Source of the DNA: a virus | Taxonomy: Duplodnaviria; Caudoviricetes | IMG/VR virus record: IMGVR_UViG_3300020109_000001 | Coordinates: 1 to 61,169 of that record | DNA: 61,169 nucleotides | Reading direction: 5' to 3' (one strand) | Part shown: positions 1 through 61,169 of the stretch, in pieces | Layout of the letters: each line of letters opens with the position of its first letter | Numbering within the stretch: the first letter of the stretch is position 1 | The notes under the pieces: model-generated | Database searches by the model: none | What the model was told of the DNA's origin: nothing | The model's input: the letters and a program-made list of their open reading frames with translations, nothing else | Program-made: the position numbers and the translations under genes

Positions 1-127
1 GCGACGGTTTCGGTAGCGGTTTCGACGGCGGGTTTTTTAGCGTTAGCGGTCATTTTATCTTATCCTATCTCTAAGGGTTAGCGGTTAGCGTTTATCGCTT
101 CCGTATAATCCTTATACCGCGCTTAAC
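1..127. repeat. Terminal 127-bp direct overlap, identical to 61043-61169 (circular assembly overlap)
   Basis: Exact identity seen by eye. 127 is a common assembler k-mer, and the overlap cuts through the 60748-61095 gene and its leader. Confidence 0.9.
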
Positions 128-139
128 TGGGGAAGTAAA
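111..139 (-). promoter_or_regulatory. sigma70-like promoter TTTACT-N17-TATAAG for the 115-aa gene (60748-61095, across the junction)
   Basis: AGTAAA at 134-139 and CTTATA at 111-116 on +; 17-bp spacer; same architecture repeated genome-wide. Confidence 0.8.
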
Positions 140-593
140 GCGGTTTTATACTTAATAAAAGTTAAGTTAGCGGTTAGCGGTTTAGCGTTATGTTATTACC
201 TATCTTGTGCGTCGGGGTGTGCGTCTGCGTGCATGCATCTGCTCTCGGGGAATCACGACACCATGACAGGATGATAACGTGTAAACGTCGCTGAACCATG
301 GTCCCTGCATCTCAGCATGCGGACATCGAAAACAGGGATCGTGACACCGGCTGAGCGCTCAGGCTGGAGTGGTCCATGGTCGCCAGTGCACGTGCCATGA
401 CATCATGATAGGATGACATATTGGCTCGGTGCATGGACCCTGGAGGAAGCACCTGCACAGGGGATTGTGTGTCTGGGATTGTGCGTGTGGGATAGTGGTT
501 GCTCGAGAGTGGTGGGTTGCTCTTGATGCAAGGATCGGTGCGAGGATCGCTTGACCCAAGCCCCAAGGACCGTCACCCATAAAACACCCAGAA

Positions 594-746
594 CATTACC
601 TCAACTAATAATCAAGGACCGTGGATCATTACCCAATTTAATAATCACAAGGCCCATGAACCAAGGTCCCTGAGAGACGACCACCGAATCATCATTACCC
701 CAACTAATAATCAGGCTACCTGGTACATTAGGCCAGCTAATAATCA
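594..746 (+). repeat. Four 21-bp imperfect direct repeats, CATTAcnnCAncTAATAATCA
   Basis: Copies at 594-614, 627-647, 693-713 and 726-746. Confidence 0.8.
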
Positions 747-927
747 GAAAATACTGGAATCAGTACCCAACCTAAATACAAACGACGCTCAAATTTGATA
801 GACGTAAAAGGCGACAGCCAATAAGACTGTCCCAGTCCCCATTCATCTCCCCAAAGAACCTCCCCCGCATATCCAGAGACGATGGTGCGGGGGACGGTGG
901 TGGAAGGTTGGCACGTGTTGTTGTGGT

Positions 928-1113
928 CTATTCGTTTACCTGCAACCATGTTACAAAGCATTCAGCATAGACCTGCTCCGTCATTTCTTGAACACGAGAA
1001 AAGGCAAAGACTTCAGCTTCTCGATACGGATATCGAACACATGCATCCCTGTATGCTTGTTCTTCGTACACGTCTTCTTGTGCGACTTGGTAAGTCATGG
1101 TCTCACTCCTCAA
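928..1113 (-). CDS. hypothetical early protein (61 aa)
   Basis: Start/stop overlap with 1110-1394; GAGGAG upstream. Confidence 0.55.
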   Translation of the reverse strand: MRSETMTYQVAQEDVYEEQAYRDACVRYPYREAEVFAFSRVQEMTEQVYAECFVTWLQVNE

Positions 1114-1394
1114 TCATATGTTACGCCAGGGCAGGGACAAGTACCCCAAATCATATTCTGATCGTGGTACTCCCTGTAGAGTGGTTCGATGGAATAGTGC
1201 TCTGGCTTGAACATCACTGACTCGCTCAGATGGAGCAGTTCCACCAGTTGCTGGGCTCTGTGGATGAGTTTGACCTCATCCTCTGTAATGGTGTCGTAGT
1301 ACTCCGGATGTCCGTCATCGTCGTGCGAATCCGGGATTTGGTACCCCTCCAGGATGTCGTGAATCTGGTGGAGTTCTCGTTGGATGCGGTTCAT
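1110..1394 (-). CDS. hypothetical early protein (94 aa)
   Basis: Tightly packed in the leftward early operon. Confidence 0.65.
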   Translation of the reverse strand: MNRIQRELHQIHDILEGYQIPDSHDDDGHPEYYDTITEDEVKLIHRAQQLVELLHLSESVMFKPEHYSIEPLYREYHDQNMIWGTCPCPGVTYD

Positions 1395-1406
1395 GGATCA
1401 CACGCC

Positions 1407-1673
1407 TCAGTACGGAACAAAGCCATAACGACGATAGATTGGTGCATCATTACCAATCCGAGCACGGATAGCTTTACGCAAGAGACGCATGCTTTTCACA
1501 CCTGCCACCTTACAGGCATGACGACGAGCCAAACGATACTCATTTCCAGAGACTTTGGCCAAAGCATAGCACTCCGACGGAGCACCCATCGCATAAATAT
1601 CATCGACGATGGCAGCGTCCCGATTATGGGGTTTCATCAAAATCGAGATTGCTTTTCCGAGATTCTGGGTCAT
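1407..1673 (-). CDS. hypothetical basic early protein (88 aa)
   Basis: SD AGGAGTAGGA and promoter directly upstream. Confidence 0.75.
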   Translation of the reverse strand: MTQNLGKAISILMKPHNRDAAIVDDIYAMGAPSECYALAKVSGNEYRLARRHACKVAGVKSMRLLRKAIRARIGNDAPIYRRYGFVPY

Positions 1674-1717
1674 TTTATCCTACTCCTATGCTAAAGCCTT
1701 TAGCGGCTTATAGTTAA

Positions 1718-1746
1718 ACTATACCCTATCAGGATAAGGCAGTAAA
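1718..1746 (-). promoter_or_regulatory. promoter TTTACT-N17-TATAGT
   Basis: AGTAAA at 1741-1746, ACTATA at 1718-1723. Confidence 0.8.
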
Positions 1747-1758
1747 TAGCCGATAAAA

Positions 1759-1926
1759 TTATTCAGCAATTCTTTCAGCTGCTTGTCGAGTTCGCCCAAC
1801 ACTCTCATTTGCTCTCTCAATCAATCGATCTGCTTCATGATCGAGTTGTGTATAGTGTAGTTGTGCCATCATGCTGTAGAGAAGTACAAACATGAAGAGA
1901 ACGATTGCGAACTGAGAGCGTGTCAT
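1759..1926 (-). CDS. small membrane protein (55 aa, MTRSQFAIVLFMFVLLYSMM...), not in the ORF track
   Basis: Hand translation; N-terminal hydrophobic helix; AAGGA upstream. Confidence 0.55.
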   Translation of the reverse strand: MTRSQFAIVLFMFVLLYSMMAQLHYTQLDHEADRLIERANESVGRTRQAAERIAE

Positions 1927-2091
1927 TCGAGAGAGTCCTTATGATCAGGGCGAATACAGAAGAGAGTAGGTGAAGAGACAGACTGCGACCATGCACAGGA
2001 TTACACAGATATACAAGACAACCACATCGTTAGATTTGTGACCCAAGTATATCGCAAAATCAGACATGCGAAAGCGAGAAAAGTGTCCATG

Positions 2092-2418
2092 TTACAGCCT
2101 CGTATACAGAGTGAATTTGATCTCTTCCAGCAATCCCAGAAGGAGGCGGGGAGGGAAGTTGGTCTTGTTGATGGAGTGCAGGATTTCCTCTCGGAGCATC
2201 TCAACAGGATTGATCTTGGTCTCTCCAAGTTTCCTGAAGTATTCCTGCTTGTGCTGAACTTCGGATAAGACTTTCCTCCCCGCTCCCTTCTGATCAAGTA
2301 TCTGCTCAGGCTCGAGATCCATGAACTGGACCATGCTGTCCACACCCATACGGGTGAGGACATTGCCTGTACGAACTGATGGTTCGATGGACTTTATGAA
2401 TTCTGACCAGCCGTGCAT
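2092..2418 (-). CDS. RNA polymerase alpha-CTD-like protein
   Basis: EPSVRTGNVLTRMGVDSMVQFMDLEPEQILDQKGAGRKVLSEV aligns to the alpha-CTD pattern ELSVRSxNCL...I..L...tE.ELL..pNLGkKSLxEI; start probably ATG 2418. Confidence 0.65.
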   Translation of the reverse strand: MHGWSEFIKSIEPSVRTGNVLTRMGVDSMVQFMDLEPEQILDQKGAGRKVLSEVQHKQEYFRKLGETKINPVEMLREEILHSINKTNFPPRLLLGLLEEIKFTLYTRL

Positions 2419-2747
2419 TGTTCTTTCTCCAGTTGTTCGATCATCCATTCGAGCAGTTCCCAGCGGAGTGCAGCATATGGACTGTTTTCACGGTCCCAGG
2501 AATACTGTCTATTCTGATCCTCATCGTCATTGGATTCAATACTTTGCCAGAAGCTACCAGGGATTGGATAACAGTTGGCTCCTGAATGTTTTGACCATCC
2601 TTTAGCGAACTCTTGGAACTCTTCTCTTAAATTACTGTAATCCATTTGATGGACACTGTCGATTACGTCACAAATCCCGAAACGAGACCAGTTCTTCTGA
2701 TCTTGCATCTTTGTGTGTACAGCTTTCAGTGCTTCCAATAGTGTCAT
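2394..2747 (-). CDS. hypothetical protein, paralog of 2744-3112
   Basis: Shared MTLL..LK..H..MQD.KNW..GIC and WDR.NSPYAALRWELLEWMI. Confidence 0.75.
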   Translation of the reverse strand: MTLLEALKAVHTKMQDQKNWSRFGICDVIDSVHQMDYSNLREEFQEFAKGWSKHSGANCYPIPGSFWQSIESNDDEDQNRQYSWDRENSPYAALRWELLEWMIEQLEKEQCTAGQNS

Positions 2748-3112
2748 TGTTGCTTCTCCAATTCAGCAATCATCCACTCAAGCAGTTCCCAGCGGAGTGC
2801 AGCATATGGACTGTTGACTCGATCCCACATTCGTGCCTTTTGATCTTCAGCAAGATTGAAATTGAGAGCCCAGATATCATATGCCTCACAACCACCAGGA
2901 AGAGGGAAAGATGAGTGACCACTGAACTTTGGCCATGTGCAAAACAATTGATACATTCTTTCGCTGTAGCCAGGATCGTCCCACCATAAATCCACGAGTT
3001 CTTCTGTGTTCAGTTGTTCACGAATAGTGACGCAAATTCCACTTTTCGTCCAGTTTTTCTTGTCTTGCATTCTTTCGTGCAGTTGCTTCAGGAGATCCAA
3101 CAATGTCATCAC
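2744..3112 (-). CDS. hypothetical protein, paralog of 2394-2747
   Basis: Same motifs; 35-bp exact nucleotide repeat at 2452-2486 and 2781-2815. Confidence 0.75.
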   Translation of the reverse strand: MMTLLDLLKQLHERMQDKKNWTKSGICVTIREQLNTEELVDLWWDDPGYSERMYQLFCTWPKFSGHSSFPLPGGCEAYDIWALNFNLAEDQKARMWDRVNSPYAALRWELLEWMIAELEKQQ

Positions 3113-3336
3113 AACCCCTCCACCAGATGCAGCTCACCGGCCGCATTGCGTACATATTTCTGCCCCAGACCAAGGCCCAAGGACCCAATCGCCCAGATAT
3201 CGTAAGAAGTCTGTGTCATCATGGCACAAGGACCAGCCTTCGTCTTCGCATCATACACGATTTTACCCTCTCTATGGGTAAACATGACTCCAAAATCGTC
3301 ATGCGTCTCCTTCTCTGCACTCAGATAACGAGTCAT
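3109..3336 (-). CDS. hypothetical phage protein (75 aa; YDAKT..GP.AMM..GLGLGQKY)
   Basis: GAGGAGG SD; overlap with the downstream gene. Confidence 0.7.
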   Translation of the reverse strand: MTRYLSAEKETHDDFGVMFTHREGKIVYDAKTKAGPCAMMTQTSYDIWAIGSLGLGLGQKYVRNAAGELHLVEGL

Positions 3337-3435
3337 TCCTCGTCCTCCTCGTAATTCCAGAATGCAATGATCACCATTGGAATCCAGATAGGCATCAGCA
3401 CCCAGTACAGGATCTCTTCCATCACGTCTTTCACA

Positions 3436-3669
3436 TCACACCTCAAAGCTGATTGTTTGGTAGTCGGTCCCGAACTCGAGACCATCTTCATCCCAGGACT
3501 CAAGAATCTCTTTCGGTGTCCTGTCAGTCTTGTACTCTAATCCGACACCCACAGTCCGGTACATCCATCGGGCTGATTCCAGTTCAGTCATCGTTAAGAC
3601 ACCACCCTCAATCCGATCCACCATTTCCTGGGTCAGATGACTAGAAGAGAAAAGGAGATAGACTTTCAT
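3436..3669 (-). CDS. hypothetical protein (77 aa, MKVYLL...)
   Basis: TGATG coupling to 3669-3851. Confidence 0.6.
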   Translation of the reverse strand: MKVYLLFSSSHLTQEMVDRIEGGVLTMTELESARWMYRTVGVGLEYKTDRTPKEILESWDEDGLEFGTDYQTISFEV

Positions 3670-3851
3670 CACTCTGCCCTCACAACCCGAAGAATGGATC
3701 CGGTGTATCCGATGATACCATTCCATTCAAGATACACAGCCAGACGATTTTCTACACCATTATCTTCGATTCTGGTGCGTGCTTCCTCCTCAGTGATCTC
3801 ATAGTATCCCATGTACGCTGAGACAAGTGGTTCAAAGTCAGTGGCTTTCAT
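3669..3851 (-). CDS. hypothetical protein (60 aa)
   Basis: TAGGATAAAGGT SD and promoter upstream. Confidence 0.7.
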   Translation of the reverse strand: MKATDFEPLVSAYMGYYEITEEEARTRIEDNGVENRLAVYLEWNGIIGYTGSILRVVRAE

Positions 3852-3897
3852 AACTGTTACCTTTATCCTAAGTTAGCGGGCCGCGCCCTACTTATAT

Positions 3898-3926
3898 AGG
3901 TTAGCGCGGCCTTAGCGTGAAGTAAA
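3898..3926 (-). promoter_or_regulatory. promoter TTTACT-N17-TAACCT
   Basis: AGTAAA at 3921-3926, AGGTTA at 3898-3903, in a TG/CA-poor island. Confidence 0.65.
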
Positions 3927-3951
3927 ACTCTTTAACGCTGTCAGCTGCTGA

Positions 3952-4110
3952 TTATTTAATCTTCCCCATGATTCGACCCATAATCTTCCCAAGCAATCGA
4001 CGCTTGAGTCTCCGTTCAATCGCACCAGGGCGGGGAGATCGGATGGCCTGAATATCACCCAGCACCTTGGCCAGTGCGTACAGGAATCCGCGAAACTTGT
4101 TAATCGACAT
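3952..4110 (-). CDS. small basic protein (52 aa, MSINKFRGFLYALAKVLGDIQAIR...), not in the ORF track
   Basis: Hand translation; GAGGT and AAGG upstream. Confidence 0.6.
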   Translation of the reverse strand: MSINKFRGFLYALAKVLGDIQAIRSPRPGAIERRLKRRLLGKIMGRIMGKIK

Positions 4111-4182
4111 CCTTATTTACCTCGTTATGTTCCCAAATTGCATCATAGCAGATGAAGTGGAACAACCAGTCGAGAACACGTT

Positions 4183-4458
4183 TCATCGCTCTTGCACCTT
4201 TCCAGTCAGACCATCGATGACCCAGCAATTGTTACCATTGGCTGTTGTGTCACCAGCAGGATAGATTTCGAACTCACCCAACTTCGGACTGAAAAGAACG
4301 GCATAACTCTCCCGCCCACGCTTCGGGAATGCGATCAAGGTCCCTTGATCAGCATCCGCCCAACAAGCTAGATCATCTTTGGACATTGGACCAAATCCTC
4401 CGGTCATCAGTTCTTGGATCAGGTCGTCTTTTGTTAACAGAAGTTTCATTTGATTCAC
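4183..4458 (-). CDS. hypothetical protein (about 90 aa)
   Basis: GAGGAG SD; overlap with 4455-4772. Confidence 0.65.
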   Translation of the reverse strand: MNQMKLLLTKDDLIQELMTGGFGPMSKDDLACWADADQGTLIAFPKRGRESYAVLFSPKLGEFEIYPAGDTTANGNNCWVIDGLTGKVQER

Positions 4459-4772
4459 TCCTCATCACCATTTTCATAGTTAGCCCATTCACAACCCGCA
4501 ACGTCAACGCGAAGGCGGACAACATCACGGTCAAATACCACCAGTTCGAAGAACCGAATCACCGCAGCGAGGTCATCGAAGAACACTTGGGAACAGCGAT
4601 CGTAATAGAGGATATACCCACCACACCAGATTACCTCAGCATCCTCAGGGAGACCAAGTTCAGCCGGAACACCCAAGCCATAGGCGAACGCAGTTGAAGC
4701 AGTCACATTTTCACCAAGGATAACAAAGTTCCCTACATTCAGAGAGTTCAGCTTGTCACGAAGTTCAATCAT
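4455..4772 (-). CDS. hypothetical protein (105 aa)
   Basis: TAGGATAG SD and promoter upstream. Confidence 0.7.
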   Translation of the reverse strand: MIELRDKLNSLNVGNFVILGENVTASTAFAYGLGVPAELGLPEDAEVIWCGGYILYYDRCSQVFFDDLAAVIRFFELVVFDRDVVRLRVDVAGCEWANYENGDEE

Positions 4773-4829
4773 ATCACTATCCTATCATAAAGAGCTTTAC
4801 TAGCAACGCGCTAGGTTAGCCGCTTTATA

Positions 4830-4858
4830 CTTATATACGCCCGCGCGGGCGCAGTAAA
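4830..4858 (-). promoter_or_regulatory. promoter TTTACT-N17-TATAAG
   Basis: AGTAAA at 4853-4858, CTTATA at 4830-4835. Confidence 0.8.
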
Positions 4859-4962
4859 CCTCTTTAGTGCTCGGCGTATTGTGCGAGCGACAATCGTCGC
4901 AAAGAGACGAGCCAAATCACTGTAAAAAGAGCGTTGACAGGGTTATTTCAGCAATAAAGAAC

Positions 4963-4991
4963 TTTACTGCAGTTTATACGTACCTTATACC
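4963..4991 (+). promoter_or_regulatory. putative divergent promoter TTTACT-N17-TATACC for the 5140-7578 operon
   Basis: TTTACT at 4963-4968; imperfect -10; TG/CA-poor island at about 4972-5040. Confidence 0.5.
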
Positions 4992-5139
4992 TTTACGGGT
5001 AGCGGTTAAACGGCGCTACCAGGTAACTCGGAATAAGGTAACATCGAGGAATAAGATGCCTGCTTTCTACGTGTGTGTACTGATACTTGCAGCGCTGCTG
5101 TATATCGGTTCGTAATCTTAGCATAGGACAGAGACCAAA

Positions 5140-5670
5140 ATGCAAAACAAATATGCTACCCATTTCGCCAGCCTCAGCAATGACGAGGCCGAGTACTTCG
5201 CAGATGCGATCGTCGGCGCTCTGAACCTGGAGCCCAAGCCCGAGCAGCAGTACAACGTGGCAAGTGCCCGGAGTGGTGGTGATCTGTATCTGGCGCTGGT
5301 CGCAGAAAATATCGACCACAAGACGGCGTGCATGTCGCTCGCCACGGACCCCAGCCCTATGGCCATCACCATCCTGGAGAAGGTCGTCGGCAACAAGATC
5401 ATCAAGGAAGTCCCGAAGACTGCTCCGGTCGGGAAAGTTCAGCGAGCCAAGGTCGAAGGAGCACCGAAGCCGAAACTGCTCAAGAATGACCCGCGCACCA
5501 TCCACAATATCAAGGAAGGTGCCAAGCGCCCCGGATCGGCGTCCTATGAACGGTACATGCTCTACAAGGAAGGTATGACGGTCACCGAGTTCATCGCTGC
5601 AGGTGGCACCGCTGGCGACATCAAGCACGACGTCAGCAAAGGCTTCATCACTCTGAAGGATCCTGAATAA
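5140..5670 (+). CDS. hypothetical protein with C-terminal 'KRxGS..Y.RY.LY.EGMTV.EF.AAG....D...D..KGFI' domain (paralog family of 3)
   Basis: Domain shared with 22099-22854 and 60748-61095. Confidence 0.8.
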   Translation: MQNKYATHFASLSNDEAEYFADAIVGALNLEPKPEQQYNVASARSGGDLYLALVAENIDHKTACMSLATDPSPMAITILEKVVGNKIIKEVPKTAPVGKVQRAKVEGAPKPKLLKNDPRTIHNIKEGAKRPGSASYERYMLYKEGMTVTEFIAAGGTAGDIKHDVSKGFITLKDPE

Positions 5671-5870
5671 TGCCAGGGGTTTTTGTAGCATTCGCTCTGC
5701 TCATCATCACGCTTATCAATGGTTGGCATTTTGATGAAATCGAGAAACGAATCGAAAATCTCGAGGAGCAAGTTTATGGGAATCCCTGACGGACTTCCTG
5801 TCAACGCTGGGCCGAGCATCTGGATGATGCTCGTGCTCGTCCAGGCAATGAAAGAGAAGGATGCGAAGAA

Positions 5871-6044
5871 ATGAAAGAAGTTCTCTTCAAGACCTTTGTC
5901 ATAGTGCTCGCGCTGAATGCAATCGCAGTGGTTGCAATGACTGTCGTGTTCACGATTGCGAGTGTCTTCGGTGAAGGAACAGGCCCAGGATGTCCTGGTG
6001 ATCCGGAGTGGCTGGGCTTTTGCTCGGAGGTACCAGTGAAATGA
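5871..6044 (+). CDS. small membrane protein (57 aa, MKEVLFKTFVIVLALNAIAVVAM...), not in the ORF track
   Basis: Hand translation; hydrophobic helix; ATGA overlap with 6041. Confidence 0.5.
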   Translation: MKEVLFKTFVIVLALNAIAVVAMTVVFTIASVFGEGTGPGCPGDPEWLGFCSEVPVK

Positions 6045-6313
6045 ACACCAAAGATCTCATCGAGACGATTCTTGATCAAGCAGTTCCCGGAGACATCACA
6101 CTCGGAGAACTCAAGAAATACGCACAGAGGTTGGACATGTGGAAACAAATCCCCAATGTCAAACCAGAGAATGTCGTCGTAAGATTTCTGCAAGGCGATA
6201 AGGAACTTCCAGATACGATGACCATTGGAGAGTTCCGACCACTACCAGACGGACAAATGAACATCACCATCTATCCTGGTGGTCTTGGCGTCGAAGAAAC
6301 GGAGGGTGTGTGA
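6041..6313 (+). CDS. hypothetical protein (90 aa, MNTKDLIE...)
   Basis: GGAGG SD before ATG 6041. Confidence 0.65.
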   Translation: MNTKDLIETILDQAVPGDITLGELKKYAQRLDMWKQIPNVKPENVVVRFLQGDKELPDTMTIGEFRPLPDGQMNITIYPGGLGVEETEGV

Positions 6314-6712
6314 ATGAGCGAGTTCAAATGCTTCCGTGTTCCTGATCGTGACGTTGATCCATCAGAAGACATGATCAACTGGCTCAACGAGCACGAGCGT
6401 TGGGAAGGTGACAGCGAAGGTATTGTTCTGTACGATGATGAGTATGGTGACAGTAACAACGTCTGTTTCCCTGGTGATTGGATCACGTCGATCGAGACAG
6501 CGGAGGGGAGGAAGCTTGTCCGTCTCCCCCGCAAGGGTCGCAAGATGCGTATGTGTCAGATGGATGATGACTCGGAGAAGGAACTCTGGGTCTGGGAACT
6601 GCCGAATGGTCAAGCTGTCTATCTGTACGATGGCCGTGAACCGCGACTCACGACTCTGAGTGTCGATAAGGACAGTAATCGTGGAATCTGGTTTCCAGGA
6701 GGTGAGAAATGA
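6314..6712 (+). CDS. hypothetical acidic protein (132 aa)
   Basis: GGAGG SD; abuts the previous gene. Confidence 0.7.
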   Translation: MSEFKCFRVPDRDVDPSEDMINWLNEHERWEGDSEGIVLYDDEYGDSNNVCFPGDWITSIETAEGRKLVRLPRKGRKMRMCQMDDDSEKELWVWELPNGQAVYLYDGREPRLTTLSVDKDSNRGIWFPGGEK

Positions 6713-6830
6713 TGGATAAGTTTTGGGCGCTCATTATATATTTGATCCATTGCGGATTTCTACTGCTTCTATTTCTGGGACTCGTTTATGGACTACTCCT
6801 GCTTTCGTCTCAAATAGTGGGAATCTTCAT

Positions 6831-7094
6831 ATGACCCAGAAGCCTGAACCCTTTGTCCCAACTGAAGAACAGATCCAGCGTGTTCTTCAGCAGACAGGCG
6901 GTGATCCACGCAAGCTGGCAATTGCATATCTCCGGGCGCAGAATCGTGCCCGTGAGAATGGACTTGGCTTTGGTGTGATGACTGACGTCAACGAGTTGTT
7001 CTTGCGAACAGTGATTGGAGATGAACCTGGAGCCGACAAAGCAATTGAACGAGCCAAGAGCCGCATCAAAACATTCAAGGAGGTAAAAGAGTGA
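6831..7094 (+). CDS. hypothetical protein (87 aa, MTQKPEPF...)
   Basis: Operon packing; ATG 6831 overlaps the stop of a 40-aa hydrophobic ORF (6712-6834). Confidence 0.55.
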   Translation: MTQKPEPFVPTEEQIQRVLQQTGGDPRKLAIAYLRAQNRARENGLGFGVMTDVNELFLRTVIGDEPGADKAIERAKSRIKTFKEVKE

Positions 7095-7345
7095 CCCGCG
7101 ACCCCATCTGGGATGATCTGAAACAGCATTCCAAAGAGAAGTTCGACAGCGACCGAAAGCGGTTCATGGAGCAAGCCATTGAGAACGATGACGGTGGTTG
7201 GACAAAGCACACCGAGTTCCATTGGTCACGGCAAGTGGCGGGGAAGAAGCTGGATTACTGGCCCAGTCGCAAGAAATGGCAATACGAAGGCAAGGTGAAG
7301 CGTGGCGATGTCCTTGCATTTATTCGCAGGAAGGAGAAGAAATGA
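7091..7345 (+). CDS. hypothetical phage protein (84 aa; KLDYWPSRKKWQY)
   Basis: GGAGGT SD; GTGA overlap. Confidence 0.7.
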   Translation: MTRDPIWDDLKQHSKEKFDSDRKRFMEQAIENDDGGWTKHTEFHWSRQVAGKKLDYWPSRKKWQYEGKVKRGDVLAFIRRKEKK

Positions 7346-7578
7346 TCCAGTGTCTTTTGCTCAGCGGGAGTCTCTTCCTGTTCTCGGCTGATGGTGATCG
7401 TGCCATTAATCTTGGAACAGCACAAGGTCTCTGGAAAGAGGATCACAAGGTAATTTCTCGAGTAACAGGTGGTGATGTCTTTGTTAATGGTCTTCCTGAA
7501 GACATGACTCTCTTTCAGATCATGCAGGAATGTGACAATGTTGCATGGGAAAACTATGATGAGGTTGTGAGCGACTAA
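7342..7578 (+). CDS. hypothetical protein (78 aa, MIQCLLL...)
   Basis: AAGGAG SD; ATGA overlap. Confidence 0.6.
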   Translation: MIQCLLLSGSLFLFSADGDRAINLGTAQGLWKEDHKVISRVTGGDVFVNGLPEDMTLFQIMQECDNVAWENYDEVVSD

Positions 7579-7603
7579 CTCTTTCCACAATCTAATCTAC
7601 CTG

Positions 7604-7637
7604 AACCCGCCAGCTTTTGCTAGGCGGGTTTTCTTTT
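7604..7637 (+). terminator. intrinsic terminator
   Basis: AACCCGCC...GGCGGGTT stem followed by TTCTTTT, after the + operon. Confidence 0.75.
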
Positions 7638-7780
7638 ACCTATAGCCCACAAAAACCAGCGCTCTCCAGCGTCTGTCAGCGGGCTTTACTAGGGTTAGGC
7701 TATAGGGGTAGCGGCCGCAAAAGCCCTCTCCCTGGAGCCTCCCAGGGCGCTGTCCAGCTGCCGTAATTTTAGCCCTATTT

Positions 7781-7863
7781 TCAGCCGCTAGGCGGGCGCT
7801 AGGCCGGGCCGCTACCCCTATACCCGGCACGGTTGATAGGCGGTTGACAGGGCTGCTCAGGGG
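7781..7863 (+). repeat. composite dispersed element, copy 1 (TCAG..GGCGGGCG-N12-GCTA-N6-TASC-N27-GCTGCTCAG)
   Basis: Fixed spacings shared with the copies at 11553, 31131, 50929 and 60412. Confidence 0.7.
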
Positions 7864-7911
7864 TCTGTAGGTCTTGGTCACTAACCCGGCCTTAGCGGCC
7901 CGGTTATTGAA

Positions 7912-7990
7912 TAAAAAGACGCCCGGATACCAATGGCACCGGGCGCAAGTCGCGTACGAGGGTACAGTGATCCCAGCAGGATTGCTGGAC
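7912..7990 (-). ncRNA. candidate sRNA of about 77 nt, with 5' hairpin and intrinsic terminator
   Basis: Own promoter at 7995-8023; CCAGCA-AUCC-UGCUGG hairpin; CGCCCGG...CCGGGCG-UCUUUUU terminator; no ORF. Confidence 0.55.
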
Positions 7991-7994
7991 TTAC

Positions 7995-8023
7995 ATTATA
8001 GCTGGTCAGGCGGCTGAAGTAAA
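7995..8023 (-). promoter_or_regulatory. promoter TTTACT-N17-TATAAT
   Basis: AGTAAA at 8018-8023, ATTATA at 7995-8000; overlaps the 3' end of 8006-8524. Confidence 0.7.
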
Positions 8024-8524
8024 GCCTTGTTTACGACACTTCTTTACCAGATAAAGAGCAACCATCGCTACAGGCAACAAGAACGCACCAGCAGGAATGG
8101 GGACAGGAGCAGGATTGACAGGATTATCAGGTGTACCACAAGAGTGCTTGCAACCACCACCAGGATTCCAAGGGAACCATGGATTGTTCGGATGGAAAGG
8201 ATTCCAGATATTCGTCGGCACACTAGTCCAAGTCATCCCTCCCCCGCTCTCCGGAACAAGAATCAGCGGGGGGAGAGGTTCGCCGAGGAGTGTTTCAATT
8301 ACTTCCTCAACTGGAGTGTACTTGGGTGCTTTGCCTGCCAGAAATTGAAATTCGATCCAATCTTCTTCGAGAGGGACAATCTGCATGTTGACTTGTTCTA
8401 TCGTCCCAAGGTTCTTGGCCGATGACCAACGGAACATAACGGTATCTTGCTCTTGATCACCAGTCGCTTTGACTTCGTATTTCCACAGGCATGGAATAGG
8501 TTCAGAACAAGCCACATGGGTCAT
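8006..8524 (-). CDS. protein with C-terminal VPLPA-CTERM-like sorting signal
   Basis: Pro/Gly linker, then PAPVPIPAGAFLLPVAMVALYLVKKCRK (motif, TM helix, basic tail). Confidence 0.7.
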   Translation of the reverse strand: MTHVACSEPIPCLWKYEVKATGDQEQDTVMFRWSSAKNLGTIEQVNMQIVPLEEDWIEFQFLAGKAPKYTPVEEVIETLLGEPLPPLILVPESGGGMTWTSVPTNIWNPFHPNNPWFPWNPGGGCKHSCGTPDNPVNPAPVPIPAGAFLLPVAMVALYLVKKCRKQGFTSAA

Positions 8525-8526
8525 GA

Positions 8527-8922
8527 CTACCTCCTTTTGAATCCCAAGAGATTGCGCCAGCTTTTCTTCTTCGGTTTCTCGTCAGCAGCTGCAATCTGTG
8601 CGAGCAACCGTTCTTGTTCTTCCAGAACCTTGTAGTCAAGATCCATGTTGAGGTTAAGAAGATTCTCGAACTCTTCGTGAGACATGCCTGCCTTCACAAG
8701 GAAATAACGTACCATGCCCAAAATGTTTGCCAGGACAGCTGCAACATCAGGGTCCTTGACTCCATGCTGCCGGCCATAGTCCTGCAAGGTGTTCACGACA
8801 TCCATCTTCATTTTGAAGATAGGATTGTCCTGGTCCATTTGCTGAAGGTGCATGGTCCCTTCACCGAATTGCTCGTCTATCTCATTCTGATTTCCGAGGA
8901 TTTGTTCAGGTTGGATGGTCAT
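8527..8922 (-). CDS. hypothetical protein (131 aa)
   Basis: ORF packing; GGGAG upstream. Confidence 0.7.
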   Translation of the reverse strand: MTIQPEQILGNQNEIDEQFGEGTMHLQQMDQDNPIFKMKMDVVNTLQDYGRQHGVKDPDVAAVLANILGMVRYFLVKAGMSHEEFENLLNLNMDLDYKVLEEQERLLAQIAAADEKPKKKSWRNLLGFKRR

Positions 8923-8960
8923 GGTTTATTCAACTCCCATATTAACTGTTCTAACATTAC

Positions 8961-9455
8961 TCACCACACAGGCTCCACTGGAGGAAGCGACGCGAGCCAC
9001 GCATTGGCTTCCTTGGCTGTGATCTCAGACTTCTTGTCGTAGAGACGTTCTTTCTGGCGACCTTCCTGGGTATTCTGGAACTTGGGTTTCGGAGCGTACA
9101 TCGGGTCACCCTTGTAGCTGTCAATATCATCATCAGACTCAACAATGATTGTTCCGTCAAGTGTTTTCCGTATCCGAATAGTGCCAGGAGGATATGAACC
9201 GTGATGGATAAGACGCCTATGTGCCTCTTCCAACCCACGCCAGTCGTGAAGTCGTGATTCTGGAGAGTAATCCCAAGAAGCAGAGATAGGTTCACGAATG
9301 ATCCGACCAGTCGGTGTTCGAGTTTCTCGAACGTCATACAGTGTCAAATCAAGTGCGATTGGATCACCATTCAGATCAAGGGCCACTCTCTTCGGATCAG
9401 GAGTCATCTTCTTATCCACAAGTCGAGCAAATGTTGAGTCCCACGGCTTCGCCAT
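8961..9455 (-). CDS. hypothetical protein (164 aa, MAKPWDST...)
   Basis: GAGGAGG SD before ATG 9455; the longer track ORF overlaps 9466-9882. Confidence 0.65.
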   Translation of the reverse strand: MAKPWDSTFARLVDKKMTPDPKRVALDLNGDPIALDLTLYDVRETRTPTGRIIREPISASWDYSPESRLHDWRGLEEAHRRLIHHGSYPPGTIRIRKTLDGTIIVESDDDIDSYKGDPMYAPKPKFQNTQEGRQKERLYDKKSEITAKEANAWLASLPPVEPVW

Positions 9456-9465
9456 CTCTTCCTCC

Positions 9466-9882
9466 TCACTCTGGCCAAACATATGGTAGGGAGTCCACTT
9501 CCACCCAGCCAAACTGAGAGTAGTGGTCGGGGTCTTTTCGTAGGAGATTGCTTCGATGAGATGCGTGAAAGGCTTCGTCTCCGAACCAGCTTGGCATTCG
9601 GTATCTTTCGAAGCAGAGGTCCAGAATAACTGGATTATGTTCGAAAGCCATTGTGTTATTGTACCCACGACGAATCCACTCCCTGATACAAAAATCAGTA
9701 TACAACCGAAGTTGTGGGACATGGTCTCTCCACATACGGGCAGCTGGATGATTCGACCAGCCACCAATATTGTAGATAGCATTCACAAGCTGCATTCCTT
9801 CTACACGCTGCTTGCCCAAACGCTTGGTGTCAAGGCACTCAACAGATTTCTGGAAGTCAGCATATGGAAGGAACGTTTGCAT
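9466..9882 (-). CDS. pyrimidine-dimer DNA glycosylase / T4 endonuclease V family (MSMEG_6728-like)
   Basis: MQTFLPY...LD.KRLGKQRVE...W.NHPAARMW...EW.RRGY...HRSNLLRKDP.HY. Confidence 0.9.
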   Translation of the reverse strand: MQTFLPYADFQKSVECLDTKRLGKQRVEGMQLVNAIYNIGGWSNHPAARMWRDHVPQLRLYTDFCIREWIRRGYNNTMAFEHNPVILDLCFERYRMPSWFGDEAFHASHRSNLLRKDPDHYSQFGWVEVDSLPYVWPE

Positions 9883-10229
9883 CAGCCAATACCCAACTCT
9901 GTAGAAACACGGAGAACTTCCTGACGAAGTTCTTCAAACTGGTCATGTCGAAGGATACTAATGGACATAAACATCGGATATCCATTAATTGACATTGGGC
10001 CAGCATCTTTGAGATTAGAATAGAACATACCAATCTCAGTATGATCTTTCCCAGCCAGTAGTCCAAGACCCAAAGGCATCCAGATGTGCCTCAACATGTC
10101 CATATCTTCAGGAGGAACATGAACACTCGTAAAGATTTCGGATTTGACGATACCTGTCGCCAAAGCAGTAATCTCTTCCTTGGTCAAAGGCGTGAGACCC
10201 AGGGACTGAAGTTGCTGTTCTTCGCTCAT
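9882..10229 (-). CDS. hypothetical protein (115 aa)
   Basis: AGGAGG SD; coupled overlaps. Confidence 0.7.
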   Translation of the reverse strand: MSEEQQLQSLGLTPLTKEEITALATGIVKSEIFTSVHVPPEDMDMLRHIWMPLGLGLLAGKDHTEIGMFYSNLKDAGPMSINGYPMFMSISILRHDQFEELRQEVLRVSTELGIG

Positions 10230-10459
10230 GCTATCCTCCTATAGCGTTCAAGAGCCCATCTTGGTGTACGAATCTGACTTGTGTGTTCGACAACTAACCG
10301 AGAGCCATCATGGAAAGCTACTGTTAGTTGTGGATGAACATCAGATACCGTTGCTGGTCGCCAGGAAACTCGATAGTCTCCCCGCATGTTCTTGATCTCA
10401 AAACCTGAAATCTCCACCGGATCACCGATGGAGTACAGGTCGTTCGAATATTTCTTCAT
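10226..10459 (-). CDS. hypothetical protein (77 aa)
   Basis: ATGA overlaps on both sides. Confidence 0.65.
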   Translation of the reverse strand: MKKYSNDLYSIGDPVEISGFEIKNMRGDYRVSWRPATVSDVHPQLTVAFHDGSRLVVEHTSQIRTPRWALERYRRIA

Positions 10460-10728
10460 TGCGTACGCCCCACACGAGTGCCGTCACGCATTTCGCCGTT
10501 GATTTCTTTCTTGTCACGGCGAGTTGCCCATTGACGATCAGGAAACTTGCGCTTCCAATAGCCTTTGGCGGCAGACATCTGCTGTGGGGTCTTGTCAGGA
10601 ACGAAGAAAGATTGACCCACGTTCAGCTTGTCGAAAGGATATCCTGCCTGGAGTGTATCCCTATCATGTACCTCGAAACCATCCTCGATTTCGAACTCAA
10701 ACTTCTCAACTTCAAGCGCCATTTCCAC
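10456..10728 (-). CDS. small putative DNA-binding phage protein (YPFDKLNVGQSFFVP family)
   Basis: YPF..L.VGQSFFVP ... G.RV.R motif common in phages; own promoter. Confidence 0.7.
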   Translation of the reverse strand: MEMALEVEKFEFEIEDGFEVHDRDTLQAGYPFDKLNVGQSFFVPDKTPQQMSAAKGYWKRKFPDRQWATRRDKKEINGEMRDGTRVGRTQ

Positions 10729-10758
10729 TCTCCGGGTTTAGCGTTACGGTATAATTTA

Positions 10759-10787
10759 ACTATAGGCCGGCAGCGGCTTGCGGTAAA
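10759..10787 (-). promoter_or_regulatory. promoter TTTACC-N17-TATAGT
   Basis: GGTAAA at 10782-10787, ACTATA at 10759-10764. Confidence 0.8.
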
Positions 10788-10790
10788 GCG

Positions 10791-11246
10791 TTAAATTATA
10801 CCTTTAACGCCTTTACCGGCTGTAAGGATTTCGGCAATTTCATCCCAGGACCAGCGGGGAGGGCCACCTGACCACTTCCCAAGCCATAGGATACTGCTGT
10901 CGAGCATGTTAGTTCTGTTAATCGTGGCAAGATGATGTCCTTGACAGAGCCAGAGTTCATCCACTGCTGGGCCTTTGCGAGGTCCTCCGTCGTGCCATCG
11001 TCGAATAGCAATGAAAGAAACACCTCCAACCATTCTACGGTGAAGGTGCCATCCAGGTTGCTCGGTACGAATTCCAGGTTTCCATCCGGAAGTCTGTTTG
11101 TACTCAATCCATCTTTCAACGCCTCTTGCGCCAAAATTTGAATCAGGCGTTCCGGGACCAACCAGTCCGGTTTCCACTGATTGCCAGTGGAAACCTGCTT
11201 GGAGTTTAGATCGGAACAAGGGTCGCAATCCACCGTCATCGCTCAA
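10791..11246 (-). CDS. PD-(D/E)xK nuclease (VRR-NUC / Holliday junction resolvase-like)
   Basis: GTPD...WIEYK...RTEQ..W...GG.SFI. Confidence 0.75.
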   Translation of the reverse strand: MSDDGGLRPLFRSKLQAGFHWQSVETGLVGPGTPDSNFGARGVERWIEYKQTSGWKPGIRTEQPGWHLHRRMVGGVSFIAIRRWHDGGPRKGPAVDELWLCQGHHLATINRTNMLDSSILWLGKWSGGPPRWSWDEIAEILTAGKGVKGII

Positions 11247-11536
11247 TGCTTCATCGCCTTTACAATATTGTCGATCGCACCTTCCCGTTCCTTCCGGACA
11301 GATTGGTACAAGAAGACCGGATCAGTTCTGTAGAACAGTGCTGCCAAGACATAGAAGGTGTTCCGTGCAACCTGGTCCTCAGCATTCACTTCAAGACGAT
11401 CAAACGCAAGCATCAAAACATCATCGACATTCAGACCCTCGTTGTAGAGAGCATCAACATCCTCGTCTTGACGCTGAATCCGATCGTCGGGTTTCTTTCC
11501 TTCTTCAGCACACATGCGGCACATTTCATCCTCCAA
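11243..11536 (-). CDS. hypothetical protein (about 92-97 aa)
   Basis: GGAGG SD; ATGA overlap. Confidence 0.6.
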   Translation of the reverse strand: MEDEMCRMCAEEGKKPDDRIQRQDEDVDALYNEGLNVDDVLMLAFDRLEVNAEDQVARNTFYVLAALFYRTDPVFLYQSVRKEREGAIDNIVKAMKH

Positions 11537-11552
11537 TTGTTTAAGGCGTTTT

Positions 11553-11635
11553 TCAGGGCGCTGGCGGGCGTTAGGCGGTTAGGCTATACGGGTAGCGGCC
11601 CCCGTTGAGGGACCGCTGGTAGGGCTGCTCAGGGG
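11553..11635 (+). repeat. composite dispersed element, copy 2
   Basis: TCAG 11553, GGCGGGCG 11563, GCTATACGGGTAGC 11583, GCTGCTCAG 11624. Confidence 0.7.
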
Positions 11636-11638
11636 CTG

Positions 11639-12502
11639 TCAGACCGTGCCACCGGGCGCGCTAGGGGGCGTCTCGTAAACTACGTCCGAGTGCTCGATAG
11701 CCAGACTGTTCTGCGTCTTTTGAACCAGGCTGTTGAAATCCAAGTTCGCATTGCCGGCGAAAGACTTGGCTTTCTGCACCAGACGAGACTGACGGAGGTC
11801 GCGGAAGACTTGCTTTTTCTGCTCCTCGTACAGCTTGGCGTTGCTGACGTCGACCGTGTTGATGATCCATTTGAGTTCACCACCGAGATTCTCGACGATG
11901 TCCATGTCCCATTCTTCAAGGACTTCTTCAACCTCGCCGACCATCATCTGATCACGCGCCTGTACAATGACGTGATCACCCTTCTTCACGTCGATGGCTG
12001 CAAGATAATTATATTCCTGTTTTCCCAGAAACACAACCACCATCTTCACACCAGAGGACTGAAGCAGGGCGAGATAGAATTCGGTATCTTCGTTCATAGT
12101 TTTGGTCTCTTTCTTCACTTTGGGTTGATTTTGTTCGAACACTGCGCCGGTGGAAGGGAACGTTGCTCTTAGCCACATTATATGACTATGTGATGGCCGT
12201 GAATCCGGATACACGGAACCACTTCCTCCACACTGACTCAGTAGTCGTGCGATCTCAGAACGTGAATAGATTCCAGGTTGTTGTATATCGAACCAGAACT
12301 TTGCAACACACTGACCAGGATAACTCTTCACGGACTCGAGAACAAAGAATGCGTTGTAGTTCTCAAAGAACTTCTTCAGACCATCAGGCCAATTGGCACG
12401 AGGATCTTTCCTTTTTCTTGGGACCATTGGATCAGGAATCAGATCCTCTTGCCAGGTTGTTCTGTCATTATATGGATCACCCATTGAATCATACCTACCC
12501 AC
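11639..12502 (-). CDS. hypothetical protein (287 aa)
   Basis: Long ORF coupled to the exonuclease gene. Confidence 0.75.
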   Translation of the reverse strand: MGRYDSMGDPYNDRTTWQEDLIPDPMVPRKRKDPRANWPDGLKKFFENYNAFFVLESVKSYPGQCVAKFWFDIQQPGIYSRSEIARLLSQCGGSGSVYPDSRPSHSHIMWLRATFPSTGAVFEQNQPKVKKETKTMNEDTEFYLALLQSSGVKMVVVFLGKQEYNYLAAIDVKKGDHVIVQARDQMMVGEVEEVLEEWDMDIVENLGGELKWIINTVDVSNAKLYEEQKKQVFRDLRQSRLVQKAKSFAGNANLDFNSLVQKTQNSLAIEHSDVVYETPPSAPGGTV

Positions 12503-13232
12503 GACTATGCTCCTTCATCCAGAAGTCAGCTGTGAACAGCACGTCCTTGTCCATGTCTTGCCGGCGACACCACTGGAGATAATCGTAGGGAACTTCCTTC
12601 CACTTCATCCCACGGTGCTTGCCAAACCGAACAGTGTCGAGAAGAATTGGTTCCTGAGAGAGCCAAATTAGATGCTCAAGAGGATCACCGATATTCGGAT
12701 TCTCTTCCTCGACATGCTTGAGCATATACTTCATGAGGTCCGCAGTCATCAGCGCGTCGAACAACGCACGATGGGGCATACTCCCCGCCTCCTCCGGCAT
12801 CGGCCGGTTGAGACCGAACTCGTACCAAAGAGCCCCATTGGAATGGGACTCAGCATTGGGGAACATGGCCACAGCACACCGCCAGGTGCACACGTACCGC
12901 AAATCCTGAAGGTGCGGGGGGAGAAAGGCTCGATCGAACTCTGCGTTGTGGAAGACGAGGATTGGTTCGATACCATCTGCTTCCATGTGTGAGATAGCTG
13001 TGGGTCCTAACCCCATTAGAACCAGAGCACCTGGAAGATCTTGAGCGTTCCTGACCATATCAAGCGTGATATGGTGAGTGGCCATTGCTCCGAAGCTGAT
13101 TGGTGTCGTGGGATTCACCAGGGAATGGGACCATTCCCCACGCTGGTCAACGAAAGCAATCTCCACAATACTGTTCGTCTCTGCCTCGAAACCAGTGGTC
13201 TCGGTGTCACCAGCGAACCAGAACTTTTTCAT
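12495..13232 (-). CDS. DEDDh 3'-5' exonuclease (exonuclease X-like) with C-terminal FGKH motif
   Basis: DTETTG, HNAEFD, HRALFD; FGKHRG..W..VP.DYL.W. Confidence 0.9.
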   Translation of the reverse strand: MKKFWFAGDTETTGFEAETNSIVEIAFVDQRGEWSHSLVNPTTPISFGAMATHHITLDMVRNAQDLPGALVLMGLGPTAISHMEADGIEPILVFHNAEFDRAFLPPHLQDLRYVCTWRCAVAMFPNAESHSNGALWYEFGLNRPMPEEAGSMPHRALFDALMTADLMKYMLKHVEEENPNIGDPLEHLIWLSQEPILLDTVRFGKHRGMKWKEVPYDYLQWCRRQDMDKDVLFTADFWMKEHSRG

Positions 13233-13564
13233 TGAAACTTCTCCGGCAGAGTCACAGGTGTCGTTCCGTGTTTCCGGTGGTGTTGGAATAGTAGTGTGAC
13301 CACCTTCAAGACAGCTTCAGGATTCTGAAGCAACAGCACCAAAAGGCTCTTCGCCTGGAGTGTGGCGATTGGATGAATTGGAGCATCATCAAGGTTCTTA
13401 TCACCTTTAACATATTCCAACAGTTCATCCTGATTCGCAGCACGGATATCCTTCGCCCACATCACCAGCTTCTTGGTGACTGGATCAGCAATCTCCATCA
13501 GTAGTTCATCAGCAAGTTGAGTGATAGCTTCACGTGCAGCTTTTTTTCGAGCGTCCATTAGCAC
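13229..13564 (-). CDS. hypothetical protein (about 110 aa)
   Basis: Operon packing. Confidence 0.65.
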   Translation of the reverse strand: MLMDARKKAAREAITQLADELLMEIADPVTKKLVMWAKDIRAANQDELLEYVKGDKNLDDAPIHPIATLQAKSLLVLLLQNPEAVLKVVTLLFQHHRKHGTTPVTLPEKFQ

Positions 13565-13758
13565 ATTCCTTTTTCTTCGGCCAGCCAGACCGGGATTGAA
13601 ATTTGAAAAACTTCGTCGCCGTCAAACTCGAAGATGTCCGAGTCTGTTTCGACCAAGGAGATTGGAAGCCAGACCTCCTTGTCGTCTTCGTTCCGTACAA
13701 GCACAGCATCCTTGCTGCGACGGACGAATTCTACATCACAGGTGAACCATTCGCTCAT
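13558..13758 (-). CDS. hypothetical phage protein (66 aa; WLPIS...IPVWLAEEKG)
   Basis: Common small phage motif; coupled overlaps. Confidence 0.7.
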   Translation of the reverse strand: MSEWFTCDVEFVRRSKDAVLVRNEDDKEVWLPISLVETDSDIFEFDGDEVFQISIPVWLAEEKGMC

Positions 13759-14027
13759 TTCTGCAGTTCTCCAATGTAGTTGGTTTCCTCAATATGTGCC
13801 ACCATATGCATCGGCACAATTCGAACTCGATCAGGAACCAGAACTCCTCGACGTGTCCCTCGTTCATTGGTGTATGTATGCATCAGACGGTAGAACAATC
13901 CATTGACTGTTCCCGTATCAGCAATATCATCCATCAGCGCGTCGTGAGTAAGGTCTTCTCCTGCGAGAATTAACCATTGAGCACCGATACGATTTTCATC
14001 CATCAGGTGCACATTCCAAGCTTTCAT
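13755..14027 (-). CDS. hypothetical protein (90 aa)
   Basis: GGAGGT SD; TG/CA-free leader. Confidence 0.7.
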   Translation of the reverse strand: MKAWNVHLMDENRIGAQWLILAGEDLTHDALMDDIADTGTVNGLFYRLMHTYTNERGTRRGVLVPDRVRIVPMHMVAHIEETNYIGELQK

Positions 14028-14067
14028 ATCCTAACCTCCGATAAGCGTATAAGTAAGCTATAAGGTA

Positions 14068-14096
14068 ACTATAACCCTACAGCGGGTTGGTGACTA
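14068..14096 (-). promoter_or_regulatory. promoter TAGTCA-N17-TATAGT
   Basis: ACTATA at 14068-14073; the -35 overlaps the HNH stop codon; TG/CA-poor island at 14028-14090. Confidence 0.55.
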
Positions 14097-14516
14097 ACTC
14101 TTTTTAATGAAACGACCGTTTCTACCAATTGGTTGTTGTCTTCTCCTATTAGATTCTGCAACAGCTTTTCGAGTCTTATCCGACTGACGCTTACCGTGCA
14201 TTCCTCTGTGCCGACCTTTCTTCACCATATCTTGTGAGTTCTCTTTAGATGTTCCTGCGAAAAGATGCTCAGGGTTAACACAACTTGTATTATCACATGT
14301 GTGACAAGCTTTCTTTCCCGGAGGAAGTGGTCCTTTATATTTCTCATAGAACCAACGATTCGCACGAATCTTAGTTTTGTAACCATTACGAACAGCTGAG
14401 ATCAGTCCATAACCATCCTGATCTTTAGAGCCTTCCCAGGTCCAGCAGCCATTGTCCTCAACAAAGTACGACTGCTCAATTGGAACTAATTGTGTGACCT
14501 GTATATCGTGTTCCAT
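14094..14516 (-). CDS. HNH homing endonuclease (His-Cys type, NUMOD3-like tail)
   Basis: CWTWEG...GYG...[28 protein letters not shown]; GK.QS.KTR. Confidence 0.85.
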
Positions 14517-16503
14517 GTACTTTCTCCCATGCTTCGTCCCATGTTGCACCCCAATTATTTTCTTTATCAGCTTCTGCACTTCCCCATGTATCGCCGAACT
14601 CCATATCCACGACAACAGGAACTTCCAACTTCACAGTGTCACGCATGATCTCATAAGCACGCTGCGCATCTCGAGGATCGTTGAAACTATAATCAAGTTC
14701 GTCGTGCATTTGAAGCATCGGTACAAGGCCCGCTTGATATGAAGCACGCATCGCCAACTTTGTCATACGGGCAGCTGAACCTTGGATCAGTGAGTTCATT
14801 GCCTTGTGGGTCATGGCCCGCTTCAGGCGCTTCTTGTACCACGGGTGGTGCTCATCATGGATACGACTCTGTGCCTCTTCAATCTTCACAGCAGCCAAGA
14901 ACTCTCCGTCTTGGTAGCGAGGTTCCCAGAGTTCGTACCGGGACCGTGCACCATCCAGTAGTCGAATATACCCACGCTGATTTGCAATCCGACTACAGGC
15001 TTCCCCTAGCATCTTCACAAAAGGCATTTCACCATCGTATTGGTCCATGACTGCAGCTGCTTCTTCCAGGGTCATACCTGTCATCAGAGCAAACTTGGCA
15101 ACACCAGCACCGAATGCTTTGGCAAAGTTAACATCCTTGGCCTTCTTCCGTGGAAGCTTCGTCATCTCAGCGACGAGAGTATGGAAGTCGGTCCGTGGAT
15201 CATTCCGATACTTCGCAACTGCCTCAGCTGCACCTGGCAGATTCATGAGATATGCGAAGTGAACAATCAGTCGATATTCTTGTTGCGAGTAATCCAACGC
15301 GCCCCAGATGGTTCCCTTTTCAGGCTGAAAGATCTGACGAATTCGCCTTTTGATTCGAGGATTTCTTGAAGGCATTTGTTGGAGCGGAGGGTCGGAATAG
15401 GCAATTCGTGTGGTGCGTGTCCCTCCGTCATCACTTTTAGTCTGATGGATTTCGGCATGGATTCTTCCCCTGTGAGTGTATCCCTGGATGTAGTTTCCAA
15501 TGAACTTGTTCGAAGCCTCGTTCATCTGCTTTGACTGGACCACTAGATCAGGAAGCCAGTGATCAATCTTTGAGATGACATCAGATTCGAATGACGGGTT
15601 GCCTTTCGCTGTCCGAGGAACAGGAATTCCCTCTGACTCGAACGCTCGCATCAGGAACTGTGGTGAGTTGATGTCACCAATCGTGACTTCACGACCCACA
15701 GCAAGACGCCGGCTGATCTCACCAAGGATGTTGTTCCGATCAACAATGAACTGATGCTTGAGTTCTTCAGCATAAGTTGAGTTGACAGGAATACCAGTGC
15801 GACGCATATCAAGGACCATAGGAACAAGGTCCATCTCAAGTCGATACGCGGCTTCACAACCTTGGTTCACGATCTGAGGATAAAGAAGCTTGGCGGCTTC
15901 TAATGTTGCTACACCATCCTGCTCACCGTATGGTCCAACATACTTGGCTGGCATTCGCCACATGTCTTTCTTCGGATCACATCCATAGGCTTCAGCTGCA
16001 GCCCGAAGCAGATGCTCATCTTTTCCCTTGATCCCGTTCCTCTTACAGGTGTCATCAAGGTTGAATGTCTTCTCATATTCATGGAGCGTGAACTCCATAA
16101 TCATGGTGTCTTCAATATTCCTTGGAAGAGGGAGATCCCAACTTGTAGTGAGCCAGCCAAGGTCGTAGATAGCCCTGTGAAAAACCACTTGGCGATCAGA
16201 AAGGAAGAGTTCACGAAGAAAATCTCGTACTGGCCCTTGGTCCCAGTTCGAGGTCTCGGGATGCCGTATGGGATAATACCATGATCCGCGAGAAGTCGAT
16301 ATGCCAACACCAGCGATCCACCCCAAACCGTAGACCCAACCAGGTCCAATATCGTTTGCCAGTCCATCATCTTTGGTCTCGATGTCTACAGCTACGATTC
16401 TCTCTCCGGTTAGATCCGGAAGAGACCGAGGAACCTCCCAATTCGTTTCAGGAAGGAGGAATCCCATTGGGAGTTGGTCTGGATTTTTCTTCCGCTTGGA
16501 CAT
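14476..16503 (-). CDS. DNA polymerase family A with 3'-5' exonuclease domain
   Basis: VDIET exo I; LDYSQQEYR motif A; R..AK..NF...FG motif B; QMHDEL motif C; IQGSAA. Confidence 0.95.
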
Positions 16504-16742
16504 TCTAGTTCCTCGTTTTCAATCAGGATTACTTCAGAGACCAGATCACCAAGTCTCTTGCTTTTGTGCATGTGAGTTTGACCATTTGCATGGTAAAATG
16601 TATCACCACATTGAAACTCCCATGATTCCCAACCGAACCATGAACTCCTATGTCCTGCCGGTGCGATACGAACCATTGGACCGACAAGATTTCCTTGTCG
16701 GTCCGTGTAGTATGCACCCTCTTTCAAAGAGAGTTCTGACAT
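16410..16742 (-). CDS. hypothetical protein (L..GAYY.DRQG..VGPM...DLVSE)
   Basis: Fills the gap between neighbours; C-terminus overlaps the polymerase start. Confidence 0.55.
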   Translation of the reverse strand: MSELSLKEGAYYTDRQGNLVGPMVRIAPAGHRSSWFGWESWEFQCGDTFYHANGQTHMHKSKRLGDLVSEVILIENEELECPSGRKIQTNSQWDSSFLKRIGRFLGLFRI

Positions 16743-16745
16743 TGA

Positions 16746-17267
16746 TCAAATCTCTGGGGTGGTGTTGATCTTGTGAGGTACGACACCACTTCTCATCTCC
16801 CCGCTGAGCGGCTTATGCTTCGGATGGAGCGGGGGAGAGAGTTCTTTCTCCCAATCAATATATCCAGTGGAATGTGGTGTGCTATTCGGTGTGGTTCGGG
16901 ACTCAATATCTGGGTCTTGGTTCACGTATCCTGGACCAGGCTCCATGCTTGAGATCATCTTCCGATCAGCTGCTGCGAGAATATCTGCTTTCGCCTTGGC
17001 GCGGACCAGAAGCAGATACCCGATCAGGTCATCGATGTCGTCGATGATGTCTCCGTGATTCGTCTTCACCAGTTCGAAGATATCGTAGTGAGCAGAACTC
17101 ACCATATTCTCGATGCGGTCCCACTTCCGAGCCAGCATCATGAAGGCACCTGGACCACCACGCTTCTGCCAGGAACCACCGTATGCTTTCTCCTTCTCAT
17201 GGAGAGTGCTGACGATTCCACCTGCGATGGATTCGAGGTGCTTGAGCCACGGATATTGATCAGTCAT
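16746..17267 (-). CDS. nucleotide modification associated domain 1 (Nmad1, MazG-like all-alpha pyrophosphatase fold)
   Basis: EK.KAYGGSW.KRG..G..MMLARKWDR ... D.I.DL.GY.LL. Confidence 0.75.
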   Translation of the reverse strand: MTDQYPWLKHLESIAGGIVSTLHEKEKAYGGSWQKRGGPGAFMMLARKWDRIENMVSSAHYDIFELVKTNHGDIIDDIDDLIGYLLLVRAKAKADILAAADRKMISSMEPGPGYVNQDPDIESRTTPNSTPHSTGYIDWEKELSPPLHPKHKPLSGEMRSGVVPHKINTTPEI

Positions 17268-17803
17268 TTCTTTCCTCCAAGTTGACGTGCCATTTGAGCA
17301 CGATCGTTAAAGTAATCTGTATTGTATTGAGAGAACATATCCATATTCTTATTCATCAGTACTCGAACAGCTGGAATAATCTTCTCAGCGATTTGCCAAC
17401 CATAGTGAACATTTCCGAGACGCATCTCTTCTATTGCGAACTCAAGCATTTCAATCAGATCAGCGCATTTGATCTTCACAGCTTCTTCAGTTGAGACAAG
17501 TCCGTCATGGTACTTACCAGCGGAAACTTCAAATGCTGTTTCAGAATCAATCCGTTCTGCAACCTGCGCCAGATCAGGATTCGCTCGCTTCGCATCGAAA
17601 GGAATGTCACCTGTACCAAGTTCGCCAGCATCATGGTACACGATTGCCACAGTGACATTCGAAGGTGGTGATCCGAACATCTCGATATAGATACGCAGAA
17701 CGTTGAACGTGTGATGACCCACGTTCTGCTTCTGAACAGTTGGCCAGATATGGTAACGCTGGACGTCACCAATATGTCGAGAACTCAATCCGTTACTCAG
17801 CAT
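17264..17803 (-). CDS. HD-domain nucleotidase (YfbR-like)
   Basis: V.RYH...QNVGHH...YHDAGE..TGDIP...KCAD.IEM. Confidence 0.85.
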   Translation of the reverse strand: MLSNGLSSRHIGDVQRYHIWPTVQKQNVGHHTFNVLRIYIEMFGSPPSNVTVAIVYHDAGELGTGDIPFDAKRANPDLAQVAERIDSETAFEVSAGKYHDGLVSTEEAVKIKCADLIEMLEFAIEEMRLGNVHYGWQIAEKIIPAVRVLMNKNMDMFSQYNTDYFNDRAQMARQLGGKK

Positions 17804-18797
17804 GTTTATTGGTCCACTTTTGGAAACGACGATTGATCCACAGCTGCATAGCTAGTTGCCAGTCTGTGGCTTCGATACAACCCAACCACTCGTAACACTG
17901 TTCCCAGTTCTTCTCCTTGAAAGCCAGATGCGCCATCCAAGCAGGACGAGCCGTCAGATAGAACCACATGTTCTCATAATCGTGAGTATTCACTGGATCC
18001 ATCATGAACTTGTGGAGATCCTGGTCCCACTTGTCAGGATTGGACATAATCGACCAAGGTTCGACTCGACCAGTTCGATAGAAGTTCGTGTCAATCATGC
18101 CATGAATCGCAAACTTGTTTAGCACATCTGTGTAGGCGTGCCAGTTGTTACTCATCTGGTAGAACTTACCTACAGGTACACCAATTCTGCCAGCGAGGTA
18201 TTCCTGTAAGAACGTCATGTGTACCGCGTTGGCACCGTAAGCGCCATAAATCACGTCATTGGATCGAACACAGACGGTGATGTCCAAAGCACCATTCACG
18301 ATACGTGGATAGATGTGTGTGTTGCAGGGGACATCTTTCCACTGCTTCGCACCCAGGTTCTGGAAGTCGACGTACATATCCCACATTGAGATAACGACAC
18401 GTCGATCTTTCGGATCAGCTTTCAGTCTTTCAACTGTTCGATCCAGCTGGTCATAACCCGTCCAATCTCTCCAACGACGACCATAAGCACCATGAATATT
18501 TCCACCCTCTTCACCAAATCGACTTGAAAAGTCTCCCACAAATCGATCCAGCCAGCGACCATCCCGATCACCGTGCAACATCCACAAACACTCGAACAGA
18601 TGGAAGAACGGATTGGCGTCCCTATTCTCATCGAAGAGAACGCGCTCCATGGGTCGATCCGTGACAGTCATAACCGGGAAGGGGACAACCTTCACCTGAC
18701 CAGCCCGCGAATCCTCAATCACTCCATCTCGCTGGACGAAATGGAGTGCCTGAGGATAAAGATCGTTGATGTTGCGCCCACTCAGTACATATGTCAT
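17793..18797 (-). CDS. thymidylate synthase homolog, probable dUMP hydroxymethylase
   Basis: DANPFFH, DRR.VISMWD, DVPCN (catalytic Cys), RSND..YGAYGAN (Asn consistent with dUMP specificity), NNWHAY; modification-cluster context. Confidence 0.85.
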   Translation of the reverse strand: MTYVLSGRNINDLYPQALHFVQRDGVIEDSRAGQVKVVPFPVMTVTDRPMERVLFDENRDANPFFHLFECLWMLHGDRDGRWLDRFVGDFSSRFGEEGGNIHGAYGRRWRDWTGYDQLDRTVERLKADPKDRRVVISMWDMYVDFQNLGAKQWKDVPCNTHIYPRIVNGALDITVCVRSNDVIYGAYGANAVHMTFLQEYLAGRIGVPVGKFYQMSNNWHAYTDVLNKFAIHGMIDTNFYRTGRVEPWSIMSNPDKWDQDLHKFMMDPVNTHDYENMWFYLTARPAWMAHLAFKEKNWEQCYEWLGCIEATDWQLAMQLWINRRFQKWTNKHAE

Positions 18798-19612
18798 GCT
18801 CGGTCTCCTATCTCATACGCCTTCTTCCACTGAACGGTGGCCTCGACACGAGTGCCGAACTCACCACCGCCCTTGTTCTCCTTGACACGTGCGGACACGT
18901 AACCAGGATGCAAATCCATCAGCTTGTACACTGCTTGCTCTTGTAGGTCATGTGTGCGCCAGATCGAGCAACCACCCTCAGTGTTCGTTGCCTTCTGGCC
19001 CGTGGCCCAATAGACAGTTACACAAGTGAGACGCTTCCTGCGGAGGAGTTGTAAGGTGATGTCGAAATCCTCCATAACCGGAACCCGCCCATGTTCCAGT
19101 GAGAGAAACTCATCGACCGAGAAGGCGTTGGCACGCATCCCTCGATAGTGAGGTTGTACTGCTTCGCGACCTCCGAGGCCCAAGCGATTGTTTCCTTCTC
19201 GGGCACCCAAGGAGACTTGCGCATATCCAGAATCCAACAAGCTAATGACGTCATTGTACATGTCGACTGTTTCGTCATCTTCCGTGTACCTCAACTGCCA
19301 ATTGTCGGGTGCTCGACGGACCAGGAAGTTTACATCATCGTCGACCATCAGGATCTTCTTGTATCCACGCTTTCGCGCTTCAACGGCCATCTGCCGGCGC
19401 TTCTCTCCAATGTTCCAATAACCCAACATCATAACGTCATTAACGTGCTCAAGAATCTTCGGATCACGGTAACGCCCACCATCTTCAACGTGCGTGAACA
19501 TAAACGTGTGTTCACGAAGCTTCGGTGACAGACATTTGAGAGTGTCCCGGAATCCTAGCACCTGCTTGTGACGACCCCGAGAAGGAATCGCGATCATCAT
19601 ATCATTCGACAT
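18794..19612 (-). CDS. GT-A fold DNA-base glycosyltransferase (TAGT/GREB1/JGT-like)
   Basis: IAIPSRGR, IG.KR, MVDDD, MEDFD.TLQLL, EGGCS..RT; GAGGAG SD before ATG 19612. Confidence 0.8.
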   Translation of the reverse strand: MSNDMMIAIPSRGRHKQVLGFRDTLKCLSPKLREHTFMFTHVEDGGRYRDPKILEHVNDVMMLGYWNIGEKRRQMAVEARKRGYKKILMVDDDVNFLVRRAPDNWQLRYTEDDETVDMYNDVISLLDSGYAQVSLGAREGNNRLGLGGREAVQPHYRGMRANAFSVDEFLSLEHGRVPVMEDFDITLQLLRRKRLTCVTVYWATGQKATNTEGGCSIWRTHDLQEQAVYKLMDLHPGYVSARVKENKGGGEFGTRVEATVQWKKAYEIGDRA

Positions 19613-20051
19613 TTTCGGACTCCTCAAGTTTCCTGGTGATTCCCTCGAGATATTCATCCCCAGCAGGAACGTCAGTGCTTCCTGGAGCCGGCTCATCTTC
19701 TTTCCCCGGATATGTATCTGGAAACCATCCTAATGATCCATCCTGATCCATATCACCGTGCCAGAACTCGAAATTCGGAACAAGGATGCTCTTCCAATAA
19801 TCAGGATACTGGTTCTGTGGATGCTGTAGAATTAGATTTGGCTCGAATATAAGACCACGGCGAACAATCTCTCGAGCCATACAGTCTCCGATCATCATGA
19901 GATAGACCAGGTATGGCTTCCACTCAGAATCTTCAGCCTCCCCCGCCTGAATGTCTCGATGAAGATCACGAGCGTCACGAAAGTTGTCCAGAACGACGTT
20001 ATCCGGTAAAACCGCTGCACTGATTACAGGGTTTGGGAATGGTAGATACAT
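19602..20051 (-). CDS. divergent endonuclease V / pyrimidine-dimer glycosylase-fold protein, paralog of 9466-9882
   Basis: YLPF.....SA.VL and W..Y...L......MAREIVRRG align to FLPY.....SV.CL and W..H...L......IREWIRRG. Confidence 0.55.
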   Translation of the reverse strand: MYLPFPNPVISAAVLPDNVVLDNFRDARDLHRDIQAGEAEDSEWKPYLVYLMMIGDCMAREIVRRGLIFEPNLILQHPQNQYPDYWKSILVPNFEFWHGDMDQDGSLGWFPDTYPGKEDEPAPGSTDVPAGDEYLEGITRKLEESENVE

Positions 20052-20074
20052 CAGATTTCTCCTTCTCTTAGGGT

Positions 20075-20103
20075 ATTATACCCTGTCAAAAGGGCTGGCG
20101 CTA
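20075..20103 (-). promoter_or_regulatory. promoter TAGCGC-N17-TATAAT for the modification and polymerase operon
   Basis: ATTATA at 20075-20080, GCGCTA at 20098-20103; same -35 as at 28140. Confidence 0.65.
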
Positions 20104-20154
20104 CGGGGATCAGCGGGGAGAAGCGCTCGGTCGAAGTGTTTCATGGGGATGCTC

Positions 20155-20313
20155 CTAACCGAACAGAAAAATAATGAACGAGCCTGACGCAGCGACGAAC
20201 ATGGTAAAGATCACTGCGGACAACACAGAGGCAAGTTCGCTCGATCTGAACATTTTTACCCGATCCTTCAGCGGGATACGTTCGAGATAGATGCGCTTAC
20301 GGGGTGGGGTCAT
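20155..20313 (-). CDS. small membrane protein (52 aa, MTPPRKRIYL...), not in the ORF track
   Basis: Hand translation; TAAGGAG SD; C-terminal hydrophobic helix. Confidence 0.55.
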   Translation of the reverse strand: MTPPRKRIYLERIPLKDRVKMFRSSELASVLSAVIFTMFVAASGSFIIFLFG

Positions 20314-20334
20314 GTGGTTGCTCCTTAGAGGTGC

Positions 20335-20583
20335 TTAGATTTGTTTCTCGTCACCGTCAAGATATCGCTTGAAGTCGATCGTCCAAGGATATTCCTTCTG
20401 CATGTTCTTGAACTGTTCAGCAGTACCAACCCATGCATAGTTGCGGTCAGTTGTTTCGCCAAGGCAACTGTAATTGACGTATGTCCTGCTCTCAGCATTC
20501 CAGGCGATGTATTTCCTACCACCTGGAAATCGAGACTGAACAGCCCATTCGTTGTATTCCCTTTTCTTCTTCAGAGGTTTCAT
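20335..20583 (-). CDS. hypothetical protein (82 aa)
   Basis: ATGA overlap with the kinase gene. Confidence 0.65.
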   Translation of the reverse strand: MKPLKKKREYNEWAVQSRFPGGRKYIAWNAESRTYVNYSCLGETTDRNYAWVGTAEQFKNMQKEYPWTIDFKRYLDGDEKQI

Positions 20584-21527
20584 CGATACGTTCCTCGTGG
20601 CCTTCCTTCACCATTGTTTGCTCGCTGGTACTTGTCGAACTCGCATAGCGAGTGCTCGATCTCTCGCATCTCTAATGGACGCTCGGGCCAAGGCCAATTT
20701 TCAGTTGGTCTCGACATAACTCGAAGATCAAACATTTCTTTATTCCACTCTTCCTTCTTCTGAGTGAAATTCAGCTTCCGACCATGAAGTCTGTTTAGAC
20801 CACGCATCGCACCGGGTCCAGCATTGGCCCAGGTCATGATATCGGGAGCACGCTCCAAGGCCCGAGTGAAGCGGAGGTCGGTCACAACCTCATAGGCCAT
20901 GAAATCACCCAGGTAGCTGAACTTGCGAAGCCAGTCCCAGGCGTCTTGGAGAGTGACCGTGCAATTTGTATCAAACATGATTTCTGCACCTCCTCTCCAA
21001 CTGACATTGTCGATGAGGACACAATCACGTTCTACATTGTGTCGCGTGTATCGAAGTGGGTACTTATCCCTCCAGAAATGCTCCAAGGCCCAACACACAC
21101 CGTGCAGTTTTGTCATTCCGCTCGGAGTCTTGATGATGTAGGCACCTGTGACGAAGGGACCATGAGGACCAATATGCTTGAGCAAAGCATCCTTGATGAT
21201 CTGCCCATCACCAGACTTTCGGAACTCTTCATATGGATTATCTCCAACATAAAGATCATCGGTGTTGAACAATGCTTCACCACTCACAGTCCGATTGAAC
21301 CAACGGAACAGAACCGTCGCCAGAATGATGTCTTCTCGATTCCGGAGCGGATCACGAACATTCTCTCGGAACCACACAGTCGTGCGATCATCTTCACGAA
21401 ACACGTTCGTGAATTTGTAATAGTCGAGAATCTCATCCTTGGTCCAAGGACGAGGCTCCCCGGCCTGCTTCTTCAGGAAGATGCGGTAGCGTTCCTGGAT
21501 GAAATTGAAGAAGGGTGTGGGATCCAT
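20580..21527 (-). CDS. 5-hydroxymethyl-dU DNA kinase (aGPT-Pplase1 family)
   Basis: F...ER..I..KK.AG.P.PWT.D.IL..YKFTNVFREDDR, FRWFN, FMAYE.VTDL, GPGA.RGL, REIEHSLCEFDKY.R. Confidence 0.9.
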   Translation of the reverse strand: MDPTPFFNFIQERYRIFLKKQAGEPRPWTKDEILDYYKFTNVFREDDRTTVWFRENVRDPLRNREDIILATVLFRWFNRTVSGEALFNTDDLYVGDNPYEEFRKSGDGQIIKDALLKHIGPHGPFVTGAYIIKTPSGMTKLHGVCWALEHFWRDKYPLRYTRHNVERDCVLIDNVSWRGGAEIMFDTNCTVTLQDAWDWLRKFSYLGDFMAYEVVTDLRFTRALERAPDIMTWANAGPGAMRGLNRLHGRKLNFTQKKEEWNKEMFDLRVMSRPTENWPWPERPLEMREIEHSLCEFDKYQRANNGEGRPRGTYR

Positions 21528-21530
21528 GAT

Positions 21531-21914
21531 TCAATCCTTCCTCTCAATGCTGAAAGACCAACGCCAGTCTTGTTCCATCATCTCAGCAACTCTTTCACCA
21601 ATCTTACTTCCAAACTCACCAGCTTGAATTGCTGCAACAACCTTCGCCTTGACAGCAGCATTATGCTCGACCATGTACTCTCGCACAGCTTCCCGAGCCG
21701 CATTGCGAAGTTCATGACCGACCAACCAATCAAGATATGAAACTTCTTTGACACCATACTCATGCGAAGTCTTCGGATGACCTGTGTTTTCACTTACAGG
21801 TTTGTTGAAGGCTGCAGCAATCAACTTCTCAACCATTTCAGGTGTTGTGTTGAATGCTTCGATCACCTTCGCCTGGATTGTTGTCTTCAAGAGTGCTTCG
21901 ATTTGTTGGTCCAT
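21531..21914 (-). CDS. hypothetical protein (127 aa)
   Basis: GGAG SD and promoter upstream. Confidence 0.75.
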   Translation of the reverse strand: MDQQIEALLKTTIQAKVIEAFNTTPEMVEKLIAAAFNKPVSENTGHPKTSHEYGVKEVSYLDWLVGHELRNAAREAVREYMVEHNAAVKAKVVAAIQAGEFGSKIGERVAEMMEQDWRWSFSIERKD

Positions 21915-21945
21915 TGGTGGGTCTCCAGCGTTACGTTATACAAGA

Positions 21946-21974
21946 ATTATACCGCTTCAGCGGTCTGCCGTAAA
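21946..21974 (-). promoter_or_regulatory. promoter TTTACG-N17-TATAAT
   Basis: CGTAAA at 21969-21974, ATTATA at 21946-21951. Confidence 0.8.
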
Positions 21975-21978
21975 ACTG

Positions 21979-22006
21979 AAAAACCCCGGAGATTTCTCTC
22001 CGGGGT
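21979..22006 (-). terminator. intrinsic terminator
   Basis: CCCCGGAGA-N4-TCTCCGGGG then TTTTT on the minus strand. Confidence 0.8.
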
Positions 22007-22098
22007 CGACGGGCCATGTGCGTAGGATTGAGTTCAGTCAGTCGTGGCGCGATCAGGCTGCAACCATTCCGAAAACACCCAGGCCCGATCCTGGAAAC

Positions 22099-22854
22099 TC
22101 AGGCAGGGTTCTTGATCGCGATGAAGTTCTTCTGGACGTCGAACTCCAGGTCACCACGAGTCAGGCCGGCAGCAATGGCCTGTTCGACAGTCATGCCATT
22201 GGTGTAGAGCGCGAACCGCTCAGCCGATTTCGAACCAGCACGCTTCGGATTGTTCTCGGCGCCATAGGGATTGCCATCCTTGTCGGCGAGCAGCGTGATG
22301 ATCGACTCGTTCTTGTACTTGGGCTCACGGACCGGAGGCTTGCGCTTCGTGGTACCTTTTTCGGTGGTCGCTTCCGAAGCAGGAGCAGCATCGCTCACGA
22401 TTTGACCAGCATTGGTCTCGGTGGTCGCAGCAGCTTCGGTGTTCTTCGGGTCTTTAGCCATCTTTCTGGTCTCCAGGTTTGGTGCGAGACGATCTCGCTT
22501 GATGATTTCAAAAATGGTTTCTGCCTCAGTGGGTAGAGGTTTGCACTTATCGAGCATCTTTTGCCAAAGAAGCCCGCGATAGCGATCCATGGTGAGGATC
22601 CAGTTGTCCCATCCTTTAGATTTGAAGTCTACAAGAATCTCCGAACGTTCAACTGGATCAACCAGAACTGACAACAACCAGGGAAATTCTCGACGAGTCC
22701 AATTCCTCTCGATGAAATCTGGGCCTTCACAGATCACATCCCCGTACTGGATAAGAGGGTGGGTATATGCTGACTTCCAATCAGGAAACCACCAGAAATC
22801 ACCTTCCCCATTCCGGGTAACTGCAACAACTCCCTTTTCCGCCGCTTCAACCAT
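22099..22854 (-). CDS. hypothetical protein with C-terminal NPKR.GS...RFALY..GMTV domain (paralog family of 3)
   Basis: NPKRAGSKSAERFALYTNGMTVEQAIAAGLTRGDLEFDVQKNFI. Confidence 0.8.
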   Translation of the reverse strand: MVEAAEKGVVAVTRNGEGDFWWFPDWKSAYTHPLIQYGDVICEGPDFIERNWTRREFPWLLSVLVDPVERSEILVDFKSKGWDNWILTMDRYRGLLWQKMLDKCKPLPTEAETIFEIIKRDRLAPNLETRKMAKDPKNTEAAATTETNAGQIVSDAAPASEATTEKGTTKRKPPVREPKYKNESIITLLADKDGNPYGAENNPKRAGSKSAERFALYTNGMTVEQAIAAGLTRGDLEFDVQKNFIAIKNPA

Positions 22855-22860
22855 ATTCTT

Positions 22861-22889
22861 AATTTACCCCCGCATCAGGACGTTGTAAA
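22861..22889 (-). promoter_or_regulatory. promoter TTTACA-N17-TAAATT; predicted +1 coincides with ATG 22854 (leaderless)
   Basis: TGTAAA at 22884-22889, AATTTA at 22861-22866; no SD. Confidence 0.6.
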
Positions 22890-22917
22890 GCGTTATTTTA
22901 CGCCCAAGTTGATATTT

Positions 22918-24417
22918 TTATAGGTCATAGTGGAGAACATCACTCGGCTTCACCAGAGTGAGTTTTTGACGAGTCCGAGTCACTCCAACATACCATACAC
23001 GAGCCTCGTCTTCAGGGTTACTTTGCATCTCTTGATGTGTTCGTTTCGCCATATCTGGAATAAGAATCACATGGTCGGCCTCGCCACCTTTTGAACCATG
23101 GATTGTAGACAGTCGAATGTTCGATTTCCCAAGCGTCTCGCCACGCTGGATCACCGCACGAATGTAATTCAATTCTTCCCTCGGAATACGATCTAGAGCA
23201 TCGAACCAAGGTTTGTCAGTCAACAATCCAGCATTCTTCTTCAGCCACGCGAGGTCGACTTGGAGATCATCAGGATGTCCAGGAATCTTTTTATATCCTC
23301 TTCTAACACCTTTGCCACTCGACATTTGTTCGTAAAGGAATCGAGCATCGTCGACGGATATTTCCTTGCCTCTTCGAAGGTCCTCCCATCTTCTAACCGC
23401 ACCGATAACCGCAGGCTTAATAGATGGTGATGATCGTAAATCGAACTGGTGACCTTCCCTTCGAAGATGCGCAGCGAGATTTCTGAGAGAGAAGACATTC
23501 CGGGCCAATACAAGTATGTCAGTGCCGGAATAATCGATGTCATAGATCGAACTTGCTCGCTCCAGTATTCCTTGTCCTTCTTTAGGTCTCCATTCCTTAT
23601 CACGACGATGCTTAACTTTGCCAATGAGTTCATTCGAAATCTCCTGTATCTCAGCTGGCACCCGCCATGATTGACCCAGAACTCGTGTGTTCCCCCGCAT
23701 GTCCACGAAATGTTCAACAGCTGCACCAGCCCAACGATAAATGGCCTGATCATCGTCTCCGGCCACAACGACACGGGAGGAGCGGGAGGCGAGTTTCTCG
23801 ACAACTCTCCACTGCAGCAGACTCAAGTCTTGTGCTTCGTCTACGATGAGAACTTCAAGCTGTGGTGCCCAGTCCCCATCTGCAAACATTGACAGCATGT
23901 CTGTGTAGTCGTAGAGATTCTTGGCTCGCTTGAACTTTTCCAGACCACGAGCCACACGGTCCACGAACGTCCAAGGAAGACCATCGTGATACTGATCATA
24001 CAGCTGGCGAAGTGGAACACACATCACCCGAGCCATGTTCTCCATATGAAGTGCACGGTCCCCTTCGGTAAACCCAAAGAGTGTTGAGTCATCCATCTTT
24101 AGAGACTGACTCAATCGTATTCCGAGCCAGTCTCCAAATTCCAGCAGCTTCTTGCCTTCAAACACATCAGCATTACTCAAGCCAAGTGTGTGAAAGCACA
24201 TCGAATGTAGTGTCCGGAAGAATGGTAGATCTGTCTTTTGTAGATTGAACTTCTTGACGGCTCGATCTATTGCTTCATTCGCAGCTTTCTTCGTGAATGA
24301 GAAGAACCCAATTCTGTCGGGTGGAGTTCCGATTGAGAGTTCTTCGTCAACAATATTAAGAAGTGATGTAGTTTTTCCACAACCTGGAGGACCGAGAATA
24401 ATTTCAGGTTCCAACAT
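22918..24417 (-). CDS. UvrD/Rep-family SF1 DNA helicase
   Basis: GPPGCGKTT, FTKKAA, VDEAQD, GDDDQAIY, TIHGSKGGE, YVGVTR; start ATG 24417. Confidence 0.95.
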   Translation of the reverse strand: MLEPEIILGPPGCGKTTSLLNIVDEELSIGTPPDRIGFFSFTKKAANEAIDRAVKKFNLQKTDLPFFRTLHSMCFHTLGLSNADVFEGKKLLEFGDWLGIRLSQSLKMDDSTLFGFTEGDRALHMENMARVMCVPLRQLYDQYHDGLPWTFVDRVARGLEKFKRAKNLYDYTDMLSMFADGDWAPQLEVLIVDEAQDLSLLQWRVVEKLASRSSRVVVAGDDDQAIYRWAGAAVEHFVDMRGNTRVLGQSWRVPAEIQEISNELIGKVKHRRDKEWRPKEGQGILERASSIYDIDYSGTDILVLARNVFSLRNLAAHLRREGHQFDLRSSPSIKPAVIGAVRRWEDLRRGKEISVDDARFLYEQMSSGKGVRRGYKKIPGHPDDLQVDLAWLKKNAGLLTDKPWFDALDRIPREELNYIRAVIQRGETLGKSNIRLSTIHGSKGGEADHVILIPDMAKRTHQEMQSNPEDEARVWYVGVTRTRQKLTLVKPSDVLHYDL

Positions 24418-24778
24418 AAAGATCTCTCCTAGTTGCTGCCTGCTCCATATAGTGACTATTCTGAACATTCACTGACTGTGTAACTACTCGTATATTCTTC
24501 CAGCGATTGTCATCTCTTATTCTATTTTCGTGATCGACAACTAATTCTGGTGGGGGATATTCACCAGTCATATAGAAAACTGCAAGTCGTGACACATACC
24601 AATTCTCTCGAAACAAACAAATAGCTCGATGTCCATCAGCTTGTTTCCATCCAGCCTCTTCTCCAGCTTTACATCGCCCTCTACTTTCTCTCCAAGTCAT
24701 TATCCCAGTTATAGGATCATAATGGATCAGTTTAATCAACTGAGCATGTGTGAATGTTGGAACTTTTGCATGTATCAT
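24404..24778 (-). CDS. HNH homing endonuclease
   Basis: YDP.TG...W...G..AG ... RLA.FY.TG..P...VDHENR.RDDNRW.NIR.VT.S.N..N; AT-richer than flanks. Confidence 0.85.
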   Translation of the reverse strand: MIHAKVPTFTHAQLIKLIHYDPITGIMTWRESRGRCKAGEEAGWKQADGHRAICLFRENWYVSRLAVFYMTGEYPPPELVVDHENRIRDDNRWKNIRVVTQSVNVQNSHYMEQAATRRDLYVGT

Positions 24779-24786
24779 TACATCAC

Positions 24787-26346
24787 CTAGATTGGGTCTA
24801 CTGGAACGTCCGGAATGATAGCTTCTGGATCAGCAGTGAACAAGTTGTCCGGAACTGCAAAGAGGTTCACGAATTTGCCACCAATGTTCTTTCCCTTCTT
24901 GGTTCCCAGATCACCGAGGAGTTTCCCCACTTTGTTCCGTCCCCAGACTTTGAAGTTCTCTCGCTCGAGTAGCTTCATGAAATCTTGCAAACGGAACCAG
25001 TGCTGAGCTGTTTCTGGATCAAAGTAAGGACGTCCCTGATGGATGTCTTCCCACCGTTCGCCCTTGTGTCGGTCAGTGATGAATGCCTCAAGGAGTTCCA
25101 TAAAGTGACCCTTAATGGACATTTCTGGTGGCACCTCGATGATCGTAGCATTCTGCATCGCCTCACCAATCATCTGAGACCAGACATCATGTTTCACTGG
25201 CATGAAGAAGATTGTTAGTTGCTCCATACATGCCGCCTGGAACGATCGGTAGTTCTGTAGAGCATCAGTTGACAACTCAATCCGATCACCATCGATATCC
25301 AAGAACCAGATAGGTGGTTCTGAGTTCAACTTCGACAGACCACTCACAACTGGATAGAGACCTGTCCCACCAACACCAAACTTCCGTGTTCGACACACGG
25401 TTGACTCACAATGGTTACAGAGTGGTGTATCACGACAACTGTAATTGTATTCTGATTTCTCAAGATTTTTGATGATGCCCATCATCTCTTCAGAATCGAG
25501 CGGTGGAGTAATGTATTTACGATTGATCTCTTCTAGCTGATCTTTCCAACTCTCGCCGTATTTCTTCTTACAGTACACGCCGAACGCGAAGAGACCCTTG
25601 TTCCTTGTTCCTTCAGGTAATCCGAGGAGTGATAGGTGCTGAAGACATGGAGGACCATCCGCGAATGGAATATCCGACTCAGATTGACCACGCTTCTCAG
25701 TTGCAATCGGTCGGGTGTACTTCACTTCATGAAGTGCGACAGCCATCGACTCGGCATAATTCAAAAACTCTTCAACCGTCATCGCGAGACCGTTCTCACG
25801 TACACCGTAACGATTAGACTCATCACCACCTAGATAGGGCATATTGAGCCAGTTACCCAGGTCACCTTTTTCAGACAGAATGCGATTCTGCTTCGGAAAT
25901 ATCTCGCAATCACCCCAACCCATAGATGCTGCAACATTCTTCAGAGTAGCACGAAGATCTTCTGCTGATTCTGGATACTTGAGGAACAAATATGCATGCG
26001 CTCCCCCGCTCTTGGTCTTACACACGACCAGCGGGAGGCCTCGCTTCTTCAGTTCCTTCACTACCTCTCCGTGGTTGATGTCATATCGATCGACGTCAAT
26101 ACATCCCCAGAGACATGTGCTATCTTTTCGAATCGGGATAATCCCAAGTGCTCTGTCACCTGATAGATGCTGTTCCCACATCTCAATGGTAACTGACTCA
26201 CGAAGGGTTCGTGCTGATTTCTTGATCTCGAGTTTTCCACCTTTCGCATCGTTCTTATCCGTTTTACCATGCGTTCCATGCGCATCTTCGTACCCTGCGA
26301 ACAGGGCCATGAATCTTTCTGCAGTGTTCCTCACCGGACCCTCCAA
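24787..26346 (-). CDS. archaeo-eukaryotic-type primase with PriCT domain
   Basis: HLSG...LGI.P, WGCIDVD, TKSGGAH.YLF, EIFPKQ, GNWLNMPY, PPCL...EGTRN..LF. Confidence 0.85.
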   Translation of the reverse strand: MEGPVRNTAERFMALFAGYEDAHGTHGKTDKNDAKGGKLEIKKSARTLRESVTIEMWEQHLSGDRALGIIPIRKDSTCLWGCIDVDRYDINHGEVVKELKKRGLPLVVCKTKSGGAHAYLFLKYPESAEDLRATLKNVAASMGWGDCEIFPKQNRILSEKGDLGNWLNMPYLGGDESNRYGVRENGLAMTVEEFLNYAESMAVALHEVKYTRPIATEKRGQSESDIPFADGPPCLQHLSLLGLPEGTRNKGLFAFGVYCKKKYGESWKDQLEEINRKYITPPLDSEEMMGIIKNLEKSEYNYSCRDTPLCNHCESTVCRTRKFGVGGTGLYPVVSGLSKLNSEPPIWFLDIDGDRIELSTDALQNYRSFQAACMEQLTIFFMPVKHDVWSQMIGEAMQNATIIEVPPEMSIKGHFMELLEAFITDRHKGERWEDIHQGRPYFDPETAQHWFRLQDFMKLLERENFKVWGRNKVGKLLGDLGTKKGKNIGGKFVNLFAVPDNLFTADPEAIIPDVPVDPI

Positions 26347-26383
26347 TTCGCAAAGTTATGGCCGGGAATCCCCGGCCACTACT

Positions 26384-26611
26384 CTACTCGAATTTGTTGA
26401 GGAAGTCGACAATATGCCGATAGAATGTCACATCAGGCCATTCTGGGTCATAATATGCGATTGTTAATGATAGGTCCGACTCGTTAAGTCCAACCTCACT
26501 GACACAATACACGTCACCAGACTTCTTGTGTGTGTACTCGCGATCGACTTCGACCATCTGCTTGCCCTCATTAACGAGAGCAAGCAACTGTTCCTTCGAG
26601 AGCCTGGTCAT
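26384..26611 (-). CDS. DUF1653-like protein (75 aa)
   Basis: Y.HKK.G..Y.V......E......AY.......FYR....F..KF; start ATG 26611. Confidence 0.6.
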   Translation of the reverse strand: MTRLSKEQLLALVNEGKQMVEVDREYTHKKSGDVYCVSEVGLNESDLSLTIAYYDPEWPDVTFYRHIVDFLNKFE

Positions 26612-26612
26612 T

Positions 26613-27476
26613 TCAGATCGGCAGCGTATCCGGATCAACCACCGAAGCGCCTGATCCTTCGCCCATCTCAGCAACGTTCGCCTGAACCTTGTTGTCCTTC
26701 AGGGACTTCAGAAGTTCCAGACCAGCCCGCAGCTGATTCTCGTCATGGATCCAGCCCAAGTCTTTCACGTCATAGTTGAACCAGGACTGCGATCCACGCT
26801 CGCGGTATTTGGTGCTGACCGCATATTTCCGGAAGAACGCTGCGGCCTTGGTGCCATTCGGAAGCTTGAATTGCTTCATGGTGGCAGTCCATTGACGCGA
26901 CACGGTGTGGTTCGTGCCGGCCATCGGAATTACCAGGGGCATCGCACCGTCGTCCGTCAGAGCATAGCCGAAATGGTAGCGAGTATCCACCAGACGGTTG
27001 CCGTTGTCCCGGATCAGCATCTTCTTGTCCGGGTTCTCAGGGTCTTGAACTTCCTTGGTGTCTTCCGGCGGCGAATCGAAATCGAACTGACCGACAGGAA
27101 CACCTTCACCGACTTCACCCTGCCACTCGACCCAGACATGCTGGAAGCCACAAGGTTGGAAGATCATCGGCCCGTCCTGGGCGATGTTGATAACCTTCTG
27201 AATCGACCGAATGATCAGGTCGCCCGCCTGAGCACCATCGATGCGCTTCGAATGTCTCGCCTTCACCTCACCCGACTGATCCTGGAGAATCGCCAGAATC
27301 GGGATCATCGAGTCTTCTTGCTTCTCCGAATAGCCAAGATCGCCAACTTCGGCAACTTCGTCCATCAAGCCAGCGGGAAGCTGGAATCCACCTTCACTGG
27401 TCGCAGGCAGATTCGCTTCGTCCGAAATCTCAACGGTCTCAGCATCATTCTTTACAGCTGCTTTAGCCATAGTCAC
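26613..27476 (-). CDS. putative ssDNA-binding protein
   Basis: D..IP.L.ILQ..S..V; position in the replication module; acidic C-terminus ending DPDTLPI. Confidence 0.6.
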   Translation of the reverse strand: MTMAKAAVKNDAETVEISDEANLPATSEGGFQLPAGLMDEVAEVGDLGYSEKQEDSMIPILAILQDQSGEVKARHSKRIDGAQAGDLIIRSIQKVINIAQDGPMIFQPCGFQHVWVEWQGEVGEGVPVGQFDFDSPPEDTKEVQDPENPDKKMLIRDNGNRLVDTRYHFGYALTDDGAMPLVIPMAGTNHTVSRQWTATMKQFKLPNGTKAAAFFRKYAVSTKYRERGSQSWFNYDVKDLGWIHDENQLRAGLELLKSLKDNKVQANVAEMGEGSGASVVDPDTLPI

Positions 27477-28084
27477 TTCCTCACTTTGATTTTGACAATA
27501 TTACCGATCATGCCGCCGAGTTTCTCGAGATCTACAGCGACACCCTTCTTGTGCAACTCTTTGATCGTTGCAGTCAGAGTGTTCCAAGGAACGCTCTTCT
27601 TGACGGACGGAATCGGAATCTCCGTACCACCAAATTCGTCAATCTTCTCCGCCATCAGATTCAGCATCGCCACGACAGTCATCGCATGCGCATACTGATC
27701 TTTACTGAAGGAGAAGGTCACCTGTGTGCGAATAATATCCGACACACCCAGTTCTTCCAGATGCGCGAAAGCTGCATCCTGACGCTCGGGTTCCCATTCC
27801 GCAGAAATGTTCGCCTTCGCATAATCTTCGAGCACAATATCAACACCAGCACTCGCGAGACCGTGCTTGTCGACATCGAGGCTCAGCATGATATCCGGAA
27901 GCGTCTTGTGCTTCATCTCATGGATATCTTTATTCAGATTCTCGAGTTCCGATTCGAGAACCTTCTTCTTCTGTTCCAAAGCAACGAATTCTGCTGCCTT
28001 TTCCGAGAGGGTTTTGAGATCAGCGTCGCTCGCCACACCGCTGACGTCCTTAGCCTCTTCGGCTAATTCCTCGAAAATACCCAT
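27473..28084 (-). CDS. conserved replication-module protein (coiled coil; V..NTL.A.IKE)
   Basis: Long ORF, GGAG SD, own promoter. Confidence 0.7.
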   Translation of the reverse strand: MGIFEELAEEAKDVSGVASDADLKTLSEKAAEFVALEQKKKVLESELENLNKDIHEMKHKTLPDIMLSLDVDKHGLASAGVDIVLEDYAKANISAEWEPERQDAAFAHLEELGVSDIIRTQVTFSFSKDQYAHAMTVVAMLNLMAEKIDEFGGTEIPIPSVKKSVPWNTLTATIKELHKKGVAVDLEKLGGMIGNIVKIKVRK

Positions 28085-28116
28085 TGATGTCTCCGGATAA
28101 ACTTACTGGAAGCCCT

Positions 28117-28145
28117 ACTATAACCCGGCAAACGCTCGGGCGCTA
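28117..28145 (-). promoter_or_regulatory. promoter TAGCGC-N17-TATAGT for the replication operon
   Basis: ACTATA at 28117-28122, GCGCTA at 28140-28145. Confidence 0.7.
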
Positions 28146-28159
28146 CTAGCATTTTAAGC

Positions 28160-28495
28160 GGAAGTAATAAAGTAATAACCGAAAAACAATACCATCTAAT
28201 ACGCTGAAAAACCCTATAGTAAAATCATTATTGCTTTATTGGATTATTCGTCAGGTGTGATACACGTATATGCTCACACGTACGTATAGCACATGTGAGG
28301 AAAAACTAATAAAACAATAATAACCGAAAAGCAAGATACGCAACCCGTTGTAATAAAAGAAAAATCACATTATCGTTTTTATTATTGCTTCCGAAAAGTA
28401 AAATAATAAAGCAATAGGATTACGTGCCACAATGACGCTGGAATAGTGTGTGCGGGGGAGGCGACAAAGTTTCAAGTTCTCATATACGGGTGCAT
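28160..28495 (+). other. AT-rich non-coding element, copy A (candidate replication origin)
   Basis: Many TAATAA/TTATT words; colinear blocks shared with 59970-60280. Confidence 0.55.
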
Positions 28496-28506
28496 TAAGG
28501 CGACGC

Positions 28507-28535
28507 TTTTCTTCGGGCGTTTGTTAGGCTATACT
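28507..28535 (+). promoter_or_regulatory. promoter TTTTCT-N17-TATACT for the SNF2 helicase operon
   Basis: TTTTCT at 28507-28512, TATACT at 28530-28535. Confidence 0.65.
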
Positions 28536-28565
28536 AGGTGGACATTCTCCCCACGTGAGGTTAAC

Positions 28566-30041
28566 ATGCTCTACGAGTTCAAGACCAAACCCTATGAGCA
28601 CCAGAAGACTGCTCTTCGTAAGTCAGGGATTCTGGACCGTCGCCCCCGCCCCGCCTATGCATGGCTGATGGAAATGGGTACCGGAAAGTCGAAAGTCGAC
28701 TGTGATGAGACAGGGATCATGTATTCCTGTGGACTGCTTGATGCATGGGTGATTTGGGCTCCGAAAGGTGTGTACAACAACTGGATCAAGACATCTGGCG
28801 AACTCGAGACACATATGGCGATTCCCTATGTCGCAGCCAAATGGGAAGCGGGGGGCGGCAACAGTAAGAACAAGCGTGCGCTCGAGAAGCTTCTCTCCCC
28901 CGCCAATTCTCTGAGAATCCTGGTTATCAACATCGAGTCCGTGTCCTCGGGCAAGAAAGCACTCGAGTATGTGAAGCGTTTCATTGAGTCATGCTCCAAG
29001 AACCCCGAAGGAAAATACAAGGTGAAGATGTCTGTCGACGAAGCCACAAGGATCAAGAACCCTGAGGCACAGCGCACCATCAACATCATCAATCTCGGGA
29101 AGCTATGTGCATTCAGACGCATCCTGACCGGCTCTCCGATCACCAAGAATCCTCTGGATGCGTATGGGCAGTTCACGTTCCTTGATCCGAAGATTCTGGG
29201 TCACAACAGCTGGTTCTCGTTCCGTGCGCGTTACGCGGTCATGCAGGAGCGTCACTTTGGTACGCGGAAAGCCAAGGTGATTGTCGGCTTCCGAAATCAG
29301 GAAGAACTGAAGGATAAGATACAACATCACAGTTATCGTGTTCTAAAAGAAGATTGTCTCGATCTCCCCGAGAAAGTCTATCAGATGCGAGAAGTAGAAC
29401 TGACGGATGAACAGATGTCGGTCTACACTCAGATGCGAGATCAGGCCTTCGCAGAATTCAAGGGCGGTTTCACTTCTGCTCAAAACGCAATCACCATCTT
29501 GATGAAACTCCAGCAGATCGTATGTGGTCACGTAAAGGATGCAGAGGGAAATGTTCACCGACTCTCAACAAACAGAATCGATGCTCTTCTCGAAACTATT
29601 GAGGAGACATCGTCCGACTGTATTATCTGGTCTCGATACCGTGAAGATATTGATCGGATTGTCGAAGCGGTCAAAAAGGAGTATGGCGACAACTCTATTG
29701 CGCAATTTCACGGCGGCAACACCCGCACAAGAGATTCTGAAGCCACTCGATTTATCACAGAAAAAGAATGCCGCTTCATCGTCTCAACCCAACAATCAGG
29801 TGGCTTCGGCAACACCTGGCTCAATGGAAGACAGACAATTTTCTATTCCAATTCAGAGGATTTGGAACACCGTCTCCAGTCGGAAGATCGTCCGCACCGG
29901 GCAGGGCAACGTGAGACTTGTTTTTACACAGACTTGGTTACACCAGGCACGATCCAAGTGAAGATGCTGAAGAGTTTCCGTAACAAGATGGATATCGCCA
30001 GCACGATTCTGGGTGATGATCCGAGGGAGTGGTTGCTATGA
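28566..30041 (+). CDS. SNF2-family helicase
   Basis: PYEHQ, MEMGTGKS, VDEATRIKN, LTGSPI, KLQQI..GH, QSEDRPHRAGQ; GAGGT SD before ATG 28566. Confidence 0.95.
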   Translation: MLYEFKTKPYEHQKTALRKSGILDRRPRPAYAWLMEMGTGKSKVDCDETGIMYSCGLLDAWVIWAPKGVYNNWIKTSGELETHMAIPYVAAKWEAGGGNSKNKRALEKLLSPANSLRILVINIESVSSGKKALEYVKRFIESCSKNPEGKYKVKMSVDEATRIKNPEAQRTINIINLGKLCAFRRILTGSPITKNPLDAYGQFTFLDPKILGHNSWFSFRARYAVMQERHFGTRKAKVIVGFRNQEELKDKIQHHSYRVLKEDCLDLPEKVYQMREVELTDEQMSVYTQMRDQAFAEFKGGFTSAQNAITILMKLQQIVCGHVKDAEGNVHRLSTNRIDALLETIEETSSDCIIWSRYREDIDRIVEAVKKEYGDNSIAQFHGGNTRTRDSEATRFITEKECRFIVSTQQSGGFGNTWLNGRQTIFYSNSEDLEHRLQSEDRPHRAGQRETCFYTDLVTPGTIQVKMLKSFRNKMDIASTILGDDPREWLL

Positions 30042-30211
30042 GTCTCGATCTCTCAAAAGAAATTGAAGAACACGCTGAACGTGTCTGTGAACACTGTGGT
30101 ACTTGGACTCGGAAGAAATTCCAGTCATGTTGGAAATGTGGTCTCTGGGAAGGTGTTACATATGAAAGAACTGGTGGACATCAGCATAAGGATAACCGAC
30201 TGGATGCCTAG
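30038..30211 (+). CDS. small zinc-ribbon protein (CEHC...CWKC)
   Basis: Two CxxC motifs; ATGA overlap. Confidence 0.55.
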   Translation: MSLDLSKEIEEHAERVCEHCGTWTRKKFQSCWKCGLWEGVTYERTGGHQHKDNRLDA

Positions 30212-30527
30212 AGTATATCAAAAAGTAACCGTCACTGTGACAGATGATCATATCTGTGCAGCATTCAACGAACTCGAACTCGAGGTTGAAACGGAGGTTT
30301 CTGCGACTCCCCGCTCCTTCCCTCATGATTATGAACCTTGGACAGAATACCATGATTTGGAAGTTGGTTATCCTATGACCATCAACGGCGAGGATTGGTC
30401 AGAGTTCGAAGTTCGAGAGAGGGTGGTCCCGGCGCAGTTGAAACAACTCGAGCAACTCTTGTTCAATGCAGTAGACAATGATGCGTGGCCAGCGGGGGAG
30501 GAAGGATATGACCCAGACGGATATTGA
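30204..30527 (+). CDS. hypothetical acidic protein (107 aa, MPRVYQKV...)
   Basis: TAAGGA SD. Confidence 0.6.
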   Translation: MPRVYQKVTVTVTDDHICAAFNELELEVETEVSATPRSFPHDYEPWTEYHDLEVGYPMTINGEDWSEFEVRERVVPAQLKQLEQLLFNAVDNDAWPAGEEGYDPDGY

Positions 30528-31152
30528 GGGCATCGGTTCATACTTCCAGAAACAGGGCTATCAAAAGAAACAAGGACACTACCTCGATGTTGAGAAGGTC
30601 ATCCAGATATTCGCCATGCTTTCCTGCGATGTACCTGTCTACGAGATTGGAAAGCATTTCGCAGTCTCCTCTCAAATGGTCTACCACATCAAGAACGGAA
30701 CTCGGTGGTCCTGGGTCCGAGACAAACTCTTGGAACCCACTAACGATACTCGAATTCGCCATGAATGGGTGCCTGATCCGAAGAGGAAAGGGAAGTACGT
30801 ATGCAACGAATGTGGCGTGAGGTATGACCAACTGGTAATGTTTGCGAAATGTCCCGTTCGAGAAAAGCAGGACGATGCACCAATCTACCTGACTTGGAAA
30901 ATGCCTGAGCCCAAGAAGCCACAGTACAAGATTGCGATGCCTGGTGCCAACCTGAAGCGTATGCGGCAATACAAAAAGAAAGAGCAGAAGCTGAAGGAAG
31001 AGTTTGATGCCAAGAAGAATCGGAAAAGGGCTCGTGATGCTGAGAAGGAAGCCAAGCGCCAACAACTGTTGGCAGAGGTTGCTGCTCTTCGTCTTCGTAA
31101 CCAACTCGCCGAAATTGCCACAGGTAAAAATCAGGCCGTAGGCGGGCGGTAA
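30508..31152 (+). CDS. HTH plus zinc-ribbon plus basic coiled-coil protein (putative regulator)
   Basis: YEIGKHFAVSSQMVYHIKNG.RW helix-turn-helix; H.W...YVCNECG; GAGGAAGG SD. Confidence 0.65.
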   Translation: MTQTDIEGIGSYFQKQGYQKKQGHYLDVEKVIQIFAMLSCDVPVYEIGKHFAVSSQMVYHIKNGTRWSWVRDKLLEPTNDTRIRHEWVPDPKRKGKYVCNECGVRYDQLVMFAKCPVREKQDDAPIYLTWKMPEPKKPQYKIAMPGANLKRMRQYKKKEQKLKEEFDAKKNRKRARDAEKEAKRQQLLAEVAALRLRNQLAEIATGKNQAVGGR

Positions 31153-31213
31153 CGCGGGCCGCTATACGGGTAGCGCGGCGCTTTGACCAAGGACTAGAAC
31201 AGCTGCTCAGCGC
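31131..31213 (+). repeat. composite dispersed element, copy 3
   Basis: TCAG 31131, GGCGGGCG 31141, GCTATACGGGTAGC 31161, GCTGCTCAG 31202. Confidence 0.7.
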
Positions 31214-31277
31214 CTCCAGCGGTTAAGAAAATAACTAGGCGGGCGGTTATAGGCGGCGGGGCGCGGTACAGGGCGTG

Positions 31278-31316
31278 AAAATGAAAATGGGCCAGGGTTT
31301 GATCCCCGGCCCATTT
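31278..31316 (-). terminator. intrinsic terminator of the late operon (possibly bidirectional)
   Basis: AAATGGGCC...GGCCCATTT then TCATTTT, between convergent operons. Confidence 0.75.
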
Positions 31317-31317
31317 G

Positions 31318-31692
31318 TTATTTCAACAGTTTCCCAATCTTCTGACCTTCTTTGAAGGCTTCCAGACCATTCTCTACGACAGCCGCTACCTGTTTCTCCT
31401 TGGTAGGTGTCAGCACATACGGCCGAGGGATTTGTCCAGTGAAGGTTCCTCGGTTGTACGCGAACAGTAGCAGGTAGAGAGGTGTCAGCTTTCGAATGAC
31501 CTCAGAGATCATTTCAGCACTGATGTCTGCTCCGAATGCTGAAAGAACATAGACAATTGACTCGGCGACAGGACCACCCTGGTCAGAACCAAAGGTGGTG
31601 AAGACGAATTCAATTGCTGCAAGGATCGTTGGGAAAAGTCCCGTCCACCAACTTGCAGTCTTGGCGAACCAAATAGGAATGATTGTTTTCAT
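31318..31692 (-). CDS. membrane protein after the endolysin (holin-like)
   Basis: W.....WW plus hydrophobic segments; lysis context; start ATG 31692. Confidence 0.6.
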   Translation of the reverse strand: MKTIIPIWFAKTASWWTGLFPTILAAIEFVFTTFGSDQGGPVAESIVYVLSAFGADISAEMISEVIRKLTPLYLLLFAYNRGTFTGQIPRPYVLTPTKEKQVAAVVENGLEAFKEGQKIGKLLK

Positions 31693-31693
31693 T

Positions 31694-32365
31694 TCAGGCC
31701 TCATTCGTTGACAGTTTTCCAGAAGCATCTGCAAACACAACACTTCCACTCACTTCCCGCTCCAACGGCCAGCGTGACTGTAGAAGACGGTTCTTGGCGA
31801 TGCGCGTGATCGTCACAGCATCAGATTGGTTCCCACCGAGAACATGGTATGCGCTGCTGTCCTCAGCATAGTAAAATCCAACATGACCCTGCCAACCTTT
31901 CGGACTCCCCCGCCAGAATGTGAGAACTGACCCACGGCGGGGGGAGACGGGTTGCCCGAACGCCCCCCACTGTCGTGCTCCGAGAGGATTCTCAGGAAGC
32001 TTGATATCTGGATTCCATTTCCTGAAGCAGGTGGCAACGAATGCGCCGCACCAGGGAATCTCTTTGGGATTGATCCATTGAACAGACTTGTCGAACCACT
32101 GCTTCAGGGTGGTGTAGTTTTTCCGTTCATGTAGACCCTTGACCAGAAGAGCCTCGGACATCCAAGGTTCTTCTTTGGTTGAATGTGCAATCTTCATCAG
32201 GGCTTCATGGGTCAGAGGCCCATAATAATCCCTCGCGACAAAGCCGATAGATTTCTTGAACGCTACGATGGCTTGATTGGTGAGGGGACCACGGTCCCCG
32301 TCAACTTTACCACTGTAGAAGCCCAAATCTTTCAGGCGTTGTTGGATTGCTTTCCAATCATACAT
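31694..32365 (-). CDS. endolysin: peptidoglycan-binding domain plus TIGR02594-like (NlpC/P60/CHAP) peptidase
   Basis: IQQRL..LG.Y.G.VDG..GP.T..AI..F; PWCGAFV; GHVGFY; VLGGNQSD. Confidence 0.9.
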   Translation of the reverse strand: MYDWKAIQQRLKDLGFYSGKVDGDRGPLTNQAIVAFKKSIGFVARDYYGPLTHEALMKIAHSTKEEPWMSEALLVKGLHERKNYTTLKQWFDKSVQWINPKEIPWCGAFVATCFRKWNPDIKLPENPLGARQWGAFGQPVSPRRGSVLTFWRGSPKGWQGHVGFYYAEDSSAYHVLGGNQSDAVTITRIAKNRLLQSRWPLEREVSGSVVFADASGKLSTNEA

Positions 32366-32841
32366 TATTCCATCTCCTCTCTTGGAAAGATAGAGAACAT
32401 GTTGCTTGTTGTGCAGACCACTTTATCAGGAAGCAATCCACCGAAAGGTCGGATCACTGTCCAACACACTTCGGCGTAATACTTACCAACAGGAAGTCGA
32501 CCACACCATTCATCGTCAGCCCATTGTGTGATTGGGGCTTCATGAGGCTCAAACAAGCCACCTCGATATCGCAAATTATCAGAACCACCACAAGTCATGT
32601 GACCATCAGGTGGATCTTTCCAGATACTCACTGAGTACATTCCATCAAAGCTTCTGTGGATTGTTCGAGTGATCGAGACGATTGGTTCTTCCCCAACTTG
32701 AGCATCTGAGATGGAGATTCGACCAGGCTCATACCACCATGTTGCGGGGACCAGCCAAGCTGCTGTATAGAGCACGAGTGCAATTGGAAAAACGAAGAAC
32801 CACATGATGACTCGTATAGATCGCCTATCAGTTGGGCTCAT
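32365..32841 (-). CDS. membrane-anchored lysis-region protein (158 aa, MSPTDRRS...)
   Basis: N-terminal TM helix; GGGAG SD; ATGA overlap. Confidence 0.6.
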   Translation of the reverse strand: MSPTDRRSIRVIMWFFVFPIALVLYTAAWLVPATWWYEPGRISISDAQVGEEPIVSITRTIHRSFDGMYSVSIWKDPPDGHMTCGGSDNLRYRGGLFEPHEAPITQWADDEWCGRLPVGKYYAEVCWTVIRPFGGLLPDKVVCTTSNMFSIFPREEME

Positions 32842-33098
32842 TGGCCTGCTCCCATGAATTCCTTGAACTTGTCCCATATCGATTGTCCTTGGCTCATTAG
32901 AAGAATGATTGCTGCAAGGAAAGCCAGAAGTCGCTTTCCCATCCATCCTGCTGTCTCAAACCATTGAACGAGTTCACCGGCACGTTTGAGTTGGGCAATT
33001 TCCTCTGCTGAAAATGGACATGGTTCATTGACTTTTTCTAGTCTGGCGGCTATTCTCTCAAGCGACCTCGCTAGTTCTATGATGTTTGGCTCAGTCAT
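32838..33098 (-). CDS. small membrane protein (holin/antiholin-like, 86 aa)
   Basis: Coiled coil plus C-terminal TM helix; lysis context. Confidence 0.6.
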   Translation of the reverse strand: MTEPNIIELARSLERIAARLEKVNEPCPFSAEEIAQLKRAGELVQWFETAGWMGKRLLAFLAAIILLMSQGQSIWDKFKEFMGAGQ

Positions 33099-33155
33099 TT
33101 TTCCACCCTCGGGGATCGGCGCTCTCGCGATGGTGCGAAAGCGCCGGAAGTCAGG

Positions 33156-35921
33156 TCAGGCAGGGACCGTGTAGATCGGCTTGCCGTTCGTGATGACCAG
33201 ACCGGGCGGGAGGATCGCACCATTGTCTACGAAGGTGTAGCCCGGCCCGGTCAGGTCGTGGACGGAACCCGCAACCGCCGCACCCTTCTCAACCTCGATG
33301 ATACTGCCCGCGTCCAGTGTCACCGTGACGTTGACTGTCGAGGCTGGGGTGGACCAGTCCTCCTGGATGCGCTCCAGCTTGGGCATCGCCGCCGTCAGAG
33401 AGGTCGTGGTCGTGACAGCATCGAAGTGACGGAAGCGCATGATGCCGCCGGACTGGACCTTTAGAGCAGCCGTGCCGCTGCCCTTGTGACCGATATAGCC
33501 CTGCTTGCCGATCCTGATGTCTAGCACCTTGCCATTGCTGACGGTGTAGTCTGGTCCAAGGAACACCTGTGCATATTGGTCATCAATGATCAGATCTTTG
33601 CCCGAGATGGGGCAGTCGAACACCAGCCGGCCCTGGGTGACGAGGAACGTCGGGACGTTGGTGGCGGTCTTGATGTAAAGCTGACCGGAAACGTCCCTGA
33701 CGCGAACCACGTCGATGTTGTTGAGGGTGTCGGCGGTCAGACGACCCGAGACACATTCCAGCAGCGCAGCGCCTTCACCGTCCACCGTCGCCAGTTCAGA
33801 CGTGACTTCCCCGAAGCGCGTCGTGGCCCCGCGAAGCTGCACGCTGTCCTTGTAGACCGTGCCCGGCACCATCTCCGTCAGCCAGTTGCGGCGATCCGCC
33901 CACAGCACGCCAGAGAAGCGCCGGTTCGGCTGGAACACGTCAGTCGTCGCTGCCGTGCGCGGGGCGCGGTAAAGCCCCGGCCAAGGTTCGCGGAAATACT
34001 GCTGGAACAGGCGGCGCTGCTCTTCCCGCTGCGCAGGCGTGAGGGTCCGCAGCCAGTCGAAATAGGCGTGAATTTTATCGCCCTCTTCGACGCCCGTCAG
34101 GTCCATCTGCGTGGCGGCGAAACGCTGGATTGTGGTTTCATCCAGGACCGCAGGGTCCGCACCCTTGGCAATCGCGTTGTCGGGGTTGCTTATCCAAGTG
34201 GGCGTTACCCAATCCCAGAAGCAGTTGTCGTGGGGCTGGGCATATTCGGTATCAGAGCCATAGTTGAACGCGAAGGCCATCTGCTCCTTGCCCTGGTTGG
34301 TCAGTTTTTCCACCCGCTCCGCCGCGTCATCCGGGTTTGCCCAGTGCATGACGATGTTTTCAAACGCCTCCGGATCGCTCCCGTCGAGGGAGAAGCCGAA
34401 ATTGACCGCAGCCGGTCGCATGTTTGATGCTACGCGCTTATACCCACCGGACGTCAGGATGTTGCCGACAAACGAAATATAATTCCCCATGCGACCCACT
34501 GAATTGATGTCGGTTACTGGGTCTTTGCTGGTGCCGGGCGCGTTGCCGAAGACATTGGCCTCTGCCAGCACGTTATCTTCCACGATCCCGCCCGGTCGAA
34601 TTTGGATCGCATGAGACGAACCGCGCGTGACCCAGTTGCGCCGAAGCGTGGCGTTCGCATGGTTGTGCTGGATATAGAAGTTATGGGCCAGGGCAGTCGG
34701 CGGGACGGGGAGGAAAGTGGTCGGGTCCGCAGGATCGGCAAAAATCCTGTTGGTCAGGTCATACCCGCGCTCCCATCCTCCCATATCAGGATAGCTTTCC
34801 AAGCACAGGAAGCTGTCCAGCGTCTCGGTGTAGACGCTCGCGTGGTGCTTGGCTCCGCCACTGCCCCAATTGTTGTTGGCAAGCTGCGTCGAGTTTGCAT
34901 CAGCGGGCAGAGGATGTGCGTCGAACGAGCCGCACCGATACATCGTCTTGTGGCCGCCGCCTTGAAGGTAGAAGCCACCGCGATACCTCAGCCTTTCTTT
35001 GTGACCCCACACATCGACGTGGCTGTAAATGGCACTAAAGGCCGAAAGGTTCCAGATGTAGGGGCAATCCACGTTCTGCTGGCAAATCCAGTTGCCCGTT
35101 ACGCGGTCTTGAAACTGCGCTGCACCGGTATGGTTGATGAACGGGCGAGTGCCGGTCCCGTAGCTGGTAATCAGAACCGGGTGGAACGGGCTTTCGCCTG
35201 AAGTGTGATCTGGGATGAAGTTTCCGCCAGATGGGTGACGGAAGTCCGAATAATCAAACCCGGCCTCAATAACGAGCCAGTTTGACTCGAAGAAGCGGCC
35301 ATTTCCGCCCCGGGTCTTGAGAAGGTTCGACCACAATGCAGCGGCCGTTTCGAAAGCCAGCGGCTTGTTCTCGGACTTGCCGTAGATACCATTATCCCTG
35401 ATCCAGGTGTCGGTGATCGAGGACAAGGCCACGCCCAATTCAGTGGCGATGTCCTGCTTGGTATATCCACCCTTGCCGCTCACATCATTGCGGGGACGGC
35501 GGGTCGCGAAATACTTGTGCCCAGACCGCCCTTTCTCGAACGCGACCATGCCGGTCGTCTTGTCGATCGGCAGCATGTAGTTGATGCCCTTGGCATGGCC
35601 CCGGTATTGCCGACGCGGCACCAGGTTGATCTTGACCGGTGTTCCGGTGTCCGTCTCGCCCGTCAGTTCGGTGACCGTGTTGAAGTCCGGCAGATCAGAG
35701 AGGACGACATAGGTGCCGCCCTCCTCGGCAGGCACCACATGGCCTTGGGAGATCGAGGCAATGGTTTCGGGCACCAGGACAGTCTTGCCGTCCCAGGCCG
35801 TGATCGTGATTTCCTCGCTGGGCGCAGGCTCATTGCCCCAATCCGCCCTGGTCTTGGTCACGCCGCGATGCCGCTTCGTGACGGTCCGGCCATTGAGATA
35901 AGGTCCAAACTTACGGGTCAT
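33156..35921 (-). CDS. large receptor-binding / tailspike-like protein, probably right-handed beta-helix
   Basis: PVLITSYGTG.RP, HNFYIQ, IQIRPGG.VEDN pectate-lyase-like motifs; end of the tail module; higher GC. Confidence 0.65.
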   Translation of the reverse strand: MTRKFGPYLNGRTVTKRHRGVTKTRADWGNEPAPSEEITITAWDGKTVLVPETIASISQGHVVPAEEGGTYVVLSDLPDFNTVTELTGETDTGTPVKINLVPRRQYRGHAKGINYMLPIDKTTGMVAFEKGRSGHKYFATRRPRNDVSGKGGYTKQDIATELGVALSSITDTWIRDNGIYGKSENKPLAFETAAALWSNLLKTRGGNGRFFESNWLVIEAGFDYSDFRHPSGGNFIPDHTSGESPFHPVLITSYGTGTRPFINHTGAAQFQDRVTGNWICQQNVDCPYIWNLSAFSAIYSHVDVWGHKERLRYRGGFYLQGGGHKTMYRCGSFDAHPLPADANSTQLANNNWGSGGAKHHASVYTETLDSFLCLESYPDMGGWERGYDLTNRIFADPADPTTFLPVPPTALAHNFYIQHNHANATLRRNWVTRGSSHAIQIRPGGIVEDNVLAEANVFGNAPGTSKDPVTDINSVGRMGNYISFVGNILTSGGYKRVASNMRPAAVNFGFSLDGSDPEAFENIVMHWANPDDAAERVEKLTNQGKEQMAFAFNYGSDTEYAQPHDNCFWDWVTPTWISNPDNAIAKGADPAVLDETTIQRFAATQMDLTGVEEGDKIHAYFDWLRTLTPAQREEQRRLFQQYFREPWPGLYRAPRTAATTDVFQPNRRFSGVLWADRRNWLTEMVPGTVYKDSVQLRGATTRFGEVTSELATVDGEGAALLECVSGRLTADTLNNIDVVRVRDVSGQLYIKTATNVPTFLVTQGRLVFDCPISGKDLIIDDQYAQVFLGPDYTVSNGKVLDIRIGKQGYIGHKGSGTAALKVQSGGIMRFRHFDAVTTTTSLTAAMPKLERIQEDWSTPASTVNVTVTLDAGSIIEVEKGAAVAGSVHDLTGPGYTFVDNGAILPPGLVITNGKPIYTVPA

Positions 35922-35931
35922 GTCATGATCC

Positions 35932-37674
35932 TCAGGCTAGAAGGGCGTTGATTTGGTCGTTGGTCAGATCGGCATTTATGACCACCACACGATGGACAGC
36001 GCCGGTCCAAGACAGTTCAGAGGCCACAGACCGCTTGCCGTAGGCGACACGGTTCACGGCTGGCAGAGCGCCAGATGCGGCTGAAGATGCCCCTGCTACC
36101 CCATTTACCATCCCATAGTAATTACCGCTCTTGGCGCGCACCGCCATTCGGACAGGGCTGCTTGTCGACAGAAGGGGCGAGGTGATCGAACCGAGGCGGG
36201 AGCTGTTACCGGCTTGCGAGAAAAGTGCTGCTCGATATTCGTTATTCGCGAAGTGCCGGCCCACATAGACGATTTCGTCATTTGTGATCCCATCGTCTCC
36301 ATCATCCAGCGCGGCTAGGATTTGCGTTTGGTTTACATCAGCCGTGATCCCCTTCGCGGCAAGAACGTAGGAAGTGCCCAAGCCCGACACATCACTATAA
36401 TCAACCCCGGTAGGGCTGGTCTTGATCGCATTGGCTGTTCGTGCCGCTTCGATGCTGGCGTAGCTGACACCATTGATGCGAGCGCGGTTGTTCTGGAAGT
36501 CCACATCAACAATACTGTCAGGCACCCACCAGTTAGCAGGCGCCGCCACCGCGATCCCGTTGCTGAACACCGCCAGTTCGCTGTCGCTTCCCGCGCCTTC
36601 CATCCAGTCGCGGCGATAGATGTTCTTGCCGCCGTCCAGGACAGGATCGACGGTGTAGATGGCGACTCCTTCCGTTCCCTCGATCAAGGTCGCATCCAGC
36701 GCGGTCGTTCCGCGATAGTAGGCATGGCCGAACTGGATCGGCTCGATGCTGTCATCCCAGGTGAACAGAGGATCGCGGGTCGTCGTGACGGCATCCCCGC
36801 TGCGCGAGACCACTGCTTCCACGAGGTTCGCCATGCCATTGGTCAGGGACGAGTCCGGGGTGACGTAAGACCCTGCGTATTCCTGCGGCTCCTCAAAGAT
36901 CACCGGCTCAGAACCAGGGTCACCCTGCAACATGATTTCATAGTCGCGCTCAACCAAGGCAGACAAAGCCGAATCCACCGTAGCATTCAGGTTGAAGGTC
37001 TTCCAGCCATCCTTGATAGCCGTAAAGGAGATGGGTCCTTGGGCTCGAGCGATGAAGAGCCAGCGGTTGGTTGTCCCATCCCGAACCACCGGGACTACCG
37101 TCTGCCCCTGCGTAATAGTAGGGAGCCCTTTGATGTCCGTGTTGAAGGTGATCTGGGACTGCTGATCGACGGGGTTGAGATTCAGGACAGCCGTGATCTG
37201 TGGCATTTCCGACAGTTCTAGTTCATTGGACCACAGGGTGATTGTCCCACTGTCGTTGGTATAAGGAACCCCAGCCCGGATCCGACCTCCAGCTGTAACC
37301 GATCCAGAAGTAGGTGTATAGGTGTTCCCAGCCTGTCCTGAGATAGTCTCCCACGAGGCATTCTCATCAATTCGATACTGCCAGATAGGTGCACCTGGAT
37401 TAGGAGTTGGAACTCCTGAAACAGATCCCGTAGCAGCAAGAGTGATCGTGTCTCCAATCAATCCAGTTCCCGTGATTTGGGGATCAGAAACACGGGCAGG
37501 GGCGGAGGGAGCCGTCGAAGCCAGGGTCTTCAAATCGACCTGAGGTCCGACGAGACGTGCCTGGTAATTCGTATTGGGATCGAGACCAAGAACGTTGAAG
37601 TTTCCAGTCCCCGGCCGGAGATCCCATTGGGTCTCCGAAGCTTTCTTGATAATGATACCATTGACTTCAGGCAT
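35932..37674 (-). CDS. tail fibre / adhesin with Ig-like and C-terminal LamG-like regions
   Basis: P.ITG....G.TIT, WQYR.....W..ISG....TYTP; C-terminal beta-rich W.G.V.RV.V.N..LT..QI. Confidence 0.6.
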   Translation of the reverse strand: MPEVNGIIIKKASETQWDLRPGTGNFNVLGLDPNTNYQARLVGPQVDLKTLASTAPSAPARVSDPQITGTGLIGDTITLAATGSVSGVPTPNPGAPIWQYRIDENASWETISGQAGNTYTPTSGSVTAGGRIRAGVPYTNDSGTITLWSNELELSEMPQITAVLNLNPVDQQSQITFNTDIKGLPTITQGQTVVPVVRDGTTNRWLFIARAQGPISFTAIKDGWKTFNLNATVDSALSALVERDYEIMLQGDPGSEPVIFEEPQEYAGSYVTPDSSLTNGMANLVEAVVSRSGDAVTTTRDPLFTWDDSIEPIQFGHAYYRGTTALDATLIEGTEGVAIYTVDPVLDGGKNIYRRDWMEGAGSDSELAVFSNGIAVAAPANWWVPDSIVDVDFQNNRARINGVSYASIEAARTANAIKTSPTGVDYSDVSGLGTSYVLAAKGITADVNQTQILAALDDGDDGITNDEIVYVGRHFANNEYRAALFSQAGNSSRLGSITSPLLSTSSPVRMAVRAKSGNYYGMVNGVAGASSAASGALPAVNRVAYGKRSVASELSWTGAVHRVVVINADLTNDQINALLA

Positions 37675-38212
37675 TGGTCCGCTCCAAGGTGATCGTCGTC
37701 TCTCCGACGGTAAAGGTGTAGTCAGGGAAGGTCCCTGCGTTCTGGACCGAGATCGAGTTCTCGAAGGGGGTGAACACAGGGACCGCGGTTGGTTTGATCT
37801 CGTAGTTCACCCGGATGGTGTTGCTTTGACCATTTGCTCCAGTAACCACAACGATCGCAAAACCAGCACCAATTGATGCAACATTCCCGTTGACAGTCAG
37901 GACCGATCCAGAGATCGAGAATCCTGTAATTGGTGATTGCAAGCTGAAGGTGTATGGAGTTACACCCCCAGATACCAAGTCATTGAGATTGACTGTAGTC
38001 ATCTGCCCCCGTTCCAGATTAACTGGATTAGGATTGGCAACGACAGGAGCATTTTGCTCTTTCGTAACAGTCACAGTTCCTGGCATCTTACGAGTGTTAT
38101 AGATCTCATAAGAACCAGGAGCAACCTTTTCTTCGACGAAAGAATTTCCTCTCCTTCTCACAAAGAGGGGAACGTCGATGATGTCGTCGTCAACAACGAA
38201 AAGTTTAGGCAT
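37667..38212 (-). CDS. Ig-like virion protein
   Basis: NAPV...VSGGVTPYTFS..GFSI; GAGGAG SD before ATG 38212. Confidence 0.6.
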   Translation of the reverse strand: MPKLFVVDDDIIDVPLFVRRRGNSFVEEKVAPGSYEIYNTRKMPGTVTVTKEQNAPVVANPNPVNLERGQMTTVNLNDLVSGGVTPYTFSLQSPITGFSISGSVLTVNGNVASIGAGFAIVVVTGANGQSNTIRVNYEIKPTAVPVFTPFENSISVQNAGTFPDYTFTVGETTITLERTNA

Positions 38213-39005
38213 CTTCTGTCTCCTCAAAACTCATCCATTCAATACCGCCAGAAACATTGATCGTATTCACATCCGGCATCTTATTGAAGGTGATTCTAGA
38301 ATCACCACCCTGAACATCCCACAAGGAAACAGGTGAATCAATCACACCCACTGTGATTGTTACTTCTCGAGTCACACCTCTATCATAAAGGACGCTTGTC
38401 AGGATGAGCTGACCCGCGCGGTCGGGTATGTATACGCCTCCGGTTGTTTCTGAAAGAACATCCTCAGACACATCAACATTGTCTAGAACAAGCTTCCAGG
38501 TTAAACCAATACCCTGCCCTGGGTCAATTTGAAGTTCATCACCAACAGAAGCATTCGTAGGAGTGATAGACGGTTGTCTTACAAATTCAGGTTGTGGAAT
38601 ATTGGCAGGGCCAACAAACCAACCGCGTTGTTCTAGCTCAGGGTCTGACGGGTGTAGTCCCTTAGCTTGTGCAGTCCAAGTCAAATCACCTATATCTGGG
38701 AGGGTGACTTGAAATGGCTCTTGATTATTTCTTGTTGCGACAACTTGTTCGCGAAACTTAAGAACACCCATATAGACTATTGGACCAGTTCCAAGATATG
38801 TAGCTGGTGTGATGGTTATAACCTCCCCCGCCTTTGGATTTGCTGGAGAGATTTGCGTTGGTGTCTCAAGTGTTAATTTTTGGAGTAGTTCTCCTTGTCC
38901 ATCCCACTCAATTGGTTGTCCCATATAGTATGGAACAATTTTTTTCTTCACACCATCTGAACCAACAATCCAGATTTCAACAAACTTCTTGAATAGATTT
39001 CGCAT
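38205..39005 (-). CDS. putative virion protein (266 aa, beta-rich)
   Basis: Tail module context. Confidence 0.6.
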   Translation of the reverse strand: MRNLFKKFVEIWIVGSDGVKKKIVPYYMGQPIEWDGQGELLQKLTLETPTQISPANPKAGEVITITPATYLGTGPIVYMGVLKFREQVVATRNNQEPFQVTLPDIGDLTWTAQAKGLHPSDPELEQRGWFVGPANIPQPEFVRQPSITPTNASVGDELQIDPGQGIGLTWKLVLDNVDVSEDVLSETTGGVYIPDRAGQLILTSVLYDRGVTREVTITVGVIDSPVSLWDVQGGDSRITFNKMPDVNTINVSGGIEWMSFEETEDA

Positions 39006-39006
39006 G

Positions 39007-39432
39007 TCACACCGTCACAAGGTAGATCATGTTTCTTTCTGGATTTGTCATCGAGTCAAACAACTGTTTGCTGATAACCCTGTTTTGATAACCAGTCACC
39101 AGATTCTCTTGTTCAATTACGAGCAAGTCGAAATCATGAATAGGACGTTCTTTACGAATGTAGAGCGGGGGGACAGGGTCGACCACCGCTCCATCATTCA
39201 ACTCGATGACAACTTGGTACTTGGTGTCTGCAAAATACCCAGCGTCATTCGGCCAGACATCTACACTGAACTCACCTTCACCATTGTGTGTTGCAGCGAT
39301 AGATTTCTTAGCGATGTATTCACCATTCTCGAAGTCAGAACCTGTTAGTCGAAAAGTGATCGACTTGATATTTGCACTTTGACCATCTGGCAAAGTGATC
39401 GTTCCTTCAACCTTTACTTTACTGATGGTCAT
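39007..39432 (-). CDS. putative tail-fibre adaptor (TITLPDG...F.V.VWPN..G...T.Y)
   Basis: Motif typical of tail-fibre N-termini; GAGGA SD before ATG 39432. Confidence 0.6.
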   Translation of the reverse strand: MTISKVKVEGTITLPDGQSANIKSITFRLTGSDFENGEYIAKKSIAATHNGEGEFSVDVWPNDAGYFADTKYQVVIELNDGAVVDPVPPLYIRKERPIHDFDLLVIEQENLVTGYQNRVISKQLFDSMTNPERNMIYLVTV

Positions 39433-39442
39433 TTTATTTTCC

Positions 39443-39925
39443 TCAGGTTGGTGCACCAAACATAACGTCAGCTTGTTTGGGTGTTATGTTTGCATACTTG
39501 CGGATTTCTTCAAATAACGGATGATTCCTTTCAATTTGAGTAACACCCGCCCAAAAAACTTCAATTTCGTCAGCAGACATACCAGTTCCACTGCTTTCTA
39601 AGAAAGATTGGAAAGTAGGTGGCCAATCTCCTTTAGCAGCGATTTTTGCTTCTTGTGGAGTAAGAATACCCATTCTCATGAGAGTGAGGCAGAAATCTGC
39701 CTTACTCACTGACGCTGTTTTTCGCCATAGTTCAATAGCAACATCAGAAACATCAGATTGACCAGGAGGAAGAATTGGCGGGTTTGTTCTTACAACGTCT
39801 TCCCAAACAGCTGGATACTCTTTTTGTGAGATTGTGATTGGCACCCAGCCATGGTGTGGATGTTTGATATCCATATCAATTCGGGATTTATCAGGATTGA
39901 TGTACCGTGCGTTACGAAAATCCAT
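39443..39925 (-). CDS. tail fibre assembly/chaperone-like protein
   Basis: RNARY......IDM.I.HP.HGWVP; follows the fibre gene. Confidence 0.65.
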   Translation of the reverse strand: MDFRNARYINPDKSRIDMDIKHPHHGWVPITISQKEYPAVWEDVVRTNPPILPPGQSDVSDVAIELWRKTASVSKADFCLTLMRMGILTPQEAKIAAKGDWPPTFQSFLESSGTGMSADEIEVFWAGVTQIERNHPLFEEIRKYANITPKQADVMFGAPT

Positions 39926-41460
39926 CAGGAGATCCTCTTGAAGAGTGAGACCATTCGACCATCGCCAGAAGTGTAGGACGATAGGATACCATGAAGTTGC
40001 CAGGTTCCGGAAGGAGATTGGGCATTAAACTGACCGGGGTGGTCGATCCGTCCAGAGGCGTTCGCATAGTAAAGACTACTACCTGACACCGTTCGCCCAA
40101 CTTGCCAGGCTCCCGTTCCCCCAGGGGTAAGTAGAGCATAGGTCCCTATTGCCCCCACCCCCAATCGAGAAGTTAGTTCACCAACAGCTGCTGCAGACAA
40201 TGAATGAGTGTGACTAGTGTCAGTTCGAGTGTTTTCAGAATCAGCAGTAATGGAACTGGGGATGCCAAGTGAGATCGTGCGATCTCCTCCAAGATTTCCT
40301 CCACCGGCTAGTCCCATGCCCGCCAAAACCTGACGAGATGTCCGAACTACCGTGGAGTCTACAGACAAGGTTCGGCTTCCGGCAAGTGAACCTCCACCAT
40401 TCAACCCGTCGCCGGCTGAGATAGTCACAGAAGTTCGAGCAATACTTGAGGGAATCCGATCAACGTCAAAGACACCAGTCCCCATGTTTGCAGGATTCAA
40501 GTTTGTCAGAGCGCTTCCGTCCCCTCCAAAAGAGGCTGCGCTTAGTCGACCAGTAGACCCATTGAAACTGAAGGTTTTATAGTTCACCCCGTCAGTAGCA
40601 TAAGACCGAAGATGAGTGTTTGCATCCGCCCCAGAAAAGAGAACGGCTCTGCGAAGTCCATCGTTAGCTCGAAGCCAGAACTCGGAGTTCCCTGTCGCCG
40701 TTGGAGCATCGACAAACAGGTGCCCCAGGATATACTGTGACCCAGTGAAAGTGTTACCTGCATTCCTCCGAGCAACTGTTGAATCAACCGCAAGAGTTCT
40801 ATCTGCAGAAAGGTTACCACCACCAGAAAGTCCGTCACCGGATGTAATATTTCGAGAAGTTCTTACAATTGTCGAAGGTGCTCGAGCATCTGCAAACGTA
40901 CCCGTCATATTGGCTGCGTTTAGATAATACGATCCTTGCTGGCCATCCAGCAAATCTGCATCAAGCCCACTCCCCGCTCCATCAACATTCTTGAGCATCG
41001 TAAGAATGTTAGCATCCGTAAAGTTACCCGCAGTAACCAAACCAAGTTCAGTTGCTGTTGGTTTATTACCAGGATGATAGACAGTCTGTCCGTTCACCTT
41101 CAAGGCGGCAGTAGCACCATTCAAAGGAACAATGTTAATCGAACCATCGTTACCAATTCGGATCGATTGACGTTGTGTAGTTCCCTTGCTCAATGTTAGA
41201 GCAACCTGGTCGCCTGATGTAGCAGATGCCTGCATAACTGGAGGCATTGCAAAAGTAAGTGTCTGCAACATGGTCGATGCCACGTTGCGATTGATGAATG
41301 CTGTCGTATCGAGGTTCGTGTTCCAGTACGCAACAAGTGCGTTCAACTGAGTAACAAAACCAGGAAGAGCACCCATGAACGAATCTGCCCGAGCCGCAAA
41401 ATCGGCTGGGTTCGCTCGAGTAGGAGGAGCGGGGAGTGGTGTGAGTACAGGTGCGGCCAT
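39925..41460 (-). CDS. tail fibre protein
   Basis: PAPPTR.NP.DF..RADSF; VDG.GSGLDADLLDG; three I..GDGL.GGG.L...RT repeats; G.IGTYA...GTW. Confidence 0.85.
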   Translation of the reverse strand: MAAPVLTPLPAPPTRANPADFAARADSFMGALPGFVTQLNALVAYWNTNLDTTAFINRNVASTMLQTLTFAMPPVMQASATSGDQVALTLSKGTTQRQSIRIGNDGSINIVPLNGATAALKVNGQTVYHPGNKPTATELGLVTAGNFTDANILTMLKNVDGAGSGLDADLLDGQQGSYYLNAANMTGTFADARAPSTIVRTSRNITSGDGLSGGGNLSADRTLAVDSTVARRNAGNTFTGSQYILGHLFVDAPTATGNSEFWLRANDGLRRAVLFSGADANTHLRSYATDGVNYKTFSFNGSTGRLSAASFGGDGSALTNLNPANMGTGVFDVDRIPSSIARTSVTISAGDGLNGGGSLAGSRTLSVDSTVVRTSRQVLAGMGLAGGGNLGGDRTISLGIPSSITADSENTRTDTSHTHSLSAAAVGELTSRLGVGAIGTYALLTPGGTGAWQVGRTVSGSSLYYANASGRIDHPGQFNAQSPSGTWQLHGILSSYTSGDGRMVSLFKRIS

Positions 41461-42392
41461 CAGACCAATCCTTCTACAGTAATCGATGCATAACTGTCAG
41501 CACCGACTTCAAGGTTTGCTGAGAAATCTGTATAGTAGCCAAAGATCATAGTCCCGGCACCATCAGTCATCCCATCGACATAGAACACACAAGGTTTCGC
41601 TCGAATCTTCGCAAGTTCTGTCAAGAGACTCCTGGTCTGATCACTTGGATAGACGATATTGAAGTCACCGTAAATAGAGTAAGGACGCTCAACGATGACA
41701 GGACGTCCGAACTCATCTCGCTCTTTGCGAGAATAATCTCGAATCCCGAAAGTTGGTTTCTCCAAGGTGACACCAATTTCCATTTCCTCACCATACACGA
41801 TCTCACCAATCTCTACAGATGCTGACGAGTCCACACGAACATAGAGAAAGTTACCTGTATAACCTGGTAGACCTGTAAAGATCATATCAGGTATCATCGT
41901 ATATTTTGAGAAGAAGTATTCAAACCAGTTTCGAATTGTTGGACTGCTGGACACTTTTCTTGTTTGAGTCGTTCCAGGTATTGTACTATAGGATGTTCCA
42001 TCAAACGTCTGCATCGCTACAGTCACTGTTTCACCAACAAGCCCAAAGAGTGCAACAGCAGTGACGTTTTCGGTCATTTGAAACCGATAAATCATCTGCC
42101 CAGTATTACCCTTTGCAGATTGTCCAAGTACGCGATCGAAGACTTTGTAACGATTAGAGTATCCAATGTTCACCCATTTTGGATTAGCAGACAACTGATC
42201 TGTAACTGGGTTCACATTGGTGCTCGTGGCGATTGCTTCAAAATCATACCGGAGGGCACCATCTGAAGCAGAGACTCGATCTCCAATCGCATAAGCTGTG
42301 GCACTTGACCAAGTTGGGTATTCGCTTAGGTCAGACCCCGACGATGACGTGAGTACCACATTGTCGGGGTCAACAGGGATCAGGATTTTCAT
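41460..42392 (-). CDS. tail tip / distal tail protein
   Basis: Directly after the tape measure gene; GIRDYSRKERDEFG...VER. Confidence 0.75.
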   Translation of the reverse strand: MKILIPVDPDNVVLTSSSGSDLSEYPTWSSATAYAIGDRVSASDGALRYDFEAIATSTNVNPVTDQLSANPKWVNIGYSNRYKVFDRVLGQSAKGNTGQMIYRFQMTENVTAVALFGLVGETVTVAMQTFDGTSYSTIPGTTQTRKVSSSPTIRNWFEYFFSKYTMIPDMIFTGLPGYTGNFLYVRVDSSASVEIGEIVYGEEMEIGVTLEKPTFGIRDYSRKERDEFGRPVIVERPYSIYGDFNIVYPSDQTRSLLTELAKIRAKPCVFYVDGMTDGAGTMIFGYYTDFSANLEVGADSYASITVEGLV

Positions 42393-45300
42393 GGTACGCT
42401 AACCTCTGGACGAACAGGGGGTGTTCCATCAACATCCCATTTACGTTGGATATCTGCACTCTGTTTTGCCTGACGAGCGATCTGAGCATTTCCAGAGTTG
42501 TTCTCCTGACGAAGCTGCTTCACTTCATCTCGCAGACCCTTTACTTCTTGGATCAGCGTCGTGGTTGGATTAACAACACCAACCTGACCAGGAACAACAG
42601 GAGCACCTGGAATTGCTGAACCAGATGGATCACTCAAAGGTGAGTCGAAGATACCAGCTTCAGCATTCGCAAGTTTGGCGATGGCTTTATCCAGGTTTTT
42701 CAGAGCATCCGTCAGAGACAGTACAGTCTCTTCCTGGAGACCATACTTCTTCAGTGCTTCTTCAAGACGCTGTTCTGCACCTTTCGCTTGTTCAGCCTGT
42801 TCCTCAGACACACTCTTCAGGAGGCTTGCTGCACGGGCAGAAGCGATCGCAAAGTCAGTGTAACTTCCGAAGTTGTTCACATCAACAGCAGCGGCTCGCT
42901 CAGCAAGATTCTGGAGACTTGTGTCCCAAACTTTCCCAGTTTCCAGAGCAATCCGGAGTTGACGTTCAGCAGCCAAGCGTTGTGCTTCACCAGTAGCGAA
43001 GGCAGCTTCCATCGTCGTATCCGCCAATTGACGGATCGCATCAGATGTTGACTTCAGCGTGTTAATGCGCTCCCGCTCAGCATTTGCAGCGTTACGGGCA
43101 GCATTTTCAGCTTCAGTCACAGCAGCCTGAGCATCTTGGATTGCCCAGATTTGCTGCTGAAGTGCACGGTTACTCGCATCCAGAGTCAGCAACTCACGCT
43201 GACGCAAAGTGCCGGTACGACCCAGAACTTCAAGCAACTGCTCTTCCAGATCTTTCCGTTCAGCTTCAATCGCTTTGGTTTTCTCCAGAGCCCAGATACG
43301 TTGCTGAAGTGCACGGTTAGACGGATGAAGCTGAGCCAACTCTAGACGACGCAGTTCCGCGTTGTTCTCAGTCAGTTCCAACCACTGTTGTTCCAGACCC
43401 TTGCGTTCATCCTCAATCTTCGCGAGATCTTCCAGATGCCAAATTTGGCGCTGGAGAGCGCGGTTCGCAGGATCAAGAGCAGCCAGTTCCAACTTGCGCA
43501 GAGCAGCAGTGTTTCCTTGCAACTGAAGGAGTTGTCGCTCAAGACCCTCCCGCTCTTGCGCGATCGCATTGGCTTTCTCCACTGCCCAAATCTGCTTCTG
43601 AAGAGCACGATTGGCGGGGGAGAGCGCGGCGAGTTCTAGGCGACGCAGTTCGGCTGTATTCCCCTGAGCAGTGAGAAGTGCACGTTCAAGAGTTTCACGT
43701 TCAGCTGCAACACGATTCTCTTCTTCGATCTGCCAGATACGACGCTGCAATGCACGGTTAGAAGGATCAAGCGCAGCCAGTTCCAGTTGCCGCAACGCAT
43801 ACGTTTTGCCTTGGACTTGGAGCAACTGTTGCTCGAGATTCTTCCGTTGGTCATTGATTTCGTTCTGTTTTTCAACAGCCCAAATCTGACGAAGCAGTGC
43901 TCGGTTAGACGGATGAAGAGCGGCAAGTTCACGACGACGCAGTTCCGCGATGTTTCCTTGAGCGGTCAACAGACGAGTCTCAAGATCATAACGTTCCTGC
44001 ATAATGTCGTTGGTCTTGTCTGTCTCGCCAGCCAGTTCCTTCTGCATATTGAGCATCTCGATGAATGCTGGTCCGAGTTTCATCAACTCCGCAACAGCAT
44101 TCGTTCGACCAGCAGCATTGAGTCGGTCGACCAGTTTCCGGAACTGTTCCGTTGTTTGAGGAACAGTCTTGATTCCCAGTTCTTTCAGAGCACCATTGAA
44201 GGACTTCTGTGCATTCTTTGCACGCTCCTGAAGACTGTAGAAGTTCTCATAATAGAAAGATGCCGCTTGAGTAAACTCATTCAGACCACCGAAGAGATCA
44301 GCAAACTTCGATGCTGCAGCTGCACCAGCCACGGACAAATCAAAAGTCCTCAGACCCAAGTCTTTCATGAACACATTGACAGTCGAGAGGCTCGTGGCCA
44401 ATCGTTGCATGGTCTCAACAGCTGTCTCTTCGCCCTGACGATAACGACCGATATTCGGAATCACCTTCTTGACCAAGAGTTCGCTGTATTCTTCCATGCC
44501 TTCCATCAGGCGTTCTTGAATCTCCTCTTGAGACATTCCCTTGGTGCTGAACTTCATCTCAAACTCAACACCTTTGAGAGATGCAGAGTTCAATTTCATA
44601 ATCTTGGAGAAGTCTGTGACAGTCTTACCAATCTCAGAGAATGCTTGACCCAGTGGGTTGGTGAGTTCGTCAGGAGCCTCAGACCACTTAGTCTTGTCAC
44701 TCCGGAACCAACCACCCTTGTAGAATTTGTAGGTGTGGGCAGCAATTCCTTCGGCCATTGAGAACGTCGCCTCAATACCTGTGTCCTTCAGTTTGCGACC
44801 AAACATCTTTTTCGCCAGCGAAACAACACCAACGACAGCACCAATGATTGGAACAGCTGCACCGATTGCTGAAGTGATGCCAGCAATCCCACCCATAGAG
44901 AGACCAGCACCAATCCCAGAGATAGATGAACTGAGTCCACCACTAAGAGCGCCCAGAATACCACCACTAGAAAATCCACTACTGATTCCAGACCAGACAC
45001 CAGAGAGACCACCCAGAACACCACCGCCAGCAGCTGCACCCCAAGTTCCCAATGCCTTCCCGAGAATTCCTTTTCTAACGGGAGCACCTGCTAGTCCAAG
45101 AGCACTCGAAAGGGGATCCATCCCCATTGATATCATGATTCTGTTACGTGCTGCAGTTGCAATCATCTCAGAGAGCATGTTCTTGAACACATTCAGAACG
45201 GAACTGGCAAACTCTTTGAAATCAGAGAATCCAGAAGCAACATAATCACCCCAGGCGTCAGCAATCTCACCGATTGCTCCTTTGACTTTCTCCCATGCTT

Positions 45301-48300
45301 TTTCTTCAGCAGCAACTGCGATCGAACGATCGATAGCATTTTGAATTGCTTCTTTGCTGTATTTGCGCTCGCTCTGAGCAACCTTGTCGATAACCGACTT
45401 AGCAATCTCACGACGCTCAATCTCTTCATCAGAAAGACCAATCAGAGACTTTCTGTAATCCAGTTCCTTATGGATATCAGCCAGAATATCCTTCTGTGCT
45501 TGGCCCTTGTCTTTTGCGCCCTTCTTAGATTTCTTCGCACCCTTTTCTTCCTCCTTATGGAGTTTCTCGGCAGCATTAACAGCACCTTCATATCCATCTT
45601 GGACATGCTTGAGTGCGAGAGAAATCTGACCAGCGTTCGGGATGACATTCCCGAGCATGTTACCAATAACACCAAGTCCCTGACCGGCAGCTTGGCCCGC
45701 TCCACCAATACCGCCTAAACCCGGTATAGCGCCCGCGATAGCTGAGACGCCTTTGAGAAGCCCTGAAAATGCCCGTAGGCCAGCCAACAACTTCGCCAAG
45801 AGCGAAGCCATCATATCAGAGGCTCCACCAATCTCACCCTTCATAATCCCGAAGGCGTTCGCAAGATTGTTAGCGGCACCAACAGAAGTCAAAATGAGAT
45901 TCAATTGTTGTTGAGAAGCACCCAGTCCCTCAAGTTGAGTCTTGAGGGTCTCAGCTTCTTGACGCTGACGCTCCCGAACAACACTGATGTGATCTTGACC
46001 GTACTGAAGCGCCAGACGATCGAGACGAATACGATCCTCAGTCTCTTTCGTGATCTGCTTGATCTCATCTTGGTTTTCACGCATCTTCTCAAGAAGATCG
46101 TTGGCACCATCAACCAGCTTTTCCCATGCGCCAGCAAAAGTCTTGGTTGCTTCAGCACGAAGTTCCACAGAACGAGCCAGATCATATTCGAGCATCTTCT
46201 GCTCGACATACTGTTTAGTGATGTCAACGTTGAAGTCTTTTTGGGCAGCAAAAGCAAGAGCAGTCTGACGAGCCTGTTCACGCTTCAGACGCTCAACTTC
46301 AATTGACTTCTCACCATACCTCAGAATTGCTTGAGACATAGCTATCTGAGACTCTGCAGCAAATTTTGCTTGAGCAGCCTCTTGGATGGCCTTATCAGTC
46401 ATCCCTTCTGTAGAAGTGGCAACCTTACCCCAGGTCCCAGCCAGGGACTTGAGGATTGCGTCAGCCATTCCAAGATAACCAGTTTGTTCAGCAAGTTGAC
46501 CGTTCAAACGATCGACTTCTGCCTGGGCTTCGCGAATTGCATCGGTCTCGAACAACTGAAGTGAAGGACCAACACCAAAGTCGAGTTCAGTCCACCACTT
46601 TGCAGCTGCCAGTCGTTCCTCTGCAACAGCCAATGCTGCTTTGATATCGGCAATGGCTGCATCTGCTTGTGTCTTTAGACCAACAGCTGTATCTAGATTC
46701 CGCTGGTTCTCGAAAGCACGCAGCTTGTTTTGGAAGTCTTCCTGCGAAGCTGTTGCAGTCTTGATTGCGGCATCATATTCCTGAACCAGTTCTCGGTTCC
46801 GGCTGATCTGCATCCCGAATCCGACCAGTGAGGCCAGAAGCATGGCGGGGAGGAAGGTCTTCATCGCCAGTGATGCAGCTTGGACAACCTTCGTAAACGA
46901 TGCGACAGCACCACCAGCAGCAGTCACAGCACTTAGAAGTTGACGTCCGAAGTGCAGAGTCGCCAGTGACGCTGCAACCAGACCGAGGAAACGCAGGTCC
47001 CCCGCCAGTTCGCGAACCGTTCCAGCATTCTCAACCACAGAACGGCTGAAGCTGACCATACTCTCCGACACTCGCATGATCCCGCGCGAAAGTGTTTGCG
47101 AGAAACCAACTGCGTGGTCCATTTCACCGATTGACACCATGAAGGTGTCAGCCATCACAGTCAGTGCCTGGCTGAGAGTCGGCACAGTTTTGCCGAATGT
47201 CTTTTCCAGGTTATCCGATTGAGACAGCAATGCGTCAAAGAATTTCTTCGAAGACAGTTCTCCGGCCAGCATCATCTGGCGGAGTTTCATCACCGATCCG
47301 CCGGTTTCCTCAATCCCTCGTGCAACAGCAACCAGGATAGGATAACCACCTTCCAACAGCGAGTTGAATTCTTCTGCGCGGACCGTACCCATACCGATGG
47401 CCTGAGCCAACTGGAGCAGAGCACCGCGAGTAGAAATTGTTGCACCACCTTGCTGAGCAAGAGCAAGACCAACGTTCTTCGTGAATTGAAGAATCTGATC
47501 TTGCGAGGCACCAAGTTCTTTGGCTGCCATCGTGGTTTTCTGATAGATTTTCGCGAGTTCGTCGACAGGAGATCGGGTCGTACGAGCAATGTCTTGAATT
47601 TCCCGCAGTTTCTCGGCGGCTTGTCCACCTTCAAAACCCAGGACTTTCAAAATGTTCGTAAGTTCGGTGTACTTATTCAGCGAGTTGTAAACTGCGAATA
47701 CACCAATACCTGCAATCAATCCATTAATCGACAGGAGGGAACCATGGATACGAGACAGTGTCCCGAGAAGTCCACGTCCCGAACGGTTATTCCTGTCTTC
47801 AATGCGTTGTGCTTCACGGAGACGCTCGGCTTCAGCACGACGGAACATTGCGTCCATGCGAGCCTGTTCACGCATCATCGATGCAACACGACGTCCTTCA
47901 GCCTGCTCAGCACGGGCAGCGGCAGCAATTTCTCTTTGAGCCTGACGTTCAGCTGCAGCAGCGGCACGATCACGTTCGGCTTGAAGGCGAAGAGAGTTGC
48001 GATAATTGCGACGGAAAGCGGCTTCTTCAGCATCAGCTGCCCGACGAGCGATCGATTCTTGTTTCGCAGCAGCTTGGGCTGCGCGATTGGCTTCTTGTTC
48101 CCGAGCCTTTTGGATCGTCAGTAGACGCTGGAACTGTTGACGCGCTGTGCGATCTTCGACATCCTGTTGACGACGAGAAGCAGCAATCTGACGTTCCCGT
48201 TGACGTTCTTCCTGCAACGCAGCTTGGTCACGCGCTTTCTGCGCCGCAAGAATGCGACGATACTCAGAACGCATCTGACGATCAGCAACAGATTCTGCAC

Positions 48301-48694
48301 GAGCAGCGGCAGCAGCACGCTGTTGTTCAACCCGAACTTCTTGCGCAGCTGCCTGTTCACGCGCACGCTGAAGTTGGAGAGAGCGGGAGTACTGCTGGCG
48401 GACAGACTTGTCTTCCTGCTGACGGATCGCTTCTACACCACGCGCAGCGTTGATGATCAAAGAGGCCCGCGACTTCTCAGCCCGAGCCTCTTCTGCTTTC
48501 ATGCGTGCGATAGACTGACTGGCTTGCGCAATCTTATTCGCGGCCATGCTGTATTCACCAGCCAGACGACGACTGAAAAGCGCAGATGTTGCAGCAGTCT
48601 TCTGCATAGAGTCGGCAAGTTGATCGACTGAACGCTTCCCCCGATCGATATCGGAGGTGTCGAGTTCCATGTCCATATCAACGATGTCGACCAT
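42389..48694 (-). CDS. tail tape measure protein (2101 aa)
   Basis: LLQLAQA.G.G.VRAEEFNSLLE tape-measure domain; Ala/Gly-rich helices; six 49-aa repeats near the C-terminus. Confidence 0.95.
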   Translation of the reverse strand: MVDIVDMDMELDTSDIDRGKRSVDQLADSMQKTAATSALFSRRLAGEYSMAANKIAQASQSIARMKAEEARAEKSRASLIINAARGVEAIRQQEDKSVRQQYSRSLQLQRAREQAAAQEVRVEQQRAAAAARAESVADRQMRSEYRRILAAQKARDQAALQEERQRERQIAASRRQQDVEDRTARQQFQRLLTIQKAREQEANRAAQAAAKQESIARRAADAEEAAFRRNYRNSLRLQAERDRAAAAAERQAQREIAAAARAEQAEGRRVASMMREQARMDAMFRRAEAERLREAQRIEDRNNRSGRGLLGTLSRIHGSLLSINGLIAGIGVFAVYNSLNKYTELTNILKVLGFEGGQAAEKLREIQDIARTTRSPVDELAKIYQKTTMAAKELGASQDQILQFTKNVGLALAQQGGATISTRGALLQLAQAIGMGTVRAEEFNSLLEGGYPILVAVARGIEETGGSVMKLRQMMLAGELSSKKFFDALLSQSDNLEKTFGKTVPTLSQALTVMADTFMVSIGEMDHAVGFSQTLSRGIMRVSESMVSFSRSVVENAGTVRELAGDLRFLGLVAASLATLHFGRQLLSAVTAAGGAVASFTKVVQAASLAMKTFLPAMLLASLVGFGMQISRNRELVQEYDAAIKTATASQEDFQNKLRAFENQRNLDTAVGLKTQADAAIADIKAALAVAEERLAAAKWWTELDFGVGPSLQLFETDAIREAQAEVDRLNGQLAEQTGYLGMADAILKSLAGTWGKVATSTEGMTDKAIQEAAQAKFAAESQIAMSQAILRYGEKSIEVERLKREQARQTALAFAAQKDFNVDITKQYVEQKMLEYDLARSVELRAEATKTFAGAWEKLVDGANDLLEKMRENQDEIKQITKETEDRIRLDRLALQYGQDHISVVRERQRQEAETLKTQLEGLGASQQQLNLILTSVGAANNLANAFGIMKGEIGGASDMMASLLAKLLAGLRAFSGLLKGVSAIAGAIPGLGGIGGAGQAAGQGLGVIGNMLGNVIPNAGQISLALKHVQDGYEGAVNAAEKLHKEEEKGAKKSKKGAKDKGQAQKDILADIHKELDYRKSLIGLSDEEIERREIAKSVIDKVAQSERKYSKEAIQNAIDRSIAVAAEEKAWEKVKGAIGEIADAWGDYVASGFSDFKEFASSVLNVFKNMLSEMIATAARNRIMISMGMDPLSSALGLAGAPVRKGILGKALGTWGAAAGGGVLGGLSGVWSGISSGFSSGGILGALSGGLSSSISGIGAGLSMGGIAGITSAIGAAVPIIGAVVGVVSLAKKMFGRKLKDTGIEATFSMAEGIAAHTYKFYKGGWFRSDKTKWSEAPDELTNPLGQAFSEIGKTVTDFSKIMKLNSASLKGVEFEMKFSTKGMSQEEIQERLMEGMEEYSELLVKKVIPNIGRYRQGEETAVETMQRLATSLSTVNVFMKDLGLRTFDLSVAGAAAASKFADLFGGLNEFTQAASFYYENFYSLQERAKNAQKSFNGALKELGIKTVPQTTEQFRKLVDRLNAAGRTNAVAELMKLGPAFIEMLNMQKELAGETDKTNDIMQERYDLETRLLTAQGNIAELRRRELAALHPSNRALLRQIWAVEKQNEINDQRKNLEQQLLQVQGKTYALRQLELAALDPSNRALQRRIWQIEEENRVAAERETLERALLTAQGNTAELRRLELAALSPANRALQKQIWAVEKANAIAQEREGLERQLLQLQGNTAALRKLELAALDPANRALQRQIWHLEDLAKIEDERKGLEQQWLELTENNAELRRLELAQLHPSNRALQQRIWALEKTKAIEAERKDLEEQLLEVLGRTGTLRQRELLTLDASNRALQQQIWAIQDAQAAVTEAENAARNAANAERERINTLKSTSDAIRQLADTTMEAAFATGEAQRLAAERQLRIALETGKVWDTSLQNLAERAAAVDVNNFGSYTDFAIASARAASLLKSVSEEQAEQAKGAEQRLEEALKKYGLQEETVLSLTDALKNLDKAIAKLANAEAGIFDSPLSDPSGSAIPGAPVVPGQVGVVNPTTTLIQEVKGLRDEVKQLRQENNSGNAQIARQAKQSADIQRKWDVDGTPPVRPEVSVP

Positions 48695-49112
48695 TATTCC
48701 TATCCATCATTGCCATCAGAATCGCGTCAAGCTGATCACTGACTTTCTTTCTGTGCTCTTCGATGTCCACAATGAACGGAGGAGGACAGGCTTTGTCAGT
48801 TGACAGGTTGTATTGGTGCGCGAACTCCTGAGAAAGTTGATAAAGAATCTTCACTTCCCAGTGTTGTAGTTCGCGATCCATCAGGCTTGACCATGCAAGA
48901 ATATCTAGCCATGATATTCCTGTATATCCAAATCCCGTTGATCGAACAGGGTTTATCTCAAACAACCAAGTGACAAGATAACTCATCTCTGGTTCTGGAG
49001 GCAGGTGCGCGGTGGTGGTGTTCCACCGCGATCCCGATCCTTCAACTGGTGCCGACAGCCAGGCATGCTGTCGAACAAACAGTGTTAGTTGTTCGAGTTG
49101 GTCTGCAAAAAA
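48678..49112 (-). CDS. tail assembly chaperone, -1 frameshift extension (gpGT-like)
   Basis: T TTT TTG slippery site at 49106-49112; -1 frame open into 48678-48986; ISW.DI.AW.......L..WE. Confidence 0.75.
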   Translation of the reverse strand, partial: FFADQLEQLTLFVRQHAWLSAPVEGSGSRWNTTTAHLPPEPEMSYLVTWLFEINPVRSTGFGYTGISWLDILAWSSLMDRELQHWEVKILYQLSQEFAHQYNLSTDKACPPPFIVDIEEHRKKVSDQLDAILMAMMDRNNGRHR

Positions 49113-49522
49113 TTCTCGGCCTCAGCCACAAATTCATCGACCTGACGACGCAGCCAAGGACGAGCCTTGTAGATCATCTTGGCGTTCTCACGGGTGCAAG
49201 CAAGTTCTGCTTTCTCACCGTACTCATTCGGCCAGACCATGCCCTCCCAGCCGGTGGTCACAGAGGCCAGCAAATCTGCACTCTGTTCCTCAATCTCGGC
49301 GAGAGATTGTTCCTTGTTCTTCCGCTTGCTGTTCTGGCGCATGTGAAAATCCATGCGGTTGCGGAAGGTCTTCGAATCGTTCCCCTTCAGGAAGATGCGG
49401 ATAGGTTTCGTCTCACCCATCTCATCAACGAAGGTCATTTCTTCACCCGTCACCGGGTTCCGGACAACCATGGGAGCGCCTTCTTCGGCAGCGTTGCCAA
49501 GGTCAAGATCAAAGATATCCAT
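49085..49522 (-). CDS. tail assembly chaperone (gpG-like)
   Basis: Between tail tube and tape measure; G.DS..F, LA..T.GW, PWLR.QV..F....ENF. Confidence 0.8.
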   Translation of the reverse strand: MDIFDLDLGNAAEEGAPMVVRNPVTGEEMTFVDEMGETKPIRIFLKGNDSKTFRNRMDFHMRQNSKRKNKEQSLAEIEEQSADLLASVTTGWEGMVWPNEYGEKAELACTRENAKMIYKARPWLRRQVDEFVAEAENFLQTNSNN

Positions 49523-49536
49523 TTTCAGTTTCCATA

Positions 49537-49583
49537 GTCTCAGGTCTCAAGCTGGGGTCGGTGAGACCAATCCCGACCCCAGC
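49537..49583 (-). promoter_or_regulatory. predicted RNA H-type pseudoknot in the leader of the tail chaperone gene
   Basis: 11-bp stem GCTGGGGTCGG/CCGACCCCAGC; loop GGTCTCA complementary to the adjacent TGAGACC. Confidence 0.55.
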
Positions 49584-49601
49584 CACCCATCTGCTGATGG
49601 A

Positions 49602-50054
49602 TTAGGCGGCGACGCGGACGATCAGGTCGCTGTCGACTTCCACGGTCGGCGATGCAGTGACAACGTCATCGACACCACCAACGTTCGGCTTGAAGGACAT
49701 CACTTTGCCCATCAGATAGTATTTCGCACCACTCTGCAGAGTGACCATGAATGCGTAGGATTCATCGCTTTCCAGCGCTTCTTCCATCAGAATTTGACCC
49801 GCATCCACAGGGTCCAGAGCCAGCGCGGGGTTCAGAGTCCCGTTGTTGTAGCTGCCTTTGCCTTTCTTCACACCACGGGTGCTCAGAGGCTGGTGAGTCA
49901 CCAGGGCGAATTCTTTGCCGAATTCACCGATGTTCGTGATCTCACCGACAGCGACATAGGACTTCGCAGCATATCCAGCTGCATCAGCGGTAGCAGGGGC
50001 ACCTGGGGTGCTCGCGATCGAAAGAGACGCGCCTGCAGCAGTTTGCCAAGCCAT
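49602..50054 (-). CDS. major tail tube protein
   Basis: VGEITNIGEFG....LVTH.PL..R...K.KGSYN.G; D.GQ. Confidence 0.85.
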   Translation of the reverse strand: MAWQTAAGASLSIASTPGAPATADAAGYAAKSYVAVGEITNIGEFGKEFALVTHQPLSTRGVKKGKGSYNNGTLNPALALDPVDAGQILMEEALESDESYAFMVTLQSGAKYYLMGKVMSFKPNVGGVDDVVTASPTVEVDSDLIVRVAA

Positions 50055-50078
50055 GATTTTCTCCTATCCAGATGGCAT

Positions 50079-50471
50079 TTATGCAGGTTTCATAAATCCT
50101 TGATACCTGACCTGCACAGGCATTCGGTAGTGTGTTGCTCCATCCGGATATCCAGAAAGCCGATGAGGCCAATGATTGACTCTCGCCCCAGCCAGCACAG
50201 CATTATAGAAATGATTCTGGACCCTTCGCGCAACAGTCAGTGCTTCATCGGAACCTGTGTTCGCAAGCACCCTCACAGAGATTTGAAATCTCCCTGTGAA
50301 CTCATGCGTTCCATCTAGAGACCTCCGGAAAGGTTCATCAGGAACAGATTCTACAATCAACAAGGTGTCATCCTCACCTTGCCAATGTTGGTTTTCCCAC
50401 ACAATCGAGGGGCGGGGAGAGAGCGCGGTCAGATGTAGTGCCGCAGCATTCAGAATGTCATCTTCAGTCAT
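50079..50471 (-). CDS. tail terminator-like protein
   Basis: I.WEN, G.FQISV....N.G, PV.VRY; synteny. Confidence 0.7.
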   Translation of the reverse strand: MTEDDILNAAALHLTALSPRPSIVWENQHWQGEDDTLLIVESVPDEPFRRSLDGTHEFTGRFQISVRVLANTGSDEALTVARRVQNHFYNAVLAGARVNHWPHRLSGYPDGATHYRMPVQVRYQGFMKPA

Positions 50472-50902
50472 TCCATCATACTCGCTCTCTTGGCTTCGTC
50501 CCTCGCGATCCTTTTCGCCAATCCTTCACCATATTCGATGAAGTGAACACCTGCCTGGTTGTAGTATCGACCCAGAGAGTCGGTTCCAGTAAATCCATAG
50601 TTGATACGATCAGCATAAGGTGCTGTCCATCCCCAACGGATATTGCCTTCAAACGGTGGTAGAGAGATCAATTCCCGATAGGCTTCAGCACCAATCAGAA
50701 GCGTCCCTCCCGCATCTACCACAAGCGAGTCTCGGAGTTCGCCAGTAACAACAGGCATCCGACCGCCGCTACTCCGAGGTCTTTGTTGTGCCTGCATAAT
50801 TCTCGCTGCAGTCATCACCTTAACATAGTCAAGACGGTGCTTGACCATTGCGGCCCAGCGATCGGCCTGTGAGAAGCGAAATCGCGCCATATCAGACCCC
50901 AT
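50468..50902 (-). CDS. tail completion / neck protein (HK97 gp10-like)
   Basis: MPV.TG.LR.S, APYA.RI.YGF.G.DSLGR.YNQAG. Confidence 0.75.
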   Translation of the reverse strand: MGSDMARFRFSQADRWAAMVKHRLDYVKVMTAARIMQAQQRPRSSGGRMPVVTGELRDSLVVDAGGTLLIGAEAYRELISLPPFEGNIRWGWTAPYADRINYGFTGTDSLGRYYNQAGVHFIEYGEGLAKRIARDEAKRASMME

Positions 50903-50928
50903 ATTGAGGAGCGCTGGAGAGGCTCGCA

Positions 50929-51010
50929 GGCGGGCGTAACGCCCTAACGGGTAACGCCCTAGCGGCTAGGGCGTTCCGGGCCTCCAGCGGGCTGCTCAGC
51001 GGCTCTCAGG
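50929..51010 (+). repeat. composite dispersed element, copy 4
   Basis: GGCGGGCG 50929, GGTA-ACGCCC-TAGC 50950, GCTGCTCAG 50991. Confidence 0.6.
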
Positions 51011-51023
51011 TACGTTTCAAAGG

Positions 51024-51380
51024 CTAACCCGCTACCGTAGCGTTCCAAAGTACGGTGAGACCGGCTGGAGCGATCTCTTTGACCGTTTGGATCGTCAGAA
51101 TTGAATCTCCGAACTCGATCTGATCATTGTCTTCAACTTTGACACGACCAATAGTCGAGATGAGGAAACTGTTCTTCGTAATCGAAAGACGTGCGTCATT
51201 GGGTGACGTGATTGTCTTTGTGATCCGAAAGACAGTGATTCTCTTCCGAATTGGCTCACCAATTGTTGGTCGATGCTCTGGACCAGTCTTTGGTCCTGGC
51301 TTGAGGAGATATGCTTCTGTACCAAACTCAGCAAGCATCTCTTCAGCCATTGAGCGAAATTCAGCGTAGATGGGGTTCAT
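51024..51380 (-). CDS. head closure / head-tail adaptor
   Basis: Y......A..ML.EFG; I.PAG..VLW; synteny. Confidence 0.7.
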   Translation of the reverse strand: MNPIYAEFRSMAEEMLAEFGTEAYLLKPGPKTGPEHRPTIGEPIRKRITVFRITKTITSPNDARLSITKNSFLISTIGRVKVEDNDQIEFGDSILTIQTVKEIAPAGLTVLWNATVAG

Positions 51381-51865
51381 TATCGCACCCAGAAAATGGG
51401 GAAGGAACCCTGGTTGTCATTGATGATGTCGATCAGGATACCTTCGATTACAGGAAGGTAGGGTAGATTGTCACGAGAGTACATCGACTGGTTCTTGAAG
51501 AACTCTCGCTCAAGGACATCTATCTTTTGCTTCTTCACTTGTTGTGAAGCGAAACTCGTTGGTAGGATACCACCAGGCCGGAGGACTTCGCTCTTCGCAA
51601 TCTCGAAGGCGGCAACCTCAACAGCAGGAGGAATCATATCGAAGGGGATCAACTCCCCGCGAATTGTTTGTGCGCCTTCCCGAGGCCATTGGCGGATTTG
51701 AGCAATCCCACCAGTCTTTTGACCAGGAAAACGATGGGCATAGATAGCGTCGAGGATCATGGAACCCTGGGTCAGCGCAGTCGTCTTTTGGGCTTCATCC
51801 AGATCACCCCATTCAGGGAAACTGGCGCCATAGTACGTTGTTGCTTTTTCCAGGGTTCCATACAT
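51380..51865 (-). CDS. head-tail connector (DnaT-like annotated family)
   Basis: MYGT...A..YY, QWPR, IP.AV..A..E.A; start ATG 51865. Confidence 0.7.
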   Translation of the reverse strand: MYGTLEKATTYYGASFPEWGDLDEAQKTTALTQGSMILDAIYAHRFPGQKTGGIAQIRQWPREGAQTIRGELIPFDMIPPAVEVAAFEIAKSEVLRPGGILPTSFASQQVKKQKIDVLEREFFKNQSMYSRDNLPYLPVIEGILIDIINDNQGSFPIFWVR

Positions 51866-51869
51866 TGTC

Positions 51870-52277
51870 TTATGCTTTCTCGGACAGAGCCCAGATGCGG
51901 TCGCGTTCTTCAGCCGTGATGTTCGGCTTGCCGGCTTCATGAAGCTTCTCGTTCACACGACGAACTTCAGGACGACCATCACCCATCATCGCGTCATCAG
52001 GCAGCGACTTCATGATTGCGAGGATTTCCTGGTCGGCTTCATCAGCCGAAGGCTCCTCATCAGCTTCCTGGACAGTTTCAGGATTCTGAACGTCCACGAT
52101 GCGGAACGAATCATCGTCCTCGTCCACAGGAGCGCCAGTGATCTCAAGAACACCGAGTTGCTCCAGTTTGCGAAGGGACCGCGGAATGCGGCCCTCCACT
52201 TCCAGAGTACCACCGGCATCGAGAGCCTGACCACTGATGGTGACGCGCTGTTCACCAATGTTTTTCACACTTGCCAT
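51870..52277 (-). CDS. hypothetical virion-associated protein (DGRPEV..VN...ITAEERD.IW)
   Basis: GAGGA SD; head module. Confidence 0.7.
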   Translation of the reverse strand: MASVKNIGEQRVTISGQALDAGGTLEVEGRIPRSLRKLEQLGVLEITGAPVDEDDDSFRIVDVQNPETVQEADEEPSADEADQEILAIMKSLPDDAMMGDGRPEVRRVNEKLHEAGKPNITAEERDRIWALSEKA

Positions 52278-52286
52278 GATCCGTCC

Positions 52287-52475
52287 TCAATTGTCGCCGA
52301 CAGCTGCAGCTTTTACAGCCCACATCGACGCGGTTTCCAGGTTAGTCAGGGCAACAGAACGCCGACGCCCTGCAGGGAGTTCCTCGATGATGGAAGCGAG
52401 TTGGTTACTCGCCTCCTTGATTCGAGTGATCATCGGGTCACCACTTGGGTTGAAATTGGTATCTGTAACAGACAT
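52287..52475 (-). CDS. Acb2/Tad1-like helical-hairpin protein (putative cyclic-nucleotide sponge)
   Basis: FNPSG...I..IK......L...I.....GR..SVALTNLETASMWAVKA; TGATG coupling to the capsid gene. Confidence 0.65.
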   Translation of the reverse strand: MSVTDTNFNPSGDPMITRIKEASNQLASIIEELPAGRRRSVALTNLETASMWAVKAAAVGDN

Positions 52476-53425
52476 CAGATTCCATCCATGTAGGTGACTT
52501 CCAGGGGACGACGGATATCCACACCACCCAGACGGAACAGACCAGGAACGTCCCAGCGGAACGGACCGGACTGATACACAGGGAAGAAGCGGTGAGGCAT
52601 CGGCATGTGCAGCTTCAGCACTTCCGGCGACCGACGATAGGCAACGATCCGGTTGGAGTTACCAACACCAGCTTTGTCCAGCCCATACACTGCACGAATC
52701 GTCAGCGGACGACCAGTGGTAATCGTGTACAGATTGTACTTCATGATGTATTCCATGAGGCTACCAGCCGTCATGGTGCCCGACACATCCGTCAGCCGAC
52801 GAGTTGCCAGCAGGGTGATGATGTCATAGGGCAGCAGCACCGTGTCTGCGATCGAGGTGTACTTCGTGTCTTTCCAGGAGACAGTCAGTGCCTCGTTGAA
52901 ATCGGCCAGGATCTGGTCGATGTCAGCATTGGCCCAATCCCCGTTGGGGGCAGTGCGGGGGGTGATGGCGTTGTGGTTGACCACGCCCTTCAGGTTCTTC
53001 TCGGAGTCACCGACGAAGCAGATGCGGTTGATCATGTCTTCCGCGGCACGACGAGCAGCGACAGCGTCTTCTGCAGGCAGGTTGCGACCAGCAGCCATGG
53101 CGCCGACCAGTTCCTCATAGCCCCAGCCATAACCGATGGCTGCGGTGTAGACGGTCGACATCCCGCGCGTGCGGACTTGACCGGCAGTCGGAACGTCATC
53201 GTTGTTGGCGTTGAACCACTGGGCTCGGCCATACATATCGCCCGACCAGAATTCGACAACCTGGGTCCATTCAGGAGCCGACATATCGATCGGCACCAGC
53301 TGGGCATAGTTGAATTCCGGGTAGCGCATCATGTTGACGCCAGGCTCGATGTAGGTTCGTGCCTGGGATGCATATCCCGCGACAGCAACCATGTCGTCCT
53401 GAGTCAGATGTTGATTCGGATACAT
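52475..53425 (-). CDS. major capsid protein (DUF2184 type)
   Basis: YPE..Y..LVP, IGYGW..EEL, AARRA.E..IN...F.GD, R.GGV.IRRP....YMDGI. Confidence 0.9.
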   Translation of the reverse strand: MYPNQHLTQDDMVAVAGYASQARTYIEPGVNMMRYPEFNYAQLVPIDMSAPEWTQVVEFWSGDMYGRAQWFNANNDDVPTAGQVRTRGMSTVYTAAIGYGWGYEELVGAMAAGRNLPAEDAVAARRAAEDMINRICFVGDSEKNLKGVVNHNAITPRTAPNGDWANADIDQILADFNEALTVSWKDTKYTSIADTVLLPYDIITLLATRRLTDVSGTMTAGSLMEYIMKYNLYTITTGRPLTIRAVYGLDKAGVGNSNRIVAYRRSPEVLKLHMPMPHRFFPVYQSGPFRWDVPGLFRLGGVDIRRPLEVTYMDGI

Positions 53426-53436
53426 CGTTGCTCTCC

Positions 53437-53895
53437 TCAGAGGTCGATGTTGACGATGACGAGTTCGCCAGCGTCAGCACTTGTTTCGAATTTACCGACA
53501 CGAATGTTGCCCGTATCGATGTTGGTGACCAGGCCAGGATTGGCAGGAGTCACATAGGCATCGGTGTCAGCGACGACAGCGACAGATGCCTTGACCCAGA
53601 AGCTACCACGCGCAGCCAGACGAGCAGAGTCGTACTGTGCGAAGCCTTCTGCGGTCGTGTCCGTTGCCGGGCGAGCACCACGGTCAAGCACAGTCAGAGC
53701 CAGAACCGAGGTCTTGCCCACCAGGTTGGTCGTGACAGTGCGTTCAGTCGTGCCGCGAGCGACAAATCGACCGAAGCGGGTGATGCCGGCATCCTCGCAG
53801 GTCCGCGAGAAGAAGTCGCGGGGACGAGCATTCGCCACAGCGCCTTCATAGCCTTCCGGCATATGGTCATTATAGACAGTTTGAATCGGCGGCAT
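53437..53895 (-). CDS. head decoration / cement protein
   Basis: Between the DUF2213 gene and capsid; FG..V.RG, G.FWV.A. Confidence 0.7.
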   Translation of the reverse strand: MPPIQTVYNDHMPEGYEGAVANARPRDFFSRTCEDAGITRFGRFVARGTTERTVTTNLVGKTSVLALTVLDRGARPATDTTAEGFAQYDSARLAARGSFWVKASVAVVADTDAYVTPANPGLVTNIDTGNIRVGKFETSADAGELVIVNIDL

Positions 53896-53907
53896 GGTAT
53901 GCGCTCC

Positions 53908-55014
53908 TTACTGCGGGGTTTTCCAGGCGTCCGCGAGTTCTTTCTCGCGGGCATGATACCCGAAGGAATCATTCACCTGGGTCGGGTTGCTCTGACGATC
54001 GAGAACGGTCGACATCACATTGTCACCCAGTTGGGTTTTCTTCTGGGCTTCCTTGGCCTGCTTCAGAGCAATATCGAACATGGCTTCGATATAGGCTTCG
54101 CCCTTGTCAGCATACTCAGCATCGACAGTCACAACAGCTTTCTTGCGGACATCAGCATCGGACAGACCCTTGAAGTCAGCCTTGGGTGCGATCAGAGCCG
54201 CGTCAGCCAGCAGCTGGGCACGCTTGGCCACACGTTCATCCAGCTGTGCGTCGTTCAGCTGAGCAGCTTCCAGTTCCTTGATGCGAGCATCCTTCGTCGC
54301 GAGTTCCTTGTCTTTCGCGTCGATAGCAGCTTGGGCGCGATCTTGAATATTCTTGATGTGACCAGTGATCTTGTCCGCATCAGTGGCGATAACCTCTGCG
54401 GTCGAATCGCCGATCGCAATATGCTTCGTGGTCATCTTGACCTCCTTTTCTATCGGGGCAGCACCCCATTCGTCGCCGATCTGGCAATTCCCCGCACGTC
54501 CGTTGGGGACGACCGCGAGATGGTTGATGCGAATATTGGTCTGCTTCGCATCGTAGTCTTGTCCATCAGATGTAACACCAGGAGTTGCATCCAACACACA
54601 AGTGTAACCAGCAGACAACTGCCGGGTACCACTTTGAATGGCGGCAACCGCCGCAGCATCCTTGATCACGAGAGGCAACTTGATTCGGTTACCATCCCAC
54701 ATCGCCTCGGTTGAGACTTCCCCGACAGCCAGCTTGTTCCAGTTATCAGCTGTCACAGCTTCTTTGGGGTGTCCCATGGTCACAGGTGCGTGGCTGAAAG
54801 TCGTGAGACTGTCAGGAGCACGAACCTCATCCTCAGGACGATAGACCCGGACGATGGCCTTGTCGCGAAGACCCAGAGTTCCATCCGGATCAACTTCTTT
54901 GCCAGTGTACAGTTGGACGCCAGTACGGACTGCAAAAGCTTCCGTCACCATGTATCCATCTGAAGTGATGCGAGTGCCACTCAGCGTGACACTGTCGCGA
55001 AGGGGCACAGTCAT
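53908..55014 (-). CDS. DUF2213 prohead protease / scaffold
   Basis: RTGVQ.Y, YRP.DEV....SL.TF...PVT.GHP, LSAGY, Q.NI.INHLAVV..GRAG. Confidence 0.9.
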   Translation of the reverse strand: MTVPLRDSVTLSGTRITSDGYMVTEAFAVRTGVQLYTGKEVDPDGTLGLRDKAIVRVYRPEDEVRAPDSLTTFSHAPVTMGHPKEAVTADNWNKLAVGEVSTEAMWDGNRIKLPLVIKDAAAVAAIQSGTRQLSAGYTCVLDATPGVTSDGQDYDAKQTNIRINHLAVVPNGRAGNCQIGDEWGAAPIEKEVKMTTKHIAIGDSTAEVIATDADKITGHIKNIQDRAQAAIDAKDKELATKDARIKELEAAQLNDAQLDERVAKRAQLLADAALIAPKADFKGLSDADVRKKAVVTVDAEYADKGEAYIEAMFDIALKQAKEAQKKTQLGDNVMSTVLDRQSNPTQVNDSFGYHAREKELADAWKTPQ

Positions 55015-56918
55015 GTCGCATCCTTTTTGATTGTCTCGAAGACTTCTGGACCAAGAACAATCTTACCAGTGTATGGCTCGATGTCGTCAAGATTCAGACC
55101 GTCAACAGACTTCGACAGAGAGATATGTGGCTTGTAGTCTGGGTAAGACGACGAAGCACCACGATCAATCATATCTTCGTGACGATACTTCAGTTGGTAG
55201 CTGTTGAACCGAAGAACGAGTGTCTCATCGTCAGGAGGACCAAAGATGTCGAGCATCCGAGCACCACCAGGACGAATCTCGAGGTTCCCGTTCCGCCAGT
55301 CACCCGCCCAGTCATCTTCCATACTCATCCAGTCAACAGGTGTCTCACTGTAGAGGATGGTAACATGCAAGTCGTCGGCTGGGAACAGGTCTTGGATTCC
55401 CTGCTTCTTGGCCCAATCGAGAATGGATTTCGCATTCACGACCTTGCGACTCACATAGAGAGGCATGGGACCTCTCTCGTCGTTGACTGCTTTCTTGCGG
55501 GATGCGGGGGGCGAGTTCTCGTTCGCAGCACCACCAGGCTTGGGTTCAGGCTTCAATGCTGCTTTGACAACATCGATAGCTTCACCAGGTTCATTCCGAA
55601 CCTTCTGATGCATCTCCCAAGCATCTTCAAGACCAGGCATGGCTTCGTGCTCGACGATGGTGTTAACGACAGCCGCACCCATCGAGTAGGGGTCGATCAT
55701 GCCGTTCTTGATCATCGTCTCGCCGACCTTCGCAGCATTCAGAGCAATCTCTGCACGCTCCTTCTCGGTCACCTGCCACAATGGGCGCCAGGTATAGAAG
55801 ATCTCTTTCGGACGACGACCCAGAGCGGAGCGGATCACCGCCTCGTCGTAGTTCTTCATCGCCGGAGTGATCTTATTATTCTGCATCGACTGAACACGAT
55901 CATAGTAATGGCGGATATCCGCCTCACCTGTTGCGTTCAGACCACCAGGGCTGGTTCCGAAGAGTCGAGTAACAGGAATGCTGCACGACCCAGAAACATA
56001 CTGGTAGAAGCGGTCGATGAGTTCAGGAAGAGAACCATAGGTCTGGCTCTTCTGTTGGTACTGTTCCAGTTCATCCAGGATGAGCGTACCGTTGACGCTT
56101 TTCGACATGCTCGCCATGGCGAATCGCTTCAGAAGGTCAGCCTCATATCCCGGCTGCTGAGCCAGCTTGGTCATCAGACCCTTGACGTTGATTACGTCAA
56201 TCTTCGCTTCAAAGATCAGGTTGGCGATTGCCGTGATGGCTCCGTCAACATGTTTAGTGGCGTTCAACACAACCTGTAGAACCGAACGTGACCATTGCGT
56301 GTTCACGCGCGGCATATCAAGCGGTCGTTCATCACCCTTGAAGATCATCAGACGAGTGTGGTGAATCTTGACGTCACCGCCATCAGCTTTCTTGTACAGA
56401 TAGTACACAGGCTTGCCGAAGTTCTCGCTGTCCAGGTTCTCATCGAGATCACCCTGAGTCAGTTGAAGCTGACTGAAGACGATACAACGACGAAGATCGC
56501 CTTTCCCGATGGTCTTCGCATCAAATGGGGTGTCGGGCTTTTGGCCACGGATTGGGAAATAGACTGCAGCGCCTCCGAGCAGGCGTCCATTCTTCAACCC
56601 AGTCTCTACTGCTTGTAGAACACCCGTGCGAGATTCTTCGGCTTCGATGGCGGTGATCTGGTCGGGAGGAGCGTTCCAGTTCCGCCAGCGACGAGTCGCA
56701 TCTTCAGCGATGGTATCTACGATTCGGCGTGGGAGGAACGCCGTTTCATAGGCAGCAAGCAACTCAGCATCAGTGTAAGTGCGTGACATGTACACGCCAG
56801 CTGATGCTTTGTCTCTACCACCACCAAAGCCTGCGACTACATTGCCGTAGCCATCCCACATTTCAAGTACTTGACCGTCCGCTGTGACACGCGCACGACC
56901 ACGAGGCTTCTCTGTCAT
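55011..56918 (-). CDS. portal protein (DUF1073) fused to a C-terminal Acb1-like 2H phosphodiesterase
   Basis: IVD..AEDATR.W, IH.TR...F.G, IPVTRLFG.SP.GLNATGE.D...YYD; C-terminal LHVTILYS...YKPHISL...LGPEVF. Confidence 0.85.
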   Translation of the reverse strand: MTEKPRGRARVTADGQVLEMWDGYGNVVAGFGGGRDKASAGVYMSRTYTDAELLAAYETAFLPRRIVDTIAEDATRRWRNWNAPPDQITAIEAEESRTGVLQAVETGLKNGRLLGGAAVYFPIRGQKPDTPFDAKTIGKGDLRRCIVFSQLQLTQGDLDENLDSENFGKPVYYLYKKADGGDVKIHHTRLMIFKGDERPLDMPRVNTQWSRSVLQVVLNATKHVDGAITAIANLIFEAKIDVINVKGLMTKLAQQPGYEADLLKRFAMASMSKSVNGTLILDELEQYQQKSQTYGSLPELIDRFYQYVSGSCSIPVTRLFGTSPGGLNATGEADIRHYYDRVQSMQNNKITPAMKNYDEAVIRSALGRRPKEIFYTWRPLWQVTEKERAEIALNAAKVGETMIKNGMIDPYSMGAAVVNTIVEHEAMPGLEDAWEMHQKVRNEPGEAIDVVKAALKPEPKPGGAANENSPPASRKKAVNDERGPMPLYVSRKVVNAKSILDWAKKQGIQDLFPADDLHVTILYSETPVDWMSMEDDWAGDWRNGNLEIRPGGARMLDIFGPPDDETLVLRFNSYQLKYRHEDMIDRGASSSYPDYKPHISLSKSVDGLNLDDIEPYTGKIVLGPEVFETIKKDAT

Positions 56919-58369
56919 AGCGCATACTCCAGCACTTCGGTCTCCAGCAAGCGAGCAAATGCCCGCGAGCAGGCATCGATTTGGTCTTTGAATCTCCCTG
57001 CTGGGAAGGTTTCAGCTTCAGACAGGAACGCATTGTTCCAATCACCTTGTACGAGGAACACATTCCCCGCAGCAGCCTGGGCAGCAAGTGGTGCCGCCCG
57101 TGTGGCTTTGTCTCCAGATTCGGTCGAGAACGTGTAATCGTATCCCAACAGCTTACCGACCAGATATGTGACCTGGAACTTCCCCGACTGTCCAGGGTCC
57201 TGGGGCAAGGAGCCAGGAACCAAATAACCGTCTTGTTTAGCTGTTGCGATCAAAGTCGTTTCGACCATCAGCGGATCGCCGCGAAACCGCTTCATGTCGC
57301 CAATGTAAATCTTTCCGGCAGGACTTATCCCAACCAATGCTCCAGCAGTAAAGGCTGCTGTTGCACTGTCCGTGGCCGCCAAGTCCCATCCACGAGCCCA
57401 TCGAGTCCCCTTGGGGGCAAAATCGACGACTTTGAACCAGTCTCGCTTAAACAACCCGCCGCCACGGGGCGAGGGCCGCTGCTGGAATTGGCCCGCAACT
57501 GCGTACGGACCCGAGATCGACATCATGACTTTCTTGTCACGTTCGACTACTTCTCGTGAGAATCGTTCCGGGAAGAGGAGTTCATCGACCTCAGTACGTG
57601 GATCAACAAAACCAATGCTAGTATAGCACTTGCGATCAGGCTCAAACTCCATAGGAAGGTTAAGATGTTCGTAACCAAGACCTTCCTCCAGAATAATACC
57701 AGCAGGATCACGCTCATGGAGACGCTGCATAATCATTACAATGGCATCCCGCTCCGGATCGTTGAGGCGGGAGGGCACGGCTTCAGTGAACGTCTCAGCC
57801 ACCTGCTGAAGGATGACTGGTGAACGAGCATCGTCGACGGAGAGAGGGTCGTCGATCCCGACTCGATGTCCCCGAGAACCCGTCAGAGAGGTGAAAGCCA
57901 TAGCTTCCCGGAATCCCCGCTCGCTGTTCTCGAACTTCTGCTTCGAGTCACTTCCTGAGTCAATCGTGAACTGGGAACCCCAGCGAGACTGGTACCAATC
58001 AGACTTGATCAGGTTCCGAGTCTTCTGGGAATCACGAAGAGCCAGGTCTTGTTTGTGTGAGGTCCCAAGATACCGGACCCACGGCATTTGTTTGGGACCC
58101 CACTCCCACGCGGTCCAGAAGACCCCTGTGAGAAGCGATTTCATCATGCCCGGAGGGACGGTGATGAGAAGTCGTTTCAAATGACCGTCGGTCACGGCCT
58201 CGAGATGATCACAGATTGCGTCAAGAGCCCAACCCCATTTGAGTTCGGCTCCTGGTTCGAGAACATGCCAACCACCCTTGGTGAATCCCGCGAGCGTGGC
58301 GAACTCTTTGCGTTCTTTGCGCCGACGAAGAACCTCGGCCGCAGCCTGGGCTCTAGTTACCATCGTCAT
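56915..58369 (-). CDS. terL: terminase large subunit
   Basis: RLLITVPPGMMKS, IDDP, MQRLHERD, QFQQRP.P.GG, WDLA, DQIDA. Confidence 0.95.
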   Translation of the reverse strand: MTMVTRAQAAAEVLRRRKERKEFATLAGFTKGGWHVLEPGAELKWGWALDAICDHLEAVTDGHLKRLLITVPPGMMKSLLTGVFWTAWEWGPKQMPWVRYLGTSHKQDLALRDSQKTRNLIKSDWYQSRWGSQFTIDSGSDSKQKFENSERGFREAMAFTSLTGSRGHRVGIDDPLSVDDARSPVILQQVAETFTEAVPSRLNDPERDAIVMIMQRLHERDPAGIILEEGLGYEHLNLPMEFEPDRKCYTSIGFVDPRTEVDELLFPERFSREVVERDKKVMMSISGPYAVAGQFQQRPSPRGGGLFKRDWFKVVDFAPKGTRWARGWDLAATDSATAAFTAGALVGISPAGKIYIGDMKRFRGDPLMVETTLIATAKQDGYLVPGSLPQDPGQSGKFQVTYLVGKLLGYDYTFSTESGDKATRAAPLAAQAAAGNVFLVQGDWNNAFLSEAETFPAGRFKDQIDACSRAFARLLETEVLEYAL

Positions 58370-58841
58370 CTCCTGGAGGGAGAATGTCGTAGTCAGCTTC
58401 CGTCAGCAAGATCTCCTCGAGTTCGTCATCGGTCATTTCCTCGAGGCTCTTGTCCTCCGTTTTGAGGCTGATCTCCTGTTTCGGAGCGCCCAAGCCACGG
58501 GTCTCTGCATCCCGCAGCATCGTGTTGACATCCGAGTTGATGAACTTGAGGATCTTCTGGATGGCCTCAGCGCGTTCCTCTTCGGTGGCGTCCGGATTAA
58601 CAACAACGAGTTGTTGGGTTGCAATCTGGGATTCCAATGTTTCAAGTAGAGTGGCACGAATACGAAGAGCAGTCTTTGCATTTATTCGTCCTTGGGCTGC
58701 GTCACGGTTGCTCATCCCGAATAAGTTGGGATTCCCGGTCTGCCCTTTGACGAATCGAGTAGCCATCTGTCGAGGGCTGAGAATCATAGACTGTGCCGAA
58801 GCAGGTGCCTCCCGCTCGGCTTGCTCTTTGGTACGAGGCAT
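58353..58841 (-). CDS. terS: terminase small subunit
   Basis: TRF.KGQTGNP; LEEMTDDELE; directly upstream of terL. Confidence 0.75.
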   Translation of the reverse strand: MPRTKEQAEREAPASAQSMILSPRQMATRFVKGQTGNPNLFGMSNRDAAQGRINAKTALRIRATLLETLESQIATQQLVVVNPDATEEERAEAIQKILKFINSDVNTMLRDAETRGLGAPKQEISLKTEDKSLEEMTDDELEEILLTEADYDILPPGDDDGN

Positions 58842-58872
58842 GTGGGTCCATCCTCATGGTTGTGAATAGCTT

Positions 58873-58922
58873 CGCCCGAGGGCTCCAGTCAACCCTCGGG
58901 CGTAGTGACCCTCTAAGGGTCA
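58873..58922 (-). promoter_or_regulatory. tandem hairpins in the late-operon leader (candidate antitermination element)
   Basis: CGCCCGAGGG-N10-CCCTCGGGCG at 58873-58902 and TGACCCT-N3-AGGGTCA at 58906-58922; no U tract. Confidence 0.55.
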
Positions 58923-59021
58923 GGCGCAGCACTGGTAGGCCCAAAGCCGCTAGTCCAGGAGGTCACTTCCACAATCTTCTGGCGAGGAGAACTGGGCAGA
59001 CCGTACAACCGAACTATGGTC

Positions 59022-59050
59022 AGAATAACCCGGCCCGATAATGAAGTAAA
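59022..59050 (-). promoter_or_regulatory. late-operon promoter TTTACT-N17-TATTCT
   Basis: AGTAAA at 59045-59050, AGAATA at 59022-59027. Confidence 0.7.
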
Positions 59051-59074
59051 GTATTATTTTTTGGACGACGATAA

Positions 59075-59563
59075 TTATTTTATGGGTGTGATGTCAGTGA
59101 GTAGACATTTGATCGGATGGTCACAATCATCAGGCCAGACAATGGCTACATGACCCTTACATTCTTGGACCGTGCCCTTCAATCCATTCAATGTCTCATC
59201 CGTAAACACAACCCGTGCCAACCGTGGAAGAGGCCTCCCCATCACCATCGACCGTCTCTCCAGTTCCTGAGCATAATAGACCTGCTCTTGGGGGACTTTG
59301 ACTGGCATCCCGGTGGCGGGGGAGCGGAGGAAGTGGTGGGTCCATCGCTCAGCGAGTTGTGCGAGTCGGTGGAGTGCGTCCGGATGCAGGAAGGCGTATC
59401 CTGGGTACATTAAAGTGCGGATCGCTTTGGGACGTCTTTTTCGTCCTGCTCGCGTATATGTGGTCATGCGCGGGCGGATTAGGTGTTGTGGGGGGAGGTT
59501 CTCTTCAATCGCGGTCAAATTGGTGTTTGAGGAACGAATTACGTGGAAATAGTCGAAATTCAT
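59075..59563 (-). CDS. NusG/RfaH-like transcription antitermination factor
   Basis: P......R..RK......LMYPGYAFL (NGN), FLR....P..VP.EQV, RV.F....L.GL.GTV (KOW). Confidence 0.7.
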   Translation of the reverse strand: MNFDYFHVIRSSNTNLTAIEENLPPQHLIRPRMTTYTRAGRKRRPKAIRTLMYPGYAFLHPDALHRLAQLAERWTHHFLRSPATGMPVKVPQEQVYYAQELERRSMVMGRPLPRLARVVFTDETLNGLKGTVQECKGHVAIVWPDDCDHPIKCLLTDITPIK

Positions 59564-59838
59564 CGCTTTAGACCCTTTTCACGAAGGAATTCGACACATT
59601 CGGGGAATGTTGTGGGCCAATTCTTGGCTTTCCTGTGTTTATTACTCAGATACATGTACTCGTGACCGAGATGCAAGGCAACTTCGTATTGGAGCACGTT
59701 TATACTGAGATCCTCTAAAGGTCGGGAAGATTGGAACGTTAGTGAGGCGTCAATCTTCTTCTCGATTTTGGCGCGGTCCTTGGCCTCTTCTTCGGCGGCG
59801 ATGTCGAGTGGGTGACGCTCGTGGTCGTATAGTTTCAT
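59560..59838 (-). CDS. hypothetical protein (92 aa)
   Basis: ATGA overlap; promoter upstream. Confidence 0.65.
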   Translation of the reverse strand: MKLYDHERHPLDIAAEEEAKDRAKIEKKIDASLTFQSSRPLEDLSINVLQYEVALHLGHEYMYLSNKHRKAKNWPTTFPECVEFLREKGLKR

Positions 59839-59880
59839 GGTCCGTGGGTCCTGGATCAGAAAGTTAAAGCCATATTGGAT

Positions 59881-59909
59881 ATTATACCGCCTTATTACTT
59901 TTTAGTAAA
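59881..59909 (-). promoter_or_regulatory. promoter TTTACT-N17-TATAAT
   Basis: AGTAAA at 59904-59909, ATTATA at 59881-59886. Confidence 0.8.
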
Positions 59910-59969
59910 GGGTGTTTTTAGCGAGTAATTGTCGCGTAACCATAAGTTATTGGTATTGGTTCTTAAAAC

Positions 59970-60280
59970 CCGTCTAATACCCTGTTGCGCCCCTATAGTA
60001 AAATCAACCTTTGTCAAATTACTTTATTGGATTTTACCTCGGATGCGATGTGTGTACGTATTCGCTCGTACGTACGTAAGGACCGGAAATAAGTAATAAT
60101 CCAATAATACAATAATACAGGACTGAATACGCGATGAATACTCTCGTAATCAACTTATTAGATTCTTATTGCATTTTTATTACGACGCGGCGGAAATAAT
60201 AATGCACCTAAAATCAATGCCGCTGGAAGAGCGCGAGCGGGGGAAGAGAAATTCGGATTCGCTCTCATATGTAGGTGCAC
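59970..60280 (+). other. AT-rich non-coding element, copy B (candidate replication origin)
   Basis: Colinear blocks shared with 28190-28495. Confidence 0.55.
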
Positions 60281-60411
60281 GTTATGGTTGATGCGGTTGT
60301 GCTTGTGGTGTTGGTGGATGTTGTAAGTCTGGTGAAGTCGAGGAAGTGTGTCCTCCCCCGCTGCTTCCTGACTTGGTCGTGAAAACGTCCGGGACGTTAA
60401 AACGGGCCGTA

Positions 60412-60490
60412 GGCGGCTGAAACGGGCTTTTAGGCTATACGGGTAGCGGGCGGTTACTGTGCGACGGCTAAAAACGCTGCTCCGGGGCTG
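60412..60490 (+). repeat. composite dispersed element, copy 5
   Basis: GCTATACGGGTAGC 60434, GCTGCTCCG 60476. Confidence 0.6.
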
Positions 60491-60747
60491 GAGAGGGTCG
60501 CAAAATAGGCGGGTTTAGCCCTATAGGCGGGCGGGCGGCGGAACCTACGATCAAATCCCGTTCCAAAAATTTGCAGCGATTTTTGTGTGTACGAATGCCG
60601 TTTTCATCTGTCATTCCACTTTTGGGAATTTGCACGCTGTCTCAGACACAGCTGCACCGCCGGGGGTAGGGGGTGGGGGGCGGTACCTCCACCGCGATAG
60701 TTTAACGTTAAACTAATCGGGCCGCCGGTTAGCGGCCCGTTAGCGCC

Positions 60748-61095
60748 TTAACCTTCAATAACGATAAAGTTTCTTTCACTATCAAACTTAAGGTCTGCGG
60801 TAGCTACGCCCGGTTTATCGCCCTTAGCGGTACAAGCGGCGATATAGTCCTTAACGGTCATACCATCTTTATAAAGGGCGAAGCGCGTCGCGGCCTTACC
60901 GCGTTTAGGGTTTAGCTTAACCGCGCCGGTTTCCTTATCCGCGATTTCCGGGTTAAGGCGAATTACGCGGTTATCCGCGTATAGCCGGTTAGCGGCCATT
61001 TTACGCCCGAAAACGACGGGCGCGAAAGTAACCGGGTTAGCGGCGACGGTTTCGGTAGCGGTTTCGACGGCGGGTTTTTTAGCGTTAGCGGTCAT
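60748..61095 (-). CDS. TG/CA-depleted early gene; NPKR...RFALYKDGMTV domain (paralog family of 3)
   Basis: Homologous to 5140-5670 and 22099-22854; TAGGATAAG SD; own promoter at 111-139. Confidence 0.85.
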   Translation of the reverse strand: MTANAKKPAVETATETVAANPVTFAPVVFGRKMAANRLYADNRVIRLNPEIADKETGAVKLNPKRGKAATRFALYKDGMTVKDYIAACTAKGDKPGVATADLKFDSERNFIVIEG

Positions 61096-61169
61096 TTTAT
61101 CTTATCCTATCTCTAAGGGTTAGCGGTTAGCGTTTATCGCTTCCGTATAATCCTTATACCGCGCTTAAC

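Follow-up and report, generated by a model that had tools for sequence, protein, structure and literature searches.

Why does a phage carry promoter-like sites whose -35 boxes read TTTAC or TAG in place of TTGACA, and is the reason to be sought in the bases that it modifies? The window, the whole stretch of 61,169 nt analysed here, is the complete 61-kb genome of a lake-water siphophage. The original prediction was that its promoters had evolved to avoid modifiable T at sigma contact points, and that interpretation as a whole is partly supported by what follows. Each of the 14 predicted 29-nt spans carries the letters given for it and has exactly 17 nt between its boxes; 13 are on the minus strand and one (28507-28535) is on the plus strand, and none starts with TTG. 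The -10 boxes had been called TATAAT/TATAGT/TATAAG-like, which holds at 11 of the 14 (TATAAT, TATAGT, TATAAG or TATACT) and fails at 3898-3926 (TAACCT), 59022-59050 (TATTCT) and 22861-22889 (TAAATT), the weak members of the set. A scoring matrix was made from 12 sites, whose own scores (15.2-28.4) are high by construction; the best score per shuffle averaged 12.8 and reached at most 16.7 in 30 shuffles. Ranked after the 12 source sites are 22889-22861 (14.3), 59050-59022 (14.0) and 3926-3898 (11.6, at noise level). The sites, whose promoter activity is predicted from their letters, are:

111..139, minus strand: putative promoter P1, TTTACT, 17 nt, TATAAG; score 22.4; within island 71-211; it would drive gene 61095-60748 across the circular junction
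1718..1746, minus strand: putative promoter, TTTACT, 17 nt, TATAGT, TG at -20/-19; score 25.5; island 1690-1751; next gene start 45 nt downstream
3898..3926, minus strand: weak candidate, TTTACT, 17 nt, TAACCT; score 11.6, within noise; island 3843-3940; a TATAAG box begins 1 nt past the TAACCT hexamer, 24 nt from TTTACT
4830..4858, minus strand: putative promoter, TTTACT, 17 nt, TATAAG; score 18.3; island 4781-4879; divergent from 4963
4963..4991, plus strand: putative promoter, an additional site, TTTACT, 17 nt, TATACC; score 15.2; island 4950-5043; faces the plus-strand gene cluster 5140-7578
7995..8023, minus strand: best-scoring putative promoter, TTTACT, 17 nt, TATAAT; score 28.4
10759..10787, minus strand: putative promoter, TTTACC, 17 nt, TATAGT, TG at -20/-19; score 26.7; island 10727-10839, which covers 49 nt of the upstream ORF
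14068..14096, minus strand: putative promoter, TAGTCA at the -35 position, TATAGT; score 21.6
20075..20103, minus strand: putative promoter, TAGCGC at the -35 position, TATAAT; score 21.5; precedes the operon with the glycosyltransferase and hydroxymethylase genes
21946..21974, minus strand: putative promoter, TTTACG, 17 nt, TATAAT; score 27.4; upstream of the gp55-like gene
22861..22889, minus strand: weak candidate, TTTACA, 17 nt, TAAATT; score 14.3 (0.17 such matches per shuffled genome)
28117..28145, minus strand: putative promoter, TAGCGC at the -35 position, TATAGT; score 21.8; island 28110-28180; divergent from 28507
28507..28535, plus strand: putative promoter, TTTTCT, 17 nt, TATACT; score 25.8; SNF2 helicase gene 31 nt downstream
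59022..59050, minus strand: weak candidate, TTTACT, 17 nt, TATTCT; score 14.0; 181 nt upstream of the gene that opens the packaging and structural block
59881..59909, minus strand: putative promoter, TTTACT, 17 nt, TATAAT; score 19.3; island 59860-59940

The motif set is far from random. TTTAC-N18-TATA occurs eight times in the whole window against 0.07 expected, a count reached in none of 100 shuffles, and seven of the eight matches are predicted sites, the other being 4963-4991 (+). TTGAC-N18-TATA has no match in the window (0.22 expected), in keeping with the claim that TTG-type boxes are missing from the set, and when pentamers 17-19 nt upstream of TATA are ranked without bias, the motif discovery that had been proposed as a check, TTTAC comes first (9 against 0.1 expected). 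Placement and orientation are as promoters require: the top 14 matrix matches, 12 of which are the source of the matrix, are essentially intergenic (coding overlap of at most 18 nt), and 12 of the 14 have a gene 7-181 nt downstream. The other two are 139-111, which faces gene 61095-60748 over the circular junction, and 8023-7995, which faces non-coding DNA, a well-folding 85-nt stretch ending in a terminator. The structural block contains none of the sites, and a strong terminator (22007-21982) lies immediately before the site at 21974-21946.

These counts bear on what kind of element the sites may be. That they are chance matches, or a repeat of some other kind, strikes us as very improbable; a generic TTGACA/TATAAT scan of 1-40000 and 41170-61169 does find no excess (48 against about 52 in shuffles), but the eight matches, their gene-facing intergenic positions, the terminator directly before one of them and the same architecture in T4 early promoters and in relatives all argue against it. 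Another proposal is that many sites are middle promoters, not read until a phage-encoded factor re-tools the host polymerase, whether by sigma appropriation or as a sigma-like protein; the C at -28, the TAG-type boxes and the TG at -20/-19 would then be signals for that factor rather than -35 variants. Such positions are indeed conserved: among the 12 strong sites C at -28 occurs in 10, TG at -20/-19 in 8 and G at -14 in 9, with T at -15 in none, and TTTACTG is read at three sites. The architecture recurs in relatives, with the same C and TG positions in L123 and L124 (the TG at 3 promoter-like sites), and the counterpart of 14068..14096 in L129 and L133 reads TAGTCC, 17 nt, TATACT; TG-bearing sites mostly stand at the head of replication and nucleotide-metabolism operons. 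Against a separate class, TTTAC and the -20 TG occur together in 5 of the 8 sites, and a scan of 37 different proteins from the 88 called genes, few of them small early proteins, turned up no member of a sigma, anti-sigma or RNA polymerase family. We regard this proposal as improbable.

The surroundings of the sites obey a rule of their own. In cores from -62 to +18 of the 15 sites, TG/CA stands at 0.51 of local expectation (z -7.6), so the predicted avoidance is real, and it is wider than had been stated, with TC/GA at 0.58 (z -6.6); AC/GT (0.89) and AG/CT (1.06) stay near expectation. The depletion persists when the two hexamers are excluded (TG/CA 0.58, TC/GA 0.69), and the other intergenic DNA (4,224 nt) lacks it (1.16 and 1.10). 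TG and CA counts are balanced in the cores (36/38), as are TC and GA (42/42), which points to the duplex, not RNA, as the level concerned. Islands poor in both TG/CA and TC/GA number 18, against 0 in 100 shuffled genomes, and of 45 dinucleotide-class pairs only this one yields islands, the next best giving 2. The claim that the sites lie in such islands holds for the set and less so site by site, as only 9 of the 15 overlap an individually significant one. If a modifiable T is one with G or C after it, or one paired with an A preceded by G or C, it is least frequent in the -35 core, at 2 of 60 positions, where the sites were chosen by their hexamers, and is also rare (6 of 72 positions) from -18 to -13, a region outside the selection criteria. 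Avoidance at sigma contacts is supported in this way, but it is not confined to them: 5' leaders, a whole gene and a second motif that is no promoter are depleted too. It had been described as strong rather than absolute, which is so, and the TG at -20/-19 is even conserved. The upstream gene end said to be TG-free is just that, with a TG/CA-free run (10780-10821) entering ORF 10791-11246. Island elements beyond the promoters are:

60656..61093, continuing to 211 over the junction, minus strand: largest island, TG/CA ratio 0.19, containing CGCTAAC heptamers on the same strand, the recoded gene 61095-60748 (115 aa) and the terminator of that gene (60739-60718)
11535..11625, minus strand: copy of motif B, the second island family
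7754-7845, 31117-31281, 50918-50995 and 60382-60480: further copies of motif B

Gene 61095-60748 has 2.7 TG/CA per 100 nt, against 13.7 in the paralogous segment in 22099-22854, and uses GTG at 0 of 10, CTG or TTG at 0 of 5 and NCA codons at 1 of 36 opportunities; it has been recoded at synonymous sites, by selection at the DNA level.

The phage appears to encode a pathway that replaces thymine by a modified base, with an HD nucleotidase among its modification genes and the following:

17793..18797, minus strand: thymidylate-synthase-like enzyme, probably a dUMP hydroxymethylase (Pfam E 4e-21; 42% identity to M6 gp58), with an Asn that aligns with the base-reading Asn of thymidylate synthase
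18794..19612, minus strand: TAGT-like DNA glycosyltransferase (Pfam PF20691, E 7e-16; 103 homologues)
20580..21527, minus strand: homologue of M6 ORF055 (gp55) (Pfam HMUDK_hel, helical domain only; 35% identity, E 2e-48)

Searches of the window for a P-loop 5-hmdU kinase and an aGPT-Pplase2 transferase found neither. In M6, ViI and phiW-14 restriction-resistant sites share TG or TC, from which Flodman et al. 2019 (PMC6449724) inferred a context for hypermodified T, credited to a P-loop 5-hmdU DNA kinase; within the available portion of that paper, no phage context for T hypermodification other than TG and TC is on record, and the effect of modification on promoters 'remains to be studied'.

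Our leading reading, held tentatively and at somewhat less than an even chance, is that the islands poor in T before G or C, which surround T4-like early and middle promoters, were caused by avoidance of a modification context; we consider it the best reading because the published context of thymidine hypermodification in M6, ViI and phiW-14 is likewise a T with G or C after it, as far as the accessible text of PMC6449724 goes. On this reading the siphophage is lytic and the sites serve as its early and middle promoters, which host RNA polymerase would read with its housekeeping sigma. They resemble T4 early promoters in their -35 TTTAC(T), spacer of 17 nt and -10 TATA(A/G)T; G stands at -14, but the T that would make an extended -10 is missing. 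Most of the sites, other cis-elements and one whole transcription unit lie in some 18 short islands that have lost T followed by G or C on both strands. We infer that the phage most likely hypermodifies its 5-hydroxymethyluracil in just this dinucleotide context, probably by glycosylation, and that the link from context to islands is causal: kept free of bulky adducts, the islands may let sigma and other DNA-binding proteins read virion DNA.

It is also possible, if rather unlikely, that the promoters are real, that TTTAC is simply the strong -35 preferred by the lineage or its hosts, and that the islands have nothing to do with base modification, stemming instead from cis-element grammar (CGCTAAC, GGGTAGCG, TATA words), DNA shape or nuclease avoidance. 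T4 modifies its DNA on C, not T, and yet GTTTAC-type TTTAC-N18-TATA (17-nt spacer) occurs 10 times in T4 1-50000 against 1.0 expected (TTGAC-N18-TATA 2 against 1.1), so TTTAC needs no TG avoidance and the claim that it is a product of such avoidance is not supported as stated. We take these T4 sites to be its early promoters, in line with a review (PMC2988021). Comparison of the -35 over relatives also went against the claim: TTTAC is kept without strong islands in L118 (17-26 TS/SA dinucleotides, T before G or C and the complement, against 26.5 expected) and in L123 and L124 (15-16 against 25-26), and high-GC loci of the clade are enriched in TTTAC (8 against 0.5 expected) at sites that are not TS-poor. 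TS-poor islands number 0 in the first 50 kb of phiW-14 and in the whole of M6, whose two large intergenic regions hold just two simple-repeat stretches free of TG/CA; the missing P-loop kinase and the density of repeated words in islands (CGCTAAC 16 against 3.3 expected) point the same way. The T4 GTTTAC sites, the relatives, the conserved -20 TG and the island-free M6 and phiW-14 (first 50 kb) leave avoidance unproven. But a preferred -35 does not account for depletion outside the hexamers, over four unrelated element types and a synonymously recoded gene, in exactly one class of the 45 pairs, which matches the modification context published in PMC6449724 (as excerpted), nor for the 0 islands in 111 loci (931 kb) of unrelated viral DNA; in the clade sharing the glycosyltransferase module, 10 of 80 loci have them. 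The letters would fit modification of T before G/C or of T before A/T, and T and its paired A are likewise inseparable. Polarity might be reversed, with T before A/T (for example TA) modified and the islands the most densely modified DNA, flagging promoters and operon boundaries much as base J flags transcription starts and stops. TA is enriched 1.5 to 2.4 times in islands and depleted in genes (0.47), every island T is in TA or TT context by construction, and the encoded glycosyltransferase would, like the one in base J synthesis, have a hydroxymethylated base as its substrate. TA is just as depleted in M6 (0.48), however, so this is not special to our phage; sigma would have to tolerate or require TATAAT and TTTACT boxes in which each T carries a bulky adduct, and TG and TC are the sole phage contexts reported in the excerpts of PMC6449724. 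We give this reversal little credence.

Several known systems come close to this one. Early promoters of T4, served by host sigma-70, share the -35 GTTTAC(A/T), the 17-nt spacer, the -10 TATAAT or TATAGT and a position upstream of early genes in a phage with modified DNA. They differ in the modified base, C, and in the TG before the -10 (extended -10) at most T4 sites listed, where T at -15 is found in 0 of 12 sites here; the comparison with T4 covers the promoter motif. Base J, or glucosyl-hydroxymethyluracil, occurs in kinetoplastids where transcription starts and stops; the feature in common with our phage would be a glycosylated 5-hmU placed in relation to transcription units. It differs in being eukaryotic, in being made by thymine hydroxylases on DNA and in lying at regulatory regions, which in our phage would be kept clear of the marks. 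This comparison bears solely on the reversed polarity.

With M6, ViI and phiW-14 our phage shares, on the accessible parts of the literature, hydroxymethylase-like starting chemistry and the class of T, before G or C, that is removed from its islands; those phages have a P-loop kinase where ours has a TAGT-like glycosyltransferase, and M6 and phiW-14 (first 50 kb) are without TS-poor islands. Pairings of a ThyS homologue with a GT-A-like glycosyltransferase are common in metagenomic phages (bioRxiv 10.1101/2023.12.21.572611), and the thymidylate-synthase homologue adjoins such a glycosyltransferase here too; in the portion of that preprint available, the glycosyltransferase's role in motif specificity is left open, and promoters or context-free islands are not mentioned. 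A precedent for a modified base in a promoter element altering its use comes from T4 middle promoters, where, according to excerpts of PMC2988021, GATT MotA boxes are 'silenced' by modified C opposite G and P46 performs better on modified DNA. In T4 the promoters have to work on DNA that is modified throughout, whereas here the modifiable context is apparently excluded, and the islands may be how this phage keeps its control sites readable.

The new and more interesting fact about this phage is that short islands of its DNA exclude T before G or C (TG and TC, with their complements CA and GA), an exclusion that is specific, strong and reaches into a recoded gene. The islands lie in a complete assembly from lake-water metagenomes, a single contig of 61,169 nt. 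Positions 1-76 are identical to 61094-61169, leaving a unique length of 61,093 nt, and this end identity indicates a circularly closed phage genome; the genome being circular or circularly permuted, its identical ends are where the assembly overlaps itself, and position 1 is crossed by contigs from other runs. Our own ORF model called 88 genes, most of them on the minus strand, and family scans recovered structural and lysis families (terminase, portal, major head protein, a 2,101-aa tape measure, tail proteins and lysin) together with replication families (family-A DNA polymerase, UvrD-type helicase, AEP primase, SNF2 helicase and exonuclease). The tape-measure gene contains six tandem repeats of 147 nt (49 codons) at 43145-43954. 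No tRNA gene and no Rfam family was found anywhere in the window, and no near-identical phage or close relative was found in the phage collection. All 10 runs listed for 1-10000 are lake-water metagenome DNA, with no RNA run among them, and four DNA runs compared with 1-20000 gave identical low-depth contigs with one difference (7235 G>T), and carry no population signal on island conservation.

The original prediction was of 14 candidate 29-nt promoters with TTTACN-like or TAG-type -35 boxes in place of TTGACA, and all 14 spans read as it described them. The set is real in a statistical and an anatomical sense. TTTAC-N18-TATA occurs 8 times in the window against 0.07 expected, including a new plus-strand site at 4963-4991; TTGAC-N18-TATA occurs 0 times in the window; and in a full scan of pentamers 17-19 nt upstream of TATA, TTTAC ranks first (9 vs 0.1). 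A generic TTGACA/TATAAT scan of 1-40000 and 41170-61169 returned 48 matches vs ~52 in shuffles; with no generic excess, what the phage carries is this specific variant, and promoter-like words in general are not in surplus. The consensus of the 12 strong sites is TTTACT (T at -35) and TATA(A/G)T at -10, with a spacer of exactly 17 nt. TTTACT shares four of six positions with TTGACA and the set is best classed, from its motifs, as a T4-early-like variant of predicted housekeeping-sigma promoters. T-12, A-11, T-10 and A-9 are found in all 12 strong sites and T-7 in nine, at sites chosen by this box; C is found at -28 in 10 of the 12, and G at -33 in three, all with TAG-type boxes. Avoidance of TG is not total, as T-20 and G-19 are jointly conserved in 8/12. 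The extended -10 TGn is absent (T at -15 in 0/12, G at -14 in 9/12), and no TTTAC site was flagged for a TG before the -10.

With a matrix built from the 12 strong sites, a genome scan adds only three candidates: 22889-22861 and 59050-59022 are marginal, and 3926-3898 scores at the level of noise. The 14 best matches are essentially intergenic, overlapping coding sequence by at most 18 nt, and 12 of them have a called gene start 7-181 nt downstream on the agreeing strand. The promoter at 139-111 (minus) faces gene 61095-60748 over the circular junction, ~110 nt away by coordinate count, a strong terminator (22007-21982) directly precedes the promoter at 21974, and the structural block at 31-58 kb is free of these sites. 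The best-scoring site, 8023-7995, faces no gene and instead an 85-nt non-coding stretch, 7904-7988 (minus), with a predicted fold (-32.4 kcal/mol, z -4.2) of three hairpins that closes with an intrinsic terminator; on this fold, and without an Rfam match, the stretch is a candidate small RNA.

We measured depletion from -62 to +18 at 15 sites (the 14 spans and 4963-4991), as a ratio to local mononucleotide expectation.

Dinucleotide ratios at the 15 promoter sites
TG/CA: ratio 0.51, z -7.6
TC/GA: ratio 0.58, z -6.6
AC/GT: ratio 0.89, z -1.8
AG/CT: ratio 1.06, z 0.9
TA: ratio 1.49, z 6.6
CG: ratio 1.41, z 4.0
GC: ratio 1.47, z 4.7

The poverty in TG/CA that had been predicted is thus present around the promoters, and it is part of something wider than was claimed, taking in TC/GA, a composite repeat (motif B) and the recoded gene. 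Depletion persists without the two hexamers (TG/CA 0.58, TC/GA 0.69), and near-equal strand counts (TG 36, CA 38; TC 42, GA 42) indicate that the duplex, not the transcript, is concerned. In long genes the trend is reversed (TG/CA 1.19, TC/GA 1.28, TA 0.47), and the remaining intergenic DNA (4,224 nt) resembles genes (TG/CA 1.16, TC/GA 1.10). When 60-nt windows poor in TG, TC, CA and GA (p < 1e-5) were merged, 18 islands resulted, 1,747 nt in total, and 0 were found in 100 shuffled genomes. Among 45 strand-symmetric dinucleotide class pairs, islands come from CA/TG plus GA/TC alone, the runner-up giving 2. TG/CA by itself, by gap length or in 100-nt windows, picks out the big island only, and the combined class is required. 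Nine of the 15 sites overlap an island, and the other islands hold motif B and the first transcription unit. Within the promoters, a modifiable T on either strand occupies 2/60 positions of the -35 core, 6/72 at -18 to -13 and 1/72 in the -10 (trivial for TATAAT) vs 0.30 genome-wide; because the sites were chosen by their hexamers, the density at -18 to -13 is the independent figure.

One island region spans the promoter at 139-111, the gene at 61095-60748 (minus) and a terminator at 60739-60718, a single-gene unit. The product is a 115-aa early protein with no Pfam or PHROG family and with Atlas matches to viral hypothetical proteins only. Its C-terminal 75 residues share 42% identity (79 aligned positions) with a segment of another gene product:

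22099-22854, minus strand, paralogous-segment gene encoding a 251-aa protein, in the replication block

TG/CA amounts to 2.7 per 100 nt in 61095-60748 vs 13.7 in the paralogous segment, and TC/GA to 8.0 vs 17.6. The codons of 61095-60748 include GTG in 0/10 cases, CTG or TTG in 0/5 and NCA in 1/36, with Gln and His absent, and of the two paralogues this gene alone is recoded to avoid TG/CA. By this comparison of dinucleotides and codons, the gene is evidently under DNA-level selection on dinucleotides within its coding sequence. The same unit is rich in the heptamer CGCTAAC, which is present in 16 copies vs 3.3 expected, 14 of them on the minus strand. Twelve copies, three of which fall in the 76-nt end repeat, cluster at the first promoter and gene in one orientation and resemble an array of protein-binding sites.

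60728-61132 and 166-179 (minus strand), and 3872-3906, CGCTAAC heptamers by repeat count

Motif B accounts for further islands and is distributed as follows.

7754-7845, 11535-11625, 31117-31281, 50918-50995 and 60382-60480, also 7678-7718, motif B, a composite repeat of ~90 nt

Its minus-strand sequence is CTGAGCAGC, ~30 nt, GCTACCCGTATAGCC, ~10 nt, CGCCCGCCT. Its sites lie between operons and at convergent gene ends and are strongly poor in T before G or C, and related GCTACTAGGGTAGCG islands are also present in two relatives (L123 and L124). Possible roles for motif B are as a late promoter or as a site bound by protein. A role as structured RNA was rejected, given a weak consensus fold (-5.6 kcal/mol) and no Rfam family. 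A 14-mer of it, used as a viral search probe, returned chance matches only, and the loci so matched were reused as an unrelated-virus control. Elsewhere, TG-rich non-coding DNA at 590-750 holds direct repeats of ~57 nt (594-650, 693-749) and several TGATTATTAG...GGTAATG-like units; these repeats are iteron-like, and a replication origin or a packaging site may lie there. Repeats (28230-28286 and 60018-60074, 70% identical) are also shared between 28150-28450 and 59990-60210, the largest two of the AT-rich intergenic regions, and both regions contain GATTTTACTATAGGG, which resembles a T7-type promoter core, although the 37 proteins scanned include no phage RNA polymerase.

A candidate source for such an exclusion is thymine modification, for which the window carries a group of genes.

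17264-17803, HD/YfbR-like nucleotidase by family scan, an adjacent modification gene
17793-18797, minus strand, thymidylate-synthase-like, dUMP hydroxymethylase homologue (Pfam Thymidylat_synt E 4e-21; 42% identical to M6 gp58)
18794-19612, minus strand, TAGT-family glycosyltransferase, with a 4-nt overlap with the thymidylate-synthase-like gene
20580-21527, minus strand, homologue of M6 ORF055 (35% identity; Pfam 'HMUDK_hel' domain)

The base-reading residue of thymidylate synthase is Asn for uracil and Asp for cytosine, and the protein of this phage keeps Asn at the aligned position. M6 gp54, a P-loop 5-hmdU DNA kinase, has no tblastn match in the window at E up to 1, and Walker A motifs are confined to the helicase, primase and tape measure, with no spare Walker A protein. 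M6 gp51 (aGPT-Pplase2 / amino acid:DNA transferase) likewise has no tblastn match in the window, and aligned pairwise it shows no significant similarity to the glycosyltransferase. Hydroxymethylase-like and glycosyltransferase genes, with neither the kinase nor gp51, make it most likely that T is replaced by 5-hydroxymethyluracil (5-hmU), which is then glycosylated.

The glycosyltransferase has 103 homologues, and with an alignment of 28 of them we fetched 80 viral loci from IMG/VR (L117-L196). All but one (79/80) also hold the thymidylate-synthase-like gene, most hold genes for PolA, UvrD and the homologue of the 20580-21527 product, and the module also includes a homologue of gene 16746-17267. 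By this gene content the loci belong to one clade of environmental phages, widespread and united by the module; their GC is ~36% or 52-65%. The closest relatives are contigs of 55-61 kb with glycosyltransferase identity of 72-79%, compared as proteins only. Searches with the 20580-21527 product gave no relatives, and PolA gave a 5.6-kb metagenome contig and a distant viral contig, neither informative. In the clade's 22 high-GC loci, TTTAC-N18-TATA occurs 8 times vs 0.5 expected and TTGAC-N18-TATA 2 vs 0.2, and CTTTA and TTTAC are the clade's top pentamers; 73 unrelated high-GC viral loci show the reverse (1 vs 3.9 and 19 vs 3.6). This opposition makes TTTAC a lineage trait; among the 58 low-GC loci there is no enrichment of either pattern.

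Comparing -35 boxes over relatives did not bear out the link to modification that had been proposed. The relatives' sites are barely poor in T before G or C, with 15-26 such dinucleotides (both strands) vs 25-26.5 expected in L118, L123 and L124, and islands are found in only 10/80 loci, at 0.8-1.6 per 100 kb vs ~29 per 100 kb here. The -20/-19 TG and the -28 C recur in L123 and L124, and the TAGTCA box at 14096 is TAGTCC in L129 and L133; the spacer and the TAG-type boxes are therefore informative in their own right. The first 50 kb of T4 contain TTTAC-N18-TATA 10 times vs 1.0 expected and TTGAC-N18-TATA 2 vs 1.1, and eight of the 10 lie on the gene strand as GTTTAC(A/T), 17 nt, TATAAT or TATAGT. 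In T4 the modified base is C, not T, and the TTTAC-type -35 functions with E. coli sigma-70. Since T4 uses TTTAC all the same, this is a strong -35 for a TTGACA-type sigma, and TG avoidance is not needed to account for it.

Why, then, does this genome exclude T before G or C? The proposal that its promoters evolved to avoid modifiable T at sigma contacts survives in part: such T is indeed rare in the -35 core and at -18 to -13, but T4, the relatives and the kept -20 TG argue against it. Restriction-resistant sites of M6, ViI and phiW-14 have T followed by G or C, a proposed hypermodification context, and the M6 kinase modifies TG (PMC6449724). That 2019 article, by Flodman et al., says that the effect of hypermodification on promoter strength 'remains to be studied', and by the account of Lee et al. 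2018 modification motifs were then not yet known (PMC5889632). Among literature listings and abstracts we found no report of promoters or islands depleted of modification context in modified-thymidine phages, a negative that does not prove absence. Of the single explanations for the islands, avoidance of the modification context is the best, and we hold it tentatively, at slightly less than an even chance. An absent T-15 with a kept G-14 fits it, as an extended -10 minus its T. Transcription starts, and the chemical identity and context of the modification, are what we infer from sequence.

It is also possible, if rather unlikely, that something unrelated to modification caused the islands. 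M6 and phiW-14 1-50000 have 0 islands, and a rule generalised to other modified-thymidine phages failed for both. The large intergenic regions of M6 do have TG/CA-free AT-rich stretches of 65-79 nt (3489-3553, 29629-29707), composed of simple repeats (GTAAGTTAA-like, TATC, GAA); they hint at the same avoidance idea, suggestively and weakly, because simple repeats trivially lack TG/CA. The polarity could be reversed, with the islands as the modified zones; we consider this improbable. From sequence alone, T in TG/TC and the A paired with it in CA/GA are indistinguishable. Similarly improbable is a promoter class dependent on a phage factor: no RNA polymerase or sigma family was found among 37 different proteins scanned, a sample that leaves out most small early proteins.

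Returning to avoidance of the modification context, we speculate that T before G or C would be where 5-hmU gets hypermodified, and that ~18 islands would be kept without that context such that host polymerase and DNA-binding proteins can read virion DNA. The bare islands would take in the promoters, all of the first transcription unit with its synonymously recoded gene, and a second conserved cis-element. One TG retained at -20 of replication-gene promoters would place a single adduct in the spacer, and this adduct might act as a switch between modified parental DNA and new, still unmodified DNA. That the phage writes a modification map into its sequence in this way, with bare islands and a -20 TG switch jointly, is doubtful, and we think it probably wrong as a whole.

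This genome is a clean case for the question of how host RNA polymerase reads phage DNA carrying bulky thymine groups. The dinucleotide rule predicts from sequence which T's would be modified and which 1.7 kb would be bare, and implies that control elements and one gene were recoded to remain so. If true, avoidance islands could reveal the modification contexts of uncultured phages, the same signal could locate regulatory DNA, and promoters engineered for modified-DNA phages would have to follow this grammar too. If the modification reading fails, the islands are an unexplained, highly specific compositional feature.

Among known systems, T4 early promoters have the same GTTTAC -35 and 17-nt spacer as the window, but their extended -10 TGn is absent here. 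The kinase pathway has been worked out for M6, ViI and phiW-14 (PMC8989533), and this phage shares the dUMP hydroxymethylase homologue and lacks the kinase and transferase, so it is not a member of that group. A preprint (bioRxiv 10.1101/2023.12.21.572611) reports that metagenomic phages commonly pair a thymidylate synthase with a GT-A glycosyltransferase, and this TAGT-like module, an adjoining gene pair that is conserved together, is present here.

Follow-up and report, generated by a model that had tools for sequence, protein, structure and literature searches.

The genome of a lake-water phage carries three dispersed genes whose products share one small domain, which raises the question of what this domain does for the proteins that bear it. 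In phages that replace or decorate thymine, bulky groups fill the major groove, and, TF1 of SPO1 apart, there has to our knowledge been hardly any study of how the replication, packaging and regulatory proteins of such phages find and hold modified DNA. The window analysed here is the whole 61,169-nt stretch, and p1, p2 and p3 are its three domain-bearing ORFs:

5140-5670, plus strand: p1, 176 aa, with the domain covering roughly its C-terminal 60 aa (5488-5667)
22099-22854, minus strand: p2, 251 aa, with the C-terminal domain at residues ~172-251 (about 22102-22341)
60748-61095, minus strand: p3, 115 aa, with the domain at 60751-60936

A sequence-only reading of this DNA had proposed three dispersed paralogs, and we find the coordinates and strands to be right and the peptides that it quoted to be the C-termini. 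The shared domain is ~50-75 aa long, and the alignment of the three copies has 17 invariant columns over 60. With p2 as query within the genome, p1 is found at E 3.9e-12 and p3 at 4.1e-8, and a profile run over all six frames matches p1-p3 only, with no fourth copy (next E 3.3); these matches therefore indicate real paralogy and exactly three copies. In all three window proteins it is found at the C-terminus, as had been claimed, and the N-termini of p1 and p2 are indeed unrelated (BLASTP E 25). The N-terminal ~110 aa of p1 are conserved within a separate subfamily. The N-terminal domain of p2 is conserved as well, and its residues 1-125 form a confident globular domain in the predicted structure. 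Linkers rich in Lys, Pro and Ala had also been described, and that of p1 is of this kind, but the p2 linker (residues 129-164) is rich in T, A and E and is predicted to be disordered (pLDDT under 50).

The description of the domain as uncharacterised holds in the databases searched: p1, p2 and p3 match no Pfam family at E≤1 and no NCBIfam family at E≤0.1, the one PHROG match (E 0.29) is to a family without functional annotation, and the domain has no PDB sequence match at E≤10. The family is large: of 1.84 billion cluster representatives, 3476 match at E≤1e-3 and 853 at E≤1e-10. It appears to be essentially viral within our sample, as the atlas neighbours of the domain are 95-100% viral, and most complete genomes carry several copies of it (2-5).

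The domain has a regular order of motifs, namely a strand, NPKRxGS, a helix (..RFALY), GMTV, a second helix, a third helix (.aD..wD) and a GFI strand; in p3, an 8-residue insertion separates helices 2 and 3. Structure prediction, one of the checks suggested with the sequence-only reading, yields a confident fold: AlphaFold gives strand-three helices-strand, and the pLDDT is 88 in the model of the isolated domain and about 97 over residues 172-251 of p2. The helices span residues 18-23, 32-37 and 42-50 of a 60-aa construct, and the p2 model has a strand at 185-188, helices at 209-214, 223-228 and 233-241, and a strand at 245-248. The model thus contains the three-helix core and beta 'wing' or sheet of a winged helix, and the domain is predicted to be of this type. 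When the domain alone was compared to known structures with VIA-align, the best rows were nearly all winged helices (SelB, Z 4.5; BlcR, 4.2; MexR, 4.1; PriA WH, 4.0), and the longer C-domain matched 8fw5_C (Z 6.5, rmsd 2.4, 66 aligned), 8hkr_B (Z 6.0) and PriA WH (Z 5.0), although Z values of 4.5-6.5 are weak, falling within the tool's 'common' range and below its 'distinctive' level. Foldseek returned no match at E≤0.001 with the models of the domain and of the longer C-domain.

The module resembles winged-helix DNA-binding domains (PriA WH, MarR/MexR, Fur/PerR, BlaI/MecI) in its predicted core of three helices, which a small sheet of two strands closes; such domains are the commonest fold matches of the module, and both they and the module are attached to helicases and regulators. 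The module differs from them in having no sequence match to the Pfam HTH and winged-helix families at E≤1 and Z values of just 4-6.5, in being shorter than most winged helices, in building its sheet from the N-terminal and C-terminal strands, and in its third, would-be recognition helix, which carries two near-invariant Asp residues (D44 and D48) instead of basic residues. The fold class also takes in RNA binders (SelB) and peptide binders (PqqD/RRE, TbtB, McbB). If the module bound RNA, the small proteins might be post-transcriptional regulators, but we consider this very improbable; among the folds matched by the isolated domain, SelB with its SECIS-RNA-binding winged helix ranks first, yet many DNA-binding winged helices lie within 1 Z unit of it, no RNA-acting domain is fused to the module among the proteins scanned, and the genomic context is DNA replication and modification.

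In relatives, the module is found as a C-terminal copy on a SNF2 helicase (P0163), as one copy with a Pyr_excise (endonuclease-V-like) glycosylase (P0178) and as two copies with PHD fingers in a eukaryote-like protein (P0061). Two N-terminal copies precede a C-terminal phage ADP-ribosyltransferase domain (PF03496) in 9 of the 10 largest matches, an arrangement for which we found no description in the literature searched. Injected phage effectors are encoded beside head and neck genes, and the PF03496-bearing relatives likewise adjoin head and neck genes, which recalls T4 Alt-type ADP-ribosyltransferases and the 'polyvalent' virion proteins of phages; unlike the T4 Alt-type enzymes, p1, p2 and p3 all lack a catalytic domain.

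T4 ADP-ribosyltransferases act on RNA polymerase, and the tandem copies ahead of such enzymes would suit a module that is a protein- or peptide-docking winged helix, bringing its carriers to a common hub, which could be a host protein (e.g. RNA polymerase) or could belong to the phage itself (the SNF2 helicase or the modification enzymes). Docking is also consistent with the matches to peptide-binding folds of RRE/PqqD type (TbtB, Z 5.0; McbB, 4.2; PqqD cluster, TM 0.59) and to the GATOR1/SEA winged helices, which bind proteins (Z 6.5 and 5.6), with the conserved acidic residues of the third helix, and with the domain gene tightly adjoining SNF2 and modification genes. We nevertheless hold docking to be unlikely: the SNF2 helicase, DNA glycosylase and PHD-finger fusions are all DNA- or chromatin-acting proteins, basic histone-H1-like K/A/P tails adjoin the module in many members, and the eukaryote-like members would require the same partner.

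The charge of the domain is mildly basic across the family (127 of 167 net positive, mean +2), and the 50 aa that precede it are more basic (mean +3.5); in the window, the p1 and p2 domains are near neutral (0 and +1), and the full-length p2 protein is acidic. The suggestion of a nucleoid-like protein suits p3 (pI 9.6, basic) but neither p1 (pI 7.8) nor p2 (pI 5.7). The HU-family protein TF1 of SPO1 is a single abundant protein with the HU fold that prefers hydroxymethyluracil DNA, and it is reportedly the subject of Grove et al. 1996 and Jia et al. 1996. TF1 shows that a phage can encode a DNA-binding protein adapted to the hmU DNA of that phage; the module differs in its predicted winged-helix-like fold, in its 2-5 copies per genome and in its many fusions. 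An HU-type nucleoid protein of the TF1 kind was rejected, as there is no HU-family Pfam match and the predicted fold differs.

Downstream of p2 lies a set of genes that ties the window to thymine modification:

17264-21914, minus strand: thymine-modification cassette, downstream of p2
21531-21914, minus strand: orf127, within the cassette
20580-21527, minus strand: gene of PF18723 HMUDK_hel / aGPT-Pplase1 type
18794-19696, minus strand: TAGT-like glycosyltransferase
17793-18797, minus strand: thymidylate-synthase-family enzyme
17264-17803, minus strand: YfbR-like HD 5'-deoxynucleotidase
22861-22889, minus strand: sigma-70-like site TTTACA-17-TAAATT just upstream of p2, a consensus match only
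22095-22078 and 22007-21982, minus strand: two terminator-like hairpins 3' of p2, in the gap between p2 and the modification operon

Matches to PF00303, PF18723, PF12917, PF20691 and PF00476 form a single minus-strand block (14476-21527), and the gene content points to a thymidine-hypermodification cluster, with genes for a dUMP hydroxymethylase-like enzyme of the TS family, a PF18723/aGPT-Pplase-type protein and a nucleotidase beside DNA polymerase. The order of the cassette genes matches that in PaMx11, Pam3 and PhiJL001. One copy of the domain had been placed just upstream of a 5hmdU kinase operon; p2 is just upstream of the modification cassette, but its neighbour is the PF18723 gene, not the kinase proper. 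PF18723 is the helical domain of 5-hmdU DNA kinase, and the gene at 20580-21527 is a homologue of PaMx11 gp50 and PhiW-14 gp72; it was rejected as the P-loop kinase, being homologous to PaMx11 gp50 and not to PaMx11 gp49. A P-loop kinase of the PaMx11 gp49 / M6 gp54 type was not found in the window with PaMx11 gp49 as query (E≤1), and Walker A motifs among the plausible window genes are confined to the UvrD helicase and the primase.

The same arrangement recurs in relatives. In all 10 PF18723-containing loci, the domain ORF is upstream and on the same strand; it abuts the end of the SNF2 helicase gene in 13 loci, an order that metagenome contigs keep, and it sits inside a conserved PolA-SNF2-domain-TS block. 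In the cultured phage PhiJL001, gp18 carries the domain and directly precedes gp19, the PF18723 homologue, comparable to the position of p2.

If the domain is connected to thymine modification, the two should co-occur, a check proposed with the sequence-only reading, and they do so strongly in one direction. Of 87 domain-bearing records, 28 carry PF18723, the marker of thymidine hypermodification, and so do 11 of the 12 records that are at least 90% complete, in samples seeded with relatives of the window. In the twelfth, a gene of the thymidylate-synthase family lies 2 kb downstream of the domain gene, and all five large PF18723-negative domain records have such a gene 2-3.5 kb downstream. 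In the reverse direction, the domain is present in 11 of 28 complete PF18723 phages, being absent from 17, and in 1 of 11 cultured ones tested; it is absent from M6, PaMx11, PhiW-14, Pam3, RSL1 and five others. Since most PF18723 phages do not have the domain, it is no part of the core modification chemistry, and the pathway does not need it. The domain is enriched among phages with a TAGT-type glycosyltransferase (7/11 versus 2/17).

Because the domain travels within a shared replication module, part of the association may be due to linkage and shared descent. The strongest form of this argument is that the domain is an ordinary non-specific DNA-binding or nucleoid-type domain unrelated to thymine modification, and that co-occurrence reflects the shared ancestry of the replication module in a broad group of aquatic phages. 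The conserved block could move as a unit, and both the many PF18723 phages without the domain and the seeding of every sample from relatives of the window fit this explanation. We regard it as decidedly unlikely, however: PF18723-type genes are scarce in general (95 of 50,697 GenBank phage records, about 0.2%) compared to the complete domain genomes; the sizes of the latter span 42 to 82 kb, and a homologue of the window terminase is found in just 1 of the 9 tested, and thus they are not one tight lineage; and the additional dispersed copies and the ADP-ribosyltransferase fusions of the structural module lie outside the replication block yet within the same genomes.

The explanation that we favour, to which we give about equal chances of being right or wrong, is that the domain represents a new family of small winged-helix-type modules that thymine-modifying phages use as a portable DNA tether, most likely to their own modified DNA. 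The module is, in the sample, nearly confined to thymine-modifying phages and looks like a winged helix, and therefore may be the proteins' hold on their own odd DNA; that it binds DNA, and that it might prefer modified T, is what we infer from these observations. Such phages would attach the module to proteins with different jobs. In this phage, p2, in the replication/modification gene module, probably directs its N-terminal domain to DNA that is being replicated or has just been modified; p3 is a small basic protein, encoded by the first gene of a leftward arm that continues with terminase and head genes; and p1 represents a third type, separately conserved. Elsewhere, the module would tether the SNF2 helicase, the endonuclease-V-like glycosylase and the virion-type ADP-ribosyltransferases.

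A more specific possibility is that the module serves solely to read modified thymine, that is, glycosylated or otherwise derivatised hydroxymethyluracil. The idea resembles that for HARE-HTH (PF05066), a small winged HTH that occurs in chromatin proteins of eukaryotes as well as in phage and restriction settings and has been proposed to read modified bases; the resemblance is one of idea only, as p1, p2 and p3 are without a Pfam match at E≤1. Another parallel is DB-JBP1, which is described as a helix-turn-helix variant of 160 residues with a 'helical bouquet' fold that reads glucosyl-hydroxymethyluracil, with specificity given by Asp525 in the DNA-binding helix (PMC3141245). The third helix of the module likewise presents its two Asp residues, but the module is far shorter, no sequence relation was found, and DB-JBP1 is not among the fold matches listed for the domain or the longer C-domain. 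In a dedicated reader, the two aspartates would touch the adduct in the manner of Asp525 of JBP1, own and host DNA could be told apart, and helicase, repair glycosylase, small regulators and injected ADP-ribosyltransferases would be aimed at the phage's own DNA, and the two-copy PHD-finger proteins might read this base in the chromatin of protists that contain hmU or J. We consider this whole picture improbable as it stands. A thymine-modifying enzyme that needs a DNA-binding accessory protein is described for the ParB-dependent thymine dioxygenases of phages (PMC13229309), although fold and enzyme are different.

With thousands of relatives, several copies per genome, near-confinement to thymine-modifying phages in the sample, and wiring to helicases, glycosylases and injected enzymes, the module is a candidate 'self-DNA handle', and the existence of a cultured carrier (PhiJL001 gp18) makes this idea feasible to test, cheaply. 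If the module reads the modification, it would provide a tool for detecting hmU-derived bases, and its PHD-finger relatives would point to eukaryotic readers of such bases; even as no more than a generic DNA tether, it would merit a database entry as a domain family that is both large and new.

Each copy had also been described as first behind its own promoter. This is consistent with the sigma-70-like site of p2 and with a candidate TTTACT-17-TATAAG upstream of p3, spotted by eye across the assembly joint, but not with p1, upstream of which the scan gives no promoter-like site. The window has a terminal repeat of 127 nt (1-127 = 61043-61169), and the region upstream of p3 therefore carries on at window position 128. 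Two further features mark the p3 locus:

60718-60739, minus strand: 9-bp G+C-rich hairpin directly 3' of p3
60701-61100, no strand: low-TG island including p3, with TG 0-1, CA 1-6 and TA raised to 17-23 per 200 nt

Outside this island, TG is mostly 7-25 per 200 nt in the scanned stretch. The coding strand of p3 has 1 CA versus 25.6 expected, equivalent to one TG on the plus strand, and its observed/expected ratio for CA is the lowest among all ORFs of at least 80 aa; p3 is thus the gene that had been called TG-free.

Three ORFs dispersed over the window, which we call p1, p2 and p3, end in one common domain of about 50-75 aa (the module).

Module-bearing ORFs of the window
5140-5670, plus strand: p1, 176 aa, module C-terminal
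22099-22854, minus strand: p2, 251 aa, module C-terminal
60748-61095, minus strand: p3, 115 aa, module C-terminal

In a search within the genome, p2 matched p1 with an E value of 3.9e-12 and p3 with an E value of 4.1e-8, and a profile of the module run over all six frames of the window found only these three ORFs, with the next match at an E value of 3.3. These results confirm the sequence-only reading of three dispersed paralogs of one domain and leave no fourth copy. p1 and p2 have N-terminal parts with no relation to each other (E value 25), and each part marks a subfamily of its own, common to about 13 representatives for p1 and about 35 for p2. p3 represents a third type, in which helices 2 and 3 are separated by an insertion that is also present in three or more further phage genomes. 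Because each of the three types is conserved across genomes as a subfamily of its own, we ruled out a recent tandem duplication; they are old paralogs that have been maintained separately.

The window (61,169 bp) spans a complete viral record whose two ends share an exact 127-nt terminal repeat (1-127 and 61043-61169). Such a repeat is consistent with an overlap left by the assembly of a genome that is circular or circularly permuted, and the window is therefore best read as a circle; the start codon of p3 lies inside the repeat. Next to the assembly joint, positions 594-749 of the long non-coding DNA that precedes p3 hold repeats of CATTACC(T/C)CAACTAATAATCA-like units, possibly a packaging or replication site.

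The co-occurrence of the module with genes of the 5hmU pathway, proposed earlier as a check, was examined in three samples of domain-bearing IMG/VR records, each searched for PF18723 (HMUDK_hel), the helical domain of 5-hmdU DNA kinase, as a marker of thymidine hypermodification.

PF18723 in records that bear the module
Sample 1, seeded with the window's own copies: 11 of 21 records; 5 of 5 at least 90% complete
Sample 2, seeded with ADP-ribosyltransferase fusions: 4 of 16 records; 4 of 4 at least 90% complete
Sample 3, seeded with p1-type relatives: 13 of 50 records; 2 of 3 at least 90% complete

When the samples are pooled, PF18723 is found in 28 of 87 domain-bearing records, and in 11 of the 12 that are at least 90% complete. 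PF18723-type genes are otherwise rare: 95 of the 50,697 phage records in GenBank have one, and a search of 2.9 million IMG/VR contigs gave 576 or more loci. All five large records that lack PF18723, namely the one complete genome without it (111 kb) and four more, encode a thymidylate synthase (TS)-family protein on the strand of the domain gene, 2-3.5 kb further downstream, and in one PF18723-negative lineage a P-loop kinase lies between the domain gene and the TS-family gene. All three samples were seeded from relatives of the window, and the same distribution could in principle reflect shared descent of a generic DNA binder, a reading that we consider quite unlikely; the domain-bearing genomes span 42 to 82 kb, and a homologue of the window terminase is present in one of nine.

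The gene order is recurrent: PolA, SNF2, domain, (TAGT-type glycosyltransferase), PF18723, TS and HD nucleotidase, with the same order on metagenome contigs. The domain ORF is upstream of PF18723 in all 10 loci that contain PF18723, and 13 loci have it directly adjoining the SNF2 gene. In the converse direction, the module is found in 23 of the 80 best PF18723 records, in 11 of the 28 of those that are at least 90% complete, and in only one of 11 cultured PF18723 phages tested, PhiJL001, in which the gene of the module protein gp18 immediately precedes that of gp19, the homologue of PF18723. Its presence in 11 of 28 complete genomes and one of 11 cultured phages indicates that some thymine-modifying phages have the module as an accessory and that the core pathway does not include it. 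Within this set of 28 complete genomes, a TAGT-type glycosyltransferase accompanies PF18723 in 7 of 11 with the module, but in 2 of 17 without it (Fisher p 0.010, with kinship ignored).

In the window, p2 is followed on its own strand by such a cassette.

Genes downstream of p2, minus strand, in order
orf127
PF18723 (HMUDK_hel) protein
TAGT-like glycosyltransferase
TS-family enzyme
YfbR-like HD nucleotidase
family A DNA polymerase

This layout is the same as in the thymidine-hypermodification clusters of PaMx11, Pam3 and PhiJL001. The PF18723 gene is a homologue of PaMx11 gp50 and PhiW-14 gp72, a type of protein named aG/PT-PPlase1 in a table of PMC5889632. We rejected it as a P-loop kinase, since it is not a homologue of PaMx11 gp49 or M6 gp54, which are the P-loop kinases in Table 1 of PMC8989533. 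Thus, with no P-loop 5-hmdU kinase detectable across the window, the earlier name '5hmdU kinase operon' is imprecise in its 'kinase', while 'thymine-modification operon' is a fair description. Given this result, and given that Pfam scans of the cassette (17264-21914) found no aGPT-Pplase2-type transferase, the gene content suggests that this phage may make a thymine derivative other than those found in M6 and PaMx11.

The module belongs to a large family that is essentially nameless in the resources searched. A three-copy profile run against 1.84 billion proteins matched 853 cluster representatives at E≤1e-10, and 3476 when the threshold was relaxed to E≤1e-3. Pfam, PHROGs, NCBIfam and PDB sequences gave no usable match to the module, a word-indexed protein search with p1 returned nine close relatives, none with a name, and a cluster look-up of 10 proteins gave no informative names or taxa. 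In the Protein Atlas, the neighbours of the module are 95-100% viral and fall in unnamed viral clusters; no named cluster was found by features, and the structural rows were weak. A scan of cellular genomes yielded no more than two partial matches, each of 16 residues, in Bacteroidota MAGs; we do not count these as members. Single-protein queries with three family members (P0034, P0108 and P0072) found no viral contigs, and megablast of 20 kb of the window found no match. Searches of p2 and p3 by tblastn against 50,697 GenBank phage records gave no match at E≤1e-3, but the profile later detected PhiJL001 gp18, and thus tblastn was simply too insensitive. The accessible text of PMC8989533 does not mention DNA-binding, winged or helix-turn-helix proteins, nor that of PMC5889632 'DNA binding', and we did not find the module described in the accessible literature on hypermodification, TAGT/aGPT-Pplase or PhiJL001, of which the supplementary gene-cluster figures may label the ORF.

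Among the best 150 of the 3476 matches, 118 have one C-terminal copy of the module, 17 have two copies and 15 have one copy elsewhere. Nine of the 10 largest matches combine two N-terminal copies with a C-terminal ADP-ribosyltransferase domain, and these fusions adjoin head and neck genes instead of the modification genes.

Other module-bearing proteins
P0163: SNF2 helicase with the module at its C-terminus
P0178: module and pyrimidine-dimer glycosylase domain
P0061 and, weakly, P0093: module and PHD fingers, in eukaryote-like low-complexity proteins
P0025: module and a HEAGH motif read by eye, with no family match

P0061, P0093 and a third protein, P0002, come from metagenome contigs of 3-4.6 kb and are eukaryote-like, with PHD fingers, long acidic and lysine-rich tracts and two module copies. 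An alternative reading, which we regard as improbable, is that the module docks onto other proteins.

AlphaFold models of the module are confident (pLDDT 88 for the 60-residue module and about 97 for p2 residues 172-251) and place three short helices between an N-terminal strand and a closing one; the p2 N-terminal domain (1-125) is confidently modelled without a clear structural match, and the linker is disordered. Foldseek found no match to either model in the PDB at E≤0.001. By VIA-align, the short model matched mostly winged helices (SelB, BlcR, MexR, PerR, PriA, MecI, ORC, MCM and Z-alpha), all weakly (Z up to 4.5), and the longer p2 C-domain had weak matches to GATOR1 (Z 6.5), Rv2067c (6.0), PriA (5.0) and RiPP-recognition elements. 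These rows support a winged-helix fold class for the predicted structures and say nothing on the binding partner. We dropped a DVNP- or HU-type nucleoid protein, for which there was no Pfam match. The module is mildly basic on average, with more basic flanks, and lysine/alanine/proline tails adjoin it in many small members; an RNA-binding role appears very improbable. The most economical reading, to which we give an even chance, is that the module is a portable winged-helix DNA tether of thymine-modifying phages, carried by proteins with different tasks, its binding to DNA being inferred. In a bolder version, which we think doubtful, the tether would read the modified base, its two conserved aspartates acting, by analogy, like Asp525 of JBP1 (accessible text of PMC3141245).

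Each copy had also been placed behind its own promoter. This is plausible for p2, which has a sigma-70-like site immediately ahead of it and, after it, two terminator-like hairpins and then a second promoter-like site before the next operon, and for p3, with TTTACT-17-TATAAG upstream (read by eye across the assembly joint) and a 9-bp G+C-rich hairpin behind the gene; a scan of the 440-nt gap upstream of p1 found no promoter-like site. The 11 sequencing runs listed include no RNA run, and those that contain the window in full are lake-water metagenomes. The motif TATACGGGTAGCG occurs at 4992, 7701, 7810, 11585, 31163 and 60436 (six matches with at most one mismatch, versus 0.09 expected), and its copy upstream of p1 is part of a hairpin, GGTAGCG...CGCTACC.

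The description of p3 as a TG-free gene holds closely: p3 and its leader (60701-61100) form an island in which both strands are nearly devoid of TG and CA, with 0-1 TG and 1-6 CA per 200 nt and TA raised to 17-23. p3 has no His and no Gln, and its coding-strand CA observed/expected ratio of 0.04 is the lowest of all ORFs of at least 80 aa. Its closest orthologue (1766-2101 of L025, a related phage record) is partly depleted (CA 9 versus 25.4 expected, TG 6 versus 16.3), and more distant p3-type genes have no such depletion. If thymine modification needs a TG context, the island would stay unmodified. On the plus strand of 59701-60450, which belongs to the largely non-coding DNA that separates p3 from the packaging genes, CA alone is depleted (0-9 per 200 nt), with TG normal or high. 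The plus strand of 4359-4760 is TG-poor (1-5 per 200 nt) and CA-rich (21-28), and a minus-strand ORF at 4455-4772 would rank second in CA depletion (3 versus 11.3 expected); from this composition, the minus strand may carry the real gene there, in divergent orientation to p1.

The portal protein (PF06381, 55011-56918, minus strand) has a C-terminal Acb1 anti-CBASS domain (PF23474, E value 4.3e-36, residues 487-634), a fusion that would mean an anti-defence nuclease built into the portal. A 2101-aa ORF (42389-48694, minus strand), presumably the tape-measure protein, contains six 147-nt (49-aa) tandem repeats at 43145-43954.

Follow-up and report, generated by a model that had tools for sequence, protein, structure and literature searches.

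A putative kinase-independent thymidine modification operon with a DNA-type glycosyltransferase in a complete phage genome

Which modified thymidine could a phage make when its genome pairs a dUMP hydroxymethylase-like gene with a glycosyltransferase and a PF18723 gene? The window, the whole 61,169-nucleotide stretch analysed, comes from IMG/VR; this virus record carries direct terminal repeats and CheckV estimates it at 100%, which bears out the earlier judgement that this 61 kb genome is complete. A sequence-only reading had described a thymidine hypermodification cluster with a 5hmdU-DNA kinase and a glycosyltransferase but no amino acid:DNA transferase; a 5-hmdU cluster with a DNA-type glycosyltransferase is retained here, and the kinase is not. 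The modification genes form one tightly packed array on the minus strand, where all five ORFs named in that reading were found in place. The array and its borders are as follows.

14476..16503, minus strand: family A DNA polymerase (Pfam DNA_pol_A, E 8.6e-44), syntenic in relatives; downstream end of the array
16410..16742, minus strand: 110-aa ORF between the 173-aa and polymerase genes; no Pfam or PHROG family
16746..17267, minus strand: 173-aa protein, conserved between hydroxymethylase and polymerase in relatives
17264..17803, minus strand: HD-domain phosphohydrolase (YfbR-like; Pfam E 9.8e-11; PHROGs 6047, 7076 and 318), homologue of PaMx11 gp52
17793..18797, minus strand: thymidylate-synthase homologue with dUMP hydroxymethylase signature (Thymidylat_synt E 4.2e-21; phrog_5131 E 1.4e-98)
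18794..19612, minus strand: TAGT-family GT-A glycosyltransferase, likely start ATG 19612, 272 aa
19602..20051, minus strand: 149-aa orphan ORF directly upstream of the glycosyltransferase; no Pfam or PHROG family
20335..20583, minus strand: 82-aa ORF overlapping the PF18723 gene end by 4 nt; phrog_18048 E 1.4e-7, no Pfam family
20580..21527, minus strand: PF18723 protein, 315 aa (Pfam "HMUDK_hel", formerly aGPT-Pplase1, aGPT-Pplase clade 1)
21531..21914, minus strand: 127-aa ORF upstream of the PF18723 gene
22099..22854, minus strand: 251-aa conserved protein, C-terminus like PhiJL001 gp18 (tblastn E 6e-8); borders the array upstream, with relatives between the UvrD-like helicase and PF18723 genes in many loci
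22918..24468, minus strand: UvrD-like helicase (Pfam UvrD-helicase, E 2.6e-28 in a scan of 21 ORFs), conserved syntenic upstream neighbour

The thymidylate-synthase homologue is 40% identical to PaMx11 gp51 and 42% identical to PhiJL001 gp24. By the criteria given in the available part of PMC13326640, Asn at the ThyA N177 position denotes dUMP, Asp at L143 admits water, and Asp at D169 marks an enzyme that is not a hydroxylase. The window protein carries Asn at N177 and Asp both at D169 and three residues ahead of the catalytic Cys, and is thus predicted not to be a hydroxylase; since HMMER opens a 5-residue gap at L143, that equivalence was taken from the spacing to the catalytic Cys. The same residue pattern occurs in 75-76 of 76 motif-readable relatives, PaMx11 gp51 included, with Asn in 76/76. 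The family assignments made earlier for this gene, the HD gene, the TAGT-type glycosyltransferase and the aGPT-Pplase1 gene are all upheld by Pfam matches. The label "Nmad1" for the 173-aa protein is not, as it matches no Pfam family even at E <= 10; ESM Atlas feature scores of 0.91-0.93 to viral clusters, some with DUF1599, offer a lead toward an Nmad1/DUF1599-like protein, and tblastn relatives (30-56% identity) occur in most of the 85 loci.

The supposed kinase is the aGPT-Pplase1 gene itself. Its product matches PF18723 strongly (E 3.4e-47; 161.6 bits against a Pfam cut-off of 25) and aligns with PaMx11 gp50 (tblastn, 40% identity, E 2e-70), whereas the P-loop protein gp49 is the characterised 5-hmdU DNA kinase of PaMx11 (PMC8989533 Table 1). 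The aGPT-Pplase1 product lacks a Walker A motif and P-loop, and its predicted model resembles helix-hairpin-helix (HhH) glycosylases and the amino acid:DNA transferase PUGT, not kinases. On sequence and predicted structure, then, the PF18723 protein is a non-kinase. A search of the rest of the genome gave a similar picture. PaMx11 gp49 found no homologue by tblastn against the whole genome (best E 0.17), PF18748 had no matches at E <= 10, and AAA_33 and APH had none at E <= 1 in searches whose controls were positive in 14/14 and 13/14 genomes; in the positive control PaMx11 both ADDT and AAA_33 were detected. A Walker A expression matched seven times in the genome: two matches fall in the two helicases, one in the tape measure protein and the other four in stop-to-stop frames just 14-58 aa long. 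The UvrD-like helicase, whose motif lies at 24370-24393, is among just two real genes to carry it in canonical form. A Pfam scan of 86 ORFs returned no kinase family. The place of the PaMx11 kinase is taken by the 127-aa ORF, which lacks a Walker A motif, matches no family with a credible E-value and has no tblastn relatives among 85 loci.

With no kinase of the tested kinds in a complete genome, phospho-hmU and sugar-phosphate-hmU, both listed earlier as candidate final bases, lose their basis. That the PF18723 protein is nevertheless a 5-hmdU DNA kinase, giving 5-phosphomethyl-dU as the final base or, with the glycosyltransferase, a sugar-phosphate adduct, is highly improbable and is contradicted by the sequence, although Pfam now names the family "5-hmdU DNA kinase, helical domain" and the available part of PMC5889632 (Table 3) shows the domain fused to a kinase in SP10 gp186. 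Two relatives, L007 and L021, do carry a gp49-like P-loop kinase plus TAGT genes and no ADDT, so a pathway using both enzymes may exist elsewhere.

The absence of an amino acid:DNA transferase was confirmed by a six-frame genome search (PF18724, no matches at E <= 1). PLP, radical SAM, FAD and acetyltransferase families are likewise missing from the 86 ORFs scanned, and Radical_SAM from the six frames, so these profile searches, proposed with the earlier reading, exposed no transferase among the hypotheticals and agree with its statement that tailoring enzymes are lacking. It had also suggested the product of a small ORF at 19602, 20335 or 21531. Their small size (149, 82 and 127 aa) and poor conservation (at most one tblastn match each in 85 loci) rule these out as a hidden transferase: the 82-aa ORF has a single relative, at the same position in L010, and the 149-aa ORF has one weak relative, in L047, and a poor Atlas model (pLDDT 0.45) that names no family. 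Of the 47 ORFs in the genome's first 33 kb, 35 lack a family when no more than one is counted for each ORF, and an enzyme of unknown fold may therefore be encoded.

The glycosyltransferase, ORF 18794-19696, matches TAGT at E 9.9e-16 (58.7 bits, where the cut-off is 27.5); ATG 19612 is preceded at 7 nt by GAGGAG, and relatives begin at the equivalent residue. The DxD motif D119-D120-D121 is invariant in 19 sequences, and the AF2 model (pLDDT 88.3) gave 167 PDB matches at E <= 0.001 in Foldseek, GT-A enzymes throughout among the matches listed. Characterised TAGT enzymes act on 5hmC, according to the available part of bioRxiv 10.1101/2023.12.21.572611, and action on 5hmU is inferred from context only. 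The same portion of that preprint reports that about 65% of glycosyltransferase-containing viral contigs have no neighbouring base-modification enzyme, which implies that phage GT-A enzymes are not all DNA enzymes, and it frames ThyS-linked glycosyltransferases as cytosine pathways. The virion DNA might accordingly hold plain 5-hydroxymethyluracil, as in SPO1 and SP8, with a glycosyltransferase that is inactive or does not act on DNA, or the synthase homologue might act on dCMP and the sugar be placed on a cytosine derivative. We consider this quite unlikely: the match to a DNA-specific family exceeds the Pfam cut-off, the glycosyltransferase and hydroxymethylase genes overlap by 4 nt, their pairing recurs in proteobacterial and actinobacterial phages, the base-specificity residue is Asn rather than Asp in all motif-readable relatives, and the closest characterised relative comes from PaMx11, whose DNA contains a 5hmdU-derived base (PMC8989533).

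The layout recurs among relatives. Among 47 related viral records chosen through PF18723, TAGT is present in 16 and ADDT in 3, never together, and a gp49-like kinase is absent within 10 kb in 14 of the 16 TAGT records. The cultured phages PhiJL001 and LuckyBarnes have the same kinase-less layout, the latter with TS, GT, GT and a PF18723-like gp38 in a row, and in the close relatives L010, L022 and L047 the TAGT-bearing cassette includes an NAD-dependent sugar epimerase/dehydratase.

In 31 of 80 loci PF18723 lies right beside the hydroxymethylase (gap <= 50 nt) without an intervening modification cassette, and tblastn (E <= 1e-4) detects no GT, kinase or ADDT across the whole locus (+/-10 kb), which marks PF18723 as a core partner of hmU synthesis. 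By its model and weak sequence similarity the protein would be a paralogue of the amino acid:DNA transferases, and its most probable ligand is a flipped-out 5-substituted uracil in DNA. It could also be a kinase-independent enzyme on 5hmdU in DNA, adding a group or turning leftover 5hmdU into thymine, to give an undescribed base or mixture with or joined to the sugar. This seems unlikely, if less so than a silent glycosyltransferase or a cytosine product. Besides the abutting loci, it is favoured by 45 invariant columns among 50 sequences, by a family commoner than ADDT (at least 4271 against at least 951 proteins at E <= 0.001, both counts candidate-limited), by a weak local profile alignment of E291-H292-x-x-C295 on the PUGT metal ligands E243/T244 and base clamp C247 (PMC11472151), and by a sub-threshold ADDT match on the C-terminal half of PhiJL001 gp19. 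In the available part of PMC5889632, SPO1 retains plain 5hmdU and is without the family, and PhiW-14 and SP10 turn the 5hmdU of their DNA in situ into thymidine or the hypermodified base, with no enzyme named there for the thymidine branch. Against it, a hydroxyl leaves poorly unless activated, the support from hhalign is weak (probability 0.57%, E 0.1), no counterpart of the PUGT donor-binding residues W146 and K150 is seen by eye in the HhH hairpin (consensus compared), and N-alpha-GlyT formation in lysates did not require M6 gp55 (PMC8989533 section 16), which we take as that phage's PF18723 member by analogy with SN1 (PMC9476957). The literature consulted on these clusters held no published activity for the family.

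Taken together, a kinase-independent thymidine modification operon working in three parts is the reading we hold to be somewhat probable. Before replication, as family signatures suggest, the thymidylate-synthase homologue would turn dUMP into 5-hydroxymethyl-dUMP while the HD hydrolase and 173-aa protein keep down the competing thymidine nucleotides; 5hmdUTP would be supplied by host kinases, and the phage family A polymerase would place 5hmdU in DNA instead of T. After replication, the GT-A enzyme, presumably translationally coupled to the hydroxymethylase, would move a sugar from a nucleotide sugar to the 5-CH2OH. The third part would be the non-kinase PF18723 protein, in relatives a conserved core alongside the hydroxymethylase. 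The most likely product, predicted from the gene content and among the options first listed, is directly glycosylated 5-hydroxymethyluracil, 5-(glycosyloxymethyl)uracil, a phage counterpart of base J; the sources available to our literature search report no glycosylated 5hmdU nucleoside from phage. If the PF18723 protein itself modifies bases, the DNA may end up with something other than a simple glycoside.

The closest known systems are the Pseudomonas phages PaMx11 (gp46-gp53) and M6 (gp51-gp55) of the Mesyanzhinovviridae, which share with the window, in the same order, a backbone of PF18723, TS-like dUMP hydroxymethylase, HD hydrolase, small conserved protein and family A polymerase (PMC8989533; PMC5889632), PaMx11 gp50 and gp51 each being 40% identical to their counterparts. 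The PaMx11 cassette upstream of gp50 (AADT gp46, FAD lyase gp47, acetyltransferase gp48 and P-loop kinase gp49) is wholly missing from the window, which instead has the TAGT glycosyltransferase between the PF18723 and hydroxymethylase genes. The Alphaproteobacteria phage PhiJL001 (AY576273, Keylargovirus; gp19-gp28) has the same triad, with gp19 (PF18723), gp22 (glycosyltransferase) and gp24 (hydroxymethylase) 41%, 37% and 42% identical to the window proteins, followed by an HD protein, a DUF3310 protein and the polymerase, and has no kinase or ADDT above threshold; its Nmad5 gene (gp23, between GT and TS) and dCMP deaminase gene were not found in the window. A literature search found no report of its DNA composition.

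Base J of kinetoplastids is made by the JBP1/2 dioxygenase and the JGT glucosyltransferase. The predicted product is alike in bearing a sugar placed on the hydroxymethyl of 5hmU in DNA by a GT-A enzyme, but here 5hmU would be made before replication, at the nucleotide level by a TS homologue, whereas base J starts from T oxidised within DNA; no TET/JBP family occurs among the 86 ORFs scanned. Phage GT-A DNA glycosyltransferases are structurally like JGT, according to the available part of bioRxiv 10.1101/2023.12.21.572611. PUGT/AADT (aGPT-Pplase2, PF18724; PDB 8z2n, PaMx11 gp46) is about 9% identical to the PF18723 protein, which the Pfam ADDT model does not match and in which the glycine-binding pair W146 and K150 has no evident counterpart, and the window phage cannot make its phosphorylated substrate. 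TET- and ThyS-associated phage DNA glycosyltransferases share the Pfam TAGT family and GT-A fold (PMC8256090; bioRxiv 10.1101/2023.12.21.572611, as far as available); that preprint's available text divides GT-A enzymes about evenly between 5mYOX and ThyS neighbourhoods and makes no mention of a link with PF18723. The characterised members glycosylate 5hmC and the ThyS-linked ones are treated there as cytosine pathways, whereas the ThyS homologue of the window has the uracil-specific Asn.

The genes at issue form one minus-strand array at 14.5-24.5 kb of the window, co-directional and tightly packed. In array order they are:

22918-24468, minus strand: UvrD-like helicase, the first gene
22099-22854, minus strand: ORF for a 251-aa conserved protein
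21531-21914, minus strand: 127-aa ORF
20580-21527, minus strand: 315-aa PF18723 'HMUDK_hel' protein (Pfam E 3.4e-47)
20335-20583, minus strand: 82-aa ORF, overlapping the 315-aa (PF18723) gene by 4 nt
19602-20051, minus strand: 149-aa ORF
18794-19696 as listed, likely 18794-19612, minus strand: TAGT glycosyltransferase (Pfam TAGT E 9.9e-16)
17793-18797, minus strand: thymidylate-synthase (TS) homologue (Pfam Thymidylat_synt E 4.2e-21), overlapping the glycosyltransferase gene by 4 nt
17264-17803, minus strand: YfbR-like HD protein (Pfam E 9.8e-11)
16746-17267, minus strand: 173-aa protein, Nmad1/DUF1599-like as a lead only
16410-16742, minus strand: 110-aa ORF
14476-16503, minus strand: family A DNA polymerase, the last gene

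Pfam matches at these places bear out the TS, HD, glycosyltransferase and PF18723 families named in the sequence-only reading; four of the ten ORFs scanned carried a family, and the other six gave no Pfam match. PHROGs agreed with Pfam (phrog_5131, E 1.4e-98; phrog_842, E 1.9e-29; phrog_2396, E 3e-66, a PHROG without an assigned function), and an Atlas search with the 149-aa ORF returned nothing usable. The genome is complete, as had been supposed: CheckV puts it at 100%, and it has direct terminal repeats. No tRNA genes were found in its 61,169 bp, and megablast against 50,697 phage records gave no near relative of the cluster.

The protein at 20580-21527 had been read as an 'aGPT-Pplase1 kinase', a label that conflates two distinct proteins, the window protein being the homologue of PaMx11 gp50 and not of gp49. 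The 5-hmdU DNA kinases are P-loop kinases (M6 gp54, PaMx11 gp49, ViI gp67/gp243, PhiW-14 gp37 and SP10 gp186; Lee et al., PMC8989533 Table 1), and the aGPT-Pplases are listed apart from them as DNA-glycosylase-like helix-hairpin-helix (HhH) proteins (PMC8989533); the available text of the SN1 genome note likewise has one gene for 'aGPT-Pplase1' and another for 'nucleotide kinase' (PMC9476957). The PaMx11 genes run gp46 (amino acid:DNA transferase, AADT; ADDT or PF18724 in searches), gp47 (FAD), gp48 (acetyltransferase), gp49 (kinase), gp50 (hypothetical), gp51 (TS) and gp52 (HD). With gp50, which Pfam assigns to PF18723 (E 5.6e-41), the window protein shares 40% identity (E 2e-70); gp49 falls in AAA_33, Zeta_toxin and, weakly, PF18748 'HMUDK_HMUD1'. 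By tblastn the best match of the window to gp49 reaches only E 0.17, and that to gp46 only E 0.46. The window protein scores 161.6 bits against a PF18723 gathering threshold of 25, spanning profile positions 7-276 of 281. It has a helix-hairpin-helix DNA-glycosylase-like fold, and its model finds its best structural matches among HhH glycosylase-type proteins and not among P-loop NTPases. Lacking a Walker A motif ([GA]x4GK[STG] is absent from 20580-21527), similarity to gp49 and a P-loop model, it was rejected as a member of the 5-HMUDK P-loop kinases. Under the family's Pfam name, '5-hmdU DNA kinase, helical domain', stand-alone members are easily mistaken for kinases. The name appears to derive from SP10 gp186, in which, according to the available text of PMC5889632 (Table 3), a kinase (gp186N) is fused to a PF18723-type domain (gp186C). 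The gene under the PF18723 match is annotated 'terminase small subunit' in PAKlein3 and 'pyrophosphorylase' in Sonora.

The supposed first step of the pathway, the kinase, is missing from the genome too. Six-frame searches of the whole genome gave no match to ADDT/PF18724 at E <= 1, none to AAA_33, Radical_SAM or APH at E <= 1, and none to PF18748 at E <= 10. Control searches with AAA_33, Radical_SAM and APH were positive in 14, 14 and 13 of 14 genomes, respectively, and the same searches of PaMx11 recovered its AADT (E 3.3e-29) and, through AAA_33, its kinase (E 4.9e-7). PF18748 detects such kinases poorly, giving no more than 18 bits even to PaMx11 gp49, and at the level of whole records the profile missed gp49-like kinases that tblastn finds in L007, L011, L021 (viral loci of relatives, +/-10 kb, from IMG/VR) and others. 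The kinase search in the window therefore rests on tblastn, AAA_33, APH and a six-frame Walker A scan, whose seven matches lie in helicases (two), in the 2101-aa tape measure ORF (one) and in stop-to-stop frames of 14-58 aa (four). By Pfam, 76 further ORFs hold only replication, structural and lysis families and Acb1, with no PLP, FAD, acetyltransferase or amidoligase family among them; no TET/JBP family was seen among the 86 ORFs scanned. The claim that the AADT and the tailoring enzymes are absent holds, because the six-frame PF18724 and Radical_SAM searches and the Pfam ORF scans were null while the PaMx11 control was positive. As a separate observation, a 635-aa structural-region ORF (55011-56918, minus strand) ends at its C-terminus with the Acb1 anti-CBASS domain of ~150 residues (PF23474, E 7.1e-39, 55017-55460), which is a fused form and not a stand-alone Acb1.

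The residues by which a dUMP hydroxymethylase may be recognised are set out, in E. coli ThyA numbering, in the available text of PMC13326640: Asn at N177 denotes uracil, not cytosine; water is admitted when the residue at L143 is acidic; and Asp is kept at D169, where Asn marks the 5-hydroxylases. The window TS homologue reads D-V-P-C ... R-S-N-D ... G-A-N. Its Asn aligns with the N of the TS motif 'PFN' (the N177 position), Asp is retained at the D169 position, and a further Asp lies three residues before the catalytic Cys, a site (Cys-3) equated with L143 across a 5-residue alignment gap. Judged by these residues, the protein carries the dUMP hydroxymethylase signature in all three respects. 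The motif is readable in 76 of 78 tblastn relatives, PaMx11 gp51 among them, with Asp at Cys-3 in 75/76, Asp at D169 in 76/76 and Asn at N177 in 76/76. The 'Nmad1' (DUF1599, PF07659) assignment of the 173-aa protein at 16746-17267 could not be sustained beyond an Atlas lead; no Pfam family matches it at E <= 10, and DUF1599 occurs in 11-100% of the members of its nearest Atlas clusters, all of them 'under the bar'.

For the glycosyltransferase, the ATG at 19612 is the likeliest start: GAGGAG precedes it by 7 nt, and relatives start at the corresponding residue. The assignment of the enzyme to the TAGT family (PF20691) draws on a score of 58.7 bits against the Pfam threshold of 27.5, on a GT-A fold in the predicted model (pLDDT 88.3) and on a DxD motif, D119-D120-D121, that is invariant together with 15 other columns across 19 sequences. 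Foldseek returned 167 PDB matches at E <= 0.001, and those listed are all GT-A enzymes, for example the LH3 GT domain, AvpGT and TarP. It is the gene context from which we infer that sugar is transferred to a 5-hydroxymethylpyrimidine in DNA. A complex prediction for the PF18723 protein and the glycosyltransferase scored 0.00 against a mark of 0.32, which is evidence neither way. Of the readings of this array, the best supported, to which we give a somewhat better than even chance, has 5hmdU synthesised before replication and then glycosylated directly, and a base-J-like nucleoside would arise with no phosphorylated intermediate. The sequence-only reading stands in part: its observation was right on the missing AADT and tailoring enzymes and wrong on the kinase label, and its interpretation is partly supported.

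This layout recurs in relatives. In phage records, tblastn with the glycosyltransferase found only four, namely PhiJL001, LuckyBarnes (two records) and one uncultured phage. PhiJL001 (Keylargovirus, Mesyanzhinovviridae) has gp19 (PF18723), gp20, gp21, gp22 (glycosyltransferase), gp23 (Nmad5), gp24 (TS), gp25 (HD), gp26 (DUF3310), gp27 and gp28 (polymerase); like the window it has no kinase, and its sole ADDT signal is a sub-threshold match inside gp19. Actinophage LuckyBarnes carries TS, two glycosyltransferases and gp38, a PF18723 relative at 26% identity (E 9e-20), in one row. In IMG/VR the PF18723 alignment picked up 574 pattern matches, of which 567 were confirmed relatives, and the best 80 of the 567 were taken as loci (51 clusters at 90% identity). 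Across these +/-10 kb loci tblastn reveals a shared backbone of UvrD, the 251-aa protein, PF18723, a variable cassette, TS, HD, an Nmad1-like or DUF3310 protein and polymerase, with the TS gene downstream of PF18723 in 74/80. Without dereplication, the 74 divide into 13 loci with a glycosyltransferase only, two with a glycosyltransferase and a gp49-like kinase (L007, L021), three with kinase and AADT, seven with kinase only and 49 with none of these. In 31 of the 80, 'minimal' loci (L012, L013, L015-L020, L023, L026, L028, L029, L031-L035, L037-L043, L045, L046, L048, L049, L054, L071 and L085), TS follows PF18723 within 50 nt, tblastn finds no glycosyltransferase, kinase or ADDT in +/-10 kb, and the order is PF18723, TS homologue, Nmad1-like gene, polymerase gene. 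Among 50 whole records, 47 obtained via PF18723 and selected for length and three via the glycosyltransferase, TAGT occurs in 18 (16 of the 47) and ADDT in three, and no record of the 50 has both.

The cassettes of the relatives hold TAGT, epimerase/dehydratase, radical SAM/SPASM, FkbM-type methyltransferase, UDG-like, Pyr_excise-like and dCTP-deaminase/dUTPase-like proteins. Two loci, L007 (11262-13500) and L021 (11037-13386), place a gp49-like P-loop kinase (30-32% identity) and one or two TAGT genes beside PF18723 without an AADT, which is the kinase-plus-sugar layout once imagined for the window. An NAD-dependent epimerase/dehydratase lies in the TAGT cassettes of L010 (12464-13507; Pfam Epimerase E 7.5e-35), L022 and L047, directly upstream of TAGT in L010, and suggests tailoring of the donor sugar; L010 and L047 are among the closest relatives of the window, from which this gene is absent. 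An FkbM-type methyltransferase (E 1.1e-11) sits between PF18723 and TS in L052, L055, L065, L066 and L070 (e.g., L066:7699-8475, L052:11750-13087), cassettes that also encode a 445-aa protein resembling Glycos_transf_1 weakly (E 2e-4, short of the Pfam cut-off). A radical SAM/SPASM protein occurs in the cassettes of eight loci (L003, L007, L014, L056, L057, L060, L061 at 13530-14690, and L068), some of which also carry TAGT or kinase, without AADT. A divergent PF18723 paralogue or subtype, 26-30% identical to that of the window, adjoins TAGT in L008 (15048-16786), L003 (10001-11933), L004 (8009-9692) and L087 (6178-8640); L008 has two PF18723 copies, one core-type and one abutting the glycosyltransferase.

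PF18723 is a highly conserved and numerous family. Among 50 sequences sharing 46-78% identity with the query, 45 columns are invariant, and at E <= 0.001 the database holds 4271 PF18723 proteins against 951 of the AADT family, both counts being candidate-limited. A sequence link between the two families is suggestive, not established: profile against single sequence and profile against profile both reach only E 0.1. The weak local hhalign match (E 0.1, 40 columns) sets E291-H292-S-L-C295 on E243-T244-I-L-C247 of PUGT, the AADT of PaMx11 (gp46). The crystal structure of PUGT with DNA shows a metal, bound by E243 and T244, in contact with O4 of the flipped base, which is clamped by C247 and W146 (PMC11472151). 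By eye, a 'DPI[LY]' motif is common to both families (D31 against PUGT D24, a donor contact as K150 is), and the glycine-binding W146 and K150 of PUGT have no PF18723 counterpart. The motif LCE[FW]DKY is retained in 11/11 aligned PF18723 members; Q and N take the places of E291 and H292 in LuckyBarnes gp38, which was aligned separately, and in those proteins of L003 and L004 that abut a glycosyltransferase. A PDB sequence search with the PF18723 profile returned ketol-acid reductoisomerase at E 0.086 or weaker, which is chance level. PF18723 probably binds a flipped 5-substituted uracil in DNA, with a co-substrate other than that of the AADTs, or none.

Three observations leave room for a catalytic role of this family, as an idea and not a result. 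By analogy with SN1, M6 gp55 is taken to be the PF18723 member of M6, and gp55 is dispensable for N-alpha-GlyT formation in lysates (PMC8989533). According to the available text of PMC5889632, SPO1, whose DNA contains plain 5hmdU, lacks the PF18723 family, and in PhiW-14 and SP10 the 5hmdU in DNA has two fates, becoming thymidine or the hypermodified base; that text names no enzyme for the thymidine branch. It is conceivable, though we consider it improbable, that PF18723 is a kinase-independent enzyme acting directly on 5hmU in DNA, either converting 5hmdU to thymine or adding some other group, and that as the core of a very large phage thymine-replacement family it acts beside the glycosyltransferase to give an undescribed base or base pattern.

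To our knowledge, all characterised thymidine hypermodification pathways proceed via a DNA kinase and an amino acid:DNA transferase. What this cluster and its numerous relatives suggest is a simpler route that needs no kinase and puts sugar straight onto hydroxymethyluracil. Viral contigs are already known to pair GT-A enzymes with ThyS homologues; the available text of bioRxiv 10.1101/2023.12.21.572611 presents this general association in terms of cytosine pathways, and the same gene set is also present in phage genome AY576273. Supplementary tables aside, the literature searched yielded neither a phage nucleoside in which 5hmdU is glycosylated nor an activity for PF18723, an abundant and highly conserved protein that is tied to the hydroxymethylase rather than to a kinase and whose database name invites the wrong functional call. 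PhiJL001 and LuckyBarnes are in culture and have the same set of genes, which makes the chemistry directly testable. In the base J pathway (JBP and JGT) a TET/JBP dioxygenase makes 5hmU in DNA, whereas the window has a TS-type hydroxymethylase instead; if the kinase-free sugar route is true, it would be the phages' own version of base J.
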